A stretch of 64,000 nucleotides of DNA from a virus. A model generated the notes under the pieces. That model was not told where the DNA came from, searched no databases, and saw nothing but the letters and a program-made list of their open reading frames with translations. Position numbers and translations under genes: made by a program. Positions 1 to 64,000 of this stretch are shown here, piece by piece (within the stretch, counting starts at the first letter, position 1; every line of letters starts with the position of its first letter). Where the stretch lies: IMG/VR virus record IMGVR_UViG_3300005542_000007, positions 1 through 64,000 of that record. One strand, written 5' to 3'.

Positions 1-446
1 CATCCTGAAAGAAGAACCGCTAGGGTTAGCTTTAGAGCCAGCAAATCTACCAGTAGGTAGACACCAGCGTAATATGCGTGTAAGTGGGCCACTCTTATAA
101 TTGAAGGCCCATTGAAAGGGATGAACTAGTTAAATTCCACAGGTGATATATCAATTTGATTCTGCGGTAGGAGTACGATCCATATACCGTTGCTAGACGT
201 GTAAAACAGGGAACTTTCGTACAAAGCAAAGACGTTTAATAAGCAGACGACCTGTTCAGAATCATTAATTCTCGACCAACTCAAAAGGGTCGTTCAGGGG
301 CATAGCTCACCCCGCCTATCAGTAATGGTAACGCATGATGAGCTACAATATCTGGTGAAGATGCGGCCTAATGACCCGCCCCTCGTCCATGACTTGGGTA
401 GTTCAAGAATCATAGAACGTCACTAACAATTTAGAAAGGATTACAA

Positions 447-788
447 ATGAATAAATTTATTCGAATAGCTATCTGGGCATTCATCGTAAGTATCTTGGCT
501 TCTGGCATTGCTCTAACTAAAAGGGCATTTGCTGAGGATGTCAACGTTCTGTCACGTCAGTACAATCTTCTATTCACTGAGCTTCTTGTTAAGAAAGTAA
601 AAACCATTGACAAGGGTTCTCCGGTTGTGATATATTTTAAAGATGGTTCAGAGGTAGCTGGCATTTACAAGGGTTACAGTGGATACGATGATTCTCTTTG
701 GATAAAAGTTTATGGGGACTGGTTGCAGAGTGGATACGATTTGAATGAGTTGCAGGATGTAAGAGTGAAAGCAAAGGAGCCAGTGTGA
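447..788 (+). CDS. hypothetical protein with N-terminal signal/TM segment
   Basis: ORF with AAGGA RBS; hydrophobic N-terminus. Confidence 0.6.
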   Translation: MNKFIRIAIWAFIVSILASGIALTKRAFAEDVNVLSRQYNLLFTELLVKKVKTIDKGSPVVIYFKDGSEVAGIYKGYSGYDDSLWIKVYGDWLQSGYDLNELQDVRVKAKEPV

Positions 789-894
789 TAAATTTTTTAA
801 TTGTTATTAATCTATTTTTTGGATGCTTGGATATTTATTTTCATAATTACAGTTTAGCCGCATTTAATCTTGGTGCATTCCTGTGGTTAATTTC

Positions 895-1098
895 ATGAAC
901 AACCCTTGCGAATTCATTAAAGGTATTCACGACGACCCTTTCAGGCTTGTTAAGAATTTGACAGTGAAAGAGTATTACGCTTTGAAGGAACATGTAACTG
1001 GCTGTTCCGAATGCACAAGGCTCCTGGATGATTTGGATGAGAAGTACAAAGACACTGCTCCAGGTAGCAGTGAATGGGACCAAACGAGGTACAATTAA
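895..1098 (+). CDS. small zf-HC2 (ZAS-like) zinc-finger protein
   Basis: EHVTGCSECTRLL matches HxxxCxxC; ATG at 895 overlaps the TGA of a short hydrophobic ORF (785-898). Confidence 0.5.
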   Translation: MNNPCEFIKGIHDDPFRLVKNLTVKEYYALKEHVTGCSECTRLLDDLDEKYKDTAPGSSEWDQTRYN

Positions 1099-1099
1099 A

Positions 1100-1315
1100 A
1101 TGGCTGACATGCAAAAGGTGGCAAGCTCAAACATCGGGTCAATTGGTTACGACAAATCCTCTTGTACCCTTTACGTTCAATTCACATCTGGTGGATTATA
1201 CAAAGTGGCTGATGTCGATGAGGGTGTGTTCGACCGATTTAAGTTGGCTAAGAGTAAGGGAAAGTTTTTCAACCAAGAAATAAAGCCGAGCTATAAAGTA
1301 GAAAAGGTATCGTGA
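1100..1315 (+). CDS. KTSC domain protein
   Basis: VASSNIGSIGYD...LYVQFTSGGLY...V...F..A.SKGKFFNQEIK is the KTSC signature; true start ATG 1100. Confidence 0.9.
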   Translation: MADMQKVASSNIGSIGYDKSSCTLYVQFTSGGLYKVADVDEGVFDRFKLAKSKGKFFNQEIKPSYKVEKVS

Positions 1316-1494
1316 ACACGGAACTCGCTTGTACAAAAAAGCGCAAGTATAAAACTAAAGAACTTGCTACAATCGCTGGAGCATACCAGGAACTAAGGAC
1401 GCCAAACAAGCTAAGGGTATATCAGTGCCCACGTTGCAATCAGTGGCACTTGACAAAGACTGATCACGCATTTAAGAAGGCAGGTATATTGTGA
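1312..1494 (+). CDS. small phage zinc-finger protein
   Basis: C..K..Y...A...RVYQCPRCNQWHLT, a common phage pattern; GTGA overlap. Confidence 0.65.
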   Translation: MNTELACTKKRKYKTKELATIAGAYQELRTPNKLRVYQCPRCNQWHLTKTDHAFKKAGIL

Positions 1495-1661
1495 CGCCCT
1501 GCATAATGTGCCACAAAGAATTTGAAAAAGCTCAATTAGATTTTCTGGAACGCTGTGATGATTGTTTTAAATTGTACATGACGATGCCCGAAGCAGACAG
1601 ACCAAAGCTGGGCGTTCCATTCGTGCCTATTTATAACGGTAAAGACAAATACGGATTTTAG
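1491..1661 (+). CDS. small CxxC..CxxC protein (not in ORF track)
   Basis: Hand translation MTPCIMCHKEF...RCDDCFK...GF*; GTGA overlap. Confidence 0.5.
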   Translation: MTPCIMCHKEFEKAQLDFLERCDDCFKLYMTMPEADRPKLGVPFVPIYNGKDKYGF

Positions 1662-1669
1662 AGAATAAC

Positions 1670-2800
1670 ATGCAAGATCCTCGCAGCTATTTTTCAGACA
1701 ATCAATTATTTGATTTGGAAACGCTTAAGCAACATTGTGAACATCATGGTGTTTGGTCCAACACGTCCGAACGATTTCCCAATCTTACTCTGCTCAAGTA
1801 TAAAGACGAAGTGCAATGGGGGGACAAACCCTGGACCTCGTTTGCCAGAATGTCCAGGGGGCTTGTAGTTGATATGAAGAATCAAACTATTTTAGCGCAT
1901 GGATTTAACAAATTCTTCAATATAAATCAGCAGCCAGAAACCAATTACGAAATCCTGAAAGACCAGAAGGGATTCGAAGTGTCAGAAAAGCTAGATGGTT
2001 CGTGTCTTGTATCATTTTTGAATCCGAATGACAACCAGTTTTACCTCACCACAACTGGTTCTTTTGATTCTGAGCATGGGAAGGTAGGCACCGAGCTTTT
2101 CAGGCAAATGCTGTGTTGCCCTAAAATAGCCGCTTATGCGGCCATGGGAACGTTCATCTTTGAATTAATCGATGCGAGATTTCGTATCGTTATTAATTAT
2201 CGAGCCAAAGGATACGAAGACGGCCTGTATCTCATTGGGTACAGGACCAGGGAAGGTCGCTTGCTTACCTACGCTGAGGTGCAGGAATTAGCCACCCAGC
2301 TTGCCCTACCTTGCATGAACACCTACGCTTTCGAGTCCTTGGACCAACTCATAGAAAAGACGAAGGAATTGCCTTTATCGGAGGAGGGTTACGTTTTGCG
2401 TTATCCTGATGGGTTAATGGTTAAAATTAAGGGAACTGCCTACCTCCAGGCTCACAGGTTTGTTAGCCAACTCTCTGACAAGCACCTTCTTGAATCTTTG
2501 ATAGAGGGCGTTGAAGACCCCTTAATTGAAATCTGCCCAGATGAATTCCGCCAGGAAGTAGTTGAGAAGATCACTTATTTTAAATTACGCAAGCTCGACA
2601 TTTTGAATCAGTGTTACAAATACTTTGCTGAAGCTCCAAAAGAAGATAGAAAGACATTTGCCCTGTGGGTAATTAAAAATGTGAAGCCGAGTTTGAAGGG
2701 CTGCTTATTTCAATTGATTGATTGCAAGCCGTTGAAAGATAAGGACTTGTATGGTATAATTGAAAGAACGGAGAAGCCGAGTACGGTGACAAGAATATGA
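1670..2800 (+). CDS. T4 Rnl1/RnlA-like RNA ligase
   Basis: SRGLV..., FNKFFN, motif I EKLDGS, FEL, EEGYVL, VKIK. Confidence 0.88.
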   Translation: MQDPRSYFSDNQLFDLETLKQHCEHHGVWSNTSERFPNLTLLKYKDEVQWGDKPWTSFARMSRGLVVDMKNQTILAHGFNKFFNINQQPETNYEILKDQKGFEVSEKLDGSCLVSFLNPNDNQFYLTTTGSFDSEHGKVGTELFRQMLCCPKIAAYAAMGTFIFELIDARFRIVINYRAKGYEDGLYLIGYRTREGRLLTYAEVQELATQLALPCMNTYAFESLDQLIEKTKELPLSEEGYVLRYPDGLMVKIKGTAYLQAHRFVSQLSDKHLLESLIEGVEDPLIEICPDEFRQEVVEKITYFKLRKLDILNQCYKYFAEAPKEDRKTFALWVIKNVKPSLKGCLFQLIDCKPLKDKDLYGIIERTEKPSTVTRI

Positions 2801-3207
2801 AAAAACAATTATTGTTGGGGTTGGTTTTAATTCAGATAAGCAGCAATGCTTTTCCTTTTTGTCTGCGGTCCCCCGAAGGAAGAGAAGAATGTACTCCAGA
2901 GCCAGTTACCGTTTTGCCCGCTAAAAAAGCAAGGGACATTATAATGAACACTGTGTACAAGAAACACGAAAAGGCAATTGATTGGTGGGTTACAGAAATA
3001 AATAAGAAAATTATACATGAGTCCGATTTCCCAAGTGCCAGTGTTACAGTTGATATCACAGCAGCAAGCGATGAAGTTCAGAGATATTTACAGATGGCGT
3101 ATGAACGTGAAGGGTACACTGCCCAAATAATGGGAAACCATTGGCGTCACCATCCATACTACGATAAGAATGTGGAGCCGCACTATTATTTGGGATTGTC
3201 GTGGTAA
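2797..3207 (+). CDS. hypothetical secreted protein
   Basis: Signal-peptide-like N-terminus; ATGA coupling. Confidence 0.55.
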   Translation: MKKQLLLGLVLIQISSNAFPFCLRSPEGREECTPEPVTVLPAKKARDIIMNTVYKKHEKAIDWWVTEINKKIIHESDFPSASVTVDITAASDEVQRYLQMAYEREGYTAQIMGNHWRHHPYYDKNVEPHYYLGLSW

Positions 3208-3208
3208 T

Positions 3209-3418
3209 ATGAAAGCGATAAATAAAAAACAATTTTCCCACAAAGATATGAATTCTGCCAGGAAGCGCGGTGTTGTGGCTGGATTGGTATTGGCAACCGA
3301 CCTTGTGTATGCAGAACAAAAGAAAGCTGCGAGGAAAGGATTGCAAACAAACGCTTTAGATATTTTGGACGCTATTCAAAAAGCTCTGGATGAAACACGA
3401 GGACCGATAAAGTTATGA
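3209..3418 (+). CDS. hypothetical protein
   Basis: ATG immediately after previous stop. Confidence 0.5.
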   Translation: MKAINKKQFSHKDMNSARKRGVVAGLVLATDLVYAEQKKAARKGLQTNALDILDAIQKALDETRGPIKL

Positions 3419-3518
3419 AAATAGTTCCAGAGATAGCTTGTCCAGACCACGGTAGGAAATGGAAGCCGGAGATTTGTGAAAATTGTGCTGTGATCGTTAA
3501 ATATTTTAGGGAGAGTAG

Positions 3519-4004
3519 ATGACAACAGCTTGGGGACAGTTTAGAAATTTTATAAACTCCAAAGAGGTTGGATACACTTTTACCCGTCAGAAGTTGTTTG
3601 ATTCCCTTCGCGCACTCAATCCCGCAACAATAGATGGGTACCGCTGTCTAGCACAGCAAGCCAAGTTTGTTGAGCGCGTTGGCCGTGGGCGATATAAAAT
3701 TGCAAATCATTTACCTGAAGGTTTAACAATGGGTTCCTTGTTTGCATTGTTGAGAGGTGACAATCTCACGTACATAGAAGAGATTCAAAAGCAAAAAGAG
3801 TTAAACGTAATTAAACAACAATTTAATAAAGACCGTAGAGAAGTGTTGAAGCATTTAATTGTTCAAATCTCACAGCACATTCCATATGCCGAAGCCATAG
3901 AATCTTCTGCGTTTGGTTTGAAACAACTAATCCGTAGCTGGAAATGGGAATTGAGTAAAGAAAAGAATCCAACAAAAAATTGGAGTGAAAGGAGAAATAA
4001 ATGA
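3519..4004 (+). CDS. hypothetical protein with internal DNL tag
   Basis: GGGAG RBS; contains GDNLTYIEEIQKQKEL internally. Confidence 0.6.
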   Translation: MTTAWGQFRNFINSKEVGYTFTRQKLFDSLRALNPATIDGYRCLAQQAKFVERVGRGRYKIANHLPEGLTMGSLFALLRGDNLTYIEEIQKQKELNVIKQQFNKDRREVLKHLIVQISQHIPYAEAIESSAFGLKQLIRSWKWELSKEKNPTKNWSERRNK

Positions 4005-4457
4005 TAAACTTGTTACTGTCTTCTAATGTGCTCTTGCTGCTCTCTACCCTCGTATTGTTGAGGCGCGATAGATTGGTAAGGGTAGCGCGTAAACAACACA
4101 AACGATTGCCGAGATAAATAATGGAAACATCTGCGATCAATTTAACTGGAACTCCGGGTTTCTGGACATTTGTTTTTGTTCACCCCTGTCTATCATTCTT
4201 CGCTTTTTGTTTTTTAGTATGGGCTTTCTTTGGCACCATCACAGATATTTTAATTGCATGGAGCAAAAGGAAATAATGGACAAAGTAGAAAGAGCAATTT
4301 TTCTTAAGTTTTTGAATTACAGTATTGTTACAATGAACTGGTTTGTTAGGCGCGTTGAAAAGAAATACGCCAGTGAGCTTGACCCCGAACAAGTTGCAGA
4401 GGTTAAAGAATTATTGAAAAAGTTAGAGGTAGAAAGAGACGGACTGGAGCACGAAGA

Positions 4458-4892
4458 GTGAAGCTTTTCATTGACGACTATCGCTCCGAACCAGAAGGTT
4501 GGCACTTAGCCAAGACGATTACGGAAGCAGTTCGTATTCTTTCTGGGCCTATTTATGCCGAGGCGATATCTTTGGACCACGACATCATATTTCGTGAAGG
4601 CAAGCACGGCTTTTCTGAAGAGACCTTTGCCACAGTTGCTCGTTATATTGCTGTCATGCCAAAAGAAAAATTACCTAAGATTGTGTATGTACACACAGCA
4701 AATCCGAAAGGTGCAAACAACATTTTGGAAATTCTTAAGGATGTTGTTCCCACTGTGAATATTGAAAATGATGGACATTTCAATACAACTGGCGACTACT
4801 CTGGTGATATTAATTACAAGGGGATATTGATAAAATTAGAGCAGGAACGTGAGAAGCAAGAACAGGAACATAAATTTGAAGGGGAGTTTTAA
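4458..4892 (+). CDS. cyclic-phosphate-processing receiver domain protein
   Basis: KLFIDDYR.EP.GW...ISLDHD...VHTANPKG signature. Confidence 0.8.
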   Translation: MKLFIDDYRSEPEGWHLAKTITEAVRILSGPIYAEAISLDHDIIFREGKHGFSEETFATVARYIAVMPKEKLPKIVYVHTANPKGANNILEILKDVVPTVNIENDGHFNTTGDYSGDINYKGILIKLEQEREKQEQEHKFEGEF

Positions 4893-4930
4893 AAGTAGCT
4901 GAAGTCTGGTATACTTAATATTGGAGAATC

Positions 4931-5341
4931 ATGAGCCTGTTCGAAACACTATTTGAAACATTTATTTGGGGAGTGTTTGGAACAACCTTTATTGTGGGAA
5001 TTGGGGCAGCTATTTTTACTTTGTTTAAATACCCACTCATCTTCTTGGGTCTGGTTGGGTTCTTCACATTCGTTTTATTTGTAGGTTGGTGCATCCTTCA
5101 CTACAATAACTTTTGCGAGTTGTTCAGCAGGAGAGCGGATAAAAATGCTCCCGTTCCGTCTTATGGGAATACAACGCTCGGTAAGTTGAGCAGACTCGAA
5201 AACAAATATCGAATAACCACCGTAGAATTTATGAGCTTTGCTTCGCGGGATTTGATGCCGTATGGGATGGACAACTTGGATTACTTGGAATGGGTTTCGC
5301 TCGTAAACGAATTGCCCTCTATAATCCAATGGGAGGCGTAA
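4931..5341 (+). CDS. membrane protein with near-terminal DNL-like tag
   Basis: Two N-terminal TM segments; MDNLDYLEW near C-terminus. Confidence 0.55.
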   Translation: MSLFETLFETFIWGVFGTTFIVGIGAAIFTLFKYPLIFLGLVGFFTFVLFVGWCILHYNNFCELFSRRADKNAPVPSYGNTTLGKLSRLENKYRITTVEFMSFASRDLMPYGMDNLDYLEWVSLVNELPSIIQWEA

Positions 5342-5718
5342 TGAATAAAATTACGGTATTTGTTCTCGGTGCTATGTTTGGTGAAATTACAATGCTTCCC
5401 GCTATCGCACACATTATAAACACGCCAGTGGTAAGAGCAGAAATAGTACCCAATTGTTATGAGCTTGTACAGCAAACGTTTGTACACGAAATTAAGAACG
5501 TCAAGAATTTTCAGGGGAAGGTCAGCACTTTAAAGATTCATTTAGTTAATCCACAATCCCTTCAAAAGATTTACGAGGATAGGTTTGGAGAAGATGATAG
5601 TGTTGGTACAATTATGGGTTTCTACGATGACAAAACAAACGAGATATTTTGCGTCTACGACGCTAATGTCCTTTCACACGAGTTGAAACACGTATTCGAA
5701 GGTTCTTGGCACAGATAG
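5341..5718 (+). CDS. putative secreted HExxH metallopeptidase
   Basis: GFYD...VLSHELKHV; hydrophobic N-terminus; GGAGG RBS before ATG 5341. Confidence 0.55.
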   Translation: MNKITVFVLGAMFGEITMLPAIAHIINTPVVRAEIVPNCYELVQQTFVHEIKNVKNFQGKVSTLKIHLVNPQSLQKIYEDRFGEDDSVGTIMGFYDDKTNEIFCVYDANVLSHELKHVFEGSWHR

Positions 5719-5727
5719 GAGAAAACG

Positions 5728-5994
5728 ATGAGTGAAGATACAGACCAGGATTTGGCTTGCGCTGGAATTGACGACGGTTATGAAAGTGTATTCGAAGAAC
5801 GGTTTAAACCCAGGCAGCAGTTCTTTTATGTTGTGTTGCAAGACAACACAGGAAAGATTGTAGATATTGGACACTACAACGATTATGAAGTAGCTTTGAT
5901 GCGCGGAATGGACAAAGCTAAAGAGACTGGAACTCAGTGGAGTATATTTTCACTGGCAGGGAAATTTGTTGATGGAAATTTTGTTGGAAAATAA
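5728..5994 (+). CDS. hypothetical protein
   Basis: AGGAG RBS. Confidence 0.55.
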   Translation: MSEDTDQDLACAGIDDGYESVFEERFKPRQQFFYVVLQDNTGKIVDIGHYNDYEVALMRGMDKAKETGTQWSIFSLAGKFVDGNFVGK

Positions 5995-6012
5995 AAATAA
6001 AGGAGAATTAAA

Positions 6013-6360
6013 ATGCCTGAAAGACCGTTAGGACCAGCAGACTGGCTAAAGAAAACAGTTACAGACTTTGACAAAGCAAACGCACCAGCAGTTGAAGAAG
6101 TAAAGAAAGAGTTGGTTGAGGAAGTTGTAAGGCTTGACCCAGCAGCACCAAAGGTTGAAGAGCCAGTTAAGGTTGAAGAGCCAGTTAAGGTTGAAGAAAA
6201 AGCTACGCCTGTTCCTCCAGCCGCTGAGGTTGCCCCAGAACTTAACAACGCTCCCACTTCAACAGTGCCGCCAGCCGTTGCTTCACCAGCACCAGTTGTG
6301 ACGCCAGCACCAACAGTTCCACCAGTTGCTTCAGTTTCACCGACAACGCCACTGAAGTAA
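6013..6360 (+). CDS. Pro/Ala/Val-rich low-complexity protein
   Basis: AAGGAG RBS; KVEEPV repeats. Confidence 0.6.
   Translation: MPERPLGPADWLKKTVTDFDKANAPAVEEVKKELVEEVVRLDPAAPKVEEPVKVEEPVKVEEKATPVPPAAEVAPELNNAPTSTVPPAVASPAPVVTPAPTVPPVASVSPTTPLK
6151..6198 (+). repeat. 18-bp tandem repeat (aaggttgaagagccagtt), ~2.6 copies
   Basis: Directly visible; encodes KVEEPV. Confidence 0.85.
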
Positions 6361-6483
6361 GGGAAGTAAACATGCATGATGTGTGGTTGGCTGTTTGGGA
6401 CCTGCTTAAAACAACCCTCATAGCTACGCCATTAATTATCGTAGGTGCTTTGGTAATGACTGCCATTTGTTCGTGGCCGCTCG

Positions 6484-6675
6484 ATGATTGATATTATTTG
6501 TAGGTGTGGACATAGTAAAAATGTTCATCAGCGCTTAGGTAATGAAGAGTATGGTGCCACAATGTGTCTTGCGGCAGGACCTGATACATTGGTTCAAGAT
6601 TGTCCATGTTATGAATATACACCAGACAATCTTCTTCACATTGAGCAAATGGCAAAGGAACGAAAGTTGACATGA
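6484..6675 (+). CDS. CxCGH zinc-binding mini-protein with C-terminal DNL tag
   Basis: CRCGH..H..C..CPC; ends PDNLLHIEQMAKERKLT*. Confidence 0.75.
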   Translation: MIDIICRCGHSKNVHQRLGNEEYGATMCLAAGPDTLVQDCPCYEYTPDNLLHIEQMAKERKLT

Positions 6676-6848
6676 TTGATATTCCTTGCACATGTAAGCA
6701 CAAAAATACGGAGCATTATAAACCGCCAAAAGCTACAACTTATTCGTCTTGTTGGTTTTGTGCGTTAGCGGGTAACTGGTGTGCTCAGTATGTACCAGAC
6801 AACTTATCTTACGTAGAACAACTGGCAAAGGAGAAGAATTTGATATGA
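6672..6848 (+). CDS. CxCxH mini-protein with C-terminal DNL tag (not in ORF track)
   Basis: Hand translation MIDIPCTCKH...CWFC...CAQYVPDNLSYVEQLAKEKNLI*; ATGA overlaps at both ends. Confidence 0.75.
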   Translation: MIDIPCTCKHKNTEHYKPPKATTYSSCWFCALAGNWCAQYVPDNLSYVEQLAKEKNLI

Positions 6849-7144
6849 AGATTGATTATTCAAAATGGTATTTTACCCCAACATCAAATGGGCAGTATTT
6901 TTCTGGGCTACTTAAAATATTCAACCCGGCAGAAAATATTGAACTGAGCCACTACGTTTATGGAAGTAAGGGCTCTTTGGACCCAACTGATGACCCATTA
7001 AAACATATCAAAGAAGTATGTAAGCTAGAAATAAGAAACTGGTACCTTAATCGAGAATACGATAAACTGGTTGACCAAAAGATACCAATTGAAGATAATC
7101 TGGATTACGTTGAGAATGAAGCAGAGAAACGAGGGTTGATTTGA
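6845..7144 (+). CDS. hypothetical protein with C-terminal DNL tag
   Basis: True start ATG 6845; ends EDNLDYVENEAEKRGLI*. Confidence 0.7.
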   Translation: MKIDYSKWYFTPTSNGQYFSGLLKIFNPAENIELSHYVYGSKGSLDPTDDPLKHIKEVCKLEIRNWYLNREYDKLVDQKIPIEDNLDYVENEAEKRGLI

Positions 7145-7313
7145 CAGAACCTTTCCATCTCGACCTTAAAGGTTGTGTGAAAAGCAAAGGAGTTATTTGC
7201 ATTCCTTTGCCAGAGCTTATTAAATTGTTTGAGAAGTTCCCGTATCACATGGGCAAACAATACAAAGAGTTTCTGGAACAGGCGAACGTATCGGATAAAA
7301 TTGAGGAGACAAA

Positions 7314-7622
7314 ATGAAAAGATTAATTTTAATATTGGCGATGTTTGGACTACCTACATTGGTACACGCAAATATGACAGGACAAGAATTACATTGGCAA
7401 CTTTCTGTGCCTCTGGACGGGATGCCGTGGGTTATTGGACATGCAGAAGGATACATTGATGGAGTAATTTCTGCTGCTTTAGGATGTCCTTCTGGAAAAC
7501 ATTTAACATCAGGACAAGCATGGCAGATAGTTCAAAACTATTTGGAAGCACATCCAGAAGAGTGGCATAAAGAAGCAGCCCTTCTTATTAAAGAAGCTTT
7601 AGATCCACTATGTAAATATTAG
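7314..7622 (+). CDS. Rap1a/Tai-like immunity protein
   Basis: Signal peptide, then MTGQEL...GYIDGV...CP...T.GQ...IV.NYL.AHPE..H..AA.LI.EAL. Confidence 0.75.
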   Translation: MKRLILILAMFGLPTLVHANMTGQELHWQLSVPLDGMPWVIGHAEGYIDGVISAALGCPSGKHLTSGQAWQIVQNYLEAHPEEWHKEAALLIKEALDPLCKY

Positions 7623-7634
7623 GAGGTAATTAGA

Positions 7635-8165
7635 ATGCGAGCATATCTTTCGGGCAGTATGGCCGGACGATTTACCCAGGAAGTCCAGGCAGAACGCGCT
7701 GAAGCTTCTGCTGCCTTGGCAAAGATTGGTGTACGCGCTGCCGATCCTGCTGCGGCTGAATCACAGCTTTGGGGCCGACACGTAAAGTCTCGTGTCTCCA
7801 CAAAGTTCAAATATAAAATTATAGAAGCAATGGTGAAACGCGATCTTTGGTTGATTCGCCGTTGCGATATTGTGTTGGTTCTTACTGGCGATCAAGTAAG
7901 TGATGGAACGTGGCAAGAATGGTGTTACGCTAACATGATGGGCATCCCTGTTGTTATGATTGCCCCCAAACGGCACAAAGGAGAGCTTTCGGGTTGGGCC
8001 AATGTTACGATACCAAGGGGAAATATTGTACCGAATCTCAAAGCTGCTTGCAACCTGATTAAACGCAGGTATCTAAAAGAAGATGCACAATTCAAAGCGT
8101 ATTTCAATGCTTCAATCAAAAACGCCAACAGAAACATTAAGAACGGGAAGCGAAAAAAGCATTGA
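7635..8165 (+). CDS. nucleoside 2-deoxyribosyltransferase-like protein
   Basis: AYLSGSM...RDLWLIRRCDIVLV...SDGTWQE..YA...GIPV. Confidence 0.7.
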   Translation: MRAYLSGSMAGRFTQEVQAERAEASAALAKIGVRAADPAAAESQLWGRHVKSRVSTKFKYKIIEAMVKRDLWLIRRCDIVLVLTGDQVSDGTWQEWCYANMMGIPVVMIAPKRHKGELSGWANVTIPRGNIVPNLKAACNLIKRRYLKEDAQFKAYFNASIKNANRNIKNGKRKKH

Positions 8166-8190
8166 CAATTGGCAGCAAATCTGTTATAAT
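8162..8190 (+). promoter_or_regulatory. sigma70-type promoter
   Basis: TTGACA-17 bp-TATAAT with extended -10 TG. Confidence 0.85.
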
Positions 8191-8198
8191 TAAAGTGT

Positions 8199-8420
8199 AT
8201 GAAGATTAAAGCCACACACCTCTGTCGTTGTGGACACGCTGCGTGGAACCATACCCATGGGGTTTTTAATGGGGAAGAGTGCGTTGCTGATTTTAGAAAA
8301 GTTAGAAATAACGATAAAAATCCAAAAGGTTGTAGCAAATGTTATATAAGCTGTAAAAAGTTTCAATTGCCCAACTTCGACCTTGTTGAATATTTAGCTG
8401 AGAAGAGGGGATTAGTGTGA
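8199..8420 (+). CDS. CxCGH mini-protein with variant C-terminal tag
   Basis: CRCGH..H..C..C..C; ends LPNFDLVEYLAEKRGLV*. Confidence 0.72.
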   Translation: MKIKATHLCRCGHAAWNHTHGVFNGEECVADFRKVRNNDKNPKGCSKCYISCKKFQLPNFDLVEYLAEKRGLV

Positions 8421-8878
8421 GTGACGATAAAGATAACATTCGCGTTGACCTCTTAAAATTCCGCCGCAAGGCGTACCTCACTTATCCTGTGGGAAGTGAG
8501 GAACGGAAGATTTTCTTGAAAGCCGTCCTCAAACACGAATTGATGTTAACGGAAAGGGACGTTCCCCAGGACCTCATCAACCTTATTATCGAAGGTGGAC
8601 AGGTTGTGTTCTGGGATTCAATGAAGCATTTTCTTCTTTGGCTTGGAGCATCTACTGTGTGTGGCGGTATTTTTGCTTGGCTGTATACTCTGCGTATATT
8701 TATGGGGTTCGGCTTTCTTTTTTTCGGAGTGGGGTGCCTCACTATCGCAGTCCAATACCTTTACGAGTATTGGCGGTATTGCAAGAGTTTAAAGACAGTC
8801 AAAAAGTATTCGAATGATATGCAACAATATATAAATAAAATATCGAATGACATTAAGAGATTGGAAGGACCACGATGA
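8417..8878 (+). CDS. two-TM membrane protein
   Basis: Two hydrophobic stretches; GTGA coupling. Confidence 0.6.
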   Translation: MSDDKDNIRVDLLKFRRKAYLTYPVGSEERKIFLKAVLKHELMLTERDVPQDLINLIIEGGQVVFWDSMKHFLLWLGASTVCGGIFAWLYTLRIFMGFGFLFFGVGCLTIAVQYLYEYWRYCKSLKTVKKYSNDMQQYINKISNDIKRLEGPR

Positions 8879-10092
8879 ATACCGTTGAACAGTTTACGCA
8901 ACTCATACTTGATTGTCAACCAATTGACCTTTACGACTTTAAAGAAGTCGTAGGCGAACTTTTACCGTTAGAAGATTGTCAACAAGATCCGCAGTGGCAC
9001 GGAGAAAAATCGGTCCTGGCACATACCAATCTTGTGATGAAAGAGACGCTTGAGCAGATGCAAAACCTCCGCCAAGGTTTCCCAAGGATTGCTTTGTATA
9101 TTGCAGCTTTGTTACACGATGTGGGGAAACCAGATACGGCCAAGTTAAAAACCAATGGACATAATTCGTTCCATGGGCACGAGAAAGCGGGTGTGTGGAG
9201 AGCAAAAGAATTCCTGAAGAAATATTTCCCACAATTTAATTTTAGACAGCGGGACTTGATTCTGAATCTCGTTGAGTATCACGGCCACCCCAAGAGAATG
9301 ATTGAGGATGGTTCACAGGATGATAGGTTCAAGCGCCTGTCCCTTGAAGTGCCAACTCATCTTGTTTACAACCTGGAGATTGCCGACTTCAAAGGTCGAA
9401 TCGCCAACGATATTCCAAAGTCCTTGATTGTCCTTGACCAATTCAAGAAAAAGTGTGAGGACCTTGATATTTATGGGAAAGCGTACCAGATTCCCAATTC
9501 GAAGGAATTAACAAACCTCCAGTATTCTATTTTCAGATGGAACATTCTAATGCACCACGATGAAGATACTAATCAAAAAGAGATTGACAGAGTTATCAAA
9601 TTGACTGATAGACCGAATCCTTTGGAGCTTACTTTATTGGTTGGTTGCCCCGGTTCCGGGAAGACAACCTATCGAAACACATTGACAAATAGCAACGTTA
9701 TTTCTATGGATGACGAAAGGCAACGTCTTTGTGGCACCCCCAACGATATGTCTAGAAATCAAGAGGTTTTTAATAACTGCTTCAGAGAACTTAACAAGAA
9801 TATGAAGGCAGGTGAAAATGTCGTTTGGGACGCAACCTCTTACAGCCGCAAAGCCCGTAAACCCCTCCTAGAATCGGCTAGGAACCACGGAGCCAAGGTC
9901 AACCTCATCTACTGGGACCTCGCCATAGAAACCCTCTTAAAACGAAACGCTGAGCGTGAGAAGGTGGTTCCAGAGGACATTGTGTGGCGGTTTTATAAAA
10001 CAATTGAAACCCCGGCATCTTACGAGTACGATCAGCTTTTCGTATTTGATGACAAAGAGCAGGATTATGAAAAAGGAGAAAAAGCAACCTGA
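8875..10092 (+). CDS. HD-domain phosphohydrolase fused to AAA_33/Pnk-like P-loop kinase
   Basis: WHGE.SVLAHT...LLHDVGKP...HGHE; C-terminal VGCPGSGKTT, ISMD..R, WDAT, RNAER. Confidence 0.85.
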   Translation: MNTVEQFTQLILDCQPIDLYDFKEVVGELLPLEDCQQDPQWHGEKSVLAHTNLVMKETLEQMQNLRQGFPRIALYIAALLHDVGKPDTAKLKTNGHNSFHGHEKAGVWRAKEFLKKYFPQFNFRQRDLILNLVEYHGHPKRMIEDGSQDDRFKRLSLEVPTHLVYNLEIADFKGRIANDIPKSLIVLDQFKKKCEDLDIYGKAYQIPNSKELTNLQYSIFRWNILMHHDEDTNQKEIDRVIKLTDRPNPLELTLLVGCPGSGKTTYRNTLTNSNVISMDDERQRLCGTPNDMSRNQEVFNNCFRELNKNMKAGENVVWDATSYSRKARKPLLESARNHGAKVNLIYWDLAIETLLKRNAEREKVVPEDIVWRFYKTIETPASYEYDQLFVFDDKEQDYEKGEKAT

Positions 10093-10387
10093 AGTAGTCG
10101 AGTGGAGCGATTTGAAGGTGGGAGATTTTATTGAAAGCAACTTCAATAGAATGTTTTGCTTTACACGAAATAGTTCAGGGCCTTCTTGTTTGGGTAACAG
10201 CAAATGGAGAGAAGAAAAGCCTCCAATTGCTTATGTAGGTAGTGGCATTGTAGAATATACACGAATGAAACCCACTAAACCTTTTATAAAATTGTGCAAA
10301 CGGCTGTTGGATTTGAATCTGAAAGAATACCATTTGGACAATCTCTCTTACGTTGAAGCTCTTGCAGCGCTAAAGAAATATGATTGA
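10067..10387 (+). CDS. hypothetical protein with DNL tag (LAxLKxY subtype)
   Basis: ATG 10067; ends LDNLSYVEALAALKKYD*. Confidence 0.68.
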   Translation: MKKEKKQPEVVEWSDLKVGDFIESNFNRMFCFTRNSSGPSCLGNSKWREEKPPIAYVGSGIVEYTRMKPTKPFIKLCKRLLDLNLKEYHLDNLSYVEALAALKKYD

Positions 10388-10562
10388 GTATTGTTATTGT
10401 GGGCACAACATAAATGAACATGACGGGTGGGAGGGAGAACCAACGGGTTGTACGTATAGTGTTGAGATTGCTCACGGTACTCAATGTTGTTATTGCTCAG
10501 AATTCAAATTAGATAATCTTAAATTCGTAGAAGACCTTGCCAAACAAAAGCATCTATTATGA
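10380..10562 (+). CDS. CxCGH mini-protein with DNL tag
   Basis: CYCGH..H..C..CYC; ends LDNLKFVEDLAKQKHLL*. Confidence 0.75.
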   Translation: MIEYCYCGHNINEHDGWEGEPTGCTYSVEIAHGTQCCYCSEFKLDNLKFVEDLAKQKHLL

Positions 10563-10846
10563 CACCAATCAATGAAGTGCCAGTAGGAAAGTTTTGTAGA
10601 TTTGACGGGAATGTTGTTTATGTCCACAAGAATAATTTTAAGGATACTTACGCATTGATTCCCATAGTAGGATCAGTCCCACGAGATAAAAATTGGGATC
10701 ATCGTGTGTATGTTTACAAACGGATACAGAAGTCATGGGTAGAAGATGCAAAGAAATGGATGGATGAGTTACTTGAATATGGGCAAAGAATAGACAACCT
10801 CACCTACATCGAGAACCTAGCTATTTTAAAATCGTATGGAATTTAA
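10559..10846 (+). CDS. hypothetical protein with DNL tag (LAxLKxY subtype)
   Basis: Ends IDNLTYIENLAILKSYGI*. Confidence 0.7.
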   Translation: MTPINEVPVGKFCRFDGNVVYVHKNNFKDTYALIPIVGSVPRDKNWDHRVYVYKRIQKSWVEDAKKWMDELLEYGQRIDNLTYIENLAILKSYGI

Positions 10847-11219
10847 ACCAGGAGATATTTTATACCGTAAGTATTCAGATAAGAACGATTTGTATTGCGT
10901 TCTTGCGATTACGAAAGGGCCGTTTAACATCGGTCCCAATGTTAAATTAATTCGCATGGTTGGATATTATTCAATTACTCGCACACCTACCGTCATTGAC
11001 AGTGAAGTAAGCACCTCTATTGAAGAATGGTACATAAAGGCGGATTTGAATAATTACGACATTAAAGATAAATTTTTGAAGAAGATAAAAGAGTACTTAA
11101 TCGATAACCTTGGCAAGACAATTCATTACGATTTAATACTGGACAACTTGTTGTACATTGAAATCCTAGTAGCGTTGAAAAAGTACGAAACAAGTGATAT
11201 AGTTGAATCTGAAGAGTAA
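10836..11219 (+). CDS. hypothetical protein with DNL tag (LAxLKxY subtype)
   Basis: FKPGD start; LDNLLYIEILVALKKYE near end. Confidence 0.7.
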   Translation: MEFKPGDILYRKYSDKNDLYCVLAITKGPFNIGPNVKLIRMVGYYSITRTPTVIDSEVSTSIEEWYIKADLNNYDIKDKFLKKIKEYLIDNLGKTIHYDLILDNLLYIEILVALKKYETSDIVESEE

Positions 11220-11324
11220 TTTGTCCTTAACCGTAAGCCGTTGACGTTTCTTATACACTACTTAAGTTTCTTTTCTTTAAATTATTTTAGGGTAGATTAC
11301 GGTCAAGACTAGCAGGAGACAATT

Positions 11325-11819
11325 TTGTTTCACAAGCCGTCTTACATGAAATCGTACAACAATTTTTATTACAAGAACAACAAAAGACGAATTTTGGTTA
11401 ACAAACAGTTGAAACGAATGCAAGGGTATTTTACCTTAAATGGGCACCTGGAACCTATCCATGATGCTATCAGGCGTTATGCTTCCCAGTGGAAGATTCC
11501 AATTGATACGCTCAAAAAGTTTAGGCGTTGGGCTTTGATGGATTCTGCATACGAAGAATTATTTAAAGCTTGGGAAGAGGCTTCCTTTCCCAAGGAGCTT
11601 ACCCCAATCGTAATGCGTCGAGTTAAGAAGCAAGGGTTTGTAATTGATAATTTGTATTGGTCCACGAAGAAGCAACATAGTTGGTGGTCTGGTGAAATTG
11701 ATAAGCTGAATGTTTTGCGTAAAGAGATGGAGAAGAGACAGATTAAAAATAACGAAGCAGATGAAGATGAACAGCAAGAGATGCTTGGCAGGTTGAAGGC
11801 CAAGAGGAAAAGTAAGTGA
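11325..11819 (+). CDS. hypothetical basic protein, possibly degenerate HNH-like
   Basis: AGGAG RBS with TTG start; P.VMRR....GFVIDNLYW resembles the S.DRID...GY..DN..W nuclease pattern. Confidence 0.5.
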   Translation: MFHKPSYMKSYNNFYYKNNKRRILVNKQLKRMQGYFTLNGHLEPIHDAIRRYASQWKIPIDTLKKFRRWALMDSAYEELFKAWEEASFPKELTPIVMRRVKKQGFVIDNLYWSTKKQHSWWSGEIDKLNVLRKEMEKRQIKNNEADEDEQQEMLGRLKAKRKSK

Positions 11820-12016
11820 ACATCCCGCTCGATACAAAGTGTGGAAAATGTTTACATACAAAATCATGCCATCAATTTTCTCTTGGAGGGAAAATAATTA
11901 TTTCAAGTTGCTACAAATGTGTAAATCCACATACACTATTTGAAAATTGCCCAAAATTTATTTTAGATAATTTAACTTTAGTAGAACTTTTAGCAAAAGA
12001 AAAGAACCTTATATGA
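11816..12016 (+). CDS. Cys/His mini-protein with DNL tag
   Basis: CGKCLH..H..C..C..C; ends LDNLTLVELLAKEKNLI*. Confidence 0.72.
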   Translation: MNIPLDTKCGKCLHTKSCHQFSLGGKIIISSCYKCVNPHTLFENCPKFILDNLTLVELLAKEKNLI

Positions 12017-12642
12017 TCCGCGCTAGAATCAACGAAGAGCCATTTGAATATAAAAATGCTTCTTTAAATTCCTACGCTTTCTCTCAAGAATCTGTAAAGA
12101 TTTTACCAGTACTTAAGACCTTCTCCAATCGTGTAGAATCGATGTCCAAGGGCCTTAATATCTTCCTTTGGTCGTCTAATAACGGAGCGGGTAAGACATA
12201 CCTCTCTTATGCAATTCTCAGGCAGGTTAGAGAATTCGATCAACCCCTATGGCAAAGAGAGAATGGAAACATCCTACCCTTTGGCAATGTCAAAACTATG
12301 GCGATTAATTTCAAACATTTCGTAGATCTCTGCAAGACATTCGACGACGGTGCAAAGAAATACCAGGAAGCTCTTTACAATGCCGACTATCTTTTGATTG
12401 ATGAAGTATCCTCGAATATGCTTTCACAGAATCCCCATGAGGATAAACGGCAACTATTGGTCGTATTGGATGATAGGTTGTCTGAGTTTCGTCCAACGAT
12501 TATCACAAGCAACAATTCACCTGAAGAGTTTCTAAATGCTTTTGGTCCTAATATTTATTCCAGGCTGCAATCCCGAACAGAATTTATTGAGGTTCCAGGA
12601 AAGGATATGAGGCCAATTTTAAAGATGGTAGAAGATGAATAA
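12013..12642 (+). CDS. DnaC/IstB-like ATPase (helicase loader-like)
   Basis: Walker A SSNNGAGKT, Walker B LLIDEV, RPTIITSN, IYSRL, GKDMR. Confidence 0.8.
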   Translation: MIRARINEEPFEYKNASLNSYAFSQESVKILPVLKTFSNRVESMSKGLNIFLWSSNNGAGKTYLSYAILRQVREFDQPLWQRENGNILPFGNVKTMAINFKHFVDLCKTFDDGAKKYQEALYNADYLLIDEVSSNMLSQNPHEDKRQLLVVLDDRLSEFRPTIITSNNSPEEFLNAFGPNIYSRLQSRTEFIEVPGKDMRPILKMVEDE

Positions 12643-12826
12643 TGCAGATATTTTGTGTAAGTGTGGTCATGTACAACGCATTCATACGCATTGGAATATG
12701 AATAATCTTGAGTGCGATGGTTGGATTAACGATGGGTTAGAAATGTGTGAATGTGAATGTAAGGAATTTGATCAGGACAATCTCTCCTATATTGAAGCTC
12801 TGGCAAAACAAAAAGATTTAGTGTGA
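12635..12826 (+). CDS. CxCGH mini-protein with DNL tag
   Basis: CKCGH..H..C..CECKEF; ends QDNLSYIEALAKQKDLV*. Confidence 0.75.
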   Translation: MNNADILCKCGHVQRIHTHWNMNNLECDGWINDGLEMCECECKEFDQDNLSYIEALAKQKDLV

Positions 12827-13023
12827 AGAACGATATTATTTGTCAATGTGGACACGAAAAGAAATACCATGGTAAAGTGGATGCACCGATATGGGATGAA
12901 TGGTGTAATGGTGGTAGAGTAAATGCAAGTCCGACGGATGATGGCGTATGTGTTTGTTGTTCGTACATTCCAGACAACCTCCTACACATTGAAATGATGG
13001 CAAAGAAAAAAGGACTGGTATGA
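12823..13023 (+). CDS. CxCGH mini-protein with DNL tag
   Basis: CQCGH..H..C..CVC; ends PDNLLHIEMMAKKKGLV*. Confidence 0.75.
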   Translation: MKNDIICQCGHEKKYHGKVDAPIWDEWCNGGRVNASPTDDGVCVCCSYIPDNLLHIEMMAKKKGLV

Positions 13024-13322
13024 ACCTACATAAGCTTTTCCGTCAATTATTTGAACTCCCAGATAAAGATAGCTACGAAGTTTTTGAATTCCTTGAGAAA
13101 GTAAGGGATGCTCGAACTGAGTTTGAAAACACAGGTACAGAATTTACATACGAACGATTCAAGCAATGGTTCCAAAAAGTGTACATAAATCGTTACAATC
13201 CACCTCATCCTCCATACGTTAAATTGTTGAAGATTATTGAGGGCGACAATTTGGATATTATCGAAGATGCTGCTGAAGAGAAAGGACTGATTCCAAAGGA
13301 ACAGGATGAAGAACCCAAGTAA
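13020..13322 (+). CDS. hypothetical protein with DNL tag (paralog of 18845-19156)
   Basis: MNLHKLF start; GDNLDIIEDAAEEKGLI near end. Confidence 0.7.
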   Translation: MNLHKLFRQLFELPDKDSYEVFEFLEKVRDARTEFENTGTEFTYERFKQWFQKVYINRYNPPHPPYVKLLKIIEGDNLDIIEDAAEEKGLIPKEQDEEPK

Positions 13323-13743
13323 TTACGGGGAACTTATCGCAAGCTACCTGTGTGGAACCTTGTGGTCGTATGCTGAATACGGAGACTACCAGGGCGATTA
13401 CGTAGCTTTGATTTACAAAGATTCCAACCTTCTAATTTATAAAGGTTCGTTTGGTTCTTGTAGCGGGTGTGATTGGCTGTCGGATTATTACGATAAAGAA
13501 ATCCCGGATAAAGACGCGCAGGAATACATGAAAGATATGAAACCCTTTCTAACCATTCCATCCGACTCCCTCCCAAAGACAGAAGGGGATTTAATCGCTT
13601 TGCTGCCAGCTAATACACGAGTTTGGCTGGACGACGAATGGACTGAATTTAAAGTGCATGATATTTTAAAGCAGATAAGTAGCCCGACGTGCGACAACCT
13701 GGATATTATAGAAACAGAAGCTAAAAGCAAAGGATTTATATGA
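13306..13743 (+). CDS. phage GSCSGCD-motif protein with appended DNL tag
   Basis: GDYQGD...GSFGSCSGCDW; ends CDNLDIIETEAKSKGFI*. Confidence 0.7.
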   Translation: MKNPSNYGELIASYLCGTLWSYAEYGDYQGDYVALIYKDSNLLIYKGSFGSCSGCDWLSDYYDKEIPDKDAQEYMKDMKPFLTIPSDSLPKTEGDLIALLPANTRVWLDDEWTEFKVHDILKQISSPTCDNLDIIETEAKSKGFI

Positions 13744-14363
13744 AGCGTATTTTAATTTCTGGCTACATCAAGAAGATTGATTCAAATGGTACGGACAATA
13801 TTCTTGTAGAAACGATTAAGGACCTTCATCCAACATACCGAGATTTGAAGTTGCCCCTACAACAATTCTTTAACGATGGTATGATTGATGCTTTCGAACA
13901 CTACAATTTTACATTTAAGCTGAAAATCCCAAGCTCTCTTCTTTATATTTTCAGGTATTACCGCATTGCCGTTCTTACAGAACTCCCAGAGATTGAACAG
14001 CTTGCCTACGTTCCACCTACGTTTCTTAAAGGTGGGCAGAAAATGCCAGATGCTGAAAGCAGTGAGATGAATACCAAATACCAGAACTTCTACAAATTCC
14101 TATTTAACTTTTTTAACAAACTGATTAAGCAAAACGTATCGGTTCATCAACTCGAATTCATCTTACCAGGGGGAAGATTCACTGAATTGTACCTCACCAT
14201 GAATTTGAATGATTTGATGCCCTTTTTAAATACAAATTTAAGAAGTGAAATGCCAGAAGTGAAAGAGATAGCGCAAGCGATGCTAGAATATTTTAAAGAG
14301 GAATTTCCGTTGACGGCTTCAGTGTTTTTGGCTCACAATTTTCCTCGTCAGAGCCCGACGTAA
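13740..14363 (+). CDS. degenerate ThyX-like (FAD-dependent thymidylate synthase fold) protein
   Basis: FEH..FTF, ILP....TELYLTMNL..L..FL, EV.EIA.AM....K..FP; the RHR motif is replaced by RYY. Confidence 0.55.
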   Translation: MKRILISGYIKKIDSNGTDNILVETIKDLHPTYRDLKLPLQQFFNDGMIDAFEHYNFTFKLKIPSSLLYIFRYYRIAVLTELPEIEQLAYVPPTFLKGGQKMPDAESSEMNTKYQNFYKFLFNFFNKLIKQNVSVHQLEFILPGGRFTELYLTMNLNDLMPFLNTNLRSEMPEVKEIAQAMLEYFKEEFPLTASVFLAHNFPRQSPT

Positions 14364-14393
14364 AAACGTAATAAAATCAGGTATTAGTAAGGG
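14361..14393 (+). promoter_or_regulatory. phage-specific promoter/operator motif (variant copy)
   Basis: taaaaacgtaataaaatcaggtattagtaaggg. Confidence 0.55.
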
Positions 14394-14408
14394 ACAACTA
14401 AAAATTTT

Positions 14409-15026
14409 ATGAATAATGTAACCATAGCTTCAAATACTTCTTTCACAAGTATAGGCACAAATCCATGCCCAATTCATGGATGGCAACCTTGTAACTGTGC
14501 TGGGATTTACCAATCTTGTTGTTCCTCATGTGGACAATATTATAATGGACTTTCCCATATTTGTGGAACCTCTTACAATTACATTCAATGTAGTTTTTGT
14601 AATCAATTTTATACTCCACAGGCTGGGCATTATTGTCCAAATGTAATTGCCCCCCAGACTTGGAGCACCACTGGAACATTTCAGTTAACGGGAGTCTCTT
14701 TGAAAGAAGTGAAAGAGATTACTACTGATAATGAGTTAACATACGAATGGAATGGCGGTTCGTTTGATATGAAACTCCCATCAAAATTTAATGATTGTTT
14801 TCTTAAAGTTGGATATACATGGGCTCCTTTGTACCCTTTAATTTTCTCCGCTTTAGAGAATGACGAGAAAACTATTTCATTTCATATGGTTGTGGGAATT
14901 ACTGATAAAGTATTTGAGGGAGAGAAAGTAATTTTGAAAGCGGTTACAACGACTAAGATTGAAGACAATTTAACATTGGTGCAACTTTTGGAACGCGCTA
15001 GAGCATATTTAAAAAAGGACGCATGA
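14409..15026 (+). CDS. Cys/His-rich protein with DNL-like tail
   Basis: Repeated CxxC..HxC in the N-terminal half; EDNLTLVQLLERA near end. Confidence 0.6.
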   Translation: MNNVTIASNTSFTSIGTNPCPIHGWQPCNCAGIYQSCCSSCGQYYNGLSHICGTSYNYIQCSFCNQFYTPQAGHYCPNVIAPQTWSTTGTFQLTGVSLKEVKEITTDNELTYEWNGGSFDMKLPSKFNDCFLKVGYTWAPLYPLIFSALENDEKTISFHMVVGITDKVFEGEKVILKAVTTTKIEDNLTLVQLLERARAYLKKDA

Positions 15027-15487
15027 TTCTTCCCGTTAGACTTTACACCGAAGCCGTCCTCAATGCGCCTTGTAAGCCAGTAACTGACTTCAACGACCCG
15101 GTGCTTGAACAATTGATTCAGGATCTTTTAGAATCTTGTGCTGCTTACAATGGGGTTGGGCTTGCAGCAAACCAAGTTGGAATAGATAAATCCATTTGTG
15201 TTTTGGATGTTGAAGAACGAACAAAGAAAATGGTTTTGATTAATCCCACTATTGCAATGTATAGTAAAAAGAAGCTTGTTATGCTAGAAGCTTGCTTGTC
15301 GTGTCCAGGGCTTACAGTCCAAATGAAACGTCCAGAGACTCTAGTTGTAGACGCGAATTTGCTTACTGGAGAAAAAGTTAGGTACCAGTTTACAGGATAT
15401 GACGCGAAAATAGCAGGACATGAAATCGACCATTTGTTTGGAAAAACGATTGGCAGCACTGTTAAATCTTTGCGCCCCATGGTATAG
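15023..15487 (+). CDS. def: peptide deformylase
   Basis: GVGLAANQVG, EACLS (EGCLS-like), HEIDHL. Confidence 0.92.
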   Translation: MILPVRLYTEAVLNAPCKPVTDFNDPVLEQLIQDLLESCAAYNGVGLAANQVGIDKSICVLDVEERTKKMVLINPTIAMYSKKKLVMLEACLSCPGLTVQMKRPETLVVDANLLTGEKVRYQFTGYDAKIAGHEIDHLFGKTIGSTVKSLRPMV

Positions 15488-15489
15488 TT

Positions 15490-15651
15490 ATGGAAGAGTA
15501 TTGTATTTGTGGACATAGTAAATGGATTCATGAATACTTGAACGTAAGAGATATTCCAATTCATGATTTTAGTTGTTCATGTGAAATCTTCAAACTCGAT
15601 AATTTACGATTGGTAGAAGATATTGCAAAGCAAAGAAACTTAACAAACTAA
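15490..15651 (+). CDS. CxCGH mini-protein with DNL tag (not in ORF track)
   Basis: Hand translation MEEYCICGHSKWIH...CSCEIFKLDNLRLVEDIAKQRNLTN*. Confidence 0.72.
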   Translation: MEEYCICGHSKWIHEYLNVRDIPIHDFSCSCEIFKLDNLRLVEDIAKQRNLTN

Positions 15652-15664
15652 GAGGAGATAAGAC

Positions 15665-15961
15665 ATGCGTGATACAACATTGTGGGGTCATTTACAAACT
15701 TTAGGAAGCTATATTCAACAGGTTGAGCAGTCAGCACGATTGGGAATTACAGGCGAAGCAGTTAGGAACGCGGCTCTGCAAGCCCTGATGATTAAAAAAG
15801 GTTTGATTACAGAAGCTGAATTAACCGAAGCTATTGGCGAAGTGATTAAAAAAGCAAACGAACCTAAGCCAGCAGAGGAAGCTCCAAAGGTTGAGCTTGC
15901 AACGCCGTCACCGGAACAAGTTCAGGCAGTAGAGAAGAGTGTCACTGAGGAACCAAAGTAA
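15665..15961 (+). CDS. hypothetical protein
   Basis: GAGGAG RBS. Confidence 0.6.
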   Translation: MRDTTLWGHLQTLGSYIQQVEQSARLGITGEAVRNAALQALMIKKGLITEAELTEAIGEVIKKANEPKPAEEAPKVELATPSPEQVQAVEKSVTEEPK

Positions 15962-16085
15962 TGGATGAACATCCGTTAGTAATTACAGTTGATGATGCAT
16001 GTTCACGATTGTATATCAACCTTTCTGATGAACAGTTAAAAGAAGTAGCACGACAAGTTGCTGAAATTTTAAAGGGGTCAAAGAA

Positions 16086-16610
16086 ATGAACTGGAACCCA
16101 GAATGCTACCGTTGCCAAAATGAAGGTTGGGTAATTAATACCCTTGGAGTTTATATAGATTGCCCAGTTTGCCGCGACAGCAGGTTAGTTAGAATTTTAA
16201 AGCAAACTACCTTCAATTTAATTTTAAAGCTTTTTAAAATTTCTTCCGACTATTTGAAAAAACTCAATTGGGCTTCAGAACAAGAAATCCGGTTCGCACG
16301 ACTCTATAACGTAGAATTGGAAGGAAAGATAGAAAAAGCACAGAAGCCGCCGTTTGAAAGTTATGAAACCGTCTTTGAAACTGGTAACACGGTATTTAAA
16401 AATAAGGTGGCGTACAAGCTCATCGGTGACTACCTTGTTGGCTACACAGTTAACTTGGACCTACTACGACTTGCGATAAAAGAGCTTGTAATTCCTGAAA
16501 AGATTGAGGCTGTGTGTGTTTCACTAGAACAGGCACATGGAGCAGCGTTAATGGGAAAAGATAGGTCAGAAGATTTTTACAAAGAGTTGAACAATAATTT
16601 AAAGAATTAG
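16086..16610 (+). CDS. hypothetical protein with N-terminal zinc ribbon
   Basis: CYRC...CPVC. Confidence 0.55.
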   Translation: MNWNPECYRCQNEGWVINTLGVYIDCPVCRDSRLVRILKQTTFNLILKLFKISSDYLKKLNWASEQEIRFARLYNVELEGKIEKAQKPPFESYETVFETGNTVFKNKVAYKLIGDYLVGYTVNLDLLRLAIKELVIPEKIEAVCVSLEQAHGAALMGKDRSEDFYKELNNNLKN

Positions 16611-16619
16611 GATTATTTT

Positions 16620-17276
16620 ATGTTATTTAAAAATCTAAAAAAACAAATTTGTAAGCATGGCCACGATACTTTTGTTTGTGGACGAAACAAATGGCGTGAG
16701 TGCAATGAATGTAAAAAATCTAAAAATCGTATTGATCCCAATAAAGATTCTAGAAGTAGACCCATCTGTATAAATGGTCACGACATTTCTGTTGTTGGTA
16801 GAGATGAGTGGGGAAATTGCAACACTTGTGTTATTATTCGAAAAAATATATGGGATGAAAATAACAGACATAAAATTTCTGAGGATAACAAGAAATGGAA
16901 AGAAGCACACCCAGATTATTTTAAGCAGTGGAGGGCTAAACACAGGCCCGAAAGTAATGAAAAACATAAAGAATGGATAAAAAAGCATCCAGAAGTTTTA
17001 CGAATTGCTAGGATGAAATGTAAAACAAATCGTAATATCCGCATTGTTGCTTGGACGGATTGGAAAAGTATATTAGAATTTGAAAAGAAGAAACCAACTG
17101 GCATGACAACGGACCATATTATTCCGCTTCAAAATGAGTTAGTTTGGGGTTTGCATGTTTCTTGGAATATGCAGTATTTAACTAAATCAGAAAATTCTAA
17201 GAAACATAATAAAGTAAATTTAATTGAAGTATCAGAATGGTACGGTAAGATTTTAGAAAAGGAAGGATTAAAATAA
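16620..17276 (+). CDS. HNH homing endonuclease
   Basis: CxxGH repeats; TDHIIPL...GLHVSWNMQYLTKSENSKK. Confidence 0.85.
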   Translation: MLFKNLKKQICKHGHDTFVCGRNKWRECNECKKSKNRIDPNKDSRSRPICINGHDISVVGRDEWGNCNTCVIIRKNIWDENNRHKISEDNKKWKEAHPDYFKQWRAKHRPESNEKHKEWIKKHPEVLRIARMKCKTNRNIRIVAWTDWKSILEFEKKKPTGMTTDHIIPLQNELVWGLHVSWNMQYLTKSENSKKHNKVNLIEVSEWYGKILEKEGLK

Positions 17277-17288
17277 AGGAGCTTTTAA

Positions 17289-17816
17289 ATGAATGAAGAC
17301 TTATCAAAGGGCGTAGATATTAGAGAAGAGGTAGAACAAGTTACGATCTCAAAGGCCGACTTGCAAAAAATGCAAGAAACAATAACGCTTCTTTCTCAAC
17401 AGTTTCAGAAAGAAGTGGTTCATCCAGCCGCGCCAGCCATCCAGCCAGCCCAAGCTGTTATCACAGCAGATTCCAATGCTGCCAAACCAGAAGCAGCCAA
17501 AGAAGTTATTTTAGAAGAGGTTGATGCCGCTACGCTGTTTAACCAGAATCCTTGGAGAATTGGTGCTAAAGTGCGCGTATCTGAAAAGTACCCGCAGATT
17601 CAAGGTGGAGTAAATTGGAAAGGCCGTGTGGGAACTGTTACAAAGATTACCAAAGCACCTTCAGGCGTTAAGGTTGTGGAAGTAGCTTTCGGTGATGTTC
17701 AGATTCCATTCCAGAAAGCCCACCCAACAAAGCCTGGGATTATTCAAAAGGGTTATCGCATTCAGAAAGCTATTCAGACATTCGATGACAGTTGCTTGGA
17801 ACCAGTGTACGAATAA
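17289..17816 (+). CDS. hypothetical protein with KOW/SH3-like C-terminal domain
   Basis: AAGGAG RBS; IGAKVRV...GRVGTVTKI. Confidence 0.6.
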   Translation: MNEDLSKGVDIREEVEQVTISKADLQKMQETITLLSQQFQKEVVHPAAPAIQPAQAVITADSNAAKPEAAKEVILEEVDAATLFNQNPWRIGAKVRVSEKYPQIQGGVNWKGRVGTVTKITKAPSGVKVVEVAFGDVQIPFQKAHPTKPGIIQKGYRIQKAIQTFDDSCLEPVYE

Positions 17817-18018
17817 GCCGTGGAAAGTACGTCCAGATAGTGCGGAAGATCTTTATTTTTGCATTTGTGGACACGAATTAATTCACCATTATTTAACTGG
17901 TGATGGTTGTAATTCTTGCTTTTTTGAAAGCAAGCCACAAGATAAATGGCAACACAGGTTTCAACTGGACAACTTATTTTACATCGAAGAACTTGCCAAA
18001 AAACGAGGATTGGTGTGA
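17785..18018 (+). CDS. CxCGH mini-protein with DNL tag
   Basis: CICGH..H..C..C; ends LDNLFYIEELAKKRGLV*; start position uncertain. Confidence 0.7.
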   Translation: MTVAWNQCTNKPWKVRPDSAEDLYFCICGHELIHHYLTGDGCNSCFFESKPQDKWQHRFQLDNLFYIEELAKKRGLV

Positions 18019-18194
18019 GACTGGATTTGGATAACGTATGCATCTGTTCACACAAATTACGTTTTCATGTTGACCACGAAATTATTGGTATTGTAAAGTA
18101 TTGCGTAGGCGATGATATTTGTGTATGTCAGGATTTTAAATTGGACAATTTATCCTACATTGAAGACTTGGCGGAAGAACGAGGACTTGTGTGA
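18015..18194 (+). CDS. CxCxH mini-protein with DNL tag
   Basis: GTG start in GTGA overlap; CICSH..H..C..CVC; ends LDNLSYIEDLAEERGLV*. Confidence 0.75.
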   Translation: MRLDLDNVCICSHKLRFHVDHEIIGIVKYCVGDDICVCQDFKLDNLSYIEDLAEERGLV

Positions 18195-18373
18195 TGGATG
18201 TTCTTTGTAAATGCGGGCACACACAATCCATTCATTTTCCCGAACTCAAACACTACAAGTGTGCCGGATCTTTTAATGACGGTCTAGAAATGTTAGATTG
18301 TGAATGTAAGGAATTTGATCAGGACAATTTAAGTTACGTTGAGCAGCTTGCAAAGAAAAGGAATTTGATATGA
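18191..18373 (+). CDS. CxCGH mini-protein with DNL tag (paralog of 12635-12826)
   Basis: NDGLEM..CECKEFDQDNLSYVEQLAKKRNLI*. Confidence 0.75.
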   Translation: MMDVLCKCGHTQSIHFPELKHYKCAGSFNDGLEMLDCECKEFDQDNLSYVEQLAKKRNLI

Positions 18374-18843
18374 TACAATGGAAACGAGAGAATATTTTTA
18401 ATTTGCTTTGTCTTTTTGGTGACGACAAACCCCATGGTTGGATGGAGTCGGTGAACTTAGGCACTCGCCTTTTCGTTCACATCCCAATTCAAAACTGCAA
18501 ATTTAAAACCCATCAAGCCAAGTTTGAAGCCTTCTTTCAAAAAGCCATTGAGTATGGTATAATTGAAATGGTCCCCACTGAATACATCGTAAAAGCGAGG
18601 ACAAAGAACAACTACATGATTTCCAAAGAGGATTACAATTACAAGCTTTCAGAAAAGGGTGATGGACTTCTTCGACAGGAACAAGCTGAAAGAGAAGAAG
18701 ACCGCGCTTTCTACTATAACATGTTCGACCGCTCTGTTGATGGAAAGTTTGGTGTTGACGCATTTGCTCCACTGACGCCAACAAACCTGAACATAAAAGA
18801 CAAGCAAGTTTATAAAGCAAAAGATTTGAAAAGGGGAATTTGA
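18370..18843 (+). CDS. hypothetical protein, possibly winged-helix
   Basis: ATGA coupling; YKLSEKG motif. Confidence 0.55.
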   Translation: MIQWKRENIFNLLCLFGDDKPHGWMESVNLGTRLFVHIPIQNCKFKTHQAKFEAFFQKAIEYGIIEMVPTEYIVKARTKNNYMISKEDYNYKLSEKGDGLLRQEQAEREEDRAFYYNMFDRSVDGKFGVDAFAPLTPTNLNIKDKQVYKAKDLKRGI

Positions 18844-18844
18844 C

Positions 18845-19156
18845 ATGAGCAACCTACATAAGTTGTTTAAAGAGTTACAAAAGTTGGATTACGATGATTT
18901 TGATTTGTTGTGTGATGCTTGGCGTGAATCTACACAAGTAAAAAACCAGTGTAAAAATATGGGAATTAAGTACAACGATAAATATTTAATTAATGCCGTG
19001 ACGAAGAGAGCAACTTCCAAATTAAATTACCCAGGAGCGGCACCCCCAATAAATCCCCCCGGACAAAATAATCGGGATAAAAAGATTCATCAGATAATTG
19101 TGGGTGACAATCTGGACATTATTGAAGAGGCCGCAAAAAAGAAAGGATTGATATGA
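18845..19156 (+). CDS. hypothetical protein with DNL tag
   Basis: MSNLHKLF start; ends GDNLDIIEEAAKKKGLI*. Confidence 0.7.
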   Translation: MSNLHKLFKELQKLDYDDFDLLCDAWRESTQVKNQCKNMGIKYNDKYLINAVTKRATSKLNYPGAAPPINPPGQNNRDKKIHQIIVGDNLDIIEEAAKKKGLI

Positions 19157-19911
19157 TTTTAAATATACTTGCTGTCATCTTAGGAATTGCTGCGGTTATT
19201 GGAATCCACGAAGCTTCCCACATGCTTGTTTCCAAACTGTTTGGTGTAAAGGTTTTAAAATTCTCCCTGGGGTTTGGTCCAGTTATTTTCTCCAAAAAGA
19301 TTGGAGATACGCAGTACCAACTCTCCGCTCTCCCTTTGGGTGGGTACGTCCAGTGCGCTGGCGAGGACCCAGAAAGTAACGTACAGAATGGGTTTTTCAG
19401 TCTACCATGGTACAAACGTTCCCTGATAGCCCTAGCTGGCCCTGTGGCTAACCTTATCCTTGGATTTGGACTAATCTTTGCCCTCCTCGTTTTGTTCAAA
19501 GGATGGCCTATTTTAGCGGGACTGGGACAAGCGTTTAAATTGTGCTCGTTCGTTATTACAACCAGCTTAAAATGGATATTTGGAATGTTACCAGCAGCCA
19601 AAGATGCAGCACAAGGGTCTGGATTATCGGGCCCGATAATGGTGACAAAAATTCTGATGTCCTCAGCCAAAGAGGGAGCGGCACAATTTTTATTTGTCTT
19701 GTCTCTTATTTCTTTAAGCTTGGGGTTGTTTAATCTTTTCCCCATACCTGCACTTGATGGAGGCCACGTCTTTCTGTACACGCTTGAAGGTATTAGGGGC
19801 AAAAAGTTTTCGAACAAAGTGTATTTGGTATGGAATTTTGTAGGGATGCTTTTGCTGGCCAGCTTAATGTTGTACACTTGTTTTTCCGACATAACTACCC
19901 TGCTTAAATAA
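19153..19911 (+). CDS. RseP-like site-2 (M50) intramembrane metalloprotease, no PDZ domain
   Basis: IHEASH, FSLGFGP, LPLGGYV, AGPVAN, SGPI, NLFPIPALDGG. Confidence 0.9.
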   Translation: MILNILAVILGIAAVIGIHEASHMLVSKLFGVKVLKFSLGFGPVIFSKKIGDTQYQLSALPLGGYVQCAGEDPESNVQNGFFSLPWYKRSLIALAGPVANLILGFGLIFALLVLFKGWPILAGLGQAFKLCSFVITTSLKWIFGMLPAAKDAAQGSGLSGPIMVTKILMSSAKEGAAQFLFVLSLISLSLGLFNLFPIPALDGGHVFLYTLEGIRGKKFSNKVYLVWNFVGMLLLASLMLYTCFSDITTLLK

Positions 19912-20255
19912 TGGACCCAAAGATTATAAACGACACATTCGAAAAAGATCCACATATTTGTTCGATGTGCGAATGTGGGTCTGGAAATCATTTAATTTTC
20001 TATTCATGCCCGTTATTCAGTGGACACCCAATCTGCCAGGATTGTTGCATGGTGGATATGATGAAAGACGATATAGATACAAAAGTATCCGCGAAGTTGG
20101 GCAACCCAATAGATAAAGCAACAATCAATTCCATTTGTCGTAGCTGTGGTATGAATAACGCCTGTCAAAATCAAAAGTTGGCTGAGGATTTAGAACGAGG
20201 AGCACTAGGAGAACCCAATGGCCCAGAACAAGACGGACCTAGAAAAACGCGCTGA
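19911..20255 (+). CDS. Cys-rich hypothetical protein
   Basis: Multiple CxxC motifs; TAATG coupling. Confidence 0.55.
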   Translation: MDPKIINDTFEKDPHICSMCECGSGNHLIFYSCPLFSGHPICQDCCMVDMMKDDIDTKVSAKLGNPIDKATINSICRSCGMNNACQNQKLAEDLERGALGEPNGPEQDGPRKTR

Positions 20256-20880
20256 CGAGGGAGAAGAAAACGCAACACCTCCTTCACCATCTCATCCTTT
20301 CGATGAGTATGCCCACAGCACGTATGAAGAACTTCTCGAAGAGAGAATCATATTGCTCAATGGTGACATTCGAGAGAATGTAATCGAGAAGGCCGCAATT
20401 CCCCTTATGAAATTGGCTCAAGAAAAAGGCCCAATACAGATTTACGTTAACAGTTATGGCGGTTCAATCAATGACAGCCAAGCCGTTGTGGACATCATTT
20501 CCACAATAGATAACCCAGTAATCACAATGGCTTTTGGGAAGGCTATGAGTGCGGCGTTTGATATTTTCGTCGCAGGGGATTATAGAATCTCATATCCCAA
20601 TACTGTATTCATGTGTCACAGTGGTGCAGCTTCTTTAGGGCTTCAAACTCTCTCCGCTATCAATGTTGAAGCGAAGCTTCATCTCCAATATTTCGAGCGT
20701 TGGGCAAAATTTTACGCTTCCCGAACCAAAGTGTCTGAGAAAGAATGGATGGAAATTCTTAATAATTCATTAAATCGATATTACTTCCCGGACGAGGCGT
20801 TGGCTAAAGGAATAGTTCACCACATAGTTAGTCCAGGAAACAAACCTCCTATGAAAAGCATTTTAAAAATGAAGTGGTAA
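20218..20880 (+). CDS. ClpP-like protease subunit
   Basis: ERIILL.G.I, IYVNSYGG, AMSAA (catalytic Ser), FMCH, A...GIV. Confidence 0.85.
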   Translation: MAQNKTDLEKRADEGEENATPPSPSHPFDEYAHSTYEELLEERIILLNGDIRENVIEKAAIPLMKLAQEKGPIQIYVNSYGGSINDSQAVVDIISTIDNPVITMAFGKAMSAAFDIFVAGDYRISYPNTVFMCHSGAASLGLQTLSAINVEAKLHLQYFERWAKFYASRTKVSEKEWMEILNNSLNRYYFPDEALAKGIVHHIVSPGNKPPMKSILKMKW

Positions 20881-20886
20881 AAAATT

Positions 20887-21708
20887 ATGCGAAAGCCCTT
20901 AGAATTAATAAACAAAAGATTTGGTAGAATTTTAATTACTAAAAGAGTGGGTACGGATAAATGGAATCAATCTATTTGGTTGGGACAATGCGACTGTGGA
21001 AATTCTAAGATTTTTATAGGAAATAATTTAGTAAAAGGCAGATCCAACTCATGTGGGTGTTTACGAAAAGAATTAATAACTACGCACGGCATGTCCCACA
21101 CTAAATTTTATACGACATGGGAAGGTATTATTAATAGATGCACCAATCCGCGAAGCAAATGGTTTAATGATTACGGAGGTAGAAACATTCTAGTGTGCGG
21201 ATCTTGGCTTAAGTTTGAAAATTTTATGAAAGATATGTATGAATCCTATCTTTCCCACATTAAAGAGTTTGGTGAAAATAACACTTCCATTGATCGTATT
21301 GATGTTGATGGTAACTACGAGCCAAATAATTGTAAATGGTCCACTAATAGAGAGCAACAACGTAACAAAAGAGATTCTGCTAAAACCTTTAACTATGATC
21401 TTCATCTCAAGAATAAAAATAAATTAGCCTCTTTTCTGACATTATGTGTCCGGCGGATACGAAATTATCCAAGCTTTGAAATTAAGTTTGGTATTGATGT
21501 TATTGGGTTTCGAAAATATATTGAATCCCAATTTGAATCCTGGATGAATTGGGATAATTATGGAAGTGGGAAAGGTAAGTGGAACCTAGGGCATAAAGTT
21601 CCAGTTTTTAAATTCGATTTGTCCGATCCCGATGATTGTAAAAGATGCTATCATTATACAAATTTCAAACCACAGAAATGGGAAGAAAATATTCGATGGA
21701 AGAATTAA
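20887..21708 (+). CDS. HNH endonuclease with two nuclease-like domains
   Basis: W...CDCG, SCGC, YGGR.I.VC..W, SIDRID.DGNYEP.NCKW; second domain MNWDNYG..W...H...FDL...YTN..P. Confidence 0.8.
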   Translation: MRKPLELINKRFGRILITKRVGTDKWNQSIWLGQCDCGNSKIFIGNNLVKGRSNSCGCLRKELITTHGMSHTKFYTTWEGIINRCTNPRSKWFNDYGGRNILVCGSWLKFENFMKDMYESYLSHIKEFGENNTSIDRIDVDGNYEPNNCKWSTNREQQRNKRDSAKTFNYDLHLKNKNKLASFLTLCVRRIRNYPSFEIKFGIDVIGFRKYIESQFESWMNWDNYGSGKGKWNLGHKVPVFKFDLSDPDDCKRCYHYTNFKPQKWEENIRWKN

Positions 21709-21720
21709 AATGGTAATTTT

Positions 21721-21978
21721 ATGAAGCTCTACATTGTAACCCTCTTTGACCCTAACGGACTTTCAGATAAAATTATTAAAGTATTTTCCACAAAAGAAAA
21801 TACAGAGAAGTGGATGCGTTCTGCCAAACTAATGCACCAGGAATTGTTTGGGGATAAGACCTTTGATATTACCCAGCAATACAAGGTTAAAGAGGCAGAT
21901 TTGGACAATCTTGATTTTGTGGACCTCCTTGCCGAAGCAAGGGGTCTTGGTGCTCAAGTTAAACCTTCCCAGCCCTAG
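21721..21978 (+). CDS. hypothetical protein with DNL tag
   Basis: LDNLDFVDLLAEARGLG near end. Confidence 0.65.
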   Translation: MKLYIVTLFDPNGLSDKIIKVFSTKENTEKWMRSAKLMHQELFGDKTFDITQQYKVKEADLDNLDFVDLLAEARGLGAQVKPSQP

Positions 21979-21983
21979 TGACG

Positions 21984-22024
21984 AAAAACCCCTTAAAAAT
22001 ATAATAAAAACTGGTATTATTAGG
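21984..22024 (+). promoter_or_regulatory. phage-specific (probably late) promoter motif
   Basis: aaaaaccccttaaaaatataataaaaactggtattattagg; near-identical copies at 38754 and 48811. Confidence 0.7.
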
Positions 22025-22246
22025 ATGTATGCTGCGTTTATATATTTTAATTTAATTTTAGGAGAACAAGAAGAGAAACAATATGGGTAAAGAAGAAATA
22101 AAGATTCGGCTAACTTGGCCGTCCGATATGGACCCGTCTACAAAAGTCCACAGAGTTAAGACAGGCTACAACAAAAAGCATGTCAAGAAAGAAATCGAAG
22201 ACGCTTTGCTAGAAGCGGAAGACGAAAACGCAGACTTGGATTGGCC

Positions 22247-22921
22247 ATGAAAAAACGCAAGTGCAGAACATGCGAAACGTTCAAAAATATTATTGAATTT
22301 GGAAAATTAAAAGCGTCTTCAGATGGTCTTAATACAATTTGTAAGTCCTGTAATGCTGCGGCGGCTCTTGCAAGTTATTACAGGCACCTCAAACGAAATA
22401 GAATTACTCACAAGAAAAGTGCCATACGATGGAGAAAAAATAACAAATCTCATATTTCAAAACACATGAAAGAATATTATGGGACAAATTCTAATAGAAT
22501 AAAAAGACGACAAAAGAGGCGTATTAAAGCCAAGCCAGAAAATAGAAAACGATCCTTACAAAAATACTATAATAAAAATAAAGAGAAGTGCAGACGTAAT
22601 CTTCGAGATTGGAGAAGAAAAAATCCTAAAAAAGCGAAAGCGCAGTCAAATGTTAGAAGGCATAAAGTACGAAAAGCAACTCCAAAGTGGTTATCCAAAA
22701 AATTATTTGTTAAAGTTGTTAACTTTTATGAAAGATGCCCGACAAAATTAACCGTTGATCATATCGTACCCATAAATGGAGAAAAAGTTTCTGGTTTAAA
22801 TGTTCCGTGGAATCTTCAATATTTAACTCCATCAAGGAACAGCAGTAAAGGCAATAGAATAAATCTTTTAGAAGCTTCCGAACAATACGGGAAAATATTG
22901 AAAAAAGTTGGATTAAAGTAG
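22247..22921 (+). CDS. HNH homing endonuclease
   Basis: CxxC..DG...CKSC; VDHIVPI.G..VSGLNVPWNLQYLT...N..K. Confidence 0.85.
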   Translation: MKKRKCRTCETFKNIIEFGKLKASSDGLNTICKSCNAAAALASYYRHLKRNRITHKKSAIRWRKNNKSHISKHMKEYYGTNSNRIKRRQKRRIKAKPENRKRSLQKYYNKNKEKCRRNLRDWRRKNPKKAKAQSNVRRHKVRKATPKWLSKKLFVKVVNFYERCPTKLTVDHIVPINGEKVSGLNVPWNLQYLTPSRNSSKGNRINLLEASEQYGKILKKVGLK

Positions 22922-22943
22922 ATTTTATTTAAGGAGAATTACA

Positions 22944-24116
22944 ATGGCAAAATGGATTGACCAGTTGTTCAGTTTGAACAAAGAAGCATCCACGGATGCC
23001 CAACAGGAATTTACGAAGAAAGTAAAAGCTTCTGGATGGGTTGATGGAGTGATGGGAATTGACGAACCAGCTTTAGTTAAAGAAGCTGACCAGAAGATAG
23101 AAGCCGAGCTTGCTGTTCGTGATGAAATTACGAAGGAAGCGGCTTATGAACCATTTCAGACAACTGAAGAAACTCTTAAGCATGACTACCGCAGAGACGT
23201 TTCTATCCTCAGTGACTTTACGCTTGCTTCAATGATTGCTGAAATGCGCGGCCATGCTAAGCAGGATTTTCCTGAGAACGCTACCGAATATTTTGAAGCC
23301 GCAAAGAAAGACGTTAAATCTGACCGTAAAGCAGTTGAAAAGGAACTCTTGGAAGGTACTGGAATGTCAGCACAACTTGATACATTTAAAGCTTTTGCTG
23401 ACTACAAGAAAGATGAAACTCCTAAACAAGCTACGGAGAAAGAGCTTTACAAGCCGCAGCTAAAAGATGTCAACGATGACCTTTCCAAAGGTGGAAAGGT
23501 TGACGCTTACGCCGAGACTGATGAACAACATGCGAAAACTATGTTGGGTGTTGGCCGCGAAGAGTCTGAAAGAACAGATGTAACCGCGCAGCCTGGGGAA
23601 GTTCATAAAAATGCCGCTTTGGTTCGTGATCCAGACACCGAGCTTCATATTGGTACGATTGTTCGTTTAGCGCGAACCATAATGACAAAAGAAGGCTTTC
23701 TACTTCCAGAAGGTTCTAGTTGGGAAGTGACTGAATTGGACGGATACCATTACACAATTAGCGCCAATGGCAAGAGCCACACAATCAGTGGACACGACAG
23801 CCCAAAGTTCAATAAGCTTGCATCACAGAAAGAAGCTGGATCTCCTCCATGTGCAAAATGTGGAAACAGCAAATACGAACATCCCACAGATGATGGGCAT
23901 TGTTCACAATACGTTCCTCCCACATCTGAGGAGCCTAAAAAGGCTTCACAAGAGATTGAGAACCGAGCAACCAAGGAGCAGATTTTTATTAAAATTGCAG
24001 AAATTAAATCTCCGTGGGCTGTAGTAGAAAAAGACGGACAAGAAGTAATTGCCAGGATTTCAGACGAACAAGTTTCCAAAGAATCAGTAGAGGAAAAAGA
24101 GAATTTAAATAAGTAA
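22944..24116 (+). CDS. putative head-associated protein with K-x-A motifs
   Basis: AAGGAG RBS; repeated KEA/KLA/KKA motifs; start of virion cluster. Confidence 0.6.
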   Translation: MAKWIDQLFSLNKEASTDAQQEFTKKVKASGWVDGVMGIDEPALVKEADQKIEAELAVRDEITKEAAYEPFQTTEETLKHDYRRDVSILSDFTLASMIAEMRGHAKQDFPENATEYFEAAKKDVKSDRKAVEKELLEGTGMSAQLDTFKAFADYKKDETPKQATEKELYKPQLKDVNDDLSKGGKVDAYAETDEQHAKTMLGVGREESERTDVTAQPGEVHKNAALVRDPDTELHIGTIVRLARTIMTKEGFLLPEGSSWEVTELDGYHYTISANGKSHTISGHDSPKFNKLASQKEAGSPPCAKCGNSKYEHPTDDGHCSQYVPPTSEEPKKASQEIENRATKEQIFIKIAEIKSPWAVVEKDGQEVIARISDEQVSKESVEEKENLNK

Positions 24117-24131
24117 TAGAGGTCGTCAGCC

Positions 24132-24314
24132 ATGTTTAAAGATGCCTATGAAATCCCTATAAACGTGGGAGACACGGTGCTTCTTAAAGATGGCTGTATT
24201 TGTTTCATAAGAGATTTTGTTGTATACGAAATGGCCGTTGAGACACTTTTAGAGGACAAACTTACACACAATTTTAGGACAGAGCAACCAAGAAACATAA
24301 TGAAAATTTCGTAA
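24132..24314 (+). CDS. small hypothetical protein
   Basis: D....I.VGD.V pattern. Confidence 0.45.
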   Translation: MFKDAYEIPINVGDTVLLKDGCICFIRDFVVYEMAVETLLEDKLTHNFRTEQPRNIMKIS

Positions 24315-24327
24315 CGAGGACACCACT

Positions 24328-27300
24328 ATGCTAGAAAAATTCGCAGGATACAAAACCCAGATTCGTGTACTTGAGAAAAAACTCAAGGAGATGGACCATT
24401 CTAAACTTTCACCAGCTAAAGTTAAAGAGGTGACGGAAGCTATCCAAAATCTCAAGAGTCTTGTCAAAGAGAAAGAAGATAAGAGAATTGAGCGCAAAAA
24501 GAAGAAAGAAGAAGCTGCTGCATCTAAACCCGTCGAAACTCCCAAAGTGGAAGCTGTTGCACAACCAGCCGAAGTTGTCAAGGAATCTTCCCCAGCACCC
24601 ACCGAAGTAACCAAAGAATCTACCGTCGAGAAATTTGCAGTTGATAGTAAAGTGGAACCCATTCGTGGTACTCCTGGAAGTTGGGGTACTGTTATCCGCG
24701 AAGCTGGAGTTAATGGTGATCCTTTAATTTACGTTAAGTGGAATGAAGGACATTTGAAAACCGCCCATGGCGATTACGGTGCGTATTATCCTTCCGATTT
24801 GCGTCTCAAAGTGGAAGCAAAGTCTCCAACCGATTATGTTCCCCGCGAACAGGTGTACAACCTCGAAGCTGATTACAAAGGTAAACTTTCAGCGATGATT
24901 AAGGATTTGGAAGAGGAAATTAAAACGGCTTATGATAAAGGTGAGGCAGTTTGGGCCCATCGTTTAGAACAGAAATTGTCTGATGCAAAGAAAGCCCTTG
25001 AAGAAAAATCTGAGAAAGAAGCTGCTGGTGTCCACGAGGGCTGGGATGTTATTCTTAACGGTAAAGTTATAAATAAAGTTTTTTATGTTCCAGGCGTATC
25101 GGCTGATGAAGTTAAAAGAGGTTTGGTTGAGCATGATGGATTTGACCCAGGAATTACAGTACGCAAAGAAAAACGCGCAGAAGATGAAAATGGAAGTGGT
25201 GGAACCAATAAACTTAAAGTGATTGATTTAACGCCAGCGCATGATAAAGACCCACAGGAGAAAGCCACAGGCTATGGTGGAGATCGTTCTATGGGAGCTT
25301 TGGTAGCACCTAACAGCGATGAGAATTCTTTGCCTTTAGAATCTTCTTTGGATAAAGATGCGAAGCACACTTTGAAGATTAAAAGCCTTGACGATGCTAT
25401 GGCAGATTGTTCAGAAGGTGACTGGCATTTTAGCGGTACCGGAGCCAGAACAAAAGAAGAAATTGAAGAACAATTTAAAAAGCATGTTCACGCCTCCCTC
25501 AATAAAAATTCCATAAATATTACAGTAGCTGAAAAGCTTTTCGTTGTTAATCCTTTAGCCAAGACAGCAGAGAATGAATACGTTTACGATGTATCTTTGT
25601 CCAATGGCGATAAGTTTTGTAAAATTACCTCCGAAGCCGAAATGGGTCAGGAGCATCTTTCTTATGCCATTGAGAAAGCTATTTTGAATCACAAAGAAGC
25701 ATCAAACAAGTGTGCAATCTGCAATATGGAATTTAAATCGTGGGAAGAATATGACGCACATAAAAAAGAAAAACACGGCCCCAAAATGGCCAAGCTTGTA
25801 AGCAACCTCGCCTTCTTGAAGAAAGGCTCGTTTGTCTCTATTTTAAATGTTGATAAAACAAAGAAACAAGTTAAGTTTGCATCATTAGATGGAACTCTTC
25901 GAGGTTGGGCACCAATACAGAAGTTTGCAGCATTTGCCGCTCCAGAAACCAATCTCGTTCCACATGAAAATCATCAAGATGAAGTGTTGGCTGAAAGTGG
26001 GCATGAGCTTCTAGTATCCTGTCCGGCCAACAGCACAAACGTTATTTGGAGAGCGGTTGAAGCTCCTCCGGCCACACCAGAAAGTTTGAATGATTTAGAA
26101 AGTAAGAAAATAGTTCCACACACGAAAGAATGTAATGAAGCAAATGACAGACATGTTGGGCCAACTGAAATTTGTATTTGTGATAGTAAGAAAGAAGCAG
26201 CCAAAGATTGTCCAGACTGTCATGGAAACTTTGTAGGGAAAGAAGATGAGAAATGCCCTACATGTGGAAGGTTTGCTGTAGAAGCACATTGTGGAATGCC
26301 TCATGGAGAGAAAAAAGAAGCTCGTGGATGCGATCAATGCAATGCAGCTATGATTAACGGTGTGTTTTGTCATGAAACTGGTTGTCCCAATAAACGCAAA
26401 GAACGTGAGCAGGAAGATATGGAGATGGAAAGCTCTTTAAATAAAGATTCCCACATTCGCCACGAAGATGGGAAATGGGTTATTTACAGTCACGATTACA
26501 AAAAGAAGCTTGGAACTTATGACACTGAAGAAGAAGCTAAAAAGCGTTTGGGACAAATTGAATATTTTAAGCATCAAGGTTCATTGCATCCATTATCCAA
26601 GAAAGAGGCTGCTGAAAAACTTAAACGTTGTGATTGCGGAAATTTAGTTTACCCAAATCATAAAGAACGATATGGGCATGAGTATATTACCCCAACAGAA
26701 TCCAAGAAAGAAGCTGGTGCAATGGATACAAAATGTGAAGAATGTGGTGAACCTTTGGGTCCTGAAGCATTCCTTTCCAAATGGCCAGTTTGTGGTAAAT
26801 GCACAAAGAAACGCCATGAGAAAGCAGTAGGAAAGAGAGCAGACCAGAATATTTCTCTAGAGCAACAGATACAAGGGTTTAAAGATCGCATGAGCGCAGT
26901 GACTGAAAGACTTTCAAATCCTCCAGTTAAAACAGCCGCTGAAACTTCAGAGCAAGCTCAAGAAGGTGAGAAGGTTATCGCCACTCCAGAGCTTATTGAA
27001 TCCATCGAGCGTGGAATTGACCTGCTCGAACAAAGGGTTGGAGAGGAAATTGCTCCAGAACAACAAACTAAATTAGAAGAGATGGAAAATCTTCTCTGGT
27101 CTGTTGAAGACTCTTTAGGACTTTCTCATCCATTACCTGAACACGAGAGGGTTGAACCAGAACATGCAACCGAAGTTGAAAAGCGCGAAGACGTTGAGAA
27201 AGAATCTGACATGTCCAACGTGCCTCCCCCCACCCCCGCGCCCCAGGGCTTTAGATATGCTTGGGAACCTATTAATAAAGAATGGATAATGGTAGCTGAC

Positions 27301-27339
27301 CCTAACGCAACTGGCACAGGAACAGGTGGAACGTACTAA
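24328..27339 (+). CDS. large mosaic head-associated protein (many small Zn-ribbon modules)
   Basis: 1003 aa; many CxxC modules separated by KKEA/KRA/KTA. Confidence 0.7.
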   Translation: MLEKFAGYKTQIRVLEKKLKEMDHSKLSPAKVKEVTEAIQNLKSLVKEKEDKRIERKKKKEEAAASKPVETPKVEAVAQPAEVVKESSPAPTEVTKESTVEKFAVDSKVEPIRGTPGSWGTVIREAGVNGDPLIYVKWNEGHLKTAHGDYGAYYPSDLRLKVEAKSPTDYVPREQVYNLEADYKGKLSAMIKDLEEEIKTAYDKGEAVWAHRLEQKLSDAKKALEEKSEKEAAGVHEGWDVILNGKVINKVFYVPGVSADEVKRGLVEHDGFDPGITVRKEKRAEDENGSGGTNKLKVIDLTPAHDKDPQEKATGYGGDRSMGALVAPNSDENSLPLESSLDKDAKHTLKIKSLDDAMADCSEGDWHFSGTGARTKEEIEEQFKKHVHASLNKNSINITVAEKLFVVNPLAKTAENEYVYDVSLSNGDKFCKITSEAEMGQEHLSYAIEKAILNHKEASNKCAICNMEFKSWEEYDAHKKEKHGPKMAKLVSNLAFLKKGSFVSILNVDKTKKQVKFASLDGTLRGWAPIQKFAAFAAPETNLVPHENHQDEVLAESGHELLVSCPANSTNVIWRAVEAPPATPESLNDLESKKIVPHTKECNEANDRHVGPTEICICDSKKEAAKDCPDCHGNFVGKEDEKCPTCGRFAVEAHCGMPHGEKKEARGCDQCNAAMINGVFCHETGCPNKRKEREQEDMEMESSLNKDSHIRHEDGKWVIYSHDYKKKLGTYDTEEEAKKRLGQIEYFKHQGSLHPLSKKEAAEKLKRCDCGNLVYPNHKERYGHEYITPTESKKEAGAMDTKCEECGEPLGPEAFLSKWPVCGKCTKKRHEKAVGKRADQNISLEQQIQGFKDRMSAVTERLSNPPVKTAAETSEQAQEGEKVIATPELIESIERGIDLLEQRVGEEIAPEQQTKLEEMENLLWSVEDSLGLSHPLPEHERVEPEHATEVEKREDVEKESDMSNVPPPTPAPQGFRYAWEPINKEWIMVADPNATGTGTGGTY

Positions 27340-27351
27340 AAAGAGCTTGAT

Positions 27352-30300
27352 ATGAAAAAGATGCCCACCGCAGTTTTGCCAGCGGATTCTGAGTATGTCT
27401 ACGTACCTGATACGGACAGTTGGATTGTTCAGAAAAAGTCAGGTAATAAAGTACTGTCTAAAAAAGAAGCTTCTTTAATTATCCTCGCCCGTTTAGAAGA
27501 GATACATTCTAACTTGTTGAAGCAAGCTATTCAGCAGCAGGATGTTGTAGATTTTTATCTCCTTTCCCTCCTACCTCCAGACTACCTACAAGGTGATGAA
27601 ATAGGCACCGAACATTACGACGCCCTTTCTATTTTTAAATCGATTATTATGTCCCTCCGCGATGAATACATTGAGCGCGGTATGGATGAGTTAAAGGATG
27701 AAGCTAAAACTACAAGATGGGTTAAAGCTATTCCTGAAGAAGACATGCCAGAGGATTTGAAACCGTATTATAAATATCACGACGAACCATTTAGAAGTCG
27801 TCATGAATTTTATGAGGACGATGATAGATCATGGACTTATACGTGTTATAATTGTCAGAAAGGTTTGGAAGAAGGTGACGCTTATATTTTTAATGACGAA
27901 ACATATTGTGAAGATTGTGAAGGCGAAGCTATCAATGACGCAATAAAAGACAATGTTGCTTATTGCACAACTCACAATGTGTTTGTAACGGACGACGAGG
28001 GAATAAAGGAGTACATGTACGATTATCCAGTATCTGATGCGGAAAGCCATCCGGTAGGTCCAGAACATCAATTGGTTCGTTACAAAGAAGGAGTTCCAAT
28101 TTGGGATGAGATTCAAGAAAATGCAAAGAAACAATTACAATTAGAATTTGCGAAACGAAGAAAGAAGAGAGAACAAAAACAACCCAAACAATTAAATCTT
28201 CCCCAACCCACTTCCATGGCGTTCCCCGAAGCTTCTTTAAAGCAAGCTGGTGAAGGCGGTAGCAGCGGTCAAATTCACAGTGAAGATGGATGGTGGGAAG
28301 CACCACATAATTTTGACGATTATTCTTCCACAGATTTCTACAAGATTTTTGCATTAGCCCCTTGGAAATCCATGTATGGTGGTCCTTTGTGGGCTGAAGT
28401 AGCCAAAACCATTACTCAGATGGAGGGCACAACCGATTGGCAAAAGCTTATGGTTCTTATCGACCATTTTCATGACTTGGGCCACAATACAGGTAAGCTC
28501 TTAGACAAGTTTTCAGAGTGGCATAAATGGTTTAAAGAATTCTTAGACGAGAAAGCAAAAAAGAATTCTCTTCGATATCTTCTTCAAAGAGCTTCTGGTC
28601 CAGTTAAAAACCTCGTTACGGATTATTTACGAACATATGGAAAAACCTGGGTGGAGGAAGAAGAGGAACGTGAGTCTGCTGAAAGTAAATTGGAAGTTGG
28701 CGATGAAGCTATTTTTAATGGCCAAGTAGTTACGATTTTAAAAATATTTGAACCATCACATGTAGCTGATGTTCAATACACCGATGGTAAAAAAGACAGA
28801 GTTGTGATTGAAGATTTGAAAGAAATAGACATGCCAGCAGCCGTTTCAAGTCAGAAAGTACAATTACGAAAACTATCTAAAAAGCACGAAGAAGAAGCCA
28901 TTTGTCCATCTTGTGGGGAATGGAAACCAACTGATTTCTCTCCAGAACAATTGAAAGAGATGGACTGGGAATGTCTAGATTGTTCAACCAAACGAGCCCT
29001 TAATCCACAGGACCTTCCCGAGAATAGAGGACAGAAAGAAATTACAACTTTTGATCCTGAATATCAGTGGCTCCTTAAACTCATAAACGTTGTAACGAAG
29101 GCAGGAGTTCCTGCCCACGAAATAAAAGCCTTGAGTACGCAACATCCATTTGTTACAATTGATGACGCAGGTGATTTGGCCGCACAGATTTGGACATTGG
29201 CAACTGAAAGGTACCACATTCCACGAGAATGGTTGATGAAGAAATTGCCTGAAAAAAAAGCTAGTTTAAAAAAACAAGCAGAGATTATAGAGATTGGACT
29301 TACAAGCACCTCCCCACTTTTTCCTATTTTTATAAATCCAACTCCCAATGAAGCTTTGGGGTTATTGGCACGATCTCAAACAGGCGAACTAAGATATTTA
29401 TTTGGTGAGGATGGAAATACTTATCTGTGGGATGGGTATCATGGCGTTCATTTTGATGTGATAAATGAATTACATGCGTTGGGTTTTGATGTAGATGCTC
29501 ACACACCACAAGGAGAAGTTGTAGGTGAAAAAGCAGTTAGACAAATTTTTGGCACTTTAAATACAAAAGCTTACGAAGGCGGATATCCAACCGAGGAAGA
29601 CGCTACTTATATGGGTGGCGGTCCACAGGGTACCGTTGCTTATGAACCTGCTAAGCATGATTCTCAAACAGGTAGACGTGAAAGGGATGATGGAGAACCA
29701 ATAGTTATTTGTCCCAAATGCAAATCAAATAAAGTAGCAAAAGAAGGCGAACAAGTTAAGTGTCAAGCTTGCGGAACTAATTTTATTCCAGAACCAGATA
29801 GAGGTTCAGACGACCCAACAGTAAACGATTATAGCCAGAACTATTTTTTCGGACCTAGGGATCTCGGAACGGTGCCTAATAAGCAGCCAGGAGATTCCTT
29901 TTGGCAACCTTGGGGAACTGAGAACTCCGACGGAGTTTCTTCCAATGTTATGATGAGTAGTTTCAAATCCTTTATGCGTAAGCAATCCAATTTAAACAAA
30001 GTAGCTCACTGCGGCCCTTGTTCAGTCCTTAAGATGGAAGCTCTTCACATTCTCATCGATCTTTATTACAAAGATAATGATTTATTCCCCGAAGAAGTTA
30101 TAGAAGAACTTTCTGTTGCTACAACCGAGCTTGAGGTTGATAATTTTAACGACATTTTAGAAAGTGTTATTGAAGAATATTTAGAAGAGAAAGCTGAAGA
30201 GGTCGGAGATAAACTTCCAAAGCTTAAGAACCTTTTGATTGCTCTTAAAGATATTGCGCCTAAGCTTGGGAATGAAATTGAGATTGTGGATAAGCAAGCA

Positions 30301-31791
30301 ATGCTCAAACAAGCCTTTGGCACCGTTAAAAACGTTTTGATTATCTGTTCTGGTAATACATGCCGCAGCCCAATGGCCGAGAATATTTTACGTTCCATCC
30401 GTCCAGACTTGAATGTTGTTTCCAGAGGTCTTTACGTTTCCAAGGGAGGACCTATGAGCCCTCCCGCAGAAGTCGCTTTGAAAGAGAAAGGCATTCCCTA
30501 TCAGCCTCACACATCCAAGCAAGTAGACGCTAATGATGTAAACGCCGCTGACTTAATCCTTACAATGGAACAATGGCAGAAAGAAGAAGTTGTAAAACAA
30601 TTTCCACAAGCTAAGAGTAAAACGTTCCTGCTCGGTAGCAAAGAGATTCAAGACCCAGTTGGTGGGAAGGCAGAAGACTACCAAAGAATTAGGGATGAGA
30701 TTGCCCAGGAGTTGGGCAAGATGGGCTCTTTGGATAAACAGGCAAAAGAAGTTCCAACCCCCTCAAACAAAGAAGAATATCCTAAAATTTCAAAACCTAA
30801 ATCAGGGTATGTAGATAATGGCATAGGTTATACATGCGGTCGTTGCGAATATTTTAATCCCGAAAGAGAAAAATGTAAAAAAGTAGAAGGAACTATTAAA
30901 TCGTTTGGTTGTTGTAATTTTTGGGATGGTGAAGGTAAATTCAAAGAAAAAAATAAAACAGCAGAAAAAGCATTAGAGACGGATAAAAGAGCGTTAACAA
31001 AAGAAGAAGCAGTTTATGTTCAATATCCAAATGTTGATTATCGTTGTGATGAGTGTGCATTTTTTAATGCAGAAGCTAAAACGTGTACCAAAGTAGACGG
31101 AGAAATCTCACCAACAGCTTCTTGTAATTTTTGGCAACCAATAAAGAATAAACAAGCTAATTTAATAAAACAAGCCAACCCTCCCAGTAGATTCTGGATT
31201 GCCCCAGATGGGAAAGAGTTTGAAGTATTCTCAGCAGGGCACGGCAAATGGATACAACAAAATCTAAAAACATTAAAACAATATGGCATTAATCCGTCTG
31301 AAGATTTAGATAAAATGAATAAAGAAATGTATGATCGGGGATGGTCCAGAATATCTAATGAACCAGCAGGATCTGGATTTCAAATTCAAGTGGCAGATGT
31401 AAATAAAGTTCCTTCCTACCTAGACGATTTTATAGCAAAACATTTCAAGAAAGGCGAGACAATTTTAGTTGGAGATATAGATGGAGAAGGAATAGAAATA
31501 ACTGATCCCTTTCCTACTCTTCAAAAAGCTATAAATAAAAAGCCAAAATTTTGGGCATCTCAAAAGCAAGCTTCTCTTCTCGATGAAGTATTGGACCAGA
31601 CAACCCAAGATGCAATTGCAAGTGAGTACGGTCCAGCAATGCTAATCGCGTTAAGGTTCTACAACGACGGTATAAGATACGGGCAAAATCCTCAGCGTTC
31701 CATGGCTTACGCACTTGATGAAATTAAGAAGATGGGAAGACCAATAAATCAAAAAGATTTCTTGGAAGTGTTGGATACTTATTTTCAGTAA
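27352..31791 (+). CDS. giant mosaic protein with an LMW phosphatase and two HiPIP-like domains
   Basis: CSGNTCRSPMAE...DP motif (~30320-30720); two Y...CxxC..F....C..V.G.I....C.FW modules (~30780-31140); KQA linkers. Confidence 0.75.
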   Translation: MKKMPTAVLPADSEYVYVPDTDSWIVQKKSGNKVLSKKEASLIILARLEEIHSNLLKQAIQQQDVVDFYLLSLLPPDYLQGDEIGTEHYDALSIFKSIIMSLRDEYIERGMDELKDEAKTTRWVKAIPEEDMPEDLKPYYKYHDEPFRSRHEFYEDDDRSWTYTCYNCQKGLEEGDAYIFNDETYCEDCEGEAINDAIKDNVAYCTTHNVFVTDDEGIKEYMYDYPVSDAESHPVGPEHQLVRYKEGVPIWDEIQENAKKQLQLEFAKRRKKREQKQPKQLNLPQPTSMAFPEASLKQAGEGGSSGQIHSEDGWWEAPHNFDDYSSTDFYKIFALAPWKSMYGGPLWAEVAKTITQMEGTTDWQKLMVLIDHFHDLGHNTGKLLDKFSEWHKWFKEFLDEKAKKNSLRYLLQRASGPVKNLVTDYLRTYGKTWVEEEEERESAESKLEVGDEAIFNGQVVTILKIFEPSHVADVQYTDGKKDRVVIEDLKEIDMPAAVSSQKVQLRKLSKKHEEEAICPSCGEWKPTDFSPEQLKEMDWECLDCSTKRALNPQDLPENRGQKEITTFDPEYQWLLKLINVVTKAGVPAHEIKALSTQHPFVTIDDAGDLAAQIWTLATERYHIPREWLMKKLPEKKASLKKQAEIIEIGLTSTSPLFPIFINPTPNEALGLLARSQTGELRYLFGEDGNTYLWDGYHGVHFDVINELHALGFDVDAHTPQGEVVGEKAVRQIFGTLNTKAYEGGYPTEEDATYMGGGPQGTVAYEPAKHDSQTGRRERDDGEPIVICPKCKSNKVAKEGEQVKCQACGTNFIPEPDRGSDDPTVNDYSQNYFFGPRDLGTVPNKQPGDSFWQPWGTENSDGVSSNVMMSSFKSFMRKQSNLNKVAHCGPCSVLKMEALHILIDLYYKDNDLFPEEVIEELSVATTELEVDNFNDILESVIEEYLEEKAEEVGDKLPKLKNLLIALKDIAPKLGNEIEIVDKQAMLKQAFGTVKNVLIICSGNTCRSPMAENILRSIRPDLNVVSRGLYVSKGGPMSPPAEVALKEKGIPYQPHTSKQVDANDVNAADLILTMEQWQKEEVVKQFPQAKSKTFLLGSKEIQDPVGGKAEDYQRIRDEIAQELGKMGSLDKQAKEVPTPSNKEEYPKISKPKSGYVDNGIGYTCGRCEYFNPEREKCKKVEGTIKSFGCCNFWDGEGKFKEKNKTAEKALETDKRALTKEEAVYVQYPNVDYRCDECAFFNAEAKTCTKVDGEISPTASCNFWQPIKNKQANLIKQANPPSRFWIAPDGKEFEVFSAGHGKWIQQNLKTLKQYGINPSEDLDKMNKEMYDRGWSRISNEPAGSGFQIQVADVNKVPSYLDDFIAKHFKKGETILVGDIDGEGIEITDPFPTLQKAINKKPKFWASQKQASLLDEVLDQTTQDAIASEYGPAMLIALRFYNDGIRYGQNPQRSMAYALDEIKKMGRPINQKDFLEVLDTYFQ

Positions 31792-31794
31792 GGG

Positions 31795-31823
31795 TTGACG
31801 ATAGGGGCGATTGGTGGTATAAT
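31795..31823 (+). promoter_or_regulatory. sigma70-type promoter upstream of deoC
   Basis: TTGACG-17 bp-TATAAT with extended TG. Confidence 0.8.
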
Positions 31824-31832
31824 AGAAAGAGA

Positions 31833-32546
31833 ATGGATATAGCAAAGGTTATTGATTACACTCTTCTCAAACCCCAGGAACCTCTAGGCAGTTATACAGA
31901 GCTAGTCCGTAACGCAATTAAATATCAGGTTGGTACAGTTTGTGTCAATTCCTTTCATGTTCCTCTAGTTTCTAGTTTGCTTCATTCCTACATCCACACA
32001 GATACAAATTTGAATATAAATGTAGCTTCAACTATCGGCTTTCCATTTGGCACATCAAGTATTGAATCAAAAGTGGCAGAAATGCAGCAAGCGTTCAATG
32101 ATGGGGCCGTTGAGTTCGATGTCGTAATCAATTTGAGTGCCGTAAAAACCCACGACTGGTTGAGGGTGAAACATGAATTAGAAGCTCTACGATCAGCAGT
32201 TCCAGATTTTATAAATAAATTTCATCCCACCCTTAAGATAATTTTAGAAGTGGGAATGCTTACAGATGACGAAATCAAAAAAGCATCTGAATTATGCATT
32301 GAAACTAATTGCGACTTTTTGAAAACGAGCACAGGAATCAATGTAGAATTGGCACCAGCCAAGACAGCCGAGTATGTCAGAATGCTCAAAGATTTCTCAA
32401 AGGGTTCTAAAATTAAGGTGAAGGCCAGCGGATATATAAAAACGCTTAGTGATTTCAACATGATGTTGGATGCAGGAGCAGATAGGATTGGAGTATCAAG
32501 AACAGTGCAAATTTTAGAGGAGTTTTTAAAAGGAGAGAAACGATGA
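31833..32546 (+). CDS. deoC: deoxyribose-phosphate aldolase
   Basis: IDYTLLKP, VCVN, IGFPFG, GAVEFDVV, LKIILE, FLKTSTG, VKASG, GADRIGVS. Confidence 0.92.
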   Translation: MDIAKVIDYTLLKPQEPLGSYTELVRNAIKYQVGTVCVNSFHVPLVSSLLHSYIHTDTNLNINVASTIGFPFGTSSIESKVAEMQQAFNDGAVEFDVVINLSAVKTHDWLRVKHELEALRSAVPDFINKFHPTLKIILEVGMLTDDEIKKASELCIETNCDFLKTSTGINVELAPAKTAEYVRMLKDFSKGSKIKVKASGYIKTLSDFNMMLDAGADRIGVSRTVQILEEFLKGEKR

Positions 32547-32980
32547 GTGAGAAATATTACGTGAGTGATGGAAATGGCGGTAAGGAAGTGTCAATCCCAG
32601 TTCGTGAGGACCCATTTAAAGCGATTTTAGCGAAGCCAGAGGCCCCAAAGAGCGAAGAAAAGGCCCCAGAGCCTGTCCAAGTAGCTGGTGACGATTTAGC
32701 CCAGGAATCAAAAGCTGCATTTAGTGGAAAAGAAGAAGGAATGGTTCCCGAGCAGCCAAAAGAAGTTGTTTACGGCCATTGCAATAATTGTCGTTTGGAA
32801 TTGACAGAAGATAAAGTAGTGAAAACTCCAATCGATTATATACGCGCTGAGGATGGAACCTTAACGAAAGCGGCTTCTCGTTTCAGTATTTTCTGCAAAA
32901 ATTGTATGAAGTTTGTTACGATTATTGACCGGGACGCGCAAAAGCTTTTGAACGATATGATACGTAAGAATGTTCGCTAA
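32543..32980 (+). CDS. hypothetical protein with zinc ribbon
   Basis: CNNC...CKNC; ATGA coupling. Confidence 0.55.
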   Translation: MSEKYYVSDGNGGKEVSIPVREDPFKAILAKPEAPKSEEKAPEPVQVAGDDLAQESKAAFSGKEEGMVPEQPKEVVYGHCNNCRLELTEDKVVKTPIDYIRAEDGTLTKAASRFSIFCKNCMKFVTIIDRDAQKLLNDMIRKNVR

Positions 32981-33005
32981 GACCAGGAGAAATAGGTAAA
33001 CTAAA

Positions 33006-33224
33006 ATGATCGCTACTGCCGAGGTTCCAATGATCAAATTCACTGAAAATAGAATTTTATGTCCTAATTGTCAACGCAATAACAATTTTGAAATTGTTAT
33101 TAAGCAAGAGGATTCTAAATACTATTTGGGTGAGAAGTGCCCCAAGTGCGACCATTTTGAAGATTTTAGAGAAGTGACGAAACGAGAAGCTTTAAAGTAT
33201 TTAGTTTTGGAAGACCTTCAGTAA
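33006..33224 (+). CDS. small zinc-ribbon protein
   Basis: CPNC...CPKC. Confidence 0.55.
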   Translation: MIATAEVPMIKFTENRILCPNCQRNNNFEIVIKQEDSKYYLGEKCPKCDHFEDFREVTKREALKYLVLEDLQ

Positions 33225-33261
33225 CCCCGCCGTATAAATCTGCCGCATAAGGAATCCCGTT

Positions 33262-33912
33262 ATGAAAAAGTTTTTATTGGGGCTTGTCGCCCTTTCTTTG
33301 TTGTTTTCTGCCTGTACGCCCCATGATGTTGCCGTTGCCAAGAGAATTTCCAAATCCACTGTTCTAGTTCACATTCGTTTAAGAAAAGGTGAAAGAACAG
33401 GCGGAGCACTTTGTAGTGGTGTTGTAGTCTCTCCCAATGAAATTCTTTTAGCGGCCCATTGCGTCAATCCCCCAGAAGGGATTTCAATAGATAAAATTTG
33501 GGTTCGTGATTTTAATGACAGGGTACAAGAAGCAACAGTAGAAAGAAAAGAACCACAGCAAGATTTGGCAATCCTCAAAGTTAAGAAGCGGGAAATACCT
33601 GCAAGAATTGGTAGTGAGGTTCGTGTAGGACAGCCTGTAATTGTTGTTGGGATGCCGCTTGGCGTTGAGTGGTGTGTCACAAAGGGAATAGTTTCTAAAA
33701 CAGATGTGAAAGTGGAGACGGTTCCTTACGCCATATTTTTCATTACAGATGCAACAGTGCTTCCAGGAAACAGTGGTGGTGGAGTTTGGAATGAACGTGG
33801 AGAGCTTGTAGGAATTGTTAGTATGAGCACTTCTATTCTTGGGGGATTTGGAGCAGCGGGATTGGGAATTATTGTTGATACTGAAACTGTAAGAGGATTT
33901 TTGGACAGATAA
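33262..33912 (+). CDS. trypsin-like (S1C-type) serine protease lipoprotein
   Basis: Lipobox LLFSAC; AAHC, DLAIL, GNSGG catalytic triad. Confidence 0.88.
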   Translation: MKKFLLGLVALSLLFSACTPHDVAVAKRISKSTVLVHIRLRKGERTGGALCSGVVVSPNEILLAAHCVNPPEGISIDKIWVRDFNDRVQEATVERKEPQQDLAILKVKKREIPARIGSEVRVGQPVIVVGMPLGVEWCVTKGIVSKTDVKVETVPYAIFFITDATVLPGNSGGGVWNERGELVGIVSMSTSILGGFGAAGLGIIVDTETVRGFLDR

Positions 33913-33919
33913 ATTAAAA

Positions 33920-36900
33920 ATGAAAAAGATTGTAGCTAATATTCTCGATTGGCCTAAGCCGTCACTTGAGCCAGCTATATGGAGTGAAGATAATACCCTG
34001 AAACCAGAGGTAAAGAAATTTATCCTCGATTTCATTTCTTCGTTTGCCCAAGCGAATAATTTTAAAGCAACAGACCAATGGATTACTGAAGTGAAGTTTG
34101 TGGGGTCTTTGACAACCAATTGTTGGAATTCCAATTCTGATATGGATATTCACATTGGGGTGGACCTTCCCAAGTTTGTTGAAGTAGAACGACCCGAGAT
34201 GTCTGATAAAGAAGCCAGTAATTACTTGGACGAGATTCGTAAACAGGTTGACCAAGTAAAAGCAAAGGTACCAGGAACAGAACATCCCACTGAAATTTAT
34301 TTTGAAACTGAATTTACAACTCATGCCAGTCAAGCATTCTCTGGTACCTATTCTGTTTTAGAAGATAAATGGTTGGTTGAGCCACATATTGTTGGGCAGG
34401 ATTTTGACATCTCCACATTACATCCAGACCTATTAAATTTAGCTAAAGAAACGGCCTCCGAGCTTGATGCTGCTTTCGGTGAAATTAAACGCGATGTGGC
34501 AGATATTAAAGAGCTTAACGAAACCATTAATGATTGGCCAGCCGAACAACGATCCCTTTTTGAGAAAAAACTCCAAAAACGATTAGAGGACCTCGAATCA
34601 GAAATTAAAGAGCTTGTTGTTATTCGTGAAGATGTAGCAGAGAAGCGCAAACATTATGATGCAGTATCGGAGCAAGAGGTCCGATTTAAGTACCTCCAGA
34701 AGTATTTTTACATGCACGTTCTCACCGACCTTAAAACCCTCCTAAAACAATCCCCCGAACTATCTGTGAAAGATATTCCAGTTGTTGAGAATATTATGCA
34801 ACAAGCTAATCTAAAACTCGCCTATCATGAAGATGAAAATAGAATCCTTGTAGATATGGATGACACTATTTGTCATGAAACTTCCGATAATGAATGTGGT
34901 GAACCAATGGAAGGAGTTAAAGAAGCCCTTACGAAGCTTAAAGAACAGGGTTTTGAGATTGTTATTTTTAGTCACCGCGCAGATGAGAAGCACGGCGAAG
35001 ATGAGATTAAAAAATATTTAGAGGTTCATGAAATTCCCTACGATTCTATATTCCAAGGGGAGAAGCCACTAGCTAAATTTTATGTAGACGACCGAGCAAT
35101 TCATTTTGATAATTGGAACAGTGTATTAAAGCAGATTGAGAAATCTGCATCCCTTCCCAACGGATACTGGATTGATCCTTCTGGAAAAAGATACCCTGTA
35201 ACTGGATTATCTGGCGGCATGTCCCACGTTGATTTTATTTATAAGCATTTTGGGGTAGGCCGAAAAGACTTCGATAAAAAAGAAAAGGAGATGTTTAAAG
35301 AGGGTTGGTCTAGAATTTCACACGACTATACAAGTGAGCAACAATTTTTTATTCAAGTTGGAAATTTAAGAAACCTACCACCGTATTTAGATGGTTTTAT
35401 CGCTGAATTTTATAAACCAAACGATCCTGTTAAAGGCATTTTAATGGAAGATGGAAAGGAATATATTACTGTAAATGATCCTTTCCCCTCTCTACAAGAA
35501 GCTGTTAACGAAGAATTGAAAAGGCCCAAAATAGAATCCTCAATCGATCTTCCAATTATCGACCCCAAGACTTTTCAACGTAAAGAACCATATGCCCTTT
35601 TCATTGGCACAGGTGATTATGGCAGTGCTGGTAAAATTGATATGTTCAATGTGTATGGCAAGCATCCCATGATTACAGAATCTAATGCCGTGCCTACAGT
35701 TACATTGGATACATTGGTTAAAGAGAATATTCCAGTGATTGGCAAGGAACCTCGTGCAGGAGATAAGCAGCCAGTGCAGGATATCTCAGGGTTGGTTAAA
35801 CAAGCTCAATTAGGCTCTAAATACGATTATTCTTCTACCCATTTTCTTCTACCAACCAATATTGCCGAAAAGATTATTAGGTGGGGAGTGGAAAATATTC
35901 CAGAGGAGGAGATTGTTCACGACCCAGATGGAACAAAGGGAATCCAAGTTGAGAGTCACGTTACGCTGAAATACGGATTGCTAACCGATGACTTTGAAGA
36001 GGTAAAGAGAGTATTGGATGGTGAAAAAGCGCCTCATATTAAATTTGGAAAGACTTCTTTCTTCGAACCAGAAGGCAAGGATTACGATGTAGTAGTTATT
36101 GAGGTTGAAAGTGAAGATTTACAGGATTTAAGCAAAAAGCTTTGCTCTCAGGTCAAATGCAATGATGAGCATGATGGATACAATCCGCATGTAACTGTTG
36201 CTTATGTGAAGAAAGGACTTGGGAAGAAGTATGAAGGTAAGGACATCATAACCGGAGAGGAAATTTATCTAGATACTTTAACCTTTTCGCCCAAGGAAGG
36301 CGAACCAAGACAATTGGAACTGAAGAATAAAGTGAAAAAAAATGCGTCCGATTATGTGCATCGAGCGTATAACCCACAAAATCCTACCGCACCAGATATA
36401 TTTATTTATAAAAATCCATCCTTAGAGAAATTTAAGCAGCTATATATTGAATCTGGTATGGGCCTTAGATACTTTATAACTAACAGCGGTGATATGTGGG
36501 TTTGGGATTCTTTAGAACTTATACATCAAGACGTAGCAGAACAATTGGGTTATGATTACAACACAGCCTTTGAAGATTTGGGACAAGTAGAAGACGACAA
36601 AACTTTTAATAAATTTATAAAATTTTATTTTTCTAAGCCACAAAAAGAATCATCCTTCATGCCAAGTAATACCGATCTAGCTCCAAGTAATGATTGGAGT
36701 GGAGATGTAGGATGGCCTGGGAATGAAGAGATGGACCCCGTATGGCCCAGAGGTGACGGAGAAAATTATTATTCGCCAATGGATGATCGTCCACGAGAGA
36801 AAAGTGTTTGGTGGAAGCTTTTAAATATGTTTAAGAAACAACAGCCAATGAGTAAGAAAGATGTTGTGCCTGTGAAAGAGGCTTCTTCCAATGTTTTTAT

Positions 36901-38755
36901 GTTAGAAACAGATTCTGGATTGCAAACCAAAGCATTAAGAGATCCCACTCCAGAACAAGCTGGAAATTTATTTAATAGTACTCGTGGAGAGGTTCACCAG
37001 CTTCGTTGGTTTATCCCAATTGATGGACACCTTTATATGTGGGATGCCTATGATTTAACCCATTGGGATGCCATAAAGCAAATAGGAATTCCAGCTACTA
37101 AATTAGCTGAAGATATAAATACTGGAGTTGCACGTACAGATCAGGAAGCCGAAATAATTGCTGAAGAATTTAAAGAATTTGGTTTTGTTAATATGAATAA
37201 ACAAGCAAAACAATGGACAACACCTAAAGAACCAGTTAACCAACCAGGAATGTCTTGGCAATGGGCTGATTATATTTACGATTACATAGCTGAAATGTGG
37301 AGAGATTTGTTGCATGACTGGCTTGGACTTGATCCAGATAATTATGTGAAACCTGTTATTTTAATCCAAGAGATTTACGAAGACGAAGGCGTTGTATCAG
37401 CCTGGGTCCATTTGGAATTCATCAATAAAGCTGGCACTTCGGATGCCTTTATGAAGTTTGTTATTTCGGCCAAGATTGAAGGTGAAGAGAATGTTGAACC
37501 AGAAGGCAGGGAATACTACGAACACTTAACGGATTGGGAAATGGAAGTGGTGGATTATGGGAAGAGTGACGAACTAGAGAAGAGTTCTAGTTATGGTCCA
37601 ACAAATTACAAAGGGCCTTCTGTAGCTGATGAACTTTACCAAGATTCCCCATATCGCATGAATGTCACGTATTCGCCCGAAGAGGATGAAGAGTTGATGG
37701 ATCAAAACGGGAAAGGTGGATACCCCAATCGCTGGATGAGTAGGCACCGTGGACCTTACTACACGAACGAAGGCAAAGTAGTAAAGATGCTTGAAGAGAC
37801 GAGCGCCCTAGAAACTTTACCAGAACAACAGCCAATGCCAGAGCAAGCTAATACTGCTGTTATGACGGATGACGGATCTATTTATTATAGTAACGATCCA
37901 TACATGATTCATGTTAAGTTGATTAGAGAATTTGGCATTCCTGTTGAAAGAATTATCAGTGGTGGACATATAGTAGATGGAGTTTATTATGATACTGGTT
38001 CTAGGTCAGATACGATGCGATACGTTGAAAGGGAACTTGCTAAAAAAAGAGTTGAACAAAAGCACAAAGCATTAGGAAGGAAAGATATTAAAGCAGACAT
38101 TTCAGGTCAAGTAATTAACAATATTTTGAAGCTCATCCAACAAACTGGCGGAGCTACGTACAATTTAAGCAAAGGAAATCTCGTCGGAACAAATGCTTTT
38201 GCTGTGGCTATTTATCCTGACCGAGAGCAGATAGTTGAGGGCATTGATTTTGATACGTTGGAAGGATACGTTGCACAGAACGAAGATTTGCTTTCTAATT
38301 CCAATAATTCTTTTGGTGCGTGGGTTTCAAATGGGAAAGTATATCTGGATGTGGTTGCTACCGTACCAACGAAAGAACAAGCGATGGAGTTGGGTTACAG
38401 GCATAAGCAGCTTGCAATCTTTGACCTCAAGAATTTAGTTGAGATTCCATTGCAGAGAGTGGCAAAATTAGCTGCTGCTGTAAGCGATAAAGAGCAACAG
38501 GCATACTATGATAAAATATTTTCAGATAGGTGGCGCGATTCATCCGATCCCATAGATGGCGGTAATGAATACAACAAGGGTTGGAGTGAACTTAATGGCA
38601 ATGATTTTCCAGGGCCAAAAGATTTGGATAAAGAAAGAGCATTGCTTGACCAACTTGAAAAGCCTGTTAATCGTAATAATCCGGTTGGTTTGGGTGAATA
38701 TGCAATCACTTATTATGATGCTTTTCCCGACCAGGGTGACCAGGGCGGTATCTAA
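33920..38755 (+). CDS. giant mosaic protein: Pol-beta-type nucleotidyltransferase + HAD phosphatase + 2H phosphoesterase (Acb1/gp57B-like) + repeated domains
   Basis: VGS......SDMDIH; ILVDMDDT...EKP....VDDRA; HVTL...HVTV. Confidence 0.78.
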   Translation: MKKIVANILDWPKPSLEPAIWSEDNTLKPEVKKFILDFISSFAQANNFKATDQWITEVKFVGSLTTNCWNSNSDMDIHIGVDLPKFVEVERPEMSDKEASNYLDEIRKQVDQVKAKVPGTEHPTEIYFETEFTTHASQAFSGTYSVLEDKWLVEPHIVGQDFDISTLHPDLLNLAKETASELDAAFGEIKRDVADIKELNETINDWPAEQRSLFEKKLQKRLEDLESEIKELVVIREDVAEKRKHYDAVSEQEVRFKYLQKYFYMHVLTDLKTLLKQSPELSVKDIPVVENIMQQANLKLAYHEDENRILVDMDDTICHETSDNECGEPMEGVKEALTKLKEQGFEIVIFSHRADEKHGEDEIKKYLEVHEIPYDSIFQGEKPLAKFYVDDRAIHFDNWNSVLKQIEKSASLPNGYWIDPSGKRYPVTGLSGGMSHVDFIYKHFGVGRKDFDKKEKEMFKEGWSRISHDYTSEQQFFIQVGNLRNLPPYLDGFIAEFYKPNDPVKGILMEDGKEYITVNDPFPSLQEAVNEELKRPKIESSIDLPIIDPKTFQRKEPYALFIGTGDYGSAGKIDMFNVYGKHPMITESNAVPTVTLDTLVKENIPVIGKEPRAGDKQPVQDISGLVKQAQLGSKYDYSSTHFLLPTNIAEKIIRWGVENIPEEEIVHDPDGTKGIQVESHVTLKYGLLTDDFEEVKRVLDGEKAPHIKFGKTSFFEPEGKDYDVVVIEVESEDLQDLSKKLCSQVKCNDEHDGYNPHVTVAYVKKGLGKKYEGKDIITGEEIYLDTLTFSPKEGEPRQLELKNKVKKNASDYVHRAYNPQNPTAPDIFIYKNPSLEKFKQLYIESGMGLRYFITNSGDMWVWDSLELIHQDVAEQLGYDYNTAFEDLGQVEDDKTFNKFIKFYFSKPQKESSFMPSNTDLAPSNDWSGDVGWPGNEEMDPVWPRGDGENYYSPMDDRPREKSVWWKLLNMFKKQQPMSKKDVVPVKEASSNVFMLETDSGLQTKALRDPTPEQAGNLFNSTRGEVHQLRWFIPIDGHLYMWDAYDLTHWDAIKQIGIPATKLAEDINTGVARTDQEAEIIAEEFKEFGFVNMNKQAKQWTTPKEPVNQPGMSWQWADYIYDYIAEMWRDLLHDWLGLDPDNYVKPVILIQEIYEDEGVVSAWVHLEFINKAGTSDAFMKFVISAKIEGEENVEPEGREYYEHLTDWEMEVVDYGKSDELEKSSSYGPTNYKGPSVADELYQDSPYRMNVTYSPEEDEELMDQNGKGGYPNRWMSRHRGPYYTNEGKVVKMLEETSALETLPEQQPMPEQANTAVMTDDGSIYYSNDPYMIHVKLIREFGIPVERIISGGHIVDGVYYDTGSRSDTMRYVERELAKKRVEQKHKALGRKDIKADISGQVINNILKLIQQTGGATYNLSKGNLVGTNAFAVAIYPDREQIVEGIDFDTLEGYVAQNEDLLSNSNNSFGAWVSNGKVYLDVVATVPTKEQAMELGYRHKQLAIFDLKNLVEIPLQRVAKLAAAVSDKEQQAYYDKIFSDRWRDSSDPIDGGNEYNKGWSELNGNDFPGPKDLDKERALLDQLEKPVNRNNPVGLGEYAITYYDAFPDQGDQGGI

Positions 38756-38796
38756 AACCCCCCTTAAAAATATAATAAAATCAGGTATTATTAGGG
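38754..38796 (+). promoter_or_regulatory. phage-specific (probably late) promoter motif
   Basis: aaaaccccccttaaaaatataataaaatcaggtattattaggg. Confidence 0.7.
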
Positions 38797-38865
38797 AATG
38801 CTGTACCTACGCCCACAATTTTTATTTTAGAAGTAATTTTAATTAGACGTTTTTGGAGGTATCAA

Positions 38866-40029
38866 ATGAAAGATGTAACTCGTGAAAATTTCGAACGTGC
38901 TGAAAAAGAATTAAAGAAACAAGCTGAAGAGCTTGTTAATAAAGTTGAGCCCACTCCTACTATCCCAGAGATACAGGAAGTAGAGGCCGACCTCAAGGAT
39001 TTTTCTCTTACTGATAATGGAGCTTATTTGTCAGTCGCTCATCCAGCATTGCATGATGCTATGATTGGCGTGGTATCCAAGAACGAATACTCCAATGGCA
39101 ATAAAGAAGCTATTTTACGATCTGTTTTAGAAAATAAATTCGCTGATTACGTTTCAACGCACTCCCTTAAAATTGTTGGTTCTTTCACAGAACCCACAAT
39201 CAATCCCGCCCCTAAAGAAGAGGTGGTTGTAATTCCTGTCGAAAAGAAAGCTTCTGAAGAAAAACAAATTGAACCCGCCAAAGAAATAACCTCCGACCTT
39301 CCTCTACTCCGGTCTGCTGATTCTTTTCGCCAGAGCGTAGAAACGGTCGCTTTCCGATCCTCAGAAAAGCTTAATCGTTTTGTTACTGCTGCTACCAACG
39401 GCCTTGTTGAACATCTCAAGGGATTGCGTTATGACATGCCAAAGGTAACAGAAATCGATGCTGCTAATTTGTCAGAAAATGGTGAGAGTTTCAACGGTTT
39501 CATTACTGCTTCTGTTTCCTTAGAAAATGCAACAGGACCCAAATATTTAAACCTTCCAATTACAATCTCCGCTTCTAAAGTTGTTTATCCCAACGAGAAA
39601 GAAACAGCAGATTTTGTTTCTAAAGGCATTGATCTTCGCTCTAAACTTGAAGAAACTCTTGCTCTCGAAACTCTTACAGCAATGGCCAAGGTTGACGCTG
39701 AACAAGAATGGATTGACGAAAATGTATCGAACATCCTTTCTGAACGAACGGCTGAAATAAAGAAACAGGCTTCGGATTACACCGACGGAATCGCGTCGGT
39801 AAATCCAGGTTCACACATAAAAATGCAGAAACACCTGCTTCCAGGAGAATTAGAATCATGGGATGTAGGCGATTGTATTTACTCCGACGGGAAGAAATTT
39901 AAATTGGTTAGTAAGGGTGACGGCATAGACAGCAATGATAAGAACGCTGGAAGTGCGAGTCTTTGGGATTTCGTAGAATGTCTTCCTGATGAAGCTAGTA
40001 AAGAAACAAAGGCTGATATTCCCCGCTAA
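38866..40029 (+). CDS. putative virion head protein
   Basis: GGAGG RBS; KKQA/KKAS motifs; follows the late-type motif. Confidence 0.6.
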   Translation: MKDVTRENFERAEKELKKQAEELVNKVEPTPTIPEIQEVEADLKDFSLTDNGAYLSVAHPALHDAMIGVVSKNEYSNGNKEAILRSVLENKFADYVSTHSLKIVGSFTEPTINPAPKEEVVVIPVEKKASEEKQIEPAKEITSDLPLLRSADSFRQSVETVAFRSSEKLNRFVTAATNGLVEHLKGLRYDMPKVTEIDAANLSENGESFNGFITASVSLENATGPKYLNLPITISASKVVYPNEKETADFVSKGIDLRSKLEETLALETLTAMAKVDAEQEWIDENVSNILSERTAEIKKQASDYTDGIASVNPGSHIKMQKHLLPGELESWDVGDCIYSDGKKFKLVSKGDGIDSNDKNAGSASLWDFVECLPDEASKETKADIPR

Positions 40030-40035
40030 ATAAAA

Positions 40036-40908
40036 ATGAAACATGCACACAACTTTGTTGATTTAACAGGACAAGTATTTAACTTACTTACAGTTATTAA
40101 ATATCTTTATACTAAAAATAAAAAGGCCCATTGGCTTTGCAAATGTGCATGTGGAGATTCAAAATACGTTATTGCTTGTACACAGACCCTCAAGGAGAAT
40201 CGTACCAAATCTTGTGGTTGTTGGAAACAGGAGTCTTTCCGCAAAAGATCCACAACTCATGGTTTTAAATCCTCCGGCATATTTGAAAGCAATTTTTATG
40301 ATTTGTGGGGCGGTATGAAGGCGCGTTGTTTTAATCCCAATCATAAATCTTATCCCGACTATGGCGGTCGCGGAATAACTGTTTGCGATAGGTGGCTAAA
40401 ATTTGAAAACTTTCGAGATGATATGTGGAAAGAGTATTTACAAAGACGACAAGCTGGTGAAATTATTTCTCTGGATCGTCTTGAAGTAATGGGAAACTAC
40501 AAACTCTCTAATTGTAAATGGGCCACGGATATAGAGCAGGGTAAAAATACAAGAGCCTACGCGCAGTCAGAAAATCATAAAGAGCATGTTTATTGGAAAA
40601 ACTACATTGGCTCTTCTCTCAGCAGGTTGATTGCCCACCGCTGTAAAAGATCTAAAGTTATTGAGCCTTACTTAGGCTGTTCATTTTTAGAATTTAAACA
40701 ACACATTGATAGCCAGTTTCAACCAGGAATGTCCTGGGATAATTATGGCCGGGGTGTTGGAAAGTGGGAAATCGACCATATTTTAGGTTGTAACAATTTC
40801 GATCTTTCCAAAGAAATAGATCGTTTAAAATGTTTTAACTACACAAATCTCCGACCTTTTTGGAGTAGTGCAAATAGGCAAAAGAGTAGAATTTTAGTAT
40901 CTCGTTAG
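40036..40908 (+). CDS. HNH endonuclease, paralog of 20887-21708
   Basis: DLTG..F..LTV, WLCKCACG, YGGRGITVC.RW, SLDR...GNY...NCKW; MSWDNYG..WEIDH..FDL..YTNLRP. Confidence 0.82.
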   Translation: MKHAHNFVDLTGQVFNLLTVIKYLYTKNKKAHWLCKCACGDSKYVIACTQTLKENRTKSCGCWKQESFRKRSTTHGFKSSGIFESNFYDLWGGMKARCFNPNHKSYPDYGGRGITVCDRWLKFENFRDDMWKEYLQRRQAGEIISLDRLEVMGNYKLSNCKWATDIEQGKNTRAYAQSENHKEHVYWKNYIGSSLSRLIAHRCKRSKVIEPYLGCSFLEFKQHIDSQFQPGMSWDNYGRGVGKWEIDHILGCNNFDLSKEIDRLKCFNYTNLRPFWSSANRQKSRILVSR

Positions 40909-40920
40909 GAGCCTCACAAA

Positions 40921-43900
40921 ATGAAAAATTTACTAGCTTCTTGGTTTCGCAATTTAACCGCCTTCGACGAAGGACCTGTTGAACAGTCCTTCAGTATTGT
41001 AGACCCTACTGCGGCTCAAGCAGATGGATTGAACACGGTTATACTTTCTGTGAATCCTTCTGATGAGAATTCTCCTACTATTGTGTCATTAAGGTTTGAC
41101 CCAAGCGGGGTTAAATTATTTGAGAAGAAATATCAGAATGACGCCGAAGCACAAACCGAGATGGCTGCAATGGCTACAGATTTAAATGAAGCTTCTTCTC
41201 TTTCTAAGGCAGGAAAAACCGAGGAGGCCAAGAAATTGGCCGAAGCACTATTTGAAAAATATAAAAGACATTCAGAGCCAGTTGTGAATGAACAGCCAAC
41301 ATCTACAATGACTCAAGCTTCTCAAGACTCTTTACAATATAAGGGTTGGGCCATTCATAAGCGTCCCGAAGGTGACTGGATGGCAGAACACGATGTAATT
41401 AGTTTTCGTGCCGACAGTGTTGATACTTTGAAAGCAAAGATTGATAACGCTACACGCAAAGCTATAGGCCGTAAGCTCAAAGCGGGCATTACAATGCAGA
41501 ATCTGTTTTTTGATACCGTTGATGAGGCTATGGAATTCCAAGAGAAAACAAAAGCTCTCCAAGGTCCAGAAGGTTCTGAGGAAGGCAAGCCATTATGGGA
41601 ACAGATGGGTGCAGGAGAAGAGCAAGTAGCTCCTTCTAATGAAACAGAACCTGAAGAAGATACTGAGCTTGCTCCTCCAAGCTTAAGCTTTGATCGCATT
41701 GAGAAAGATAAAGCTAAAACTGATAAAGACATCGGCAAGCGTATTAAAGAGCAGGTTAAAACTGAAGTGGAATCCGCTTTGGAACAAAAGAGTGCATCCG
41801 TGTTTGGTCCAGACCAAGAAGAGCTTGTTGAAGCTCTTCGTAAGAATGGCCGCAACTGGGATGAAATTAAAAAGATTTTTACGAAAGAACTTTCTTATAA
41901 TGAAGATGACACAACTGTATTTTTAGACAGCATTCGACAGAAGGAAGAGGGCGGTCCCGCAGAAGGATTACCCATGGCTCCCAAGCCACCCGAAGATTTA
42001 GTATCGCCTGAAACCCATGATAAATTGGTTAAAGAGATTGAAGATAAATCTGAACCAAAGCCAGAGCCTTTGCCTTTAGCTGATGAAATCGCTCGTGCAG
42101 ATAATGCTGAAATTAGAAAGGTTGCAGATGTTACAGATTCTAGCCGAGGTCGTAATTGGAAAGTTACTTATTATGATAAGAATGATAAAGTAATTTCTTC
42201 TCATACAATTAAAGATCGCACAGAAGCAGAAGCTTCTAAAGAAGCACAGGGAGATATGCCTTCAGGTTGTGAAGATTGGTCCATGATGCCAGTTAAAAAC
42301 AAAAAGTCTTCACAAGAGAAAGTAGCACTCAACCCACTCCAAGAGCCTCCAGCCGTTGGACAAGCTCCTGGTCAGCCTTTGGCTGCTCCAGTAGAAGAAA
42401 ATCCAACATTTGATTCTCCAGTTCCTCCATCGCAAGACTCTAATCCAGAACCTGAATTTCTAGAAGCACCTCAAGCAGGTGACAGAGTTTATGTTATGGG
42501 AGATTATGAAACTGGTGAAGATGGATACGAAGGAACGATGGTTTCTGATTATACAAGCAAAGGCGATGAGTATGCTGTTATTTCTAAAGATAATGGAGAG
42601 AATGCAGAAGTTGCTTTGCATCGTGTTGTAAAGGCTTCCCAGAAGAAAGTAGCTCAGGTTTATTATGAAAAAGTAGCTTCTGAAATTTATTGTAAAAATC
42701 CCGATTGTAAACGCAAAGCTACAGTTCGTAGGCCGGATGGAAATTGGTGTGAAAAACATGCTCCCACCTATGAGAAGAAAGCTGCTAAAACATGCCCTAA
42801 TTGCGGAAAAGAAATTTGGGATGTTTCAACTGTAGATCAGCGTTTAAATAAATGCTGGAATTGTGGCATACGTTTTGATAATCCAGAGGAAGAATCAATT
42901 GAATCAGAAGCCGATCTAGAAGTTGAAGGTAAAGGCAACGAAGATGTAATTAGAATGTTCATTTCAGATTCTTTCCCAAAGGATAAGATGCCTGTTTGGG
43001 GAACAAACAATCTTAAAATTACTAAATACCCCAATGGTTGGGCTTTGGTTAATTATCAAACGCCCATTCTTTATAGAGGCAATGACAATCCCGATGTAAT
43101 TGTATTTAATGCACATAAGTATTCAGTTACTACAAGTAAGATTCAGACTCAGATTCGACGTATGTTTACTGGACAGTCTGTTAAAGAAACAGACGAATCT
43201 GGAATCTATGCCGCAATCGACCAGTCTAATTTAGCCGTTCCAGAACCAGAGTTTACTACAGAGCTTAAAAATGCCAGTTTAGCCGGACAGGATAGAATTG
43301 TAACAATGGTTTCTCAAATTATGGGTAGAGAAAAGAATCTCAATCAAGAAACCGTAGCCGATCTCGGTTATATAAAAATGTACGCGGAAGATGAACTTAA
43401 AACCACTTATGGTACTGATCTTCAATCTCTTCATGAATCTGCTTTAAAATTACAGGCTGAATTGGAACATGAAGGTGAAATTGCTATTTATTTTCATAAA
43501 GAAGGGATTGAAAAGAAAGCCGATATTTATGATGATTCTGCATTTGAAGCCAACGGATGGTGCAGGGTTTGGATTCAAGAACTTGCCATTACCTCAGATG
43601 CAAAATATCCAGAAATTTTAAAAATAGCTGATGAAAATGCTCGTATTACAGCTTTGAAAGAATTTGCAAGAGAGTTAGCTCACGAGGCATTGAGAGATGC
43701 TGATAGTGCTGCTAGTAAGGTTGGAGTACAATCTTGGTTTGAATCCTTGCAACCTTCCAACCATGATAGGATTGATTGGGTTTCTTTGGCTAACCCAACA
43801 CAAGAGAATGTGGAATCTTCTCTTAAAACAGCAGCCGATTCAGTTCCAGAAGTATCTAAAGAAGTTCCCACACAATTTAAAAATTTAGAAAGAGCCCCCG

Positions 43901-44454
43901 CTAAAACAGAGCGTGAGAAAGCTCAACCCGCTACCGAAGAACAAGCTAAGTTGGTTCAGGAAATGCAGAGTTCTTTAAGCAGCCTTGAATCTATCAAATC
44001 AATGGTAGCTCAAGCTAAAGCCAAATTAAATGAAGAAATTAAAAATATCGAACAGTCAGGTGGAAGAGTTAACCTTGAAGCAGGACTTAAAGAAAAAATG
44101 GAACGTCTTGCCAAGCTCGTCGAAGCTACAGAAAACCAGATGATTAATGCTGGAGATACCGTAGTTCGTTTAGTGCAAGAAACCAAAGAGAAACCTTTTA
44201 AACCCTCAGATGCTTGGAAGGTACAGAAGCTTGTTGAGAAATTCGCAGGTGCCCAGGAGTATCTAGATAAGGCAATTGCTGGTGCTCAGAGTTTGGCCAC
44301 AACCGAACAAGTTAGGGACTTGGTATTCTTTCCTCGCAAAGTAAGTAAACTTCACAAATCGGCTGGATTTGTAGAAACCCTTGACGCTGTATATAACGAT
44401 GTTCTTGAAGCACTAAAACTTATTATTGGAAGTGACGAACCAGCGGTGGCGTAA
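40921..44454 (+). CDS. large mosaic head-associated protein
   Basis: 1177 aa acidic protein; modules separated by KVA/KKA/KTA/KSA. Confidence 0.7.
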   Translation: MKNLLASWFRNLTAFDEGPVEQSFSIVDPTAAQADGLNTVILSVNPSDENSPTIVSLRFDPSGVKLFEKKYQNDAEAQTEMAAMATDLNEASSLSKAGKTEEAKKLAEALFEKYKRHSEPVVNEQPTSTMTQASQDSLQYKGWAIHKRPEGDWMAEHDVISFRADSVDTLKAKIDNATRKAIGRKLKAGITMQNLFFDTVDEAMEFQEKTKALQGPEGSEEGKPLWEQMGAGEEQVAPSNETEPEEDTELAPPSLSFDRIEKDKAKTDKDIGKRIKEQVKTEVESALEQKSASVFGPDQEELVEALRKNGRNWDEIKKIFTKELSYNEDDTTVFLDSIRQKEEGGPAEGLPMAPKPPEDLVSPETHDKLVKEIEDKSEPKPEPLPLADEIARADNAEIRKVADVTDSSRGRNWKVTYYDKNDKVISSHTIKDRTEAEASKEAQGDMPSGCEDWSMMPVKNKKSSQEKVALNPLQEPPAVGQAPGQPLAAPVEENPTFDSPVPPSQDSNPEPEFLEAPQAGDRVYVMGDYETGEDGYEGTMVSDYTSKGDEYAVISKDNGENAEVALHRVVKASQKKVAQVYYEKVASEIYCKNPDCKRKATVRRPDGNWCEKHAPTYEKKAAKTCPNCGKEIWDVSTVDQRLNKCWNCGIRFDNPEEESIESEADLEVEGKGNEDVIRMFISDSFPKDKMPVWGTNNLKITKYPNGWALVNYQTPILYRGNDNPDVIVFNAHKYSVTTSKIQTQIRRMFTGQSVKETDESGIYAAIDQSNLAVPEPEFTTELKNASLAGQDRIVTMVSQIMGREKNLNQETVADLGYIKMYAEDELKTTYGTDLQSLHESALKLQAELEHEGEIAIYFHKEGIEKKADIYDDSAFEANGWCRVWIQELAITSDAKYPEILKIADENARITALKEFARELAHEALRDADSAASKVGVQSWFESLQPSNHDRIDWVSLANPTQENVESSLKTAADSVPEVSKEVPTQFKNLERAPAKTEREKAQPATEEQAKLVQEMQSSLSSLESIKSMVAQAKAKLNEEIKNIEQSGGRVNLEAGLKEKMERLAKLVEATENQMINAGDTVVRLVQETKEKPFKPSDAWKVQKLVEKFAGAQEYLDKAIAGAQSLATTEQVRDLVFFPRKVSKLHKSAGFVETLDAVYNDVLEALKLIIGSDEPAVA

Positions 44455-44456
44455 CT

Positions 44457-44711
44457 GTGGACACATTATTAGAATTGCTCGGAAGTATTAAAGTAATCGG
44501 GCCCATAGGAGTTATTGCTCTTATAGAGATGTGGGCCATCTACTCTTTGTTCAATCGTCTACAGGACCTTCAAGACAAAAGACTGCAAGACTATGAAAAA
44601 ATGAAGGACGAGTACACGCAGCTATCGCAGGATATTAATCGCACTTTAGACACTGTTTTAAAAGTTATGGGCAAAAAAAATGGTAACGGGAATGGTACTA
44701 CAAATGGATAA
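44457..44711 (+). CDS. single-TM coiled-coil protein
   Basis: Hydrophobic N-terminus, then heptad-like region. Confidence 0.5.
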   Translation: MDTLLELLGSIKVIGPIGVIALIEMWAIYSLFNRLQDLQDKRLQDYEKMKDEYTQLSQDINRTLDTVLKVMGKKNGNGNGTTNG

Positions 44712-44991
44712 AAATGAATTGCTCGTAGGTAAAATTAAAGAACAAATTTCTCTAGCTGGTGTACAGGTAAAGCAACGAATGCAAAAGATTCAGCTAGAAC
44801 TATTGGAAGAACTGAACAATGAGAACGGAAACGGGGTTGATTTGCATTAATTGTGGTAATGAGTATTGGCACGTCTTATACGATTTTCATATGGGACATG
44901 GCGATGAAGAAACTCATTTGGAATTATTACGCTGCATGGATTGTGGCGTCATAAGAACAGAAAGATTTGAAACGATAAGGTAAAAAACTAC

Positions 44992-46620
44992 ATGTATGAT
45001 TTCTCTACTTTAGTTTCGTCCAATTATGACGAAGCCAAAATCACCAATTTATCTAAAGCTGCCTATGACCCTAGCTTTTGGGCTTTACAAAATTTGGGTG
45101 TAGACCTTTACGACAACCAAGTGGATATCATTGAAGCTTCCTGTGATATCGGTGTTAAATATCTGGCTATCCTTTGTGCTCGTGGTACTGGGAAGTCTCA
45201 CGCAGTAGCGGTGGCTATCGTTAAACTTTGTTTGGATTATCCAGGTCTTGCCGTAGGTATATTTGCCCCAAAAGAAGAACAGGCCAATCGCATTATTAAA
45301 GAAGAACTTATTGGGCACCTCCTTCTTCCATCCTCTCCTTGTTACAATTTTATTGACTGGAGCAACACGTCCCATTCCCACGTTCGTTTTAAGAATGGGT
45401 CAGACGTTTTAGCTCTTTCAGCTTCAGAACAAAGTCAGCAGGAAGGATATCACTTTTCAGTTGTAATTGTAGACGAAGCCCATGCCGTAAGCGACGCAAG
45501 TATTGCTACTCGTATTTCAGGAATGCTTGGGTCGTTTAAAATCTCTAAGCTCATTAAACTTGGAGTGGCAGTGGGCAGAAACCATTTTTGGAAAAGCTGT
45601 GCCGCTCCTAATACCGCTTTCAAAGTTATCGTAAAAGATTGGACACAGTGCCCAATTCTTCTTAATCAGGGTTCTCTCACTTATCAGGGAATGGAACTTC
45701 CAAAAGAAGTAATTGATAAGATGCCCATCACTTTGAAAAAGCAATATTTTCCTGATAGGCCTGACCTTCATTATGATTCTGTTGTAGGCATGACGGAATT
45801 GGATTTTAATTCCCACTATGCGATGATTTGGGAAAATGATGCCAATTTGGTTCTTAATGAAGAGAATCAAATTAGATTGGTTTCTGGAGATTTTGAACCA
45901 CTTGAGAGAGCTAATAAAGCAAGGATGGATAAGTACTTCTTTGGACTTGATACAGCATCGGGCTCAATCCTTCCAGGTAGGAAGGACCGAGATTTTAACA
46001 ACTTGGCTATTTGGCGTAAGACCCACGATAATATCTGTCAGAAAGTGGCTGTGTTTGAGTGGCAGGATGTTCCACCTTCAGATTTGATGGAAGATATAAA
46101 AGCAATCATTCATCCAGAAACTGGTTTGTTCCCTTGCGTATTTGGACTGGCCGACTTCAGTAATATTGCGATTAGTATGGTGGATTTTTTTAAGAAAGAG
46201 AAGATTCCAATAGACGGAATCCAGTACCAAGCTACTGAACCAACAACTCATAAAAATTATAAAAACGCGATGTTCGATCAGTTTGTATTTGAACTTGAAT
46301 GTGGAAGGGTGCAATATCCGAAGCTTGAGAAATTTCAGCAGGATAGAGTTTTCAATAAATCCTACCAGGAATGGTGTTTTATTGAGAGGCATCAGAAGCA
46401 AGGAATCAATGCAATTATTGAAGCGCCCTCTGCGGATTTTCACGATGATGCTCCTAACGCAGATGTTCTCGCAGTGTGGGCGGCAACACGAGTAGAAAAT
46501 TACCAAGGAACTTTTGCAACTCGTCCAATGATACAACCTTTGAGCGGTCCTGGTTCTATAGCGTCCCGAGGAATCCCAAATCCCGCAGACACCACTTTGA
46601 AAAGTAGGTTTTTGAAATGA
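44992..46620 (+). CDS. terL: terminase large subunit
   Basis: LYDNQ, ARGTGKS (Walker A), VIVDEAH (Walker B), FGLD, HDD nuclease acidic residues; next to the portal gene. Confidence 0.88.
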   Translation: MYDFSTLVSSNYDEAKITNLSKAAYDPSFWALQNLGVDLYDNQVDIIEASCDIGVKYLAILCARGTGKSHAVAVAIVKLCLDYPGLAVGIFAPKEEQANRIIKEELIGHLLLPSSPCYNFIDWSNTSHSHVRFKNGSDVLALSASEQSQQEGYHFSVVIVDEAHAVSDASIATRISGMLGSFKISKLIKLGVAVGRNHFWKSCAAPNTAFKVIVKDWTQCPILLNQGSLTYQGMELPKEVIDKMPITLKKQYFPDRPDLHYDSVVGMTELDFNSHYAMIWENDANLVLNEENQIRLVSGDFEPLERANKARMDKYFFGLDTASGSILPGRKDRDFNNLAIWRKTHDNICQKVAVFEWQDVPPSDLMEDIKAIIHPETGLFPCVFGLADFSNIAISMVDFFKKEKIPIDGIQYQATEPTTHKNYKNAMFDQFVFELECGRVQYPKLEKFQQDRVFNKSYQEWCFIERHQKQGINAIIEAPSADFHDDAPNADVLAVWAATRVENYQGTFATRPMIQPLSGPGSIASRGIPNPADTTLKSRFLK

Positions 46621-46841
46621 GAAAAGAACGAGCATTGAGCGAATCAAAAAACTATCTAATTTCTGTACATGATACTCTTCGAAAAGTTTTTAGAGATGCT
46701 GCTCCAGAGGAACAAGTATTTATTACTGCTGCTTTAGAAGGCATAGAGAAAGATGTAAAACAATTAGAAATGTTAGAGGATATGATGAAGGTTTGGAAGG
46801 CAACTAAAGGAAAGAATCTAGAAACGATAACAGAGGAATAA
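46617..46841 (+). CDS. hypothetical protein
   Basis: ATGA coupling. Confidence 0.5.
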   Translation: MRKERALSESKNYLISVHDTLRKVFRDAAPEEQVFITAALEGIEKDVKQLEMLEDMMKVWKATKGKNLETITEE

Positions 46842-46845
46842 AATT

Positions 46846-48567
46846 ATGGGACGACCCAAGGGCTCAAAAAATATTACTAAAAGCGCTGAACAAGTAAAAG
46901 CACCCGTATCTATTGTTACAGGTGAAGGAATTACTGGCTCCACCACTTCTTTTGGTGTAGATGCAGGATTGATGAAAATTGGTTCTTTGAATAAGCAAGC
47001 CAATTATGGTGTATCACAAACTTCTTCATTTTTCTACAGTCCAGAATTAACCACAGAATCATGGCTCCTTCCTAAGTCCCGCCAAGAAACTTGCCGCTGG
47101 GCTCGTGTATTCTACAATTTAAATCCTATTGTGCATAGCGTTATTAACATGCATTCGAAGTATCCTTTTTCCAAATTTGAGCTTGTTTGTGGAGACCCAA
47201 CGGTAAAACAATTTTACGAGCAAATGTCATTTAATAAAAATTTCAATTTGTACGATTTTATGTTACAAGCTTCCCTTTCCTACGAAAAATTTGGTGAGGC
47301 CCTTTGCTTTGGTACGATGGAGAAAAAGGGTGACAAGGTTCAATGGACCAAGTTCGTTCTTCTTGAGCCAGAACTCATTGATGTAAAGTCGGATATGATG
47401 AGCGGAAAGCAAACCTTTGAGATGGTTCCAACATCTGAACTCAAACAACTTGTTACTTCCACTCGTCCTGAAGATTCTGAGGCTCAAAAGCAACTGGAAG
47501 AGTGGTCCCCAGAAATTGTAAAAGCCATTAAGGAAAATAGAAACATTCGTCTTTCAGATGAAAATGTTTCTATTATTGCAAATCTTACTGATCCTTCAGC
47601 CACTCGTGGGACAAGTCGTATTCAGTGTCTATTTAAAGATTTGATTCTAAATGACTTCATTCGTTTGGCGCAGATGGCGTATGCTCAACGTTATGTATTT
47701 CCAGTTGAAATGTGGTCCATTGGAGATATTGCAAACAACATCATTCCAAGCACGACCGATTTACAGAACTGGAAACAGCTTATCAATCAGTCTATTCAAC
47801 AGCCTCCATTTTCACTTGTTACACCTCCATATGTTAAGTATGAAGCTTTGAGTACAGCAGGAAAAACATTCCCGGTAAACACAGAATGGTATGAGTATAC
47901 GCTCAGCCAATTGATGATTGGGTTAGGTGTAAACAAGAATTTGATGACTGGTGATGGACCTTCATTCAGTGCAGGACTTAAAGGAATGTCCCTTCACCGT
48001 TTAATGATGGAATATAAAGCGGTTAGAGACAAATTTGAAGATTGGATTATTCATAAATTCTTTGAACCAATCGCAGAAAAGAACCAATTTTATACAGTTG
48101 AAAATGGAATGAAGAAGCTTATTCTTCCAGAACTTTCTTGGAAGAAATCCCTCGACATTGAAGATGCTGAAGCAGAACGCGAAATGTTCGTAAAAATGTG
48201 GGAAGCCGGAGTTATCAGCACGGAAACTCTCTTCACGAAATTCCCCACTCTTGACTTCAAGACGGAACAGAAGAAATTGGAACTTGAGCGTGGAACTATT
48301 TTTGATAAGGGTGATGGTGCTAGGTTGCCTGAGAAAATTCACAAGTCAGTTGTTAAGCCAGGAGGCGATACTGGATTTGGTGGAAAAGGCGGTGGCGGAG
48401 CAGCCCCAGGCGCTGTGAAACCAATAAAGCCAGTAAAACCCACCAAACCTGGAGAAGTTCCTGAAGGTGGAGAGCCAGCAGCCCCAGGCGCACCTGAAGG
48501 TGCTGCCCCAGCAGGTGGTGAAGCTCCAGCAGCAGCCGTTACACCAGCAACACCGACAGTGGAGTAA
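46846..48567 (+). CDS. portal protein
   Basis: Between terL and protease; R..Y..NP.V...I, FGEA, RGTS, Pro/Gly-rich tail. Confidence 0.78.
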   Translation: MGRPKGSKNITKSAEQVKAPVSIVTGEGITGSTTSFGVDAGLMKIGSLNKQANYGVSQTSSFFYSPELTTESWLLPKSRQETCRWARVFYNLNPIVHSVINMHSKYPFSKFELVCGDPTVKQFYEQMSFNKNFNLYDFMLQASLSYEKFGEALCFGTMEKKGDKVQWTKFVLLEPELIDVKSDMMSGKQTFEMVPTSELKQLVTSTRPEDSEAQKQLEEWSPEIVKAIKENRNIRLSDENVSIIANLTDPSATRGTSRIQCLFKDLILNDFIRLAQMAYAQRYVFPVEMWSIGDIANNIIPSTTDLQNWKQLINQSIQQPPFSLVTPPYVKYEALSTAGKTFPVNTEWYEYTLSQLMIGLGVNKNLMTGDGPSFSAGLKGMSLHRLMMEYKAVRDKFEDWIIHKFFEPIAEKNQFYTVENGMKKLILPELSWKKSLDIEDAEAEREMFVKMWEAGVISTETLFTKFPTLDFKTEQKKLELERGTIFDKGDGARLPEKIHKSVVKPGGDTGFGGKGGGGAAPGAVKPIKPVKPTKPGEVPEGGEPAAPGAPEGAAPAGGEAPAAAVTPATPTVE

Positions 48568-48569
48568 AC

Positions 48570-48812
48570 ATGGCACTCAATAAAACAGGCAGTCCAACCA
48601 AACTTACAGTTTTAAAGCAGAGCGCATTTGAGGTGGATTTAAACGTTCTAGCAAGTGTAATTTCTGACAAATACCCAGAAAAGAAACTCTCTATAAACGA
48701 TCTTCACGAAGTTCTTAAAACGCTTGGAGTTACTGATTACAAAGCCGAGGATATGCAGGAACTTGCTGGAAGGTTACATGCAGTAGGAATTACTGTTATA
48801 GGAAACGTCTAA
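48570..48812 (+). CDS. hypothetical protein
   Basis: MAL.K.G N-terminus similar to that of the protease. Confidence 0.55.
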   Translation: MALNKTGSPTKLTVLKQSAFEVDLNVLASVISDKYPEKKLSINDLHEVLKTLGVTDYKAEDMQELAGRLHAVGITVIGNV

Positions 48813-48852
48813 AACCCCTTAAAAATATAATAAATTGTGGTATTATTAGGGG
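48811..48852 (+). promoter_or_regulatory. phage-specific (probably late) promoter motif
   Basis: aaaaccccttaaaaatataataaattgtggtattattagggg. Confidence 0.7.
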
Positions 48853-48904
48853 ATATTGTCCCTAGGTAATTTTAAAACAAAGGAAAGAATAGATAGGAGA
48901 ATTT

Positions 48905-49168
48905 ATGCCAAACGAGAAACCAAGAAAAGAGATAAATTTCATCACTATTGATGAACATGGAAATGAGCATTTGAATCTGCATATTTTTATTGAAAGCTTG
49001 CTTACATTATCAATGGGCACAGCCCTAGATATGGGACGTTTGGCTATTCAGCACAAAGAAGCATTTGAACAATTTCAGCGAACTGTGAAAGACGATTCAT
49101 ACGACCGTATTGAATTTGCACACAAAATTTTAAAGAAGTATGGTTACGAAGACAACACTAGGATTTAA
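48905..49168 (+). CDS. hypothetical protein
   Basis: AGGAG RBS. Confidence 0.55.
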   Translation: MPNEKPRKEINFITIDEHGNEHLNLHIFIESLLTLSMGTALDMGRLAIQHKEAFEQFQRTVKDDSYDRIEFAHKILKKYGYEDNTRI

Positions 49169-49171
49169 AAA

Positions 49172-49507
49172 ATGCAAGAAAGCAACGAGTGGTCAGCAAA
49201 CTTAGCTGAGAAGCACAGCATTTCGAAAATTGCTGTTGCAACAGAAGTGAGTTTGCCAACCTTCCAAAGATTATTGGGAGATGGATACACAATTGCTATT
49301 TGGAAAACTATTAATCCAGTGCCCTGTATGCGTTGTCAGGATTTAGAAGCACAACAATTTAACTTTGCTGATTTTGTAAACAGTACGACGCACGATGCCC
49401 CGATCTTCTCCAAATCTCATCCGAACTGCCGTTGTGTCATTATTTGTACCGGAGATGGGCTACCTACTCTTCAAATCGATTTTACAGGAAATCCTTCAGA
49501 GGCTTAA
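49172..49507 (+). CDS. head morphogenesis (Mu gpF/SPP1 gp7-like) short domain
   Basis: W......C..C...HPNCRC. Confidence 0.6.
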   Translation: MQESNEWSANLAEKHSISKIAVATEVSLPTFQRLLGDGYTIAIWKTINPVPCMRCQDLEAQQFNFADFVNSTTHDAPIFSKSHPNCRCVIICTGDGLPTLQIDFTGNPSEA

Positions 49508-49510
49508 TTT

Positions 49511-52500
49511 ATGGCATTGACAAAACGTGGAACCATTTTAAGGATTACTAAGACTGCTGCATCTGCAACGGAGCTTCTTATTGACCGCCCTCTAATAGAA
49601 GAGACAAAAGTGGTTGAGGGAAAAAATCCTGAGTTTCTATACTTTGTTGCCAAAGCAATTGCAGCAGGGGATGAAGGTCCGATTGATAAAAATGGTTCTA
49701 GAGAGCCTAACTACAACGGAAATGCCGACTACTTCCCTAAGAAAGAAATTGAAGGCGCATATCAAACATTTATTGGCAAAGGTATTTACCTCGACCACAA
49801 CGCATCCAGCGTTATGTATTCTGTTGGTAAGATTATCGATGCTTTTCCCACGGTAGACCCAGATAATAAAGAGTGGAGCATTTCTTGTCTCGCCAAGATT
49901 GATAGAAAGCTCCATCCAGAAATTGCTCGTAAAGTAGAGACGGGTGAACTAAACACCGTTTCTATGGGTTGTTCTTGCGGTGAATCAAAGTGTTCTGTTT
50001 GTGGAACAGTCCTTAGAACTGACGATGATCCAAAATGCGCTCACCTTTCTCCTGGGAAATTGATGCATGATTTTGAAGCAGAGATTGACCTTCCAGAGTT
50101 TGGAATTCATAAGGGGCAGACCGTAAAGAGTTTTGCTATTAACTCTGAAATTAATTTTAATGAGCTTTCGCTTGTCGGCGTTCCTGCATGGCCACGAGCA
50201 TTTGTCACAACAATTTTAAGTAATCTTAAGAATACAATTAGTAAACAAGCTTCTCTTACGAAAGAGGAGCAACTCGATTTAGTAGCGCAGTTTGAAAAGC
50301 TTGTGGACACTTTAGATGCGAACACAAAAGAACAGGTCAAAGCCGAATTTTGCGGTTGCCCAATTGTTAAGGAGAACAACATGTCCGATACCCCCCAGAA
50401 ACAATCGAACGACGAAGTAACAGATTTATTGAAGAAAGTGAGTGCTTATGAGATGGAGAAGCTTGAGAATTATATCCAACATAAGACACGCAAAGCAGAA
50501 GCGACCGCTGCTGCTGATACAAAGACCAATGATTCCAATTGGATGAACGGCATCCTTGAGAAAGCAAAAAATACGGCTGCTGGGAAGGTATTTGCAAGAA
50601 CGATTCAGCGATTGGCTGAAGAGGAAAAAGTAACAAAAAAGGCAGATACCGATCCTGATAAATGTGCAATTTGTGAAAAAAAGCTTGGCGACAATGATGA
50701 TTATATATGTGCCAAATGCAAAGTTGAAGATGAAAAGAAAGATAAAAAATCATCCCTCACAGCTACATTTACAGTAAACAAAGCAGAACCAATGAAATCT
50801 TCTTGGACTCTCCTAGACGGTAATGACAAAGTTATTTTAGATGCTTCACTCCATGAGATTTGGGGAGACCAGTTTGAAGCAAATCAAGATTTTGCAATCA
50901 GTGAAGAATATGGCAGAGCAATTGCCGCACGATTTTTAGATCCTAAACTTGGAGGCGTTGAGAAACTTGCCGACCTTTGGGATGTTTCTTATAAATTAAA
51001 TAAAGAGGCTATTATGGACAAAACATCCGAACACGGCGAATTTTTCAAAGCTAAAGATTTCTTTGTACCTGGAAGTGATTCTTCTAATAAATACACTCCA
51101 GAGGAGATTAAACATATGCAAGAAAAAGAACACACAGAAGCGAAGGGTAAAAAGGTTGAGGCTGGGCATATTGACGAAAAATTTGATATTACGGAAGGTA
51201 AGGGCAAACTCTTTGATGCAAAGAATTTCTTTGAGCCCGGATCAGATTCCTCAAATAAGTGGAATGATAAACGAGTTAAAATTGAATACAATATTAAGTT
51301 CCCTGGGCAAGAGGAAGGTCAAAAAGGTCCAGCCGCTCCCAAGAGCAAAGATGTAAAGACAGAATACAATATTCCAGGTAAGGCTCCAGAGGCTGGTCAA
51401 AAAGGCCCTGCGGCCCCTAAGCACGAAGATGTTAAAACAACCTATGATTTTAAAAAGCCAGAAGGCGAGTTCGTTAATACAAATAAGAAAACCAAACTTG
51501 ACGAAGAACATGCTAAGTCGGAAGAGAAAGTCAAAACTGGTTACAAAGGCGATTTGATGTATGATGAAGAGAAAAAGTCCGAGAAAAAGGCTGCTAAAAC
51601 TGTAGGGGACGCTCCCGAAGGCGCAGTGGCAGAAAGCCAATATCCCAAGAAAGATGCCAAAACTTCTGGTGATGAACCAGATTCTTCTTATAATAAAACA
51701 GCAAAAACCGTTGGCGATGCTCCTGAAGGTTCTGTTGAAGAGAGCCAATATCCAAAAGCCTCCGAACCAAATAAAGATCCCGAAGCTTCAGTTGCTGAAA
51801 ACAATATGCCAAAGGGCACACCAAATCTAACAAAAACACCTGATAGTTCAGTTCAGGAAAAGATGCCAGCACCCGCTAAATCGGATAAAGATCCTGAAAC
51901 ATCCGTAAAGGATACAGAATTTAAAAAGCATCCAGACCTCACAAGTAAGCCTGAAACTTCTTCTAAGGAAGACCAGTATCCTACTCCAGCCAATCCAGAT
52001 AAGGACCCAGATTCTTCAGTACAAAAAGGTTCTAATCTTAAAGTTGCCAAAACCCCGGAAGGTTGGGAACATGCTGTTCGTGAAATGAAGAAAGAAAAGG
52101 ATATTGATAATCCTTGGGCAGTGGCGAACTGGATGAAAAATAAAGGTTATACGCCTCATAAGAAATCTGAGCTTGATTTGAAAGCCGATTCTGAGATGTG
52201 TGAGAAATGTTCCATGCCGCTACATGAATGTGCTTGCATGGCCGCTCAGGAAGACATGGGCCCAGCAATGGATGCTCCCAAGCCGGAAGTTGGCTCAGCT
52301 TTTGACAAGGTTGAAGACAAACTTACTATTGGTGATGGGTACGATGCTTCTAAGGACAAAGAAACCAAAGAGATAGTTATTTCCAAAGATGGCAAGGAAA
52401 TGAAGCGTCTTCCAGATGGTTTTGGTGCTGATGTTGCTTCTGTTACAAGTCTTCTAAAAGCCGTTCTTGGTCTTCCTGCAACGGAAGAGAAAAAAGATGA

Positions 52501-53089
52501 AAAACCAGGAGAAACCCTTTCCCCCGTAGATGAAGTTGTAGAGAAAGTTGAAGTTCATCCTGAAATGTCTTCTCCTTCCGAAACGCCTTCCCTCAAAGCC
52601 TCTGCTCTTGAAGTTGAGCTTGAAAAGAAAGCTGCCGAACTCAAGGTTAAGGAAGAGGAAATTGGTAAGAAAGAAGCTATTCTCATTGCCAAAGAAGCTG
52701 AAATTAAGGCTGAGAGGTTCCAAAAGGCTGTTGCTTCTCGCACAGATCGTTGCCGCAGAGTGATTGAAGCCATGCTTGAGAAAAATGTTTTGTCAATGGA
52801 TGACACGGTATTGAAAGAGAAATTGCAAGAAGGTACATATCTCTTGGATGCCCGTAAAGCTGCTCTCGATCACGCCATTTCAGCAAAGCTTAAGGAGCTT
52901 ATGGCTTCCGATGATGTAGCACTTGCAGCCATTGAGAAAACAGTCAATGATATCAAGCTTCCAGAAGCTGAAGTTTCTAAGAAAGCCAATCGCGTACCTT
53001 TTGTTAAATGGGATGCAATTCCAACAGAAGAAGATGAAATAAAAGGCATCTTTGATCAAATGGGCCGTAGGTCGCATTGGAATCAGTAA
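49511..53089 (+). CDS. prohead protease fused to long scaffold region
   Basis: N.N.D.F..E...Y.TF.GK....DH...GKIID...VSMGC...F.ELS.V..PA; coiled-coil C-terminus; upstream of capsid genes. Confidence 0.8.
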   Translation: MALTKRGTILRITKTAASATELLIDRPLIEETKVVEGKNPEFLYFVAKAIAAGDEGPIDKNGSREPNYNGNADYFPKKEIEGAYQTFIGKGIYLDHNASSVMYSVGKIIDAFPTVDPDNKEWSISCLAKIDRKLHPEIARKVETGELNTVSMGCSCGESKCSVCGTVLRTDDDPKCAHLSPGKLMHDFEAEIDLPEFGIHKGQTVKSFAINSEINFNELSLVGVPAWPRAFVTTILSNLKNTISKQASLTKEEQLDLVAQFEKLVDTLDANTKEQVKAEFCGCPIVKENNMSDTPQKQSNDEVTDLLKKVSAYEMEKLENYIQHKTRKAEATAAADTKTNDSNWMNGILEKAKNTAAGKVFARTIQRLAEEEKVTKKADTDPDKCAICEKKLGDNDDYICAKCKVEDEKKDKKSSLTATFTVNKAEPMKSSWTLLDGNDKVILDASLHEIWGDQFEANQDFAISEEYGRAIAARFLDPKLGGVEKLADLWDVSYKLNKEAIMDKTSEHGEFFKAKDFFVPGSDSSNKYTPEEIKHMQEKEHTEAKGKKVEAGHIDEKFDITEGKGKLFDAKNFFEPGSDSSNKWNDKRVKIEYNIKFPGQEEGQKGPAAPKSKDVKTEYNIPGKAPEAGQKGPAAPKHEDVKTTYDFKKPEGEFVNTNKKTKLDEEHAKSEEKVKTGYKGDLMYDEEKKSEKKAAKTVGDAPEGAVAESQYPKKDAKTSGDEPDSSYNKTAKTVGDAPEGSVEESQYPKASEPNKDPEASVAENNMPKGTPNLTKTPDSSVQEKMPAPAKSDKDPETSVKDTEFKKHPDLTSKPETSSKEDQYPTPANPDKDPDSSVQKGSNLKVAKTPEGWEHAVREMKKEKDIDNPWAVANWMKNKGYTPHKKSELDLKADSEMCEKCSMPLHECACMAAQEDMGPAMDAPKPEVGSAFDKVEDKLTIGDGYDASKDKETKEIVISKDGKEMKRLPDGFGADVASVTSLLKAVLGLPATEEKKDEKPGETLSPVDEVVEKVEVHPEMSSPSETPSLKASALEVELEKKAAELKVKEEEIGKKEAILIAKEAEIKAERFQKAVASRTDRCRRVIEAMLEKNVLSMDDTVLKEKLQEGTYLLDARKAALDHAISAKLKELMASDDVALAAIEKTVNDIKLPEAEVSKKANRVPFVKWDAIPTEEDEIKGIFDQMGRRSHWNQ
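51000..52030 (+). repeat. degenerate peptide repeats inside the scaffold region
   Basis: F.AK.FF.PGSDSSNK x2, GQKGPAAPK..DVKT.Y x2, KTVGDAPEG.V.ESQYPK x2, several P[DE][ST]S units. Confidence 0.75.
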
Positions 53090-53295
53090 TTTAAGAAGTA
53101 AAATTTAAAAACCTCAATTCGAGGAAAGTTGACGGTTCGATATACTGCATAAAAGAATGAAAGCATAGATTTCCTCAGATGTCCTTTGGAAAAGTTGTTA
53201 AAGTAATGAGTCTCTGAACAACTCTCTCCTTGAAAAGAAAAGCAAAGAAAAGCCAAAACTAACTCATGTTGTTAAATTAATTAAGGAGTTACAAA

Positions 53296-53787
53296 ATGGC
53301 TATTACCATCTACAAAGAAGTAAATCGCTCACCAGGAGCACCAGTTCTTTCGGGAACTATCTCTGGTGGTACGGTTCTAGCTTGGGACCCAGCTAATACA
53401 GGTAAGGTTTTGCCTTTCGGTACAGGCACACCAACACCTCAACAGCCCTACGGTCTAGCCTGTGAATCCAACGTAATTCCTCCACTCCAACCCGCGTCCG
53501 GTCTAGTTGCTGGCCAGGGTTTTGACTACACCAACTTCAACCGCGACGGTTTGATGGGTGCATTCATTAATGGTGGAGAATTCCAGTTGTACGATGACGG
53601 TCTAGGAGCAGGAAAGCCTTACGAGAATGGCACATACGCAATCAATGATCTAGTTTATGCTGATTATTCAGCAACAGGCGCAGCTAACATCACGCCTACA
53701 TCTACATCTAACGTTGCAATTGGTGTTGTTACATTCTTCGATCAGGCCGTAAATCCCAATCAGCTAAGAATCAAATTGCTCATCTAA
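53296..53787 (+). CDS. capsid decoration/cement protein
   Basis: 163 aa gene directly upstream of the major capsid gene; Gly/Thr-rich beta pattern ending IG.V...L.I.L. Confidence 0.6.
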   Translation: MAITIYKEVNRSPGAPVLSGTISGGTVLAWDPANTGKVLPFGTGTPTPQQPYGLACESNVIPPLQPASGLVAGQGFDYTNFNRDGLMGAFINGGEFQLYDDGLGAGKPYENGTYAINDLVYADYSATGAANITPTSTSNVAIGVVTFFDQAVNPNQLRIKLLI

Positions 53788-53860
53788 TAACAATTAGATA
53801 GTAAAGTTTTAACAAGATCGTCAGCAATGATGACTTGTATATTTTTCAAGGAGAATTATT

Positions 53861-54829
53861 ATGTCAGAACAAGTTACCAAAACCGCTTCTCCTGATGACA
53901 TTTATGCCGCTGGCCTAACTGCCGCTCAGGTTGAAGAAAAGCTAACTCGTCTGATGAACAGTCCTGGTGGATTGCAGAAGATCGCTCAGCAAATGTTGAG
54001 CCCTCTAAAGCGCGAACTTCTATACGAAGGTCGCATTCGCCAATTGTTCCAGACGTACAAACTCGCGCTAGGCGAGGAAGCTGTGTTTGACGCCGATCTA
54101 GACGTTCCAGCCGCATCCATTTCCGTTCATGGTTTGCCACAGGAACTACAGGTCGAAGCAGATCGTATCCGCGTCGAAACTGGCCCACTAGCAACCCGTC
54201 CCTTGATCCGTTGGAACGAATCAAACTTCCGCAAGTACGATGTTCTTAATCGTACCCAGGAACGTGCGAAGGCTTCCATTATGCTTCAAGAAGACACAAA
54301 AGGTTTTCAGCTTATCGACTTCGCTGCTGGTCTAACAAATCAGACCCCAGTGAACTCACTAGCAGGAACCTCTGCTGCAACCAATAACCCAACCGTTCTA
54401 ACAACGACTGGTAAGTTGGACATGCAGACACTAGTAACAGGTATTGTTACACTACGTTCAAAGTTGCTCGTAGCTTCAAAGATTTATTTGAACCCACTAC
54501 GAACTGCTGACCTCATGCTCTTCAACACAACCACATCAGGGACAGGCGGGGCCGGAATTTTCGCTCCCAATTTCCAGGATATGGCATTGAAAGCTGGTCG
54601 CGTAGGTGGAATCTGGGGCGTTGATGTCCTAGAGTCCGTAGTTGTTCCTACGGCTAACACATACGTTCTAGCCCCAGCAGATTATCTTGGCGTTCTCGCC
54701 GTTCGTACTGATATCTCTGTTGAGACGATGAAAGATGTAAACCAGATGGCAGACATTTTTGCAATTTGGGAAGATATTGGATTCTTGATCCGATACGCCA
54801 AAGGTATCGTCAAGATCGTAGTTAGCTAA
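53861..54829 (+). CDS. major capsid protein (HK97 fold)
   Basis: 322 aa, AAGGAG RBS, G.IWGVDVLES.VVP, ED.G..I....GI tail; followed by a strong hairpin. Confidence 0.82.
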   Translation: MSEQVTKTASPDDIYAAGLTAAQVEEKLTRLMNSPGGLQKIAQQMLSPLKRELLYEGRIRQLFQTYKLALGEEAVFDADLDVPAASISVHGLPQELQVEADRIRVETGPLATRPLIRWNESNFRKYDVLNRTQERAKASIMLQEDTKGFQLIDFAAGLTNQTPVNSLAGTSAATNNPTVLTTTGKLDMQTLVTGIVTLRSKLLVASKIYLNPLRTADLMLFNTTTSGTGGAGIFAPNFQDMALKAGRVGGIWGVDVLESVVVPTANTYVLAPADYLGVLAVRTDISVETMKDVNQMADIFAIWEDIGFLIRYAKGIVKIVVS

Positions 54830-54835
54830 AAGCTG

Positions 54836-54880
54836 TAGATTTACTGGAGAGGGAGTAAAATCCCTCTCTTGATAAATCTA
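54836..54880 (+). terminator. hairpin after the major capsid gene
   Basis: tagattta..gagaggga-gtaaaa-tccctctc..taaatcta. Confidence 0.65.
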
Positions 54881-55147
54881 TAAAATTAAGGTTTCTTTTG
54901 TGGGCTTGTTCCCAATGGTAGGAGCAACTCTTGCAGGTGGAGCAACCGGAGGATGGTAATCTCCACACTCCACACAATTTTAATAATACGCCGAGGGACA
55001 AAAATAAGTATTGAGGCTAGATTATTTGATACGTGGAAAATGGGTCATGCCATTGGAAACGACGATTCAATCTCTCTTAGCCTTTACGGGCTGACCTCTG
55101 ATCCTCTTGGAATGGGCGTAAACCCGAAACCCCAAGAAGGATGATTT

Positions 55148-55222
55148 CGCACCCAAGTGTTCTGGTGAAAATTCCAGTCTCATAAGCTGGAGAGCTAGGT
55201 TCGATTCCTAGGGGCGCAACCA
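55148..55222 (+). tRNA. tRNA with CAT anticodon (Met; C1:A72 as in initiators), weak D-stem
   Basis: Anticodon arm ccagt-ctCATaa-gctgg; T arm ctagg-ttcgatt-cctag; encoded ACCA 3' end. Confidence 0.75.
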
Positions 55223-55224
55223 TT

Positions 55225-55298
55225 TGCCTAAAGCTTTGCGCCTGATGAAGCCCTTTATTTTATAAAGGAAGAACTTGGAAGGGATACCCAAGTAGGCA
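55225..55298 (+). pseudogene. degenerate tRNA-like cloverleaf (TTT loop)
   Basis: tgccta/taggca acceptor, gctt/aagc D-stem, ccttt-attttat-aaagg, cttgg/ccaag stem lacking TTC. Confidence 0.45.
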
Positions 55299-55400
55299 TT
55301 TAGATGTTACCGACCGTTATAGCGTAGTTGTCCTACTACGAGACCAAAAAGGATAGTTTAAGGTTACGTCCTGCCGTTTATTTTCAAAATCAAGAAAAGA

Positions 55401-55429
55401 CTATAATAAAATCTGGTATATATGAGGGG
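55401..55429 (+). promoter_or_regulatory. variant of the phage-specific promoter motif
   Basis: ctataataaaatctggtatatatgagggg upstream of 55528. Confidence 0.5.
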
Positions 55430-55527
55430 ACACCCTCGACGATAAATACACAAATTTGGCTAAAGAAAAGCTCCTAGAATAGATTAGGGCTGAAAAGCCA
55501 AAATTCAAACTAAGGAGATATAAAATA

Positions 55528-56508
55528 ATGAGTCTTTTAATACGTTCAGTTACAAATACAAGTGCAACAGTTCCACTACCACTTATGATTCCTGGATTTG
55601 ATCCAAAGAATCCAGTGGTTGTGGCTCCAAGTGCCACATTGGATATACTTTCTGTAACATCCAGTGATACGCTTCATGCTATGCAGGGACAGTTGACTGC
55701 TTTAGTAGCCGATGGTCATGTCACCGTGGCTGAGTCAATTGAATCAGTAATGCTGTTTGGTACGAGCATTCCATCAGTGTCTGTGGATTTCCTTCCAAGT
55801 CAAATGGATGCAGGACAGGTTTGGTATAATACTACAAGTGGTTTATTGAAATTGTTTAATGGTACTTCAATTCTAACTCTTTCATCTACCATTGTAAATC
55901 CACCCCTTAACTCAGCATCTACATTTGCCGTTCTAGGAGATACTGCCGTTACAAATACTGGAAACACAGTACTTACTGGAGACCTTGGTATTTATCCAGG
56001 TACTTCTATTACTGGATTTCCTCCAGGTACTTATTCTGGGTTTCTTCACAATGCCGATGCCACAGCACTTCAGGCGCATAATGATGCCACTTCAGCCGCA
56101 GTAGCTTTTCAAGCTATGGGCCCTGGAACTGATCTTTCTTCTACAGATCTAGGTGGACATACGGCTGTTCCTGGAGTTTATAGTACAACTGCTGCTGCCA
56201 CATGGTCTGCTGGAAACCTTACACTCAATGGTGCGGGTACCTATGTGTTCTTAATTGGAACCTCTCTTACAATGCCAGCAAGTGCAAACGTAGTGTTAAC
56301 AGGTGGTGCTTTGGCGAAGAATGTTTACTTCGTAACAGGCACAACATTCACCTTTGGTGCCAATGATACTGTTAATGGTACAATTCTAGCAGGTACATCC
56401 ATTACTTTTGCAGCTTCTAGCGTTCTTAATGGTAGAGCTATTTGTTATGGCTCTGCTGGAACAACAGTTACATTCCCAAGTGCAGGTACTGTAACGGTTC
56501 CTTCCTAA
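55528..56508 (+). CDS. virion protein with C-terminal DUF3494 ice-binding-like domain
   Basis: FAVLG.TAVTNTG.T.LTGDLG.YPGTSITGFPPG...A.QA..D...A; PGVY; G..A.NVYF; GTILA..SIT. Confidence 0.85.
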   Translation: MSLLIRSVTNTSATVPLPLMIPGFDPKNPVVVAPSATLDILSVTSSDTLHAMQGQLTALVADGHVTVAESIESVMLFGTSIPSVSVDFLPSQMDAGQVWYNTTSGLLKLFNGTSILTLSSTIVNPPLNSASTFAVLGDTAVTNTGNTVLTGDLGIYPGTSITGFPPGTYSGFLHNADATALQAHNDATSAAVAFQAMGPGTDLSSTDLGGHTAVPGVYSTTAAATWSAGNLTLNGAGTYVFLIGTSLTMPASANVVLTGGALAKNVYFVTGTTFTFGANDTVNGTILAGTSITFAASSVLNGRAICYGSAGTTVTFPSAGTVTVPS

Positions 56509-56532
56509 GCATAATAAGTTAGTTTTAAGAAT

Positions 56533-56575
56533 CTAAATTGGAGGGCTCGAAAGGGCCCTCTAAATTTAGGTTTTA
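56533..56575 (+). terminator. rho-independent terminator
   Basis: ctaaattggagggc-tcgaaagg-gccctctaaatttagg followed by tttt. Confidence 0.7.
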
Positions 56576-56615
56576 TACTATGTAGTGAAAAGTAATAATC
56601 TAGGAGTCCTCTAAC

Positions 56616-58262
56616 ATGACATTGATTATTCGTAGCGTTACAAATTTACGTTCAGTAAATATTCCTTTTACTGTTCCAACTCTTTCGGCGGTTCTTCCTC
56701 CTGTAGTTTTAGCCCCGTTTGCTACCCTTGATCTCTTATCTACAATGACTGAGGATGATCTTATTGCACTACAACATTTGTTAAATCAGCTTGTAGCAGC
56801 AGGATCTATTTCGGTTTCCGCCACTATAGATACATCTGAGTTTGAATCTGGTTATACGGGAGGCGGTGGGTCTGTAGGTGCGGGTACTCAATTTCAATTA
56901 GCTTATTATGCTACTACTGGAAGTGCTGTTTCTGGGCTAACGACCCCTACGCCAAATAGTGCATTAGTTTCTGATGCTAATGGGCTACCAGTTGCTTCTT
57001 CTACGACAGCTACAGAATTAGGATTTGTGCATAGCGTAACATCCTCCATTCAAACACAATTGAATACAAAACTCTCGACAGCAGTAACAGCATTACATGC
57101 TGATTCACATACTAACTTAACAGGAGCAGTTCAATTAGTTTCAGGTACTAATGTTACTCTTTCCCAGGTTGGTCAAGCTATTACAATTAATGCCGCTAGT
57201 GGAAGTACACCTCCAGCAGGTTCAAATACAGATATTCAATTTAATAATAGTGGAGCATTTGGTGCAAGTGCTAATTTAACATGGGATGGAACTACATTCT
57301 CCGTTACTGGAATGACTCATGTAACAAATAATTTAACGGTAGATACACAAGTTGTGACAGATGCTGTACATGGACGAACTGGAGCTTTAACTCTCAGTCC
57401 ATTTTCTGATAGTGGGGCAGCAATAAAACTTACTACTGCTTCTGGCACATCTGTAATGGATATTGATACATCTAATTCAGATGTAATTATCCATGTGGTA
57501 ACAAATCCTGGTTTTCCAGTTCTTGTTTTACGTGGAAATAATGGTAATTTGGGTAACGGACAAGCTCTCGCATTCCAAAGCGCCACTACCAAAGAATGGT
57601 GGTTATTAGGCAATAGTACTTCTAATGGAAGTTCTAATGATGGTTTTGCACTTTTTGATAGAGACACAGCCACGAATGCATGGCACGTAAGTGACACACA
57701 TCAATTGTCAATCGATACTGGTGGAGCACATACAAATAAGTTAGATGTTAATGGAAATGCTGCTATTGGTTCTGGTTATGCTGGAATTTCTGGTGCTCCT
57801 ACAAATGGATTAATTGTTCAAGGAAATGTTAGTATTGGATTCCCCACTCCCGATGCAAGCGCGGTTCTTGAGGTTACATCAACAACTCAAGGTTTCCTTC
57901 CCCCAAGAATGACAACAACTCAGCGCAATGCTATTTCTTCTCCTGCTGAGGGGTTAATTGTTTATGATACAACTTTACATCAAACGTGGCAGTGGCAGAA
58001 TGGTGCATGGGCTGAAGTAGGTGGCGGTTCGACGCCTACAGTATCTGATTCTACTGCTACGGTTGGTGGTGCGGCTACTGAGTCTGTCGCTGTTGCAGGA
58101 TTGTTAACCACATCTACAATTTGGGCAGTGACTCAACGAACAGCAGGTGGAGCAGCCCTTCCACTCCTAGCTTGGACTAATACTACCAATGGACATCTAA
58201 ATATTATTTATTCTGCTGATATGGGTTCGGGTGCAGTAGTAAGAGTATTGTTCATACCGTAA
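56616..58262 (+). CDS. fibre-like virion protein
   Basis: G.NTDIQFNNSGAFG, SAVLEVTSTTQGFLPPRMTTTQRNAI.SPAEGLIVYDT; N-terminal domain shared with 55528. Confidence 0.75.
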   Translation: MTLIIRSVTNLRSVNIPFTVPTLSAVLPPVVLAPFATLDLLSTMTEDDLIALQHLLNQLVAAGSISVSATIDTSEFESGYTGGGGSVGAGTQFQLAYYATTGSAVSGLTTPTPNSALVSDANGLPVASSTTATELGFVHSVTSSIQTQLNTKLSTAVTALHADSHTNLTGAVQLVSGTNVTLSQVGQAITINAASGSTPPAGSNTDIQFNNSGAFGASANLTWDGTTFSVTGMTHVTNNLTVDTQVVTDAVHGRTGALTLSPFSDSGAAIKLTTASGTSVMDIDTSNSDVIIHVVTNPGFPVLVLRGNNGNLGNGQALAFQSATTKEWWLLGNSTSNGSSNDGFALFDRDTATNAWHVSDTHQLSIDTGGAHTNKLDVNGNAAIGSGYAGISGAPTNGLIVQGNVSIGFPTPDASAVLEVTSTTQGFLPPRMTTTQRNAISSPAEGLIVYDTTLHQTWQWQNGAWAEVGGGSTPTVSDSTATVGGAATESVAVAGLLTTSTIWAVTQRTAGGAALPLLAWTNTTNGHLNIIYSADMGSGAVVRVLFIP

Positions 58263-58294
58263 TAGATTTTAAATAGATAAGAAAAGGATAGAAA

Positions 58295-58573
58295 ATGATA
58301 CGTAAAATAGCCATCTTTTTAACCAATTTATTGGATATTATTGATTTTCCTGGGTATACATTTTTAAACCTTTGGAGCTTAAGTTTATTGGTAGTGTGTT
58401 TGTGGGTATGCATTGAGACCAAAACCATACCAAATGCAGTAGCAGCCATATTTTCAAGTATTGTGTTGGCGTATAGTGCATCCAGTATTGGTAATAAGTA
58501 CATGTCTAAGAATGGCAACGACTCGATTAAGGAGAAGAAAAGCAATGATAACAATTCTGGCAATCCTAGCTAA
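58295..58573 (+). CDS. holin-like two-TM protein
   Basis: Two TM segments and charged C-terminus; near the putative lysin. Confidence 0.5.
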   Translation: MIRKIAIFLTNLLDIIDFPGYTFLNLWSLSLLVVCLWVCIETKTIPNAVAAIFSSIVLAYSASSIGNKYMSKNGNDSIKEKKSNDNNSGNPS

Positions 58574-59132
58574 AATTAAAAATTTTGTTGTTAAATATTG
58601 GAGACAGCTTTTACTGGTCAGCTTAGGGGCTTTTTTGATGCTTAAAGCTCAGGGATGTGCGAAGAAGCTATTTCCGCCTAAAACGCCAGTTTCAGGCCCT
58701 TCTAGCCCCACTGTACCAGTACTTCCCAAAGATGATAGGGAAATAATTAAAGTAGATACCCAGCATAATCAAACAACCGTTACAACTGAAAAGGGTACTA
58801 CGACGGTGACGGGCACACGAGATGTAACCGTAGAAGTTAAGAAAAATGGCCAAGTTGTTGTAAAAGAAAAAACAATTGGCTTTGAATGTCGTCCAGGTCT
58901 TGGTGCCCATATTGGCCCAGATGGTGGAAGATTGGACCTTACCGTGGATTGGGGCTATTGGAAGCGGGTAGATGGTTTGGTTGGTATTGGAACCGATTTT
59001 AAAAATGTACAAAATACGGATATTTTTATTGGTGCTGCGTACCAATTTTCTAATAAGTTGCCAAACACTTCTATTTTTGGTGGTATAAATCAGCACAAGA
59101 ACCCACTTATTGGTCTTCGTGTGAGGTTCTAA
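58545..59132 (+). CDS. membrane-anchored protein (possible spanin/outer-membrane lysis component)
   Basis: ATG 58545; TM followed by Cys; beta-strand C-terminus ending GLRVRF. Confidence 0.45.
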   Translation: MITILAILAKIKNFVVKYWRQLLLVSLGAFLMLKAQGCAKKLFPPKTPVSGPSSPTVPVLPKDDREIIKVDTQHNQTTVTTEKGTTTVTGTRDVTVEVKKNGQVVVKEKTIGFECRPGLGAHIGPDGGRLDLTVDWGYWKRVDGLVGIGTDFKNVQNTDIFIGAAYQFSNKLPNTSIFGGINQHKNPLIGLRVRF

Positions 59133-59258
59133 TCATGGAATGCCCCGCTTGCGGCTCAAAACTTGTTTCTTTATTAAATTGTGGCTGTCCAGATCCAAAC
59201 TGTAAAAATTTGCTCGAATGTACAGAATGTCAAAGTGTGTTCAACATAGGTAAATAAA

Positions 59259-59723
59259 ATGGACCTTAATTCAATTCTTCAGTTCATTTTATCGCTTATT
59301 GGTCAAGCCAAGGTTGCCAATACATCGACAAATCAAACTCCAAGCGTAAATACAATTTCAATTCTTCGTGGTCCACTTGAGCCATCAGCGGGAATTTTTG
59401 GAGATGGAAGTTTAACGTGGGATTCTTTCAAATTTGTATCGCTAGAAAACGAAAAGCTTTTTATCCCCGCAGGTACATATAAGTTAGAATGGCATGAAAG
59501 TCCTCATTTGGGAAACGCAACAGTCCCCTTGTTGATCGGGGTTCCAGGAAGGACAGAAATTTTATTGCATTGGGGTAATTTCGAAGCTTGTAGCGACGGT
59601 TGTATTTTGTGTGGAACTGTTAGAGATGGAAATGATATTGATACAACCCAAACTGCTTGTAAAGAACTTTTTGCGAAGATTAACGCTGTTGGAATTGAGA
59701 ATTGTCAGATAACAATCTCATAA
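59259..59723 (+). CDS. DUF5675-family putative endolysin
   Basis: SLE.....IPAGTY....SP..G....L..VPGRTEILLH.GN....S.GCIL.G. Confidence 0.78.
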   Translation: MDLNSILQFILSLIGQAKVANTSTNQTPSVNTISILRGPLEPSAGIFGDGSLTWDSFKFVSLENEKLFIPAGTYKLEWHESPHLGNATVPLLIGVPGRTEILLHWGNFEACSDGCILCGTVRDGNDIDTTQTACKELFAKINAVGIENCQITIS

Positions 59724-59744
59724 GATAAGACCCGAAGGAATATC

Positions 59745-59972
59745 ATGTACAAAGAACAGAACGAATGTAAACATGAAAAGTTAACATTTGGGAGCGGAGA
59801 TTTTTATATATTTTGTGTGGATTGTACAAGATCCTGGGTTCATAGGAATACGGCTGATGATACGACTTCCTACGAGCACAGTCCTTTAATTTTCAACAAT
59901 GAATATCGTGTCAAATTCCCAGATAATCTCACTTTCATAGAAACGAAAGCTCAAGAAAAGGGATTGGTATGA
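59745..59972 (+). CDS. Cys/His mini-protein with DNL tag, located in the late region
   Basis: CKH...CVDC; ends PDNLTFIETKAQEKGLV*; ATGA overlap. Confidence 0.7.
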   Translation: MYKEQNECKHEKLTFGSGDFYIFCVDCTRSWVHRNTADDTTSYEHSPLIFNNEYRVKFPDNLTFIETKAQEKGLV

Positions 59973-60553
59973 GTGAAGAAAAGAAACGCTATCGCGTTAA
60001 AGTGAAGAATTCCAAAGACAATTTAACTTATGTTCCCTTCCCCGATTTGGTTGTGAAATATACAAATGGATGGGCAGAACCTCTTAAAATAAAAGAGGGA
60101 GACGAAATTCCTTTAGAAGCCTGTGATAAAGAAGATGTAAGAAAGTCGTGGTTAGCGGGTTCGTTAAAGCGTTATACTGATAGTGGTTGGATTGAAGAAT
60201 TTATTGTAAGGCCGGAACCAAAACCACTTACAGAAAAAGAATTAAAATTTTTAGAAGCAATCAAACCTATTCAGGGAACCGGAAGTATACAATCTTCGGA
60301 TATTCCCACCCCTCCTACAGTTTCTAATAAAGCGGAGGAAAAACAAGAAGTAAAACCAAATTTGCCAGAAGCACAAAGTACGTTGTCCAATTTCAGCCTC
60401 GTAAAAACTTTTGACGATTTTAGTAAACTTTCTTATTTTTTGAAGTTGCGCTTTATTAAGGAATCCAACAATAAAGAATTACTTAAAGAAATTTTAAGTA
60501 AAACTGATAGCCACCAATTTAAAAATAACATCCAAGTAAGACTTTCACACTAA
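59969..60553 (+). CDS. hypothetical protein
   Basis: ATGA coupling. Confidence 0.6.
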   Translation: MSEEKKRYRVKVKNSKDNLTYVPFPDLVVKYTNGWAEPLKIKEGDEIPLEACDKEDVRKSWLAGSLKRYTDSGWIEEFIVRPEPKPLTEKELKFLEAIKPIQGTGSIQSSDIPTPPTVSNKAEEKQEVKPNLPEAQSTLSNFSLVKTFDDFSKLSYFLKLRFIKESNNKELLKEILSKTDSHQFKNNIQVRLSH

Positions 60554-60563
60554 GAGGAAACCT

Positions 60564-61346
60564 ATGGGTTCAGTAATCCCCCCAGAATTTGGAGTTCCCC
60601 TTACAGCCGATGAATTGATGTCTACGATTCCCACGTCGGTTTTGTACGGCGTGACCCCTTCAAACGAATTTATTCCAATTCAAATTACCAGTACTGGTGA
60701 GCTTGTTGTTGAAGCTACCTTTTCTGGTTCTATTACCATAGGTGAAGTGGGTGTCGATGACAAATCTTCTTTTACATACGGCACATCGTTAGAGCAGCCA
60801 GTTGGAGGTGTGTATCAAGATACGTCACCAACATTAACTGCGGGGCAAACCGGAGCCGCAAGACTTACACAGTATAGAGCCTTTCATGTAAATTTAAGAG
60901 ATTCAAATGGTGTAGAAATAACTCCTGCTACTCAAGTAACGTCATTAGCTATTCTCTCAGATTTAAATAAGTTTCAGTTTAGTAGTGGAGCTTTGATTGT
61001 AACCACGACAGGCGCAGCAGGAACTCCTGTAAATGTTTTCGCAGAAAATACCACAGTTCCTTCATCCATTTTAACGGCTATTTTAAGTTACACAGTTCCT
61101 GCCGGAAAAACCTTAAGTATTACAGGGGTTTATGGTTGGGGACAAGCAGATGGAGAATTTGTAATCAAAGTAGACAGTGTTGTAGTTGGCGGTGGTTGGT
61201 CTTCTCCATCATTTCGTACTTTACATTTGGATTATATAGCTGCGCCAATACCTGCAACATCAGGACAAGTTGTAACAGTGAATGTTACACAATATCAAAC
61301 ATCAACACAAGATTTTAAAGCAAACTTATTGGGTACATTGAATTAA
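60564..61346 (+). CDS. putative virion structural protein
   Basis: Thr/Ser/Gly/Val-rich; YTVPAGKTL.IT jelly-roll-like C-terminus. Confidence 0.62.
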   Translation: MGSVIPPEFGVPLTADELMSTIPTSVLYGVTPSNEFIPIQITSTGELVVEATFSGSITIGEVGVDDKSSFTYGTSLEQPVGGVYQDTSPTLTAGQTGAARLTQYRAFHVNLRDSNGVEITPATQVTSLAILSDLNKFQFSSGALIVTTTGAAGTPVNVFAENTTVPSSILTAILSYTVPAGKTLSITGVYGWGQADGEFVIKVDSVVVGGGWSSPSFRTLHLDYIAAPIPATSGQVVTVNVTQYQTSTQDFKANLLGTLN

Positions 61347-61364
61347 AGATAAGAGGAGAAGAAG

Positions 61365-61562
61365 ATGGCAGACATAATGCCGAATTTAGAATTGAACAAG
61401 AAACGTTTAAGTGTTCATGTAACAGAGATGAAACTTCAACTAGAACGTCTCGATTTGCGTAAATTAGAAATTGCAGAAGAACTTAGAAAGATTGACGAAA
61501 ACATTAAAGCAACCAATTTGGATATTCAGAATACTCAAGATTCTATAGCGAAGATGAAGTAA
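61365..61562 (+). CDS. small coiled-coil protein
   Basis: GAGGAG RBS; heptad pattern. Confidence 0.6.
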   Translation: MADIMPNLELNKKRLSVHVTEMKLQLERLDLRKLEIAEELRKIDENIKATNLDIQNTQDSIAKMK

Positions 61563-61575
61563 TAGGAGAATTACA

Positions 61576-62376
61576 ATGGCAGATTTTGATGCACAACAAC
61601 CAGTAAGAACTACCGCAACAGAGTTTACAACAGAAATAGCTAATGCTGCTGGAACAACTATTAATCCAGCCGAGGATTATGCTCAAGGTTCTACCACTTC
61701 TGGACAGAATGGTGTTTTAGATCAGACTGCTACTACAACAGCCGCACCAACCTATACAACAGGCACAACCAATCCACTTTCTACAACAACGTCTGGAGAT
61801 TTGAGAACTGTTTCTAAACTTGAGGATGGATCTGGAAATTCCATATCTTCCACCAGCAGTTCATTAAATGTCAATGTTACCAATTTTCCTACAGATGCTG
61901 ATGCATATGCACAAGGATCTACAACTTCCGGTCAAGTAGGTAATTTGCCTCTAGGTGCCGCAACTACCTCCGCACCTACATATGTTACTGGAACTTCTAA
62001 TCCCCTATCTCTTGATACAAATGGAAATCTTCGCGTAGCTGTTGAAAATACCTCACCGACGCCAACTCCAGTTCTTACTTATTTTACAGATTCTGCTGTG
62101 GCAAGCGGCGCTACGACAACGCATTCTGTTGCAGGTCCGGTTACGTTGGATAAGATTGATTTTACAGCATCAGGTGAGATGAAAGGTACCGTTGCTATTG
62201 GTGTTACAAGCAGTGAAGTGACATATTGGAATGGTTTTAATAGCGCGTCTCATCAAGATTTTAGTTTTGTTTTGAATTTTCCTTATGTTATTCCTACAGG
62301 ATCGTCTGTGAAAGTTACTCTTAAAAATAGAGACACACAAGCACAAGATCTTTACGTTACTTTCTTTACCCATTAA
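61576..62376 (+). CDS. virion structural protein with AQGSTTSGQ repeats
   Basis: Two ~45-aa repeats. Confidence 0.68.
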   Translation: MADFDAQQPVRTTATEFTTEIANAAGTTINPAEDYAQGSTTSGQNGVLDQTATTTAAPTYTTGTTNPLSTTTSGDLRTVSKLEDGSGNSISSTSSSLNVNVTNFPTDADAYAQGSTTSGQVGNLPLGAATTSAPTYVTGTSNPLSLDTNGNLRVAVENTSPTPTPVLTYFTDSAVASGATTTHSVAGPVTLDKIDFTASGEMKGTVAIGVTSSEVTYWNGFNSASHQDFSFVLNFPYVIPTGSSVKVTLKNRDTQAQDLYVTFFTH

Positions 62377-62411
62377 TTAATTTAAGATAAGTTTTAAGCA
62401 AAGGATAAGAA

Positions 62412-63611
62412 ATGGCTGATTTACCTATTACGAGCGATGCGGGTGCAACGCCCATTGTCGTTAATGATCCGACTACGACAGCGAATGTTGCTAATGTAAA
62501 AGCAGCTTCCACTGCCGCTGTTGTAGGCGATAATTCGTTAGTAGTAGCTCTTTCTCCAAATTCTCCGGTACCTACTGGAACTAACAATATAGGAGTTACG
62601 GGAGTTGCACAAGGGTCAACAACTTCTGGAGAGCATGGGGATTTGATTCAGGGCGCTGTTACGACAGCAGCACCTTCATATTCCACAGGACAAACCAGCC
62701 CGCTGTCTTTGACCATTGTTGGTAATCTACGAGTAGATGGAAGTTCAGTTACTCAACCAGTATCTGGAACTGTTACAGCTAATCAAGGAACTGCTAATAC
62801 AGCGGCCAATAAGTGGCCAATCGAGATTGTGGATTCGGGTGGCGTTAATATAGCTACGGTCAATGCAACGAATGAGTTGCTTGTTACTGATACTGATTTA
62901 ACGTTGACTCAAGGGTCTACTACGTCTGGTCAATTGGGTCCATTAATACAAGGGGCAGTTACAACATCGGCTCCTACGTATGTAACGGCCCAAACTAATC
63001 CCTTATCTTTAACTACATCGGGAGATTTGAGAGTTGTTTCTAAAACCGAAGATGGTTCAGGAACCGCTATTACATCAACGGCACTAGATGCAAAGCAGGG
63101 AATAGATGTAAATTTAATTGCTTCTCCGAGCCAGTCTGCCGCGTCTTCCGGCCAGATTTATGTAACATCATTTGAATTTAATCTTCCAACAAATGGAACA
63201 GAATCTCCGGCAGTATATATTAAAAATCCAAGTGGGTCTGGAAAAACATTAATTTTAAAAATAATATCTGCTTCATGTGAAGATGCGACAAATGGAGCAG
63301 CAGTAATTCGTATATATGGAAATCCAACCACCTCCGCAAATGGAACATCGCAAACAATTTCATCAACAAGTATTGGTGGTGGAGCGGGTGCCTCAGCAAT
63401 GACAGCTTTTTCAGGACCTACAGCCTCCGCCAATGGTACAGTATTATTTGCAGTAAATACAGGATCTGGAAATGTAATTGAACCTGGGCATATGCCAATA
63501 GATTTCGATGGCTTAATTAGGGTAGCAGCAAATAACACTTTGTTAATTACTGGAGAACCACAAACTAATAACATGAACTATTCCTTTACAGTTATGTGGC
63601 AAGAGGTATAA
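62412..63611 (+). CDS. virion structural protein with QGSTTSG repeats
   Basis: Two ~45-aa repeats; C-terminal IKNPSGSGKTL beta domain. Confidence 0.68.
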   Translation: MADLPITSDAGATPIVVNDPTTTANVANVKAASTAAVVGDNSLVVALSPNSPVPTGTNNIGVTGVAQGSTTSGEHGDLIQGAVTTAAPSYSTGQTSPLSLTIVGNLRVDGSSVTQPVSGTVTANQGTANTAANKWPIEIVDSGGVNIATVNATNELLVTDTDLTLTQGSTTSGQLGPLIQGAVTTSAPTYVTAQTNPLSLTTSGDLRVVSKTEDGSGTAITSTALDAKQGIDVNLIASPSQSAASSGQIYVTSFEFNLPTNGTESPAVYIKNPSGSGKTLILKIISASCEDATNGAAVIRIYGNPTTSANGTSQTISSTSIGGGAGASAMTAFSGPTASANGTVLFAVNTGSGNVIEPGHMPIDFDGLIRVAANNTLLITGEPQTNNMNYSFTVMWQEV

Positions 63612-63612
63612 T

Positions 63613-64000
63613 GTGGCGCAGAATTCATCTGGAATAATTACGGCATTAAATGGAACAATCGTTGTTCCAATAATTGGGGAAGCTTCCATAGTCTTTAATG
63701 TTACTGGAACATGGCAAGCAACATTAGGAGTTAAAGCTACTGTTGACGGCATAAATTGGTTTTCTATTCCAGGATTTATACTAGCTACACAATCCATTGC
63801 TTCGTCATTTTCTTCTAACCAAGCAGTAGCTATTAGTTGTTCTGGATTTTTGCAAGTACAATTGATTGCAACGTCTTTTACTTCTGGTACTATCAACGTA
63901 GCATGGGCAAGCAGTGGCGCAGGAACAAATGTTGTAAGTGTAACGGAAACTCTAAATATAGATGGTTCCCCAACAACCCAAATAGTTGATAATGATGGAA
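63613..64000 (+). CDS. virion structural protein, partial (runs off window)
   Basis: GAGG RBS, GTG start; MAQNSSGIITALNG...TGTWQATL...TVDGINW open to the window end. Confidence 0.6.
   Translation, partial: MAQNSSGIITALNGTIVVPIIGEASIVFNVTGTWQATLGVKATVDGINWFSIPGFILATQSIASSFSSNQAVAISCSGFLQVQLIATSFTSGTINVAWASSGAGTNVVSVTETLNIDGSPTTQIVDNDG

Follow-up and report, generated by a model that had tools for sequence, protein, structure and literature searches.

About 32 small early genes of an uncultured soil phage end in a common 16-residue DNL helix

Tail genes and their common C-terminus

The window analysed here is a 64,000-nt stretch (positions 1–64,000 of the IMG/VR record IMGVR_UViG_3300005542_000007) of the 141.9-kb genome of an uncultured soil phage, in which about 32 small early genes end in a common 16-residue helix, the DNL tail. 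All genes and sites given below with coordinates lie on the plus strand, and genes are named by their first nucleotide. Zinc mini-proteins with a 16-residue tail are encoded by 6484 (6484–6675; CxCGH..H..CxC) and 6672 (6672–6848), the stop codons of which overlap the starts of 6672 and 6845, respectively; by 10380 (10380–10562); by 11816 (11816–12016), a CxxC variant coupled to a DnaC/IstB-like gene at 12013; by 12635 (12635–12826) and 12823 (12823–13023); and by 17785 (17785–18018), 18015 (18015–18194; GTG start within the preceding stop overlap) and 18191 (18191–18373; coupled to a 157-aa ORF at 18370). The zinc mini-protein 15490 (15490–15651) has a tail of 17 residues, and the tail variant of 8199 (8199–8420) begins with P-N-F; the stop codon of this gene overlaps the GTG of a 153-aa ORF at 8417, and a perfect TTGACA-17-TGnTATAAT promoter-like site (8162–8190) lies just upstream of it. 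A divergent Cys/His protein of 75 aa with a 16-residue tail is encoded in the structural region by 59745 (59745–59972), coupled to a 194-aa ORF at 59969.

Other bodies also precede the tail. Its 16-residue form ends 6845 (6845–7144; 99-aa non-zinc body), 13306 (13306–13743; 145-aa GSCSGCD body, coupled to the ThyX gene at 13740) and 18845 (18845–19156; 103-aa helical body, coupled to an M50 peptidase gene at 19153). The class-B tail, DNLxYVExLAxLKKYD, ends the 106-aa beta-rich product of 10067 (10067–10387), where the K-Y-D codons contain the ATG of the next gene; in the 95-aa product of 10559 (10559–10846), an SH3/KOW-like beta body with a helix hairpin, it forms the second helix (17 aa); and in 10836 (10836–11219; 127 aa) the class-B helix is followed by nine residues. 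Nine residues likewise follow the DNL helix of 13020 (13020–13322; 100-aa helical body), a likely paralogue of 18845, and eight follow a degenerate helix in 21721 (21721–21978; 85-aa body).

Three weaker copies were found in 3519 (3519–4004; 161 aa, 63% identity in the relative G001), with a DNLxYIE copy in which Ala10 is replaced and which is fully internal, 80 residues ahead of the stop; in 4931 (4931–5341; 136 aa), the membrane protein of the original prediction, which has a hydrophobic N-terminus and a DNLDYLE-type copy located 23 residues ahead of the stop; and in 14409 (14409–15026; 205 aa, Cys-rich), where a weak DNLTLVQ copy stands 20 residues ahead of the stop. These three and the 20 further ORFs of the original prediction all have the sequences and positions attributed to them. 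The motif is internal or followed by 4–11 extra residues in 21721, 10836, 13020, 14409 and 133417; therefore, the motif does not always require a free C-terminus at a set distance.

A strict pattern matched 20 times in the window and 32 times in the whole genome, always on the plus strand and in coding frames, and had no match on the minus strand of the whole genome. A position matrix of the tails (threshold of at least 10 bits) gave 33 matches in the genome, all in plus-strand coding frames, and in 26 of them the stop codon lies exactly 16 residues past Asp, as compared to 1, 0, 0, 0 and 0 matches in five shuffled genomes; the enrichment at C-termini is real. In the present clade the tail has the form DNLxY[IV]ExLAKx[RK][GN]L[IV]-stop, and DNLxY[ILV]E is the core kept from clade to clade.

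In structure, the DNL tail is a short alpha-helix at the C-terminus. The description of this helix as amphipathic was not upheld, the hydrophobic moment (0.16) being no higher than that of shuffles of the same residues. A membrane-targeting C-terminal amphipathic helix of the MinD/FtsA type was rejected, since 76% of the shuffles exceed this moment and the charge of the consensus, with three acidic and two basic residues, is not net positive.

A zinc mini-protein family and the other bodies

The bodies in front of the tail had been regarded as unrelated. This is incorrect for 11–12 of the 20 ORFs in the window, and for about 21 of the 32 carriers genome-wide, which are paralogues of one Cys/His zinc mini-protein family with the pattern CxCGHx4H...CxCxxFxL-DNL; the remainder comprise at least six further body types. 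The 59 tail ORFs of three genomes fall into one large zinc cluster and at least 12 groups with other bodies.

A profile of 22 paralogues retrieved 1,289 clusters (50% identity) from metagenomes at E ≤ 1e-3 among 1.84 billion representatives. In the 150 best-scoring of these 1,289 clusters, used for the tail statistics, nearly all representatives are 50–80 aa long with the tail at the end, and for 144 of the 150 the distance between Asp and the C-terminus is exactly 16 residues. All of these 144 share D1, N2 and L3; for E7, A10 and L15, the count is 143 in each case.

The tag had not been recognised as a described family in the original prediction, and the zinc mini-protein family is indeed undescribed in Pfam, PHROGs, NCBIfam and isolated phages. 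Its members and most other bodies gave only sub-threshold chance matches to Pfam-A at E ≤ 1 and no match to NCBIfam 20 at E below 0.015; the sole match in PHROGs v4 was that of the 13306 body (phrog_28969, 1.9e-10), outside the tail, with none for zinc members; no match to the family was detected among PDB sequences, nor in a tblastn search of one member against 50,697 records of isolated phages. The AlphaFold2 model of the 12635 protein (pLDDT 72) had its best structural matches with RING, SP-RING and U-box domains at low scores (Z 2.0–2.7), and Foldseek returned no match to it at E ≤ 0.001.

For the zinc carriers, about two thirds of all, homology among small zinc domains can account for the shared "tag" as their conserved core helix; the helix starts four residues past the last Cys pair, as expected for a zinc-finger helix. 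In the tandem fused proteins P0007 and P0028 from metagenomes, the first zinc modules lack the helix entirely, so it is not a strict requirement of the zinc module.

The 13306 body shares 36% identity (E 4e-13) with a 122-aa tail-less protein of Seuratvirus, a coliphage, so the DNL helix is portable; its presence on several bodies, one of them with tail-less homologues elsewhere, fits a portable module. The model of the 10559 protein (pLDDT 87, pTM 0.78), with its beta body and helix hairpin, is unlike the zinc protein. In this SH3-like model the fold is compact and the DNL helix packs against the helix that precedes it in the chain; therefore, the DNL helix may be partly buried and not free to dock.

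Dual coding and selection on the tail

A property overlooked in the first reading is the dual coding of the second motif half with the ribosome-binding site (RBS) and start codon of the downstream gene. The final 6–7 codons of the tail also encode the Shine–Dalgarno site (consensus AAGGAG in this phage) and the start codon of the next gene; therefore, each tail gene carries a 3' translational-coupling cassette. All 25 exact tails in the genome end in [A/G/T]TGA, while TGA is the stop codon of 27% of long ORFs (p about 8e-15), and 22 of the 25 overlapping starts open ORFs of at least 54 aa. The overlap with the next start is 4 nt in 56 of the 69 tails of four genomes, and 1 nt in 4 more. The Gly14 codon is GGA in 72% of tails versus 39% genome-wide, and the last Ile codon is ATA in 73% versus 18%. 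The part of the motif constrained by the downstream RBS and start comprises positions 11–16 here and 6–11 in the short-tail clade L019, which reduces the protein-level signal to about 7–10 residues; in the present clade, all such signals are downstream of the DNLxY[ILV]E core.

The fixed length and the coupling might also reflect an action in cis, whereby the nascent tail, held at a constant spacing from the stop codon, would delay termination and favour re-initiation at the next, overlapping start. Such a role would suit the distance of exactly 16 residues to the stop, seen in 144 of the best-scoring 150 representatives as well as in the 69 tails of four genomes, the overlap with the next start in 60 of these 69, and the independence of the motif from the body. 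However, the core is kept in tails without overlap, at 14–27 residues from the stop, or internally, and the helix is folded into a compact protein in the 10559 model, which makes this role highly improbable. To our knowledge, no arrest peptide resembles the DNL tail.

Tail codons vary synonymously, and therefore conservation is at the protein level, in line with the original prediction: the third position of the Leu3 codon carries 0.18 bit, and orthologous non-zinc tails differ synonymously in 66 and non-synonymously in 28 of 176 codons. In non-zinc tails, D-N-L is kept in nearly every copy (with one N-for-D exception), as is the acidic residue 7. The first ten tail codons carry no overlapping signal, yet they are under purifying selection in genes with non-zinc bodies. 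A conserved RNA element in the tail-coding DNA was rejected, because RNAalifold on 24 tails with flanks found 0 pairs (energy 0) and third codon positions are near background except at the start codon and RBS. Synonymous sites vary and no conserved RNA structure was found, so selection acts on the protein. Tail genes evolve faster than core genes: the best matches of the zinc paralogues in the relative G001 are 31–55% identical (most 36–54%), versus 70–98% for most core genes.

We tentatively favour, at somewhat less than even odds, a reading of the DNL tail as a docking handle common to a library of diversified early proteins, all of which would bind one partner through the helix. The helix is the constant part of a clade-specific, greatly expanded early zinc mini-protein family with hypervariable middles, and it has also moved onto other small proteins, with at least six types of body among them. 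In this reading, the target would differ from body to body, and a single partner, encoded by the phage or the host, would be reached by all of them through the invariant helix.

Alternatively, and this we regard as possible but rather doubtful, there is no common partner, and the tail is the core helix of a fast-diversifying microprotein superfamily, spread by recombination at gene 3' ends in tandem arrays and persisting by stabilising small proteins and by its 3' half keeping the RBS and start of the next gene. The paralogy of about 21 of the 32 carriers, the zinc-finger-like position of the helix, its packing in the 10559 model, the strong dual coding and the tandem, head-to-tail arrangement of tail genes are all consistent with this. 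However, D1, N2 and E7 are essentially invariant over more than 1,000 diverged sequences and on different folds, although other capping residues would serve folding; such invariance on different folds seems to exceed what folding alone requires. The purifying selection on the first ten codons in genes with non-zinc bodies and the helix-less modules of P0007 and P0028 also argue against a superfamily without a partner.

Genomic context and known systems

Near-consensus sigma-70-type promoter-like sites number nine on the plus strand versus one on the minus strand, and five of the nine, including the perfect one at 8162, are in or beside tail-gene regions. Tail genes are located mostly in promoter-rich (host-type), non-structural regions away from the head module, 59745 being inside the structural region. 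The head module encodes very large multi-enzyme proteins of cargo-like appearance, and the portal is closest to that of phage G (30% identity). As had been noted, no recognisable enzyme or head protein carries the tag: none of those checked, nor the protease, ends in the motif.

Short portable cargo signals exist in phages, namely in T4 internal proteins (PMC9958956) and P1 DarB (PMC9024508), and the DNL helix could similarly bring small proteins into the head, from which they would be injected together with the DNA; the cargo-like head-module proteins and the location of 59745 would agree with this. Nevertheless, such a packaging signal is very unlikely, given that the known phage signals are N-terminal, that almost all tail genes are in host-type-promoter regions away from the head module, and that the motif ends no head protein or protease.

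Two candidate partners adjoin the tail genes, an M50 peptidase gene (19153–19911), the start of which overlaps the stop of 18845, and a ClpP-family protease gene (20218–20880); the gene order is the same in the relative L003. The phage also encodes a 465-aa AAA protein with an ATPase module matching the D2 rings of Cdc48, VAT and AFG2 (E about 1e-41). Atlas models similar to its N-terminal part (residues 1–195) fall in AAA-protein clusters, two of them mostly with ClpS or ClpX zinc-finger domains, which is a lead only. One could hypothesise that the tail is a proteolysis handle or degron bringing the tail proteins to this Cdc48/VAT-like ATPase and ClpP or M50, either as substrates, for timed clearing of early proteins, or as adaptors for bound host proteins. 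We consider this unlikely, since degrons are usually loosely conserved, unlike the DNL helix, large phages commonly carry AAA, ClpP and M50 genes as accessory genes, and the ClpP gene is just upstream of the head module and may encode the head maturation protease.

The docking-handle reading has an improbable but far-reaching form, in which the DNL helix is a true address label plugging more than 30 diversified early mini-proteins into one hub, e.g., the phage Cdc48-like AAA ATPase with ClpP or M50. If so, these mini-proteins would be a viral library of adaptors through which selected host proteins reach a degradation machine, the equivalent in a bacterial virus of the F-box/PRANC adaptor families.

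In Bacillus phage G, a lineage-specific expansion of about 35 small zinc ribbons has been described, of unknown role, with transcription factors or DNA-binding proteins suggested (Iyer et al. 2021, PMC7824862). In both cases one very small zinc-binding protein is present in dozens of diverged copies in the genome of a large tailed phage; however, neither a C-terminal helix common to other bodies nor a coupling cassette is mentioned for phage G (PMC7824862). Membership in the phage G expansion was rejected, as no sequence homology is detectable (no match of the zinc family profile at E ≤ 1 to the full 497,513-bp phage G record).

The capsid-targeting sequences of T4 IPII/IPIII and P1 DarB are likewise short and portable and direct unrelated proteins to a single destination during infection, but they are N-terminal, about 10–30 residues long and late, those of T4 being removed by the head protease (PMC9958956, PMC9024508), whereas the DNL motif is C-terminal, helical and carried by genes in promoter-rich early-type regions. 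The motif was rejected as a sequence of this type because it is C-terminal, belongs to mostly non-structural genes and is absent from head proteins.

In ATGA start-stop coupling in phage operons, the residues at the protein end are also fixed by the RBS and start codons of the next gene, but in DNL tails this accounts only for the last 6–7 residues. Poxvirus ankyrin/PRANC (F-box-like) proteins and SspB, with its C-terminal ClpX-binding tail, combine a variable binder with a constant motif that docks to one hub. They have no sequence or fold relationship to the DNL proteins, and the likeness, a diversified recognition body ahead of a short element that is conserved at the C-terminus, would be an analogy of logic only.

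The DNL tail and the zinc mini-protein family

Searched with a strict pattern that covers residues 1–10, the window has 20 copies of the DNL tail (DNLxY[IV]ExLAKx[RK][GN]L[IV]-stop, numbered from the aspartate as D1), all in coding frames of the + strand, and in 14 of them the distance from Asp to the stop is exactly 16 residues. Across the whole 141,877-bp record, a looser pattern yielded 33 matches, comprising 32 copies of the motif and one evident chance match at 85422, with none on the - strand. A position matrix derived from 25 exact tails found 33 matches of at least 10 bits in the record, all on the + strand and 26 of them with exactly 16 residues, while the same matrix recovered 1, 0, 0, 0 and 0 matches from five shuffled genomes. 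The ORFs listed in the original prediction all translate as given, and these counts bear out the enrichment of the motif over shuffled sequence. Weaker copies occur in 4931, in 14409 and, internally, in 3519 (ORFs are named by their + strand start in the window), the last being kept in a relative.

Twenty-two carriers can be aligned as M..CxCGHx4H ... (C..C) ... CxCxxFxL-DNLxYIExLAKxRxL[IV], and a profile built from this alignment was searched against 1.84 billion representatives of clusters formed at 50% identity. At E<=1e-3 it matched 1,289 clusters, of which 120 also passed E<=1e-10. Among the best 150 of the 1,289, nearly all are 50–80 residues long and terminate in the tail, and 144 have a tail of exactly 16 residues, counted from Asp. 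All 144 share D1, N2 and L3; E7, A10 and L15 are each conserved in 143 of them, and a basic residue (Arg or Lys) occupies position 13 in 143. The family is present in about 20–35 copies per genome. An AlphaFold2 model of one member (pLDDT 72) consists of short strands round the Cys/His ligands and a single helix, residues 49–59, which is the tail; structurally it comes nearest to RING and U-box domains, with non-significant Z scores of only 2.0–2.7. A complex prediction for the 12635 homodimer, made with an alignment, scored 0.00 and is uninformative either way. Since the carriers align, nearly all of the best profile matches end in the tail, and the one helix of the model coincides with it, roughly two in three carriers are homologous small zinc domains with a hypervariable middle, and what was proposed as a tag is their conserved helix. 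A Cys/His mini-protein (CxxCKH...) at record position 106187 (about 6150–6350 of the sub-stretch L001), conserved in the related 151-kb IMG/VR contig G001, lacks the DNL helix and is the sole tail-less family member seen in the record.

No match to the family was found in Pfam, PHROGs, NCBIfam or 50,697 isolated phage genomes; a profile search of PDB sequences gave only chance-level matches to bL31 and MCM zinc sites, and a single-sequence word search returned the query itself as the sole match. A literature search likewise revealed no description of the DNL motif, in agreement with the original prediction that the family is undescribed. Ten profile-matched clusters traced to their source were all unnamed metagenomic proteins, and in the ESM Atlas the neighbouring clusters are viral, annotated as 'hypothetical protein' and devoid of Pfam families. 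Longer fused forms were absent among 8,000 candidates, which is weak evidence. A degenerate DNA pattern located four stretches in IMG/VR, three of them in G001; the fourth (L006) is probably a chance match, its frame having stops close upstream. The DNL-tail family is real, strongly non-random and undescribed, with a portable C-terminal helix, and its simple signature makes the 1,289-cluster family, absent from curated libraries, annotatable now.

Overlap with the next start and selection on the tail

In this genome the stop codon of all 25 exact tails is TGA, with A, G or T immediately before it, producing ATGA, GTGA or TTGA overlaps, compared to a TGA stop in just 27% of long ORFs (p about 8e-15). 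For 22 of the 25, an ORF of 54–323 residues begins at the overlapping start; among these are the DnaC-like, ThyX and M50 genes. The Shine-Dalgarno sequence of the phage is clearly of the AAGGAG type, and the K-x-[KR]-G codons of the tail (AAA GAA AAA GGA and similar) are such a site about 7–12 nt upstream of the overlapping start. Codon choice shows that the tail is also constrained at the nucleotide level: Gly14 is encoded by GGA in 72% of tails versus 39% genome-wide (p 1e-4), the final Ile by ATA in 73% versus 18% (p 6e-12), and the final Val by GTA or GTG in 26 of 28 tails versus 45% (p 1e-7). The 3' end of the tail doubles as the ribosome-binding site and start codon of the downstream gene; this overlapping translation signal makes up a third of the motif and was missed by the original prediction. 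Any conserved C-terminus in a phage gene array should be checked for an overlapping ribosome-binding site or start before it is named a tag.

In four genomes together, the overlap with the next start is 4 nt in 56 of 69 exact tails and 1 nt in 4 more. A cis-acting role of the nascent peptide in termination and re-initiation appears very improbable. The 9 tails that do not overlap a following start still keep the amino-acid motif; therefore, the constraint on the protein is more than a by-product of the overlap. Members of a more distant clade (L019) carry shorter tails, DNLxYLE-x-K-Y-[DE]-x-K..., in which the following gene starts at an ATG within the Tyr-Asp/Glu/Gly codons, placed 28 nt past the Asp codon in 8 of 13 genes, and the GGAG is provided by the Leu-Glu-x-Lys codons. 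The L019 contig (Logan SRR21686421, 4.5 kb) holds 14 back-to-back zinc mini-protein genes, neighbours overlapping by 14–26 nt. The class-B tails (...LKKYD) on SH3-like bodies show the same arrangement, with the next start inside the tail. DNLxY[ILV]E is the part conserved across clades that no overlapping signal explains.

The tail signal resides in the protein rather than in the DNA. Third-codon-position information in the 25 exact tails is near background at Leu3, x4, x8 and Ala10. A comparison of orthologous tails on the non-zinc bodies of three related phages gave 66 synonymous versus 28 non-synonymous codon changes among 176 codons; D-N-L is retained in nearly all of these tails (the single exception has Asn for Asp), as is the acidic residue 7. 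RNAalifold analysis of 24 tails with their flanks detected no conserved base pair, which rules out a reading of the tail as RNA structure. With synonymous variation dominating, conservation at the protein level, as originally proposed, is upheld. At 0.16, the hydrophobic moment of the tail is lower than that of most shuffles, and the helix has a slight excess of acidic residues; on these two grounds a membrane helix was rejected, a membrane-binding role being unlikely.

Other bodies and genomic setting

Clustering of 59 tail-bearing ORFs, taken from this genome and from two relatives and stripped of their tails, gave one zinc cluster of 32 and at least a dozen further groups and singletons. 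The original prediction had described the bodies of about 23 tagged proteins as unrelated; this overstated their diversity, since two thirds or so of the carriers belong to the single zinc family (22 align). Despite this majority, the helix is portable. In the window the non-zinc bodies, on the + strand, are three beta-rich SH3/KOW-like ones (10067, 10559 and 10836), two helical ones (13020 and 18845), a GSCSGCD body (13306) and two others (6845 and 21721). The body of 13306 is a member of phrog_28969 and is 36% identical (E 4e-13) to a 122-residue protein of Escherichia phage KS_A8, which terminates without any DNL helix; therefore, the family existed beforehand and gained the helix in this phage clade. 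Some metagenomic ORFs encode two zinc modules in tandem; in P0007 and P0028 the first module has no helix, and the tandem fusions P0002 and P0032 retain the internal helix only as its DNLxYLE part.

The model of 10559 (pLDDT 87, pTM 0.78) has four strands, a helix at residues 58–74 and the DNL helix at 80–92. Structural searches with it found no significant neighbour, and fold searches with the zinc-protein and 10559 models gave nothing above Z 4.4. The compact hairpin predicted for 10559 would suit a helix that has no partner and is the structural core of its domain, spread by 3'-end recombination in tandem arrays and partly held by the coupling cassette. We consider this, the chief alternative to the docking handle discussed below, possible, if rather doubtful; the fact that D1, N2 and E7 do not vary from one fold to another speaks against it.

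The source record, a viral contig, comes from a soil metagenome, and the nearest isolate by portal is Bacillus phage G, with 30% identity. Strong Shine-Dalgarno sites, extended -10 promoters and the relationship to phage G, taken together, tentatively suggest a Bacillota host. Tail arrays recur in related contigs: L003 has 20 tails within 15.6 kb, syntenic with the window, L004 has 9 within 20 kb, and G001 contains 35 tails along with 27 matches to the zinc family. Sites close to the TTGACA-17-TATAAT consensus occur nine times on the + strand versus once on the - strand, five of the nine lying in or beside tail-gene regions, and a perfect TTGACA-17-TGnTATAAT site (8162–8190, + strand) is located directly upstream of tail gene 8199. 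Such promoter-like sites probably mark early transcription units, and their positions suggest that the tail genes are transcribed early by the host polymerase. Other perfect or one-mismatch TTGACA-17-TGnTATAAT sites are found at record positions 2732, 101298, 111373 and 113657.

Most core proteins of this genome and G001 are 70–98% identical (portal 90%, a 322-residue head-region protein 98%), whereas the zinc paralogues share 31–55% identity (most 36–54%) with their best G001 matches. Therefore, the bodies turn over fast while the helix stays fixed. Genes of HNH or endonuclease VII type are scattered among the arrays (window 16620–17276, 20887–21708 and 22241–22921; record 129499–130146) and may be homing endonucleases. 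RNA repair and translation-related genes, namely a T4-type RNA ligase 1, an HD phosphatase fused to a P-loop kinase, a peptide deformylase and an RlaP-type nucleotidyltransferase, are located at window 1670–2800, 8875–10092 and 15023–15487 and record 106848–107825. Unusual phage auxiliary genes are found at record 113724–118741 (L001/L002), where a NAMPT/NAPRTase-like enzyme, a Mom-family protein and a BT1/MFS-type transporter are encoded consecutively.

Possible roles and comparison with known systems

One could hypothesise that the constant helix is a shared docking handle and the variable bodies are a library of small binders. We tentatively favour this reading, since a constant helix on variable or unrelated bodies, its invariant polar residues, protein-level selection, the early-type location and the fast-evolving bodies would all fit it. 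The portable helix also offers an experimental handle, as one peptide could fish out a common partner of about 30 proteins together.

The docking partners might be putative proteolysis proteins of the phage itself, although we judge this improbable. Adjacent genes for an M50 (site-2 type) peptidase and a ClpP-family protease (window 19153–20880) lie beside the arrays, just upstream of the head module, and the pair is also present in L003; the ClpP may be the head maturation protease. Outside the window, a 465-residue AAA protein is encoded at record 127852–129249 (12852–14249 of the sub-stretch L002); its ATPase module is closest to the D2 rings of Cdc48, VAT and AFG2 (E about 1e-41). Atlas models similar to its N-terminal part of about 190 residues fall in clusters of AAA proteins, two of them mostly with ClpS or ClpX zinc-finger domains, a predicted likeness that we treat as a lead only. 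The end of the AAA protein, FDLDNLDRW, was considered as a truncated tail, and the likeness was treated as chance; the G001 orthologue ends in LLDDIDRW.

For a shared docking handle, a variable binder joined to a constant C-terminal docking motif is known from poxvirus ankyrin/PRANC proteins and from SspB, and the analogy with the DNL-tail proteins is one of logic only. Known phage addressing peptides, the packaging signals of T4 (CTS; PMC9958956) and P1 (DarB; PMC9024508), are N-terminal, whereas the DNL tail is C-terminal, and packaging of the tail proteins into the head is given very little weight. Among published cases, the zinc-ribbon expansion of Bacillus phage G, with roughly 35 copies of unknown role (PMC7824862), comes closest; the DNL zinc family is not homologous to it, its profile having no match in phage G. 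Large phages give many genes to tiny, fast-evolving proteins of so far unreadable function, and the DNL-tail family belongs with their lineage-specific expansions of small zinc proteins.
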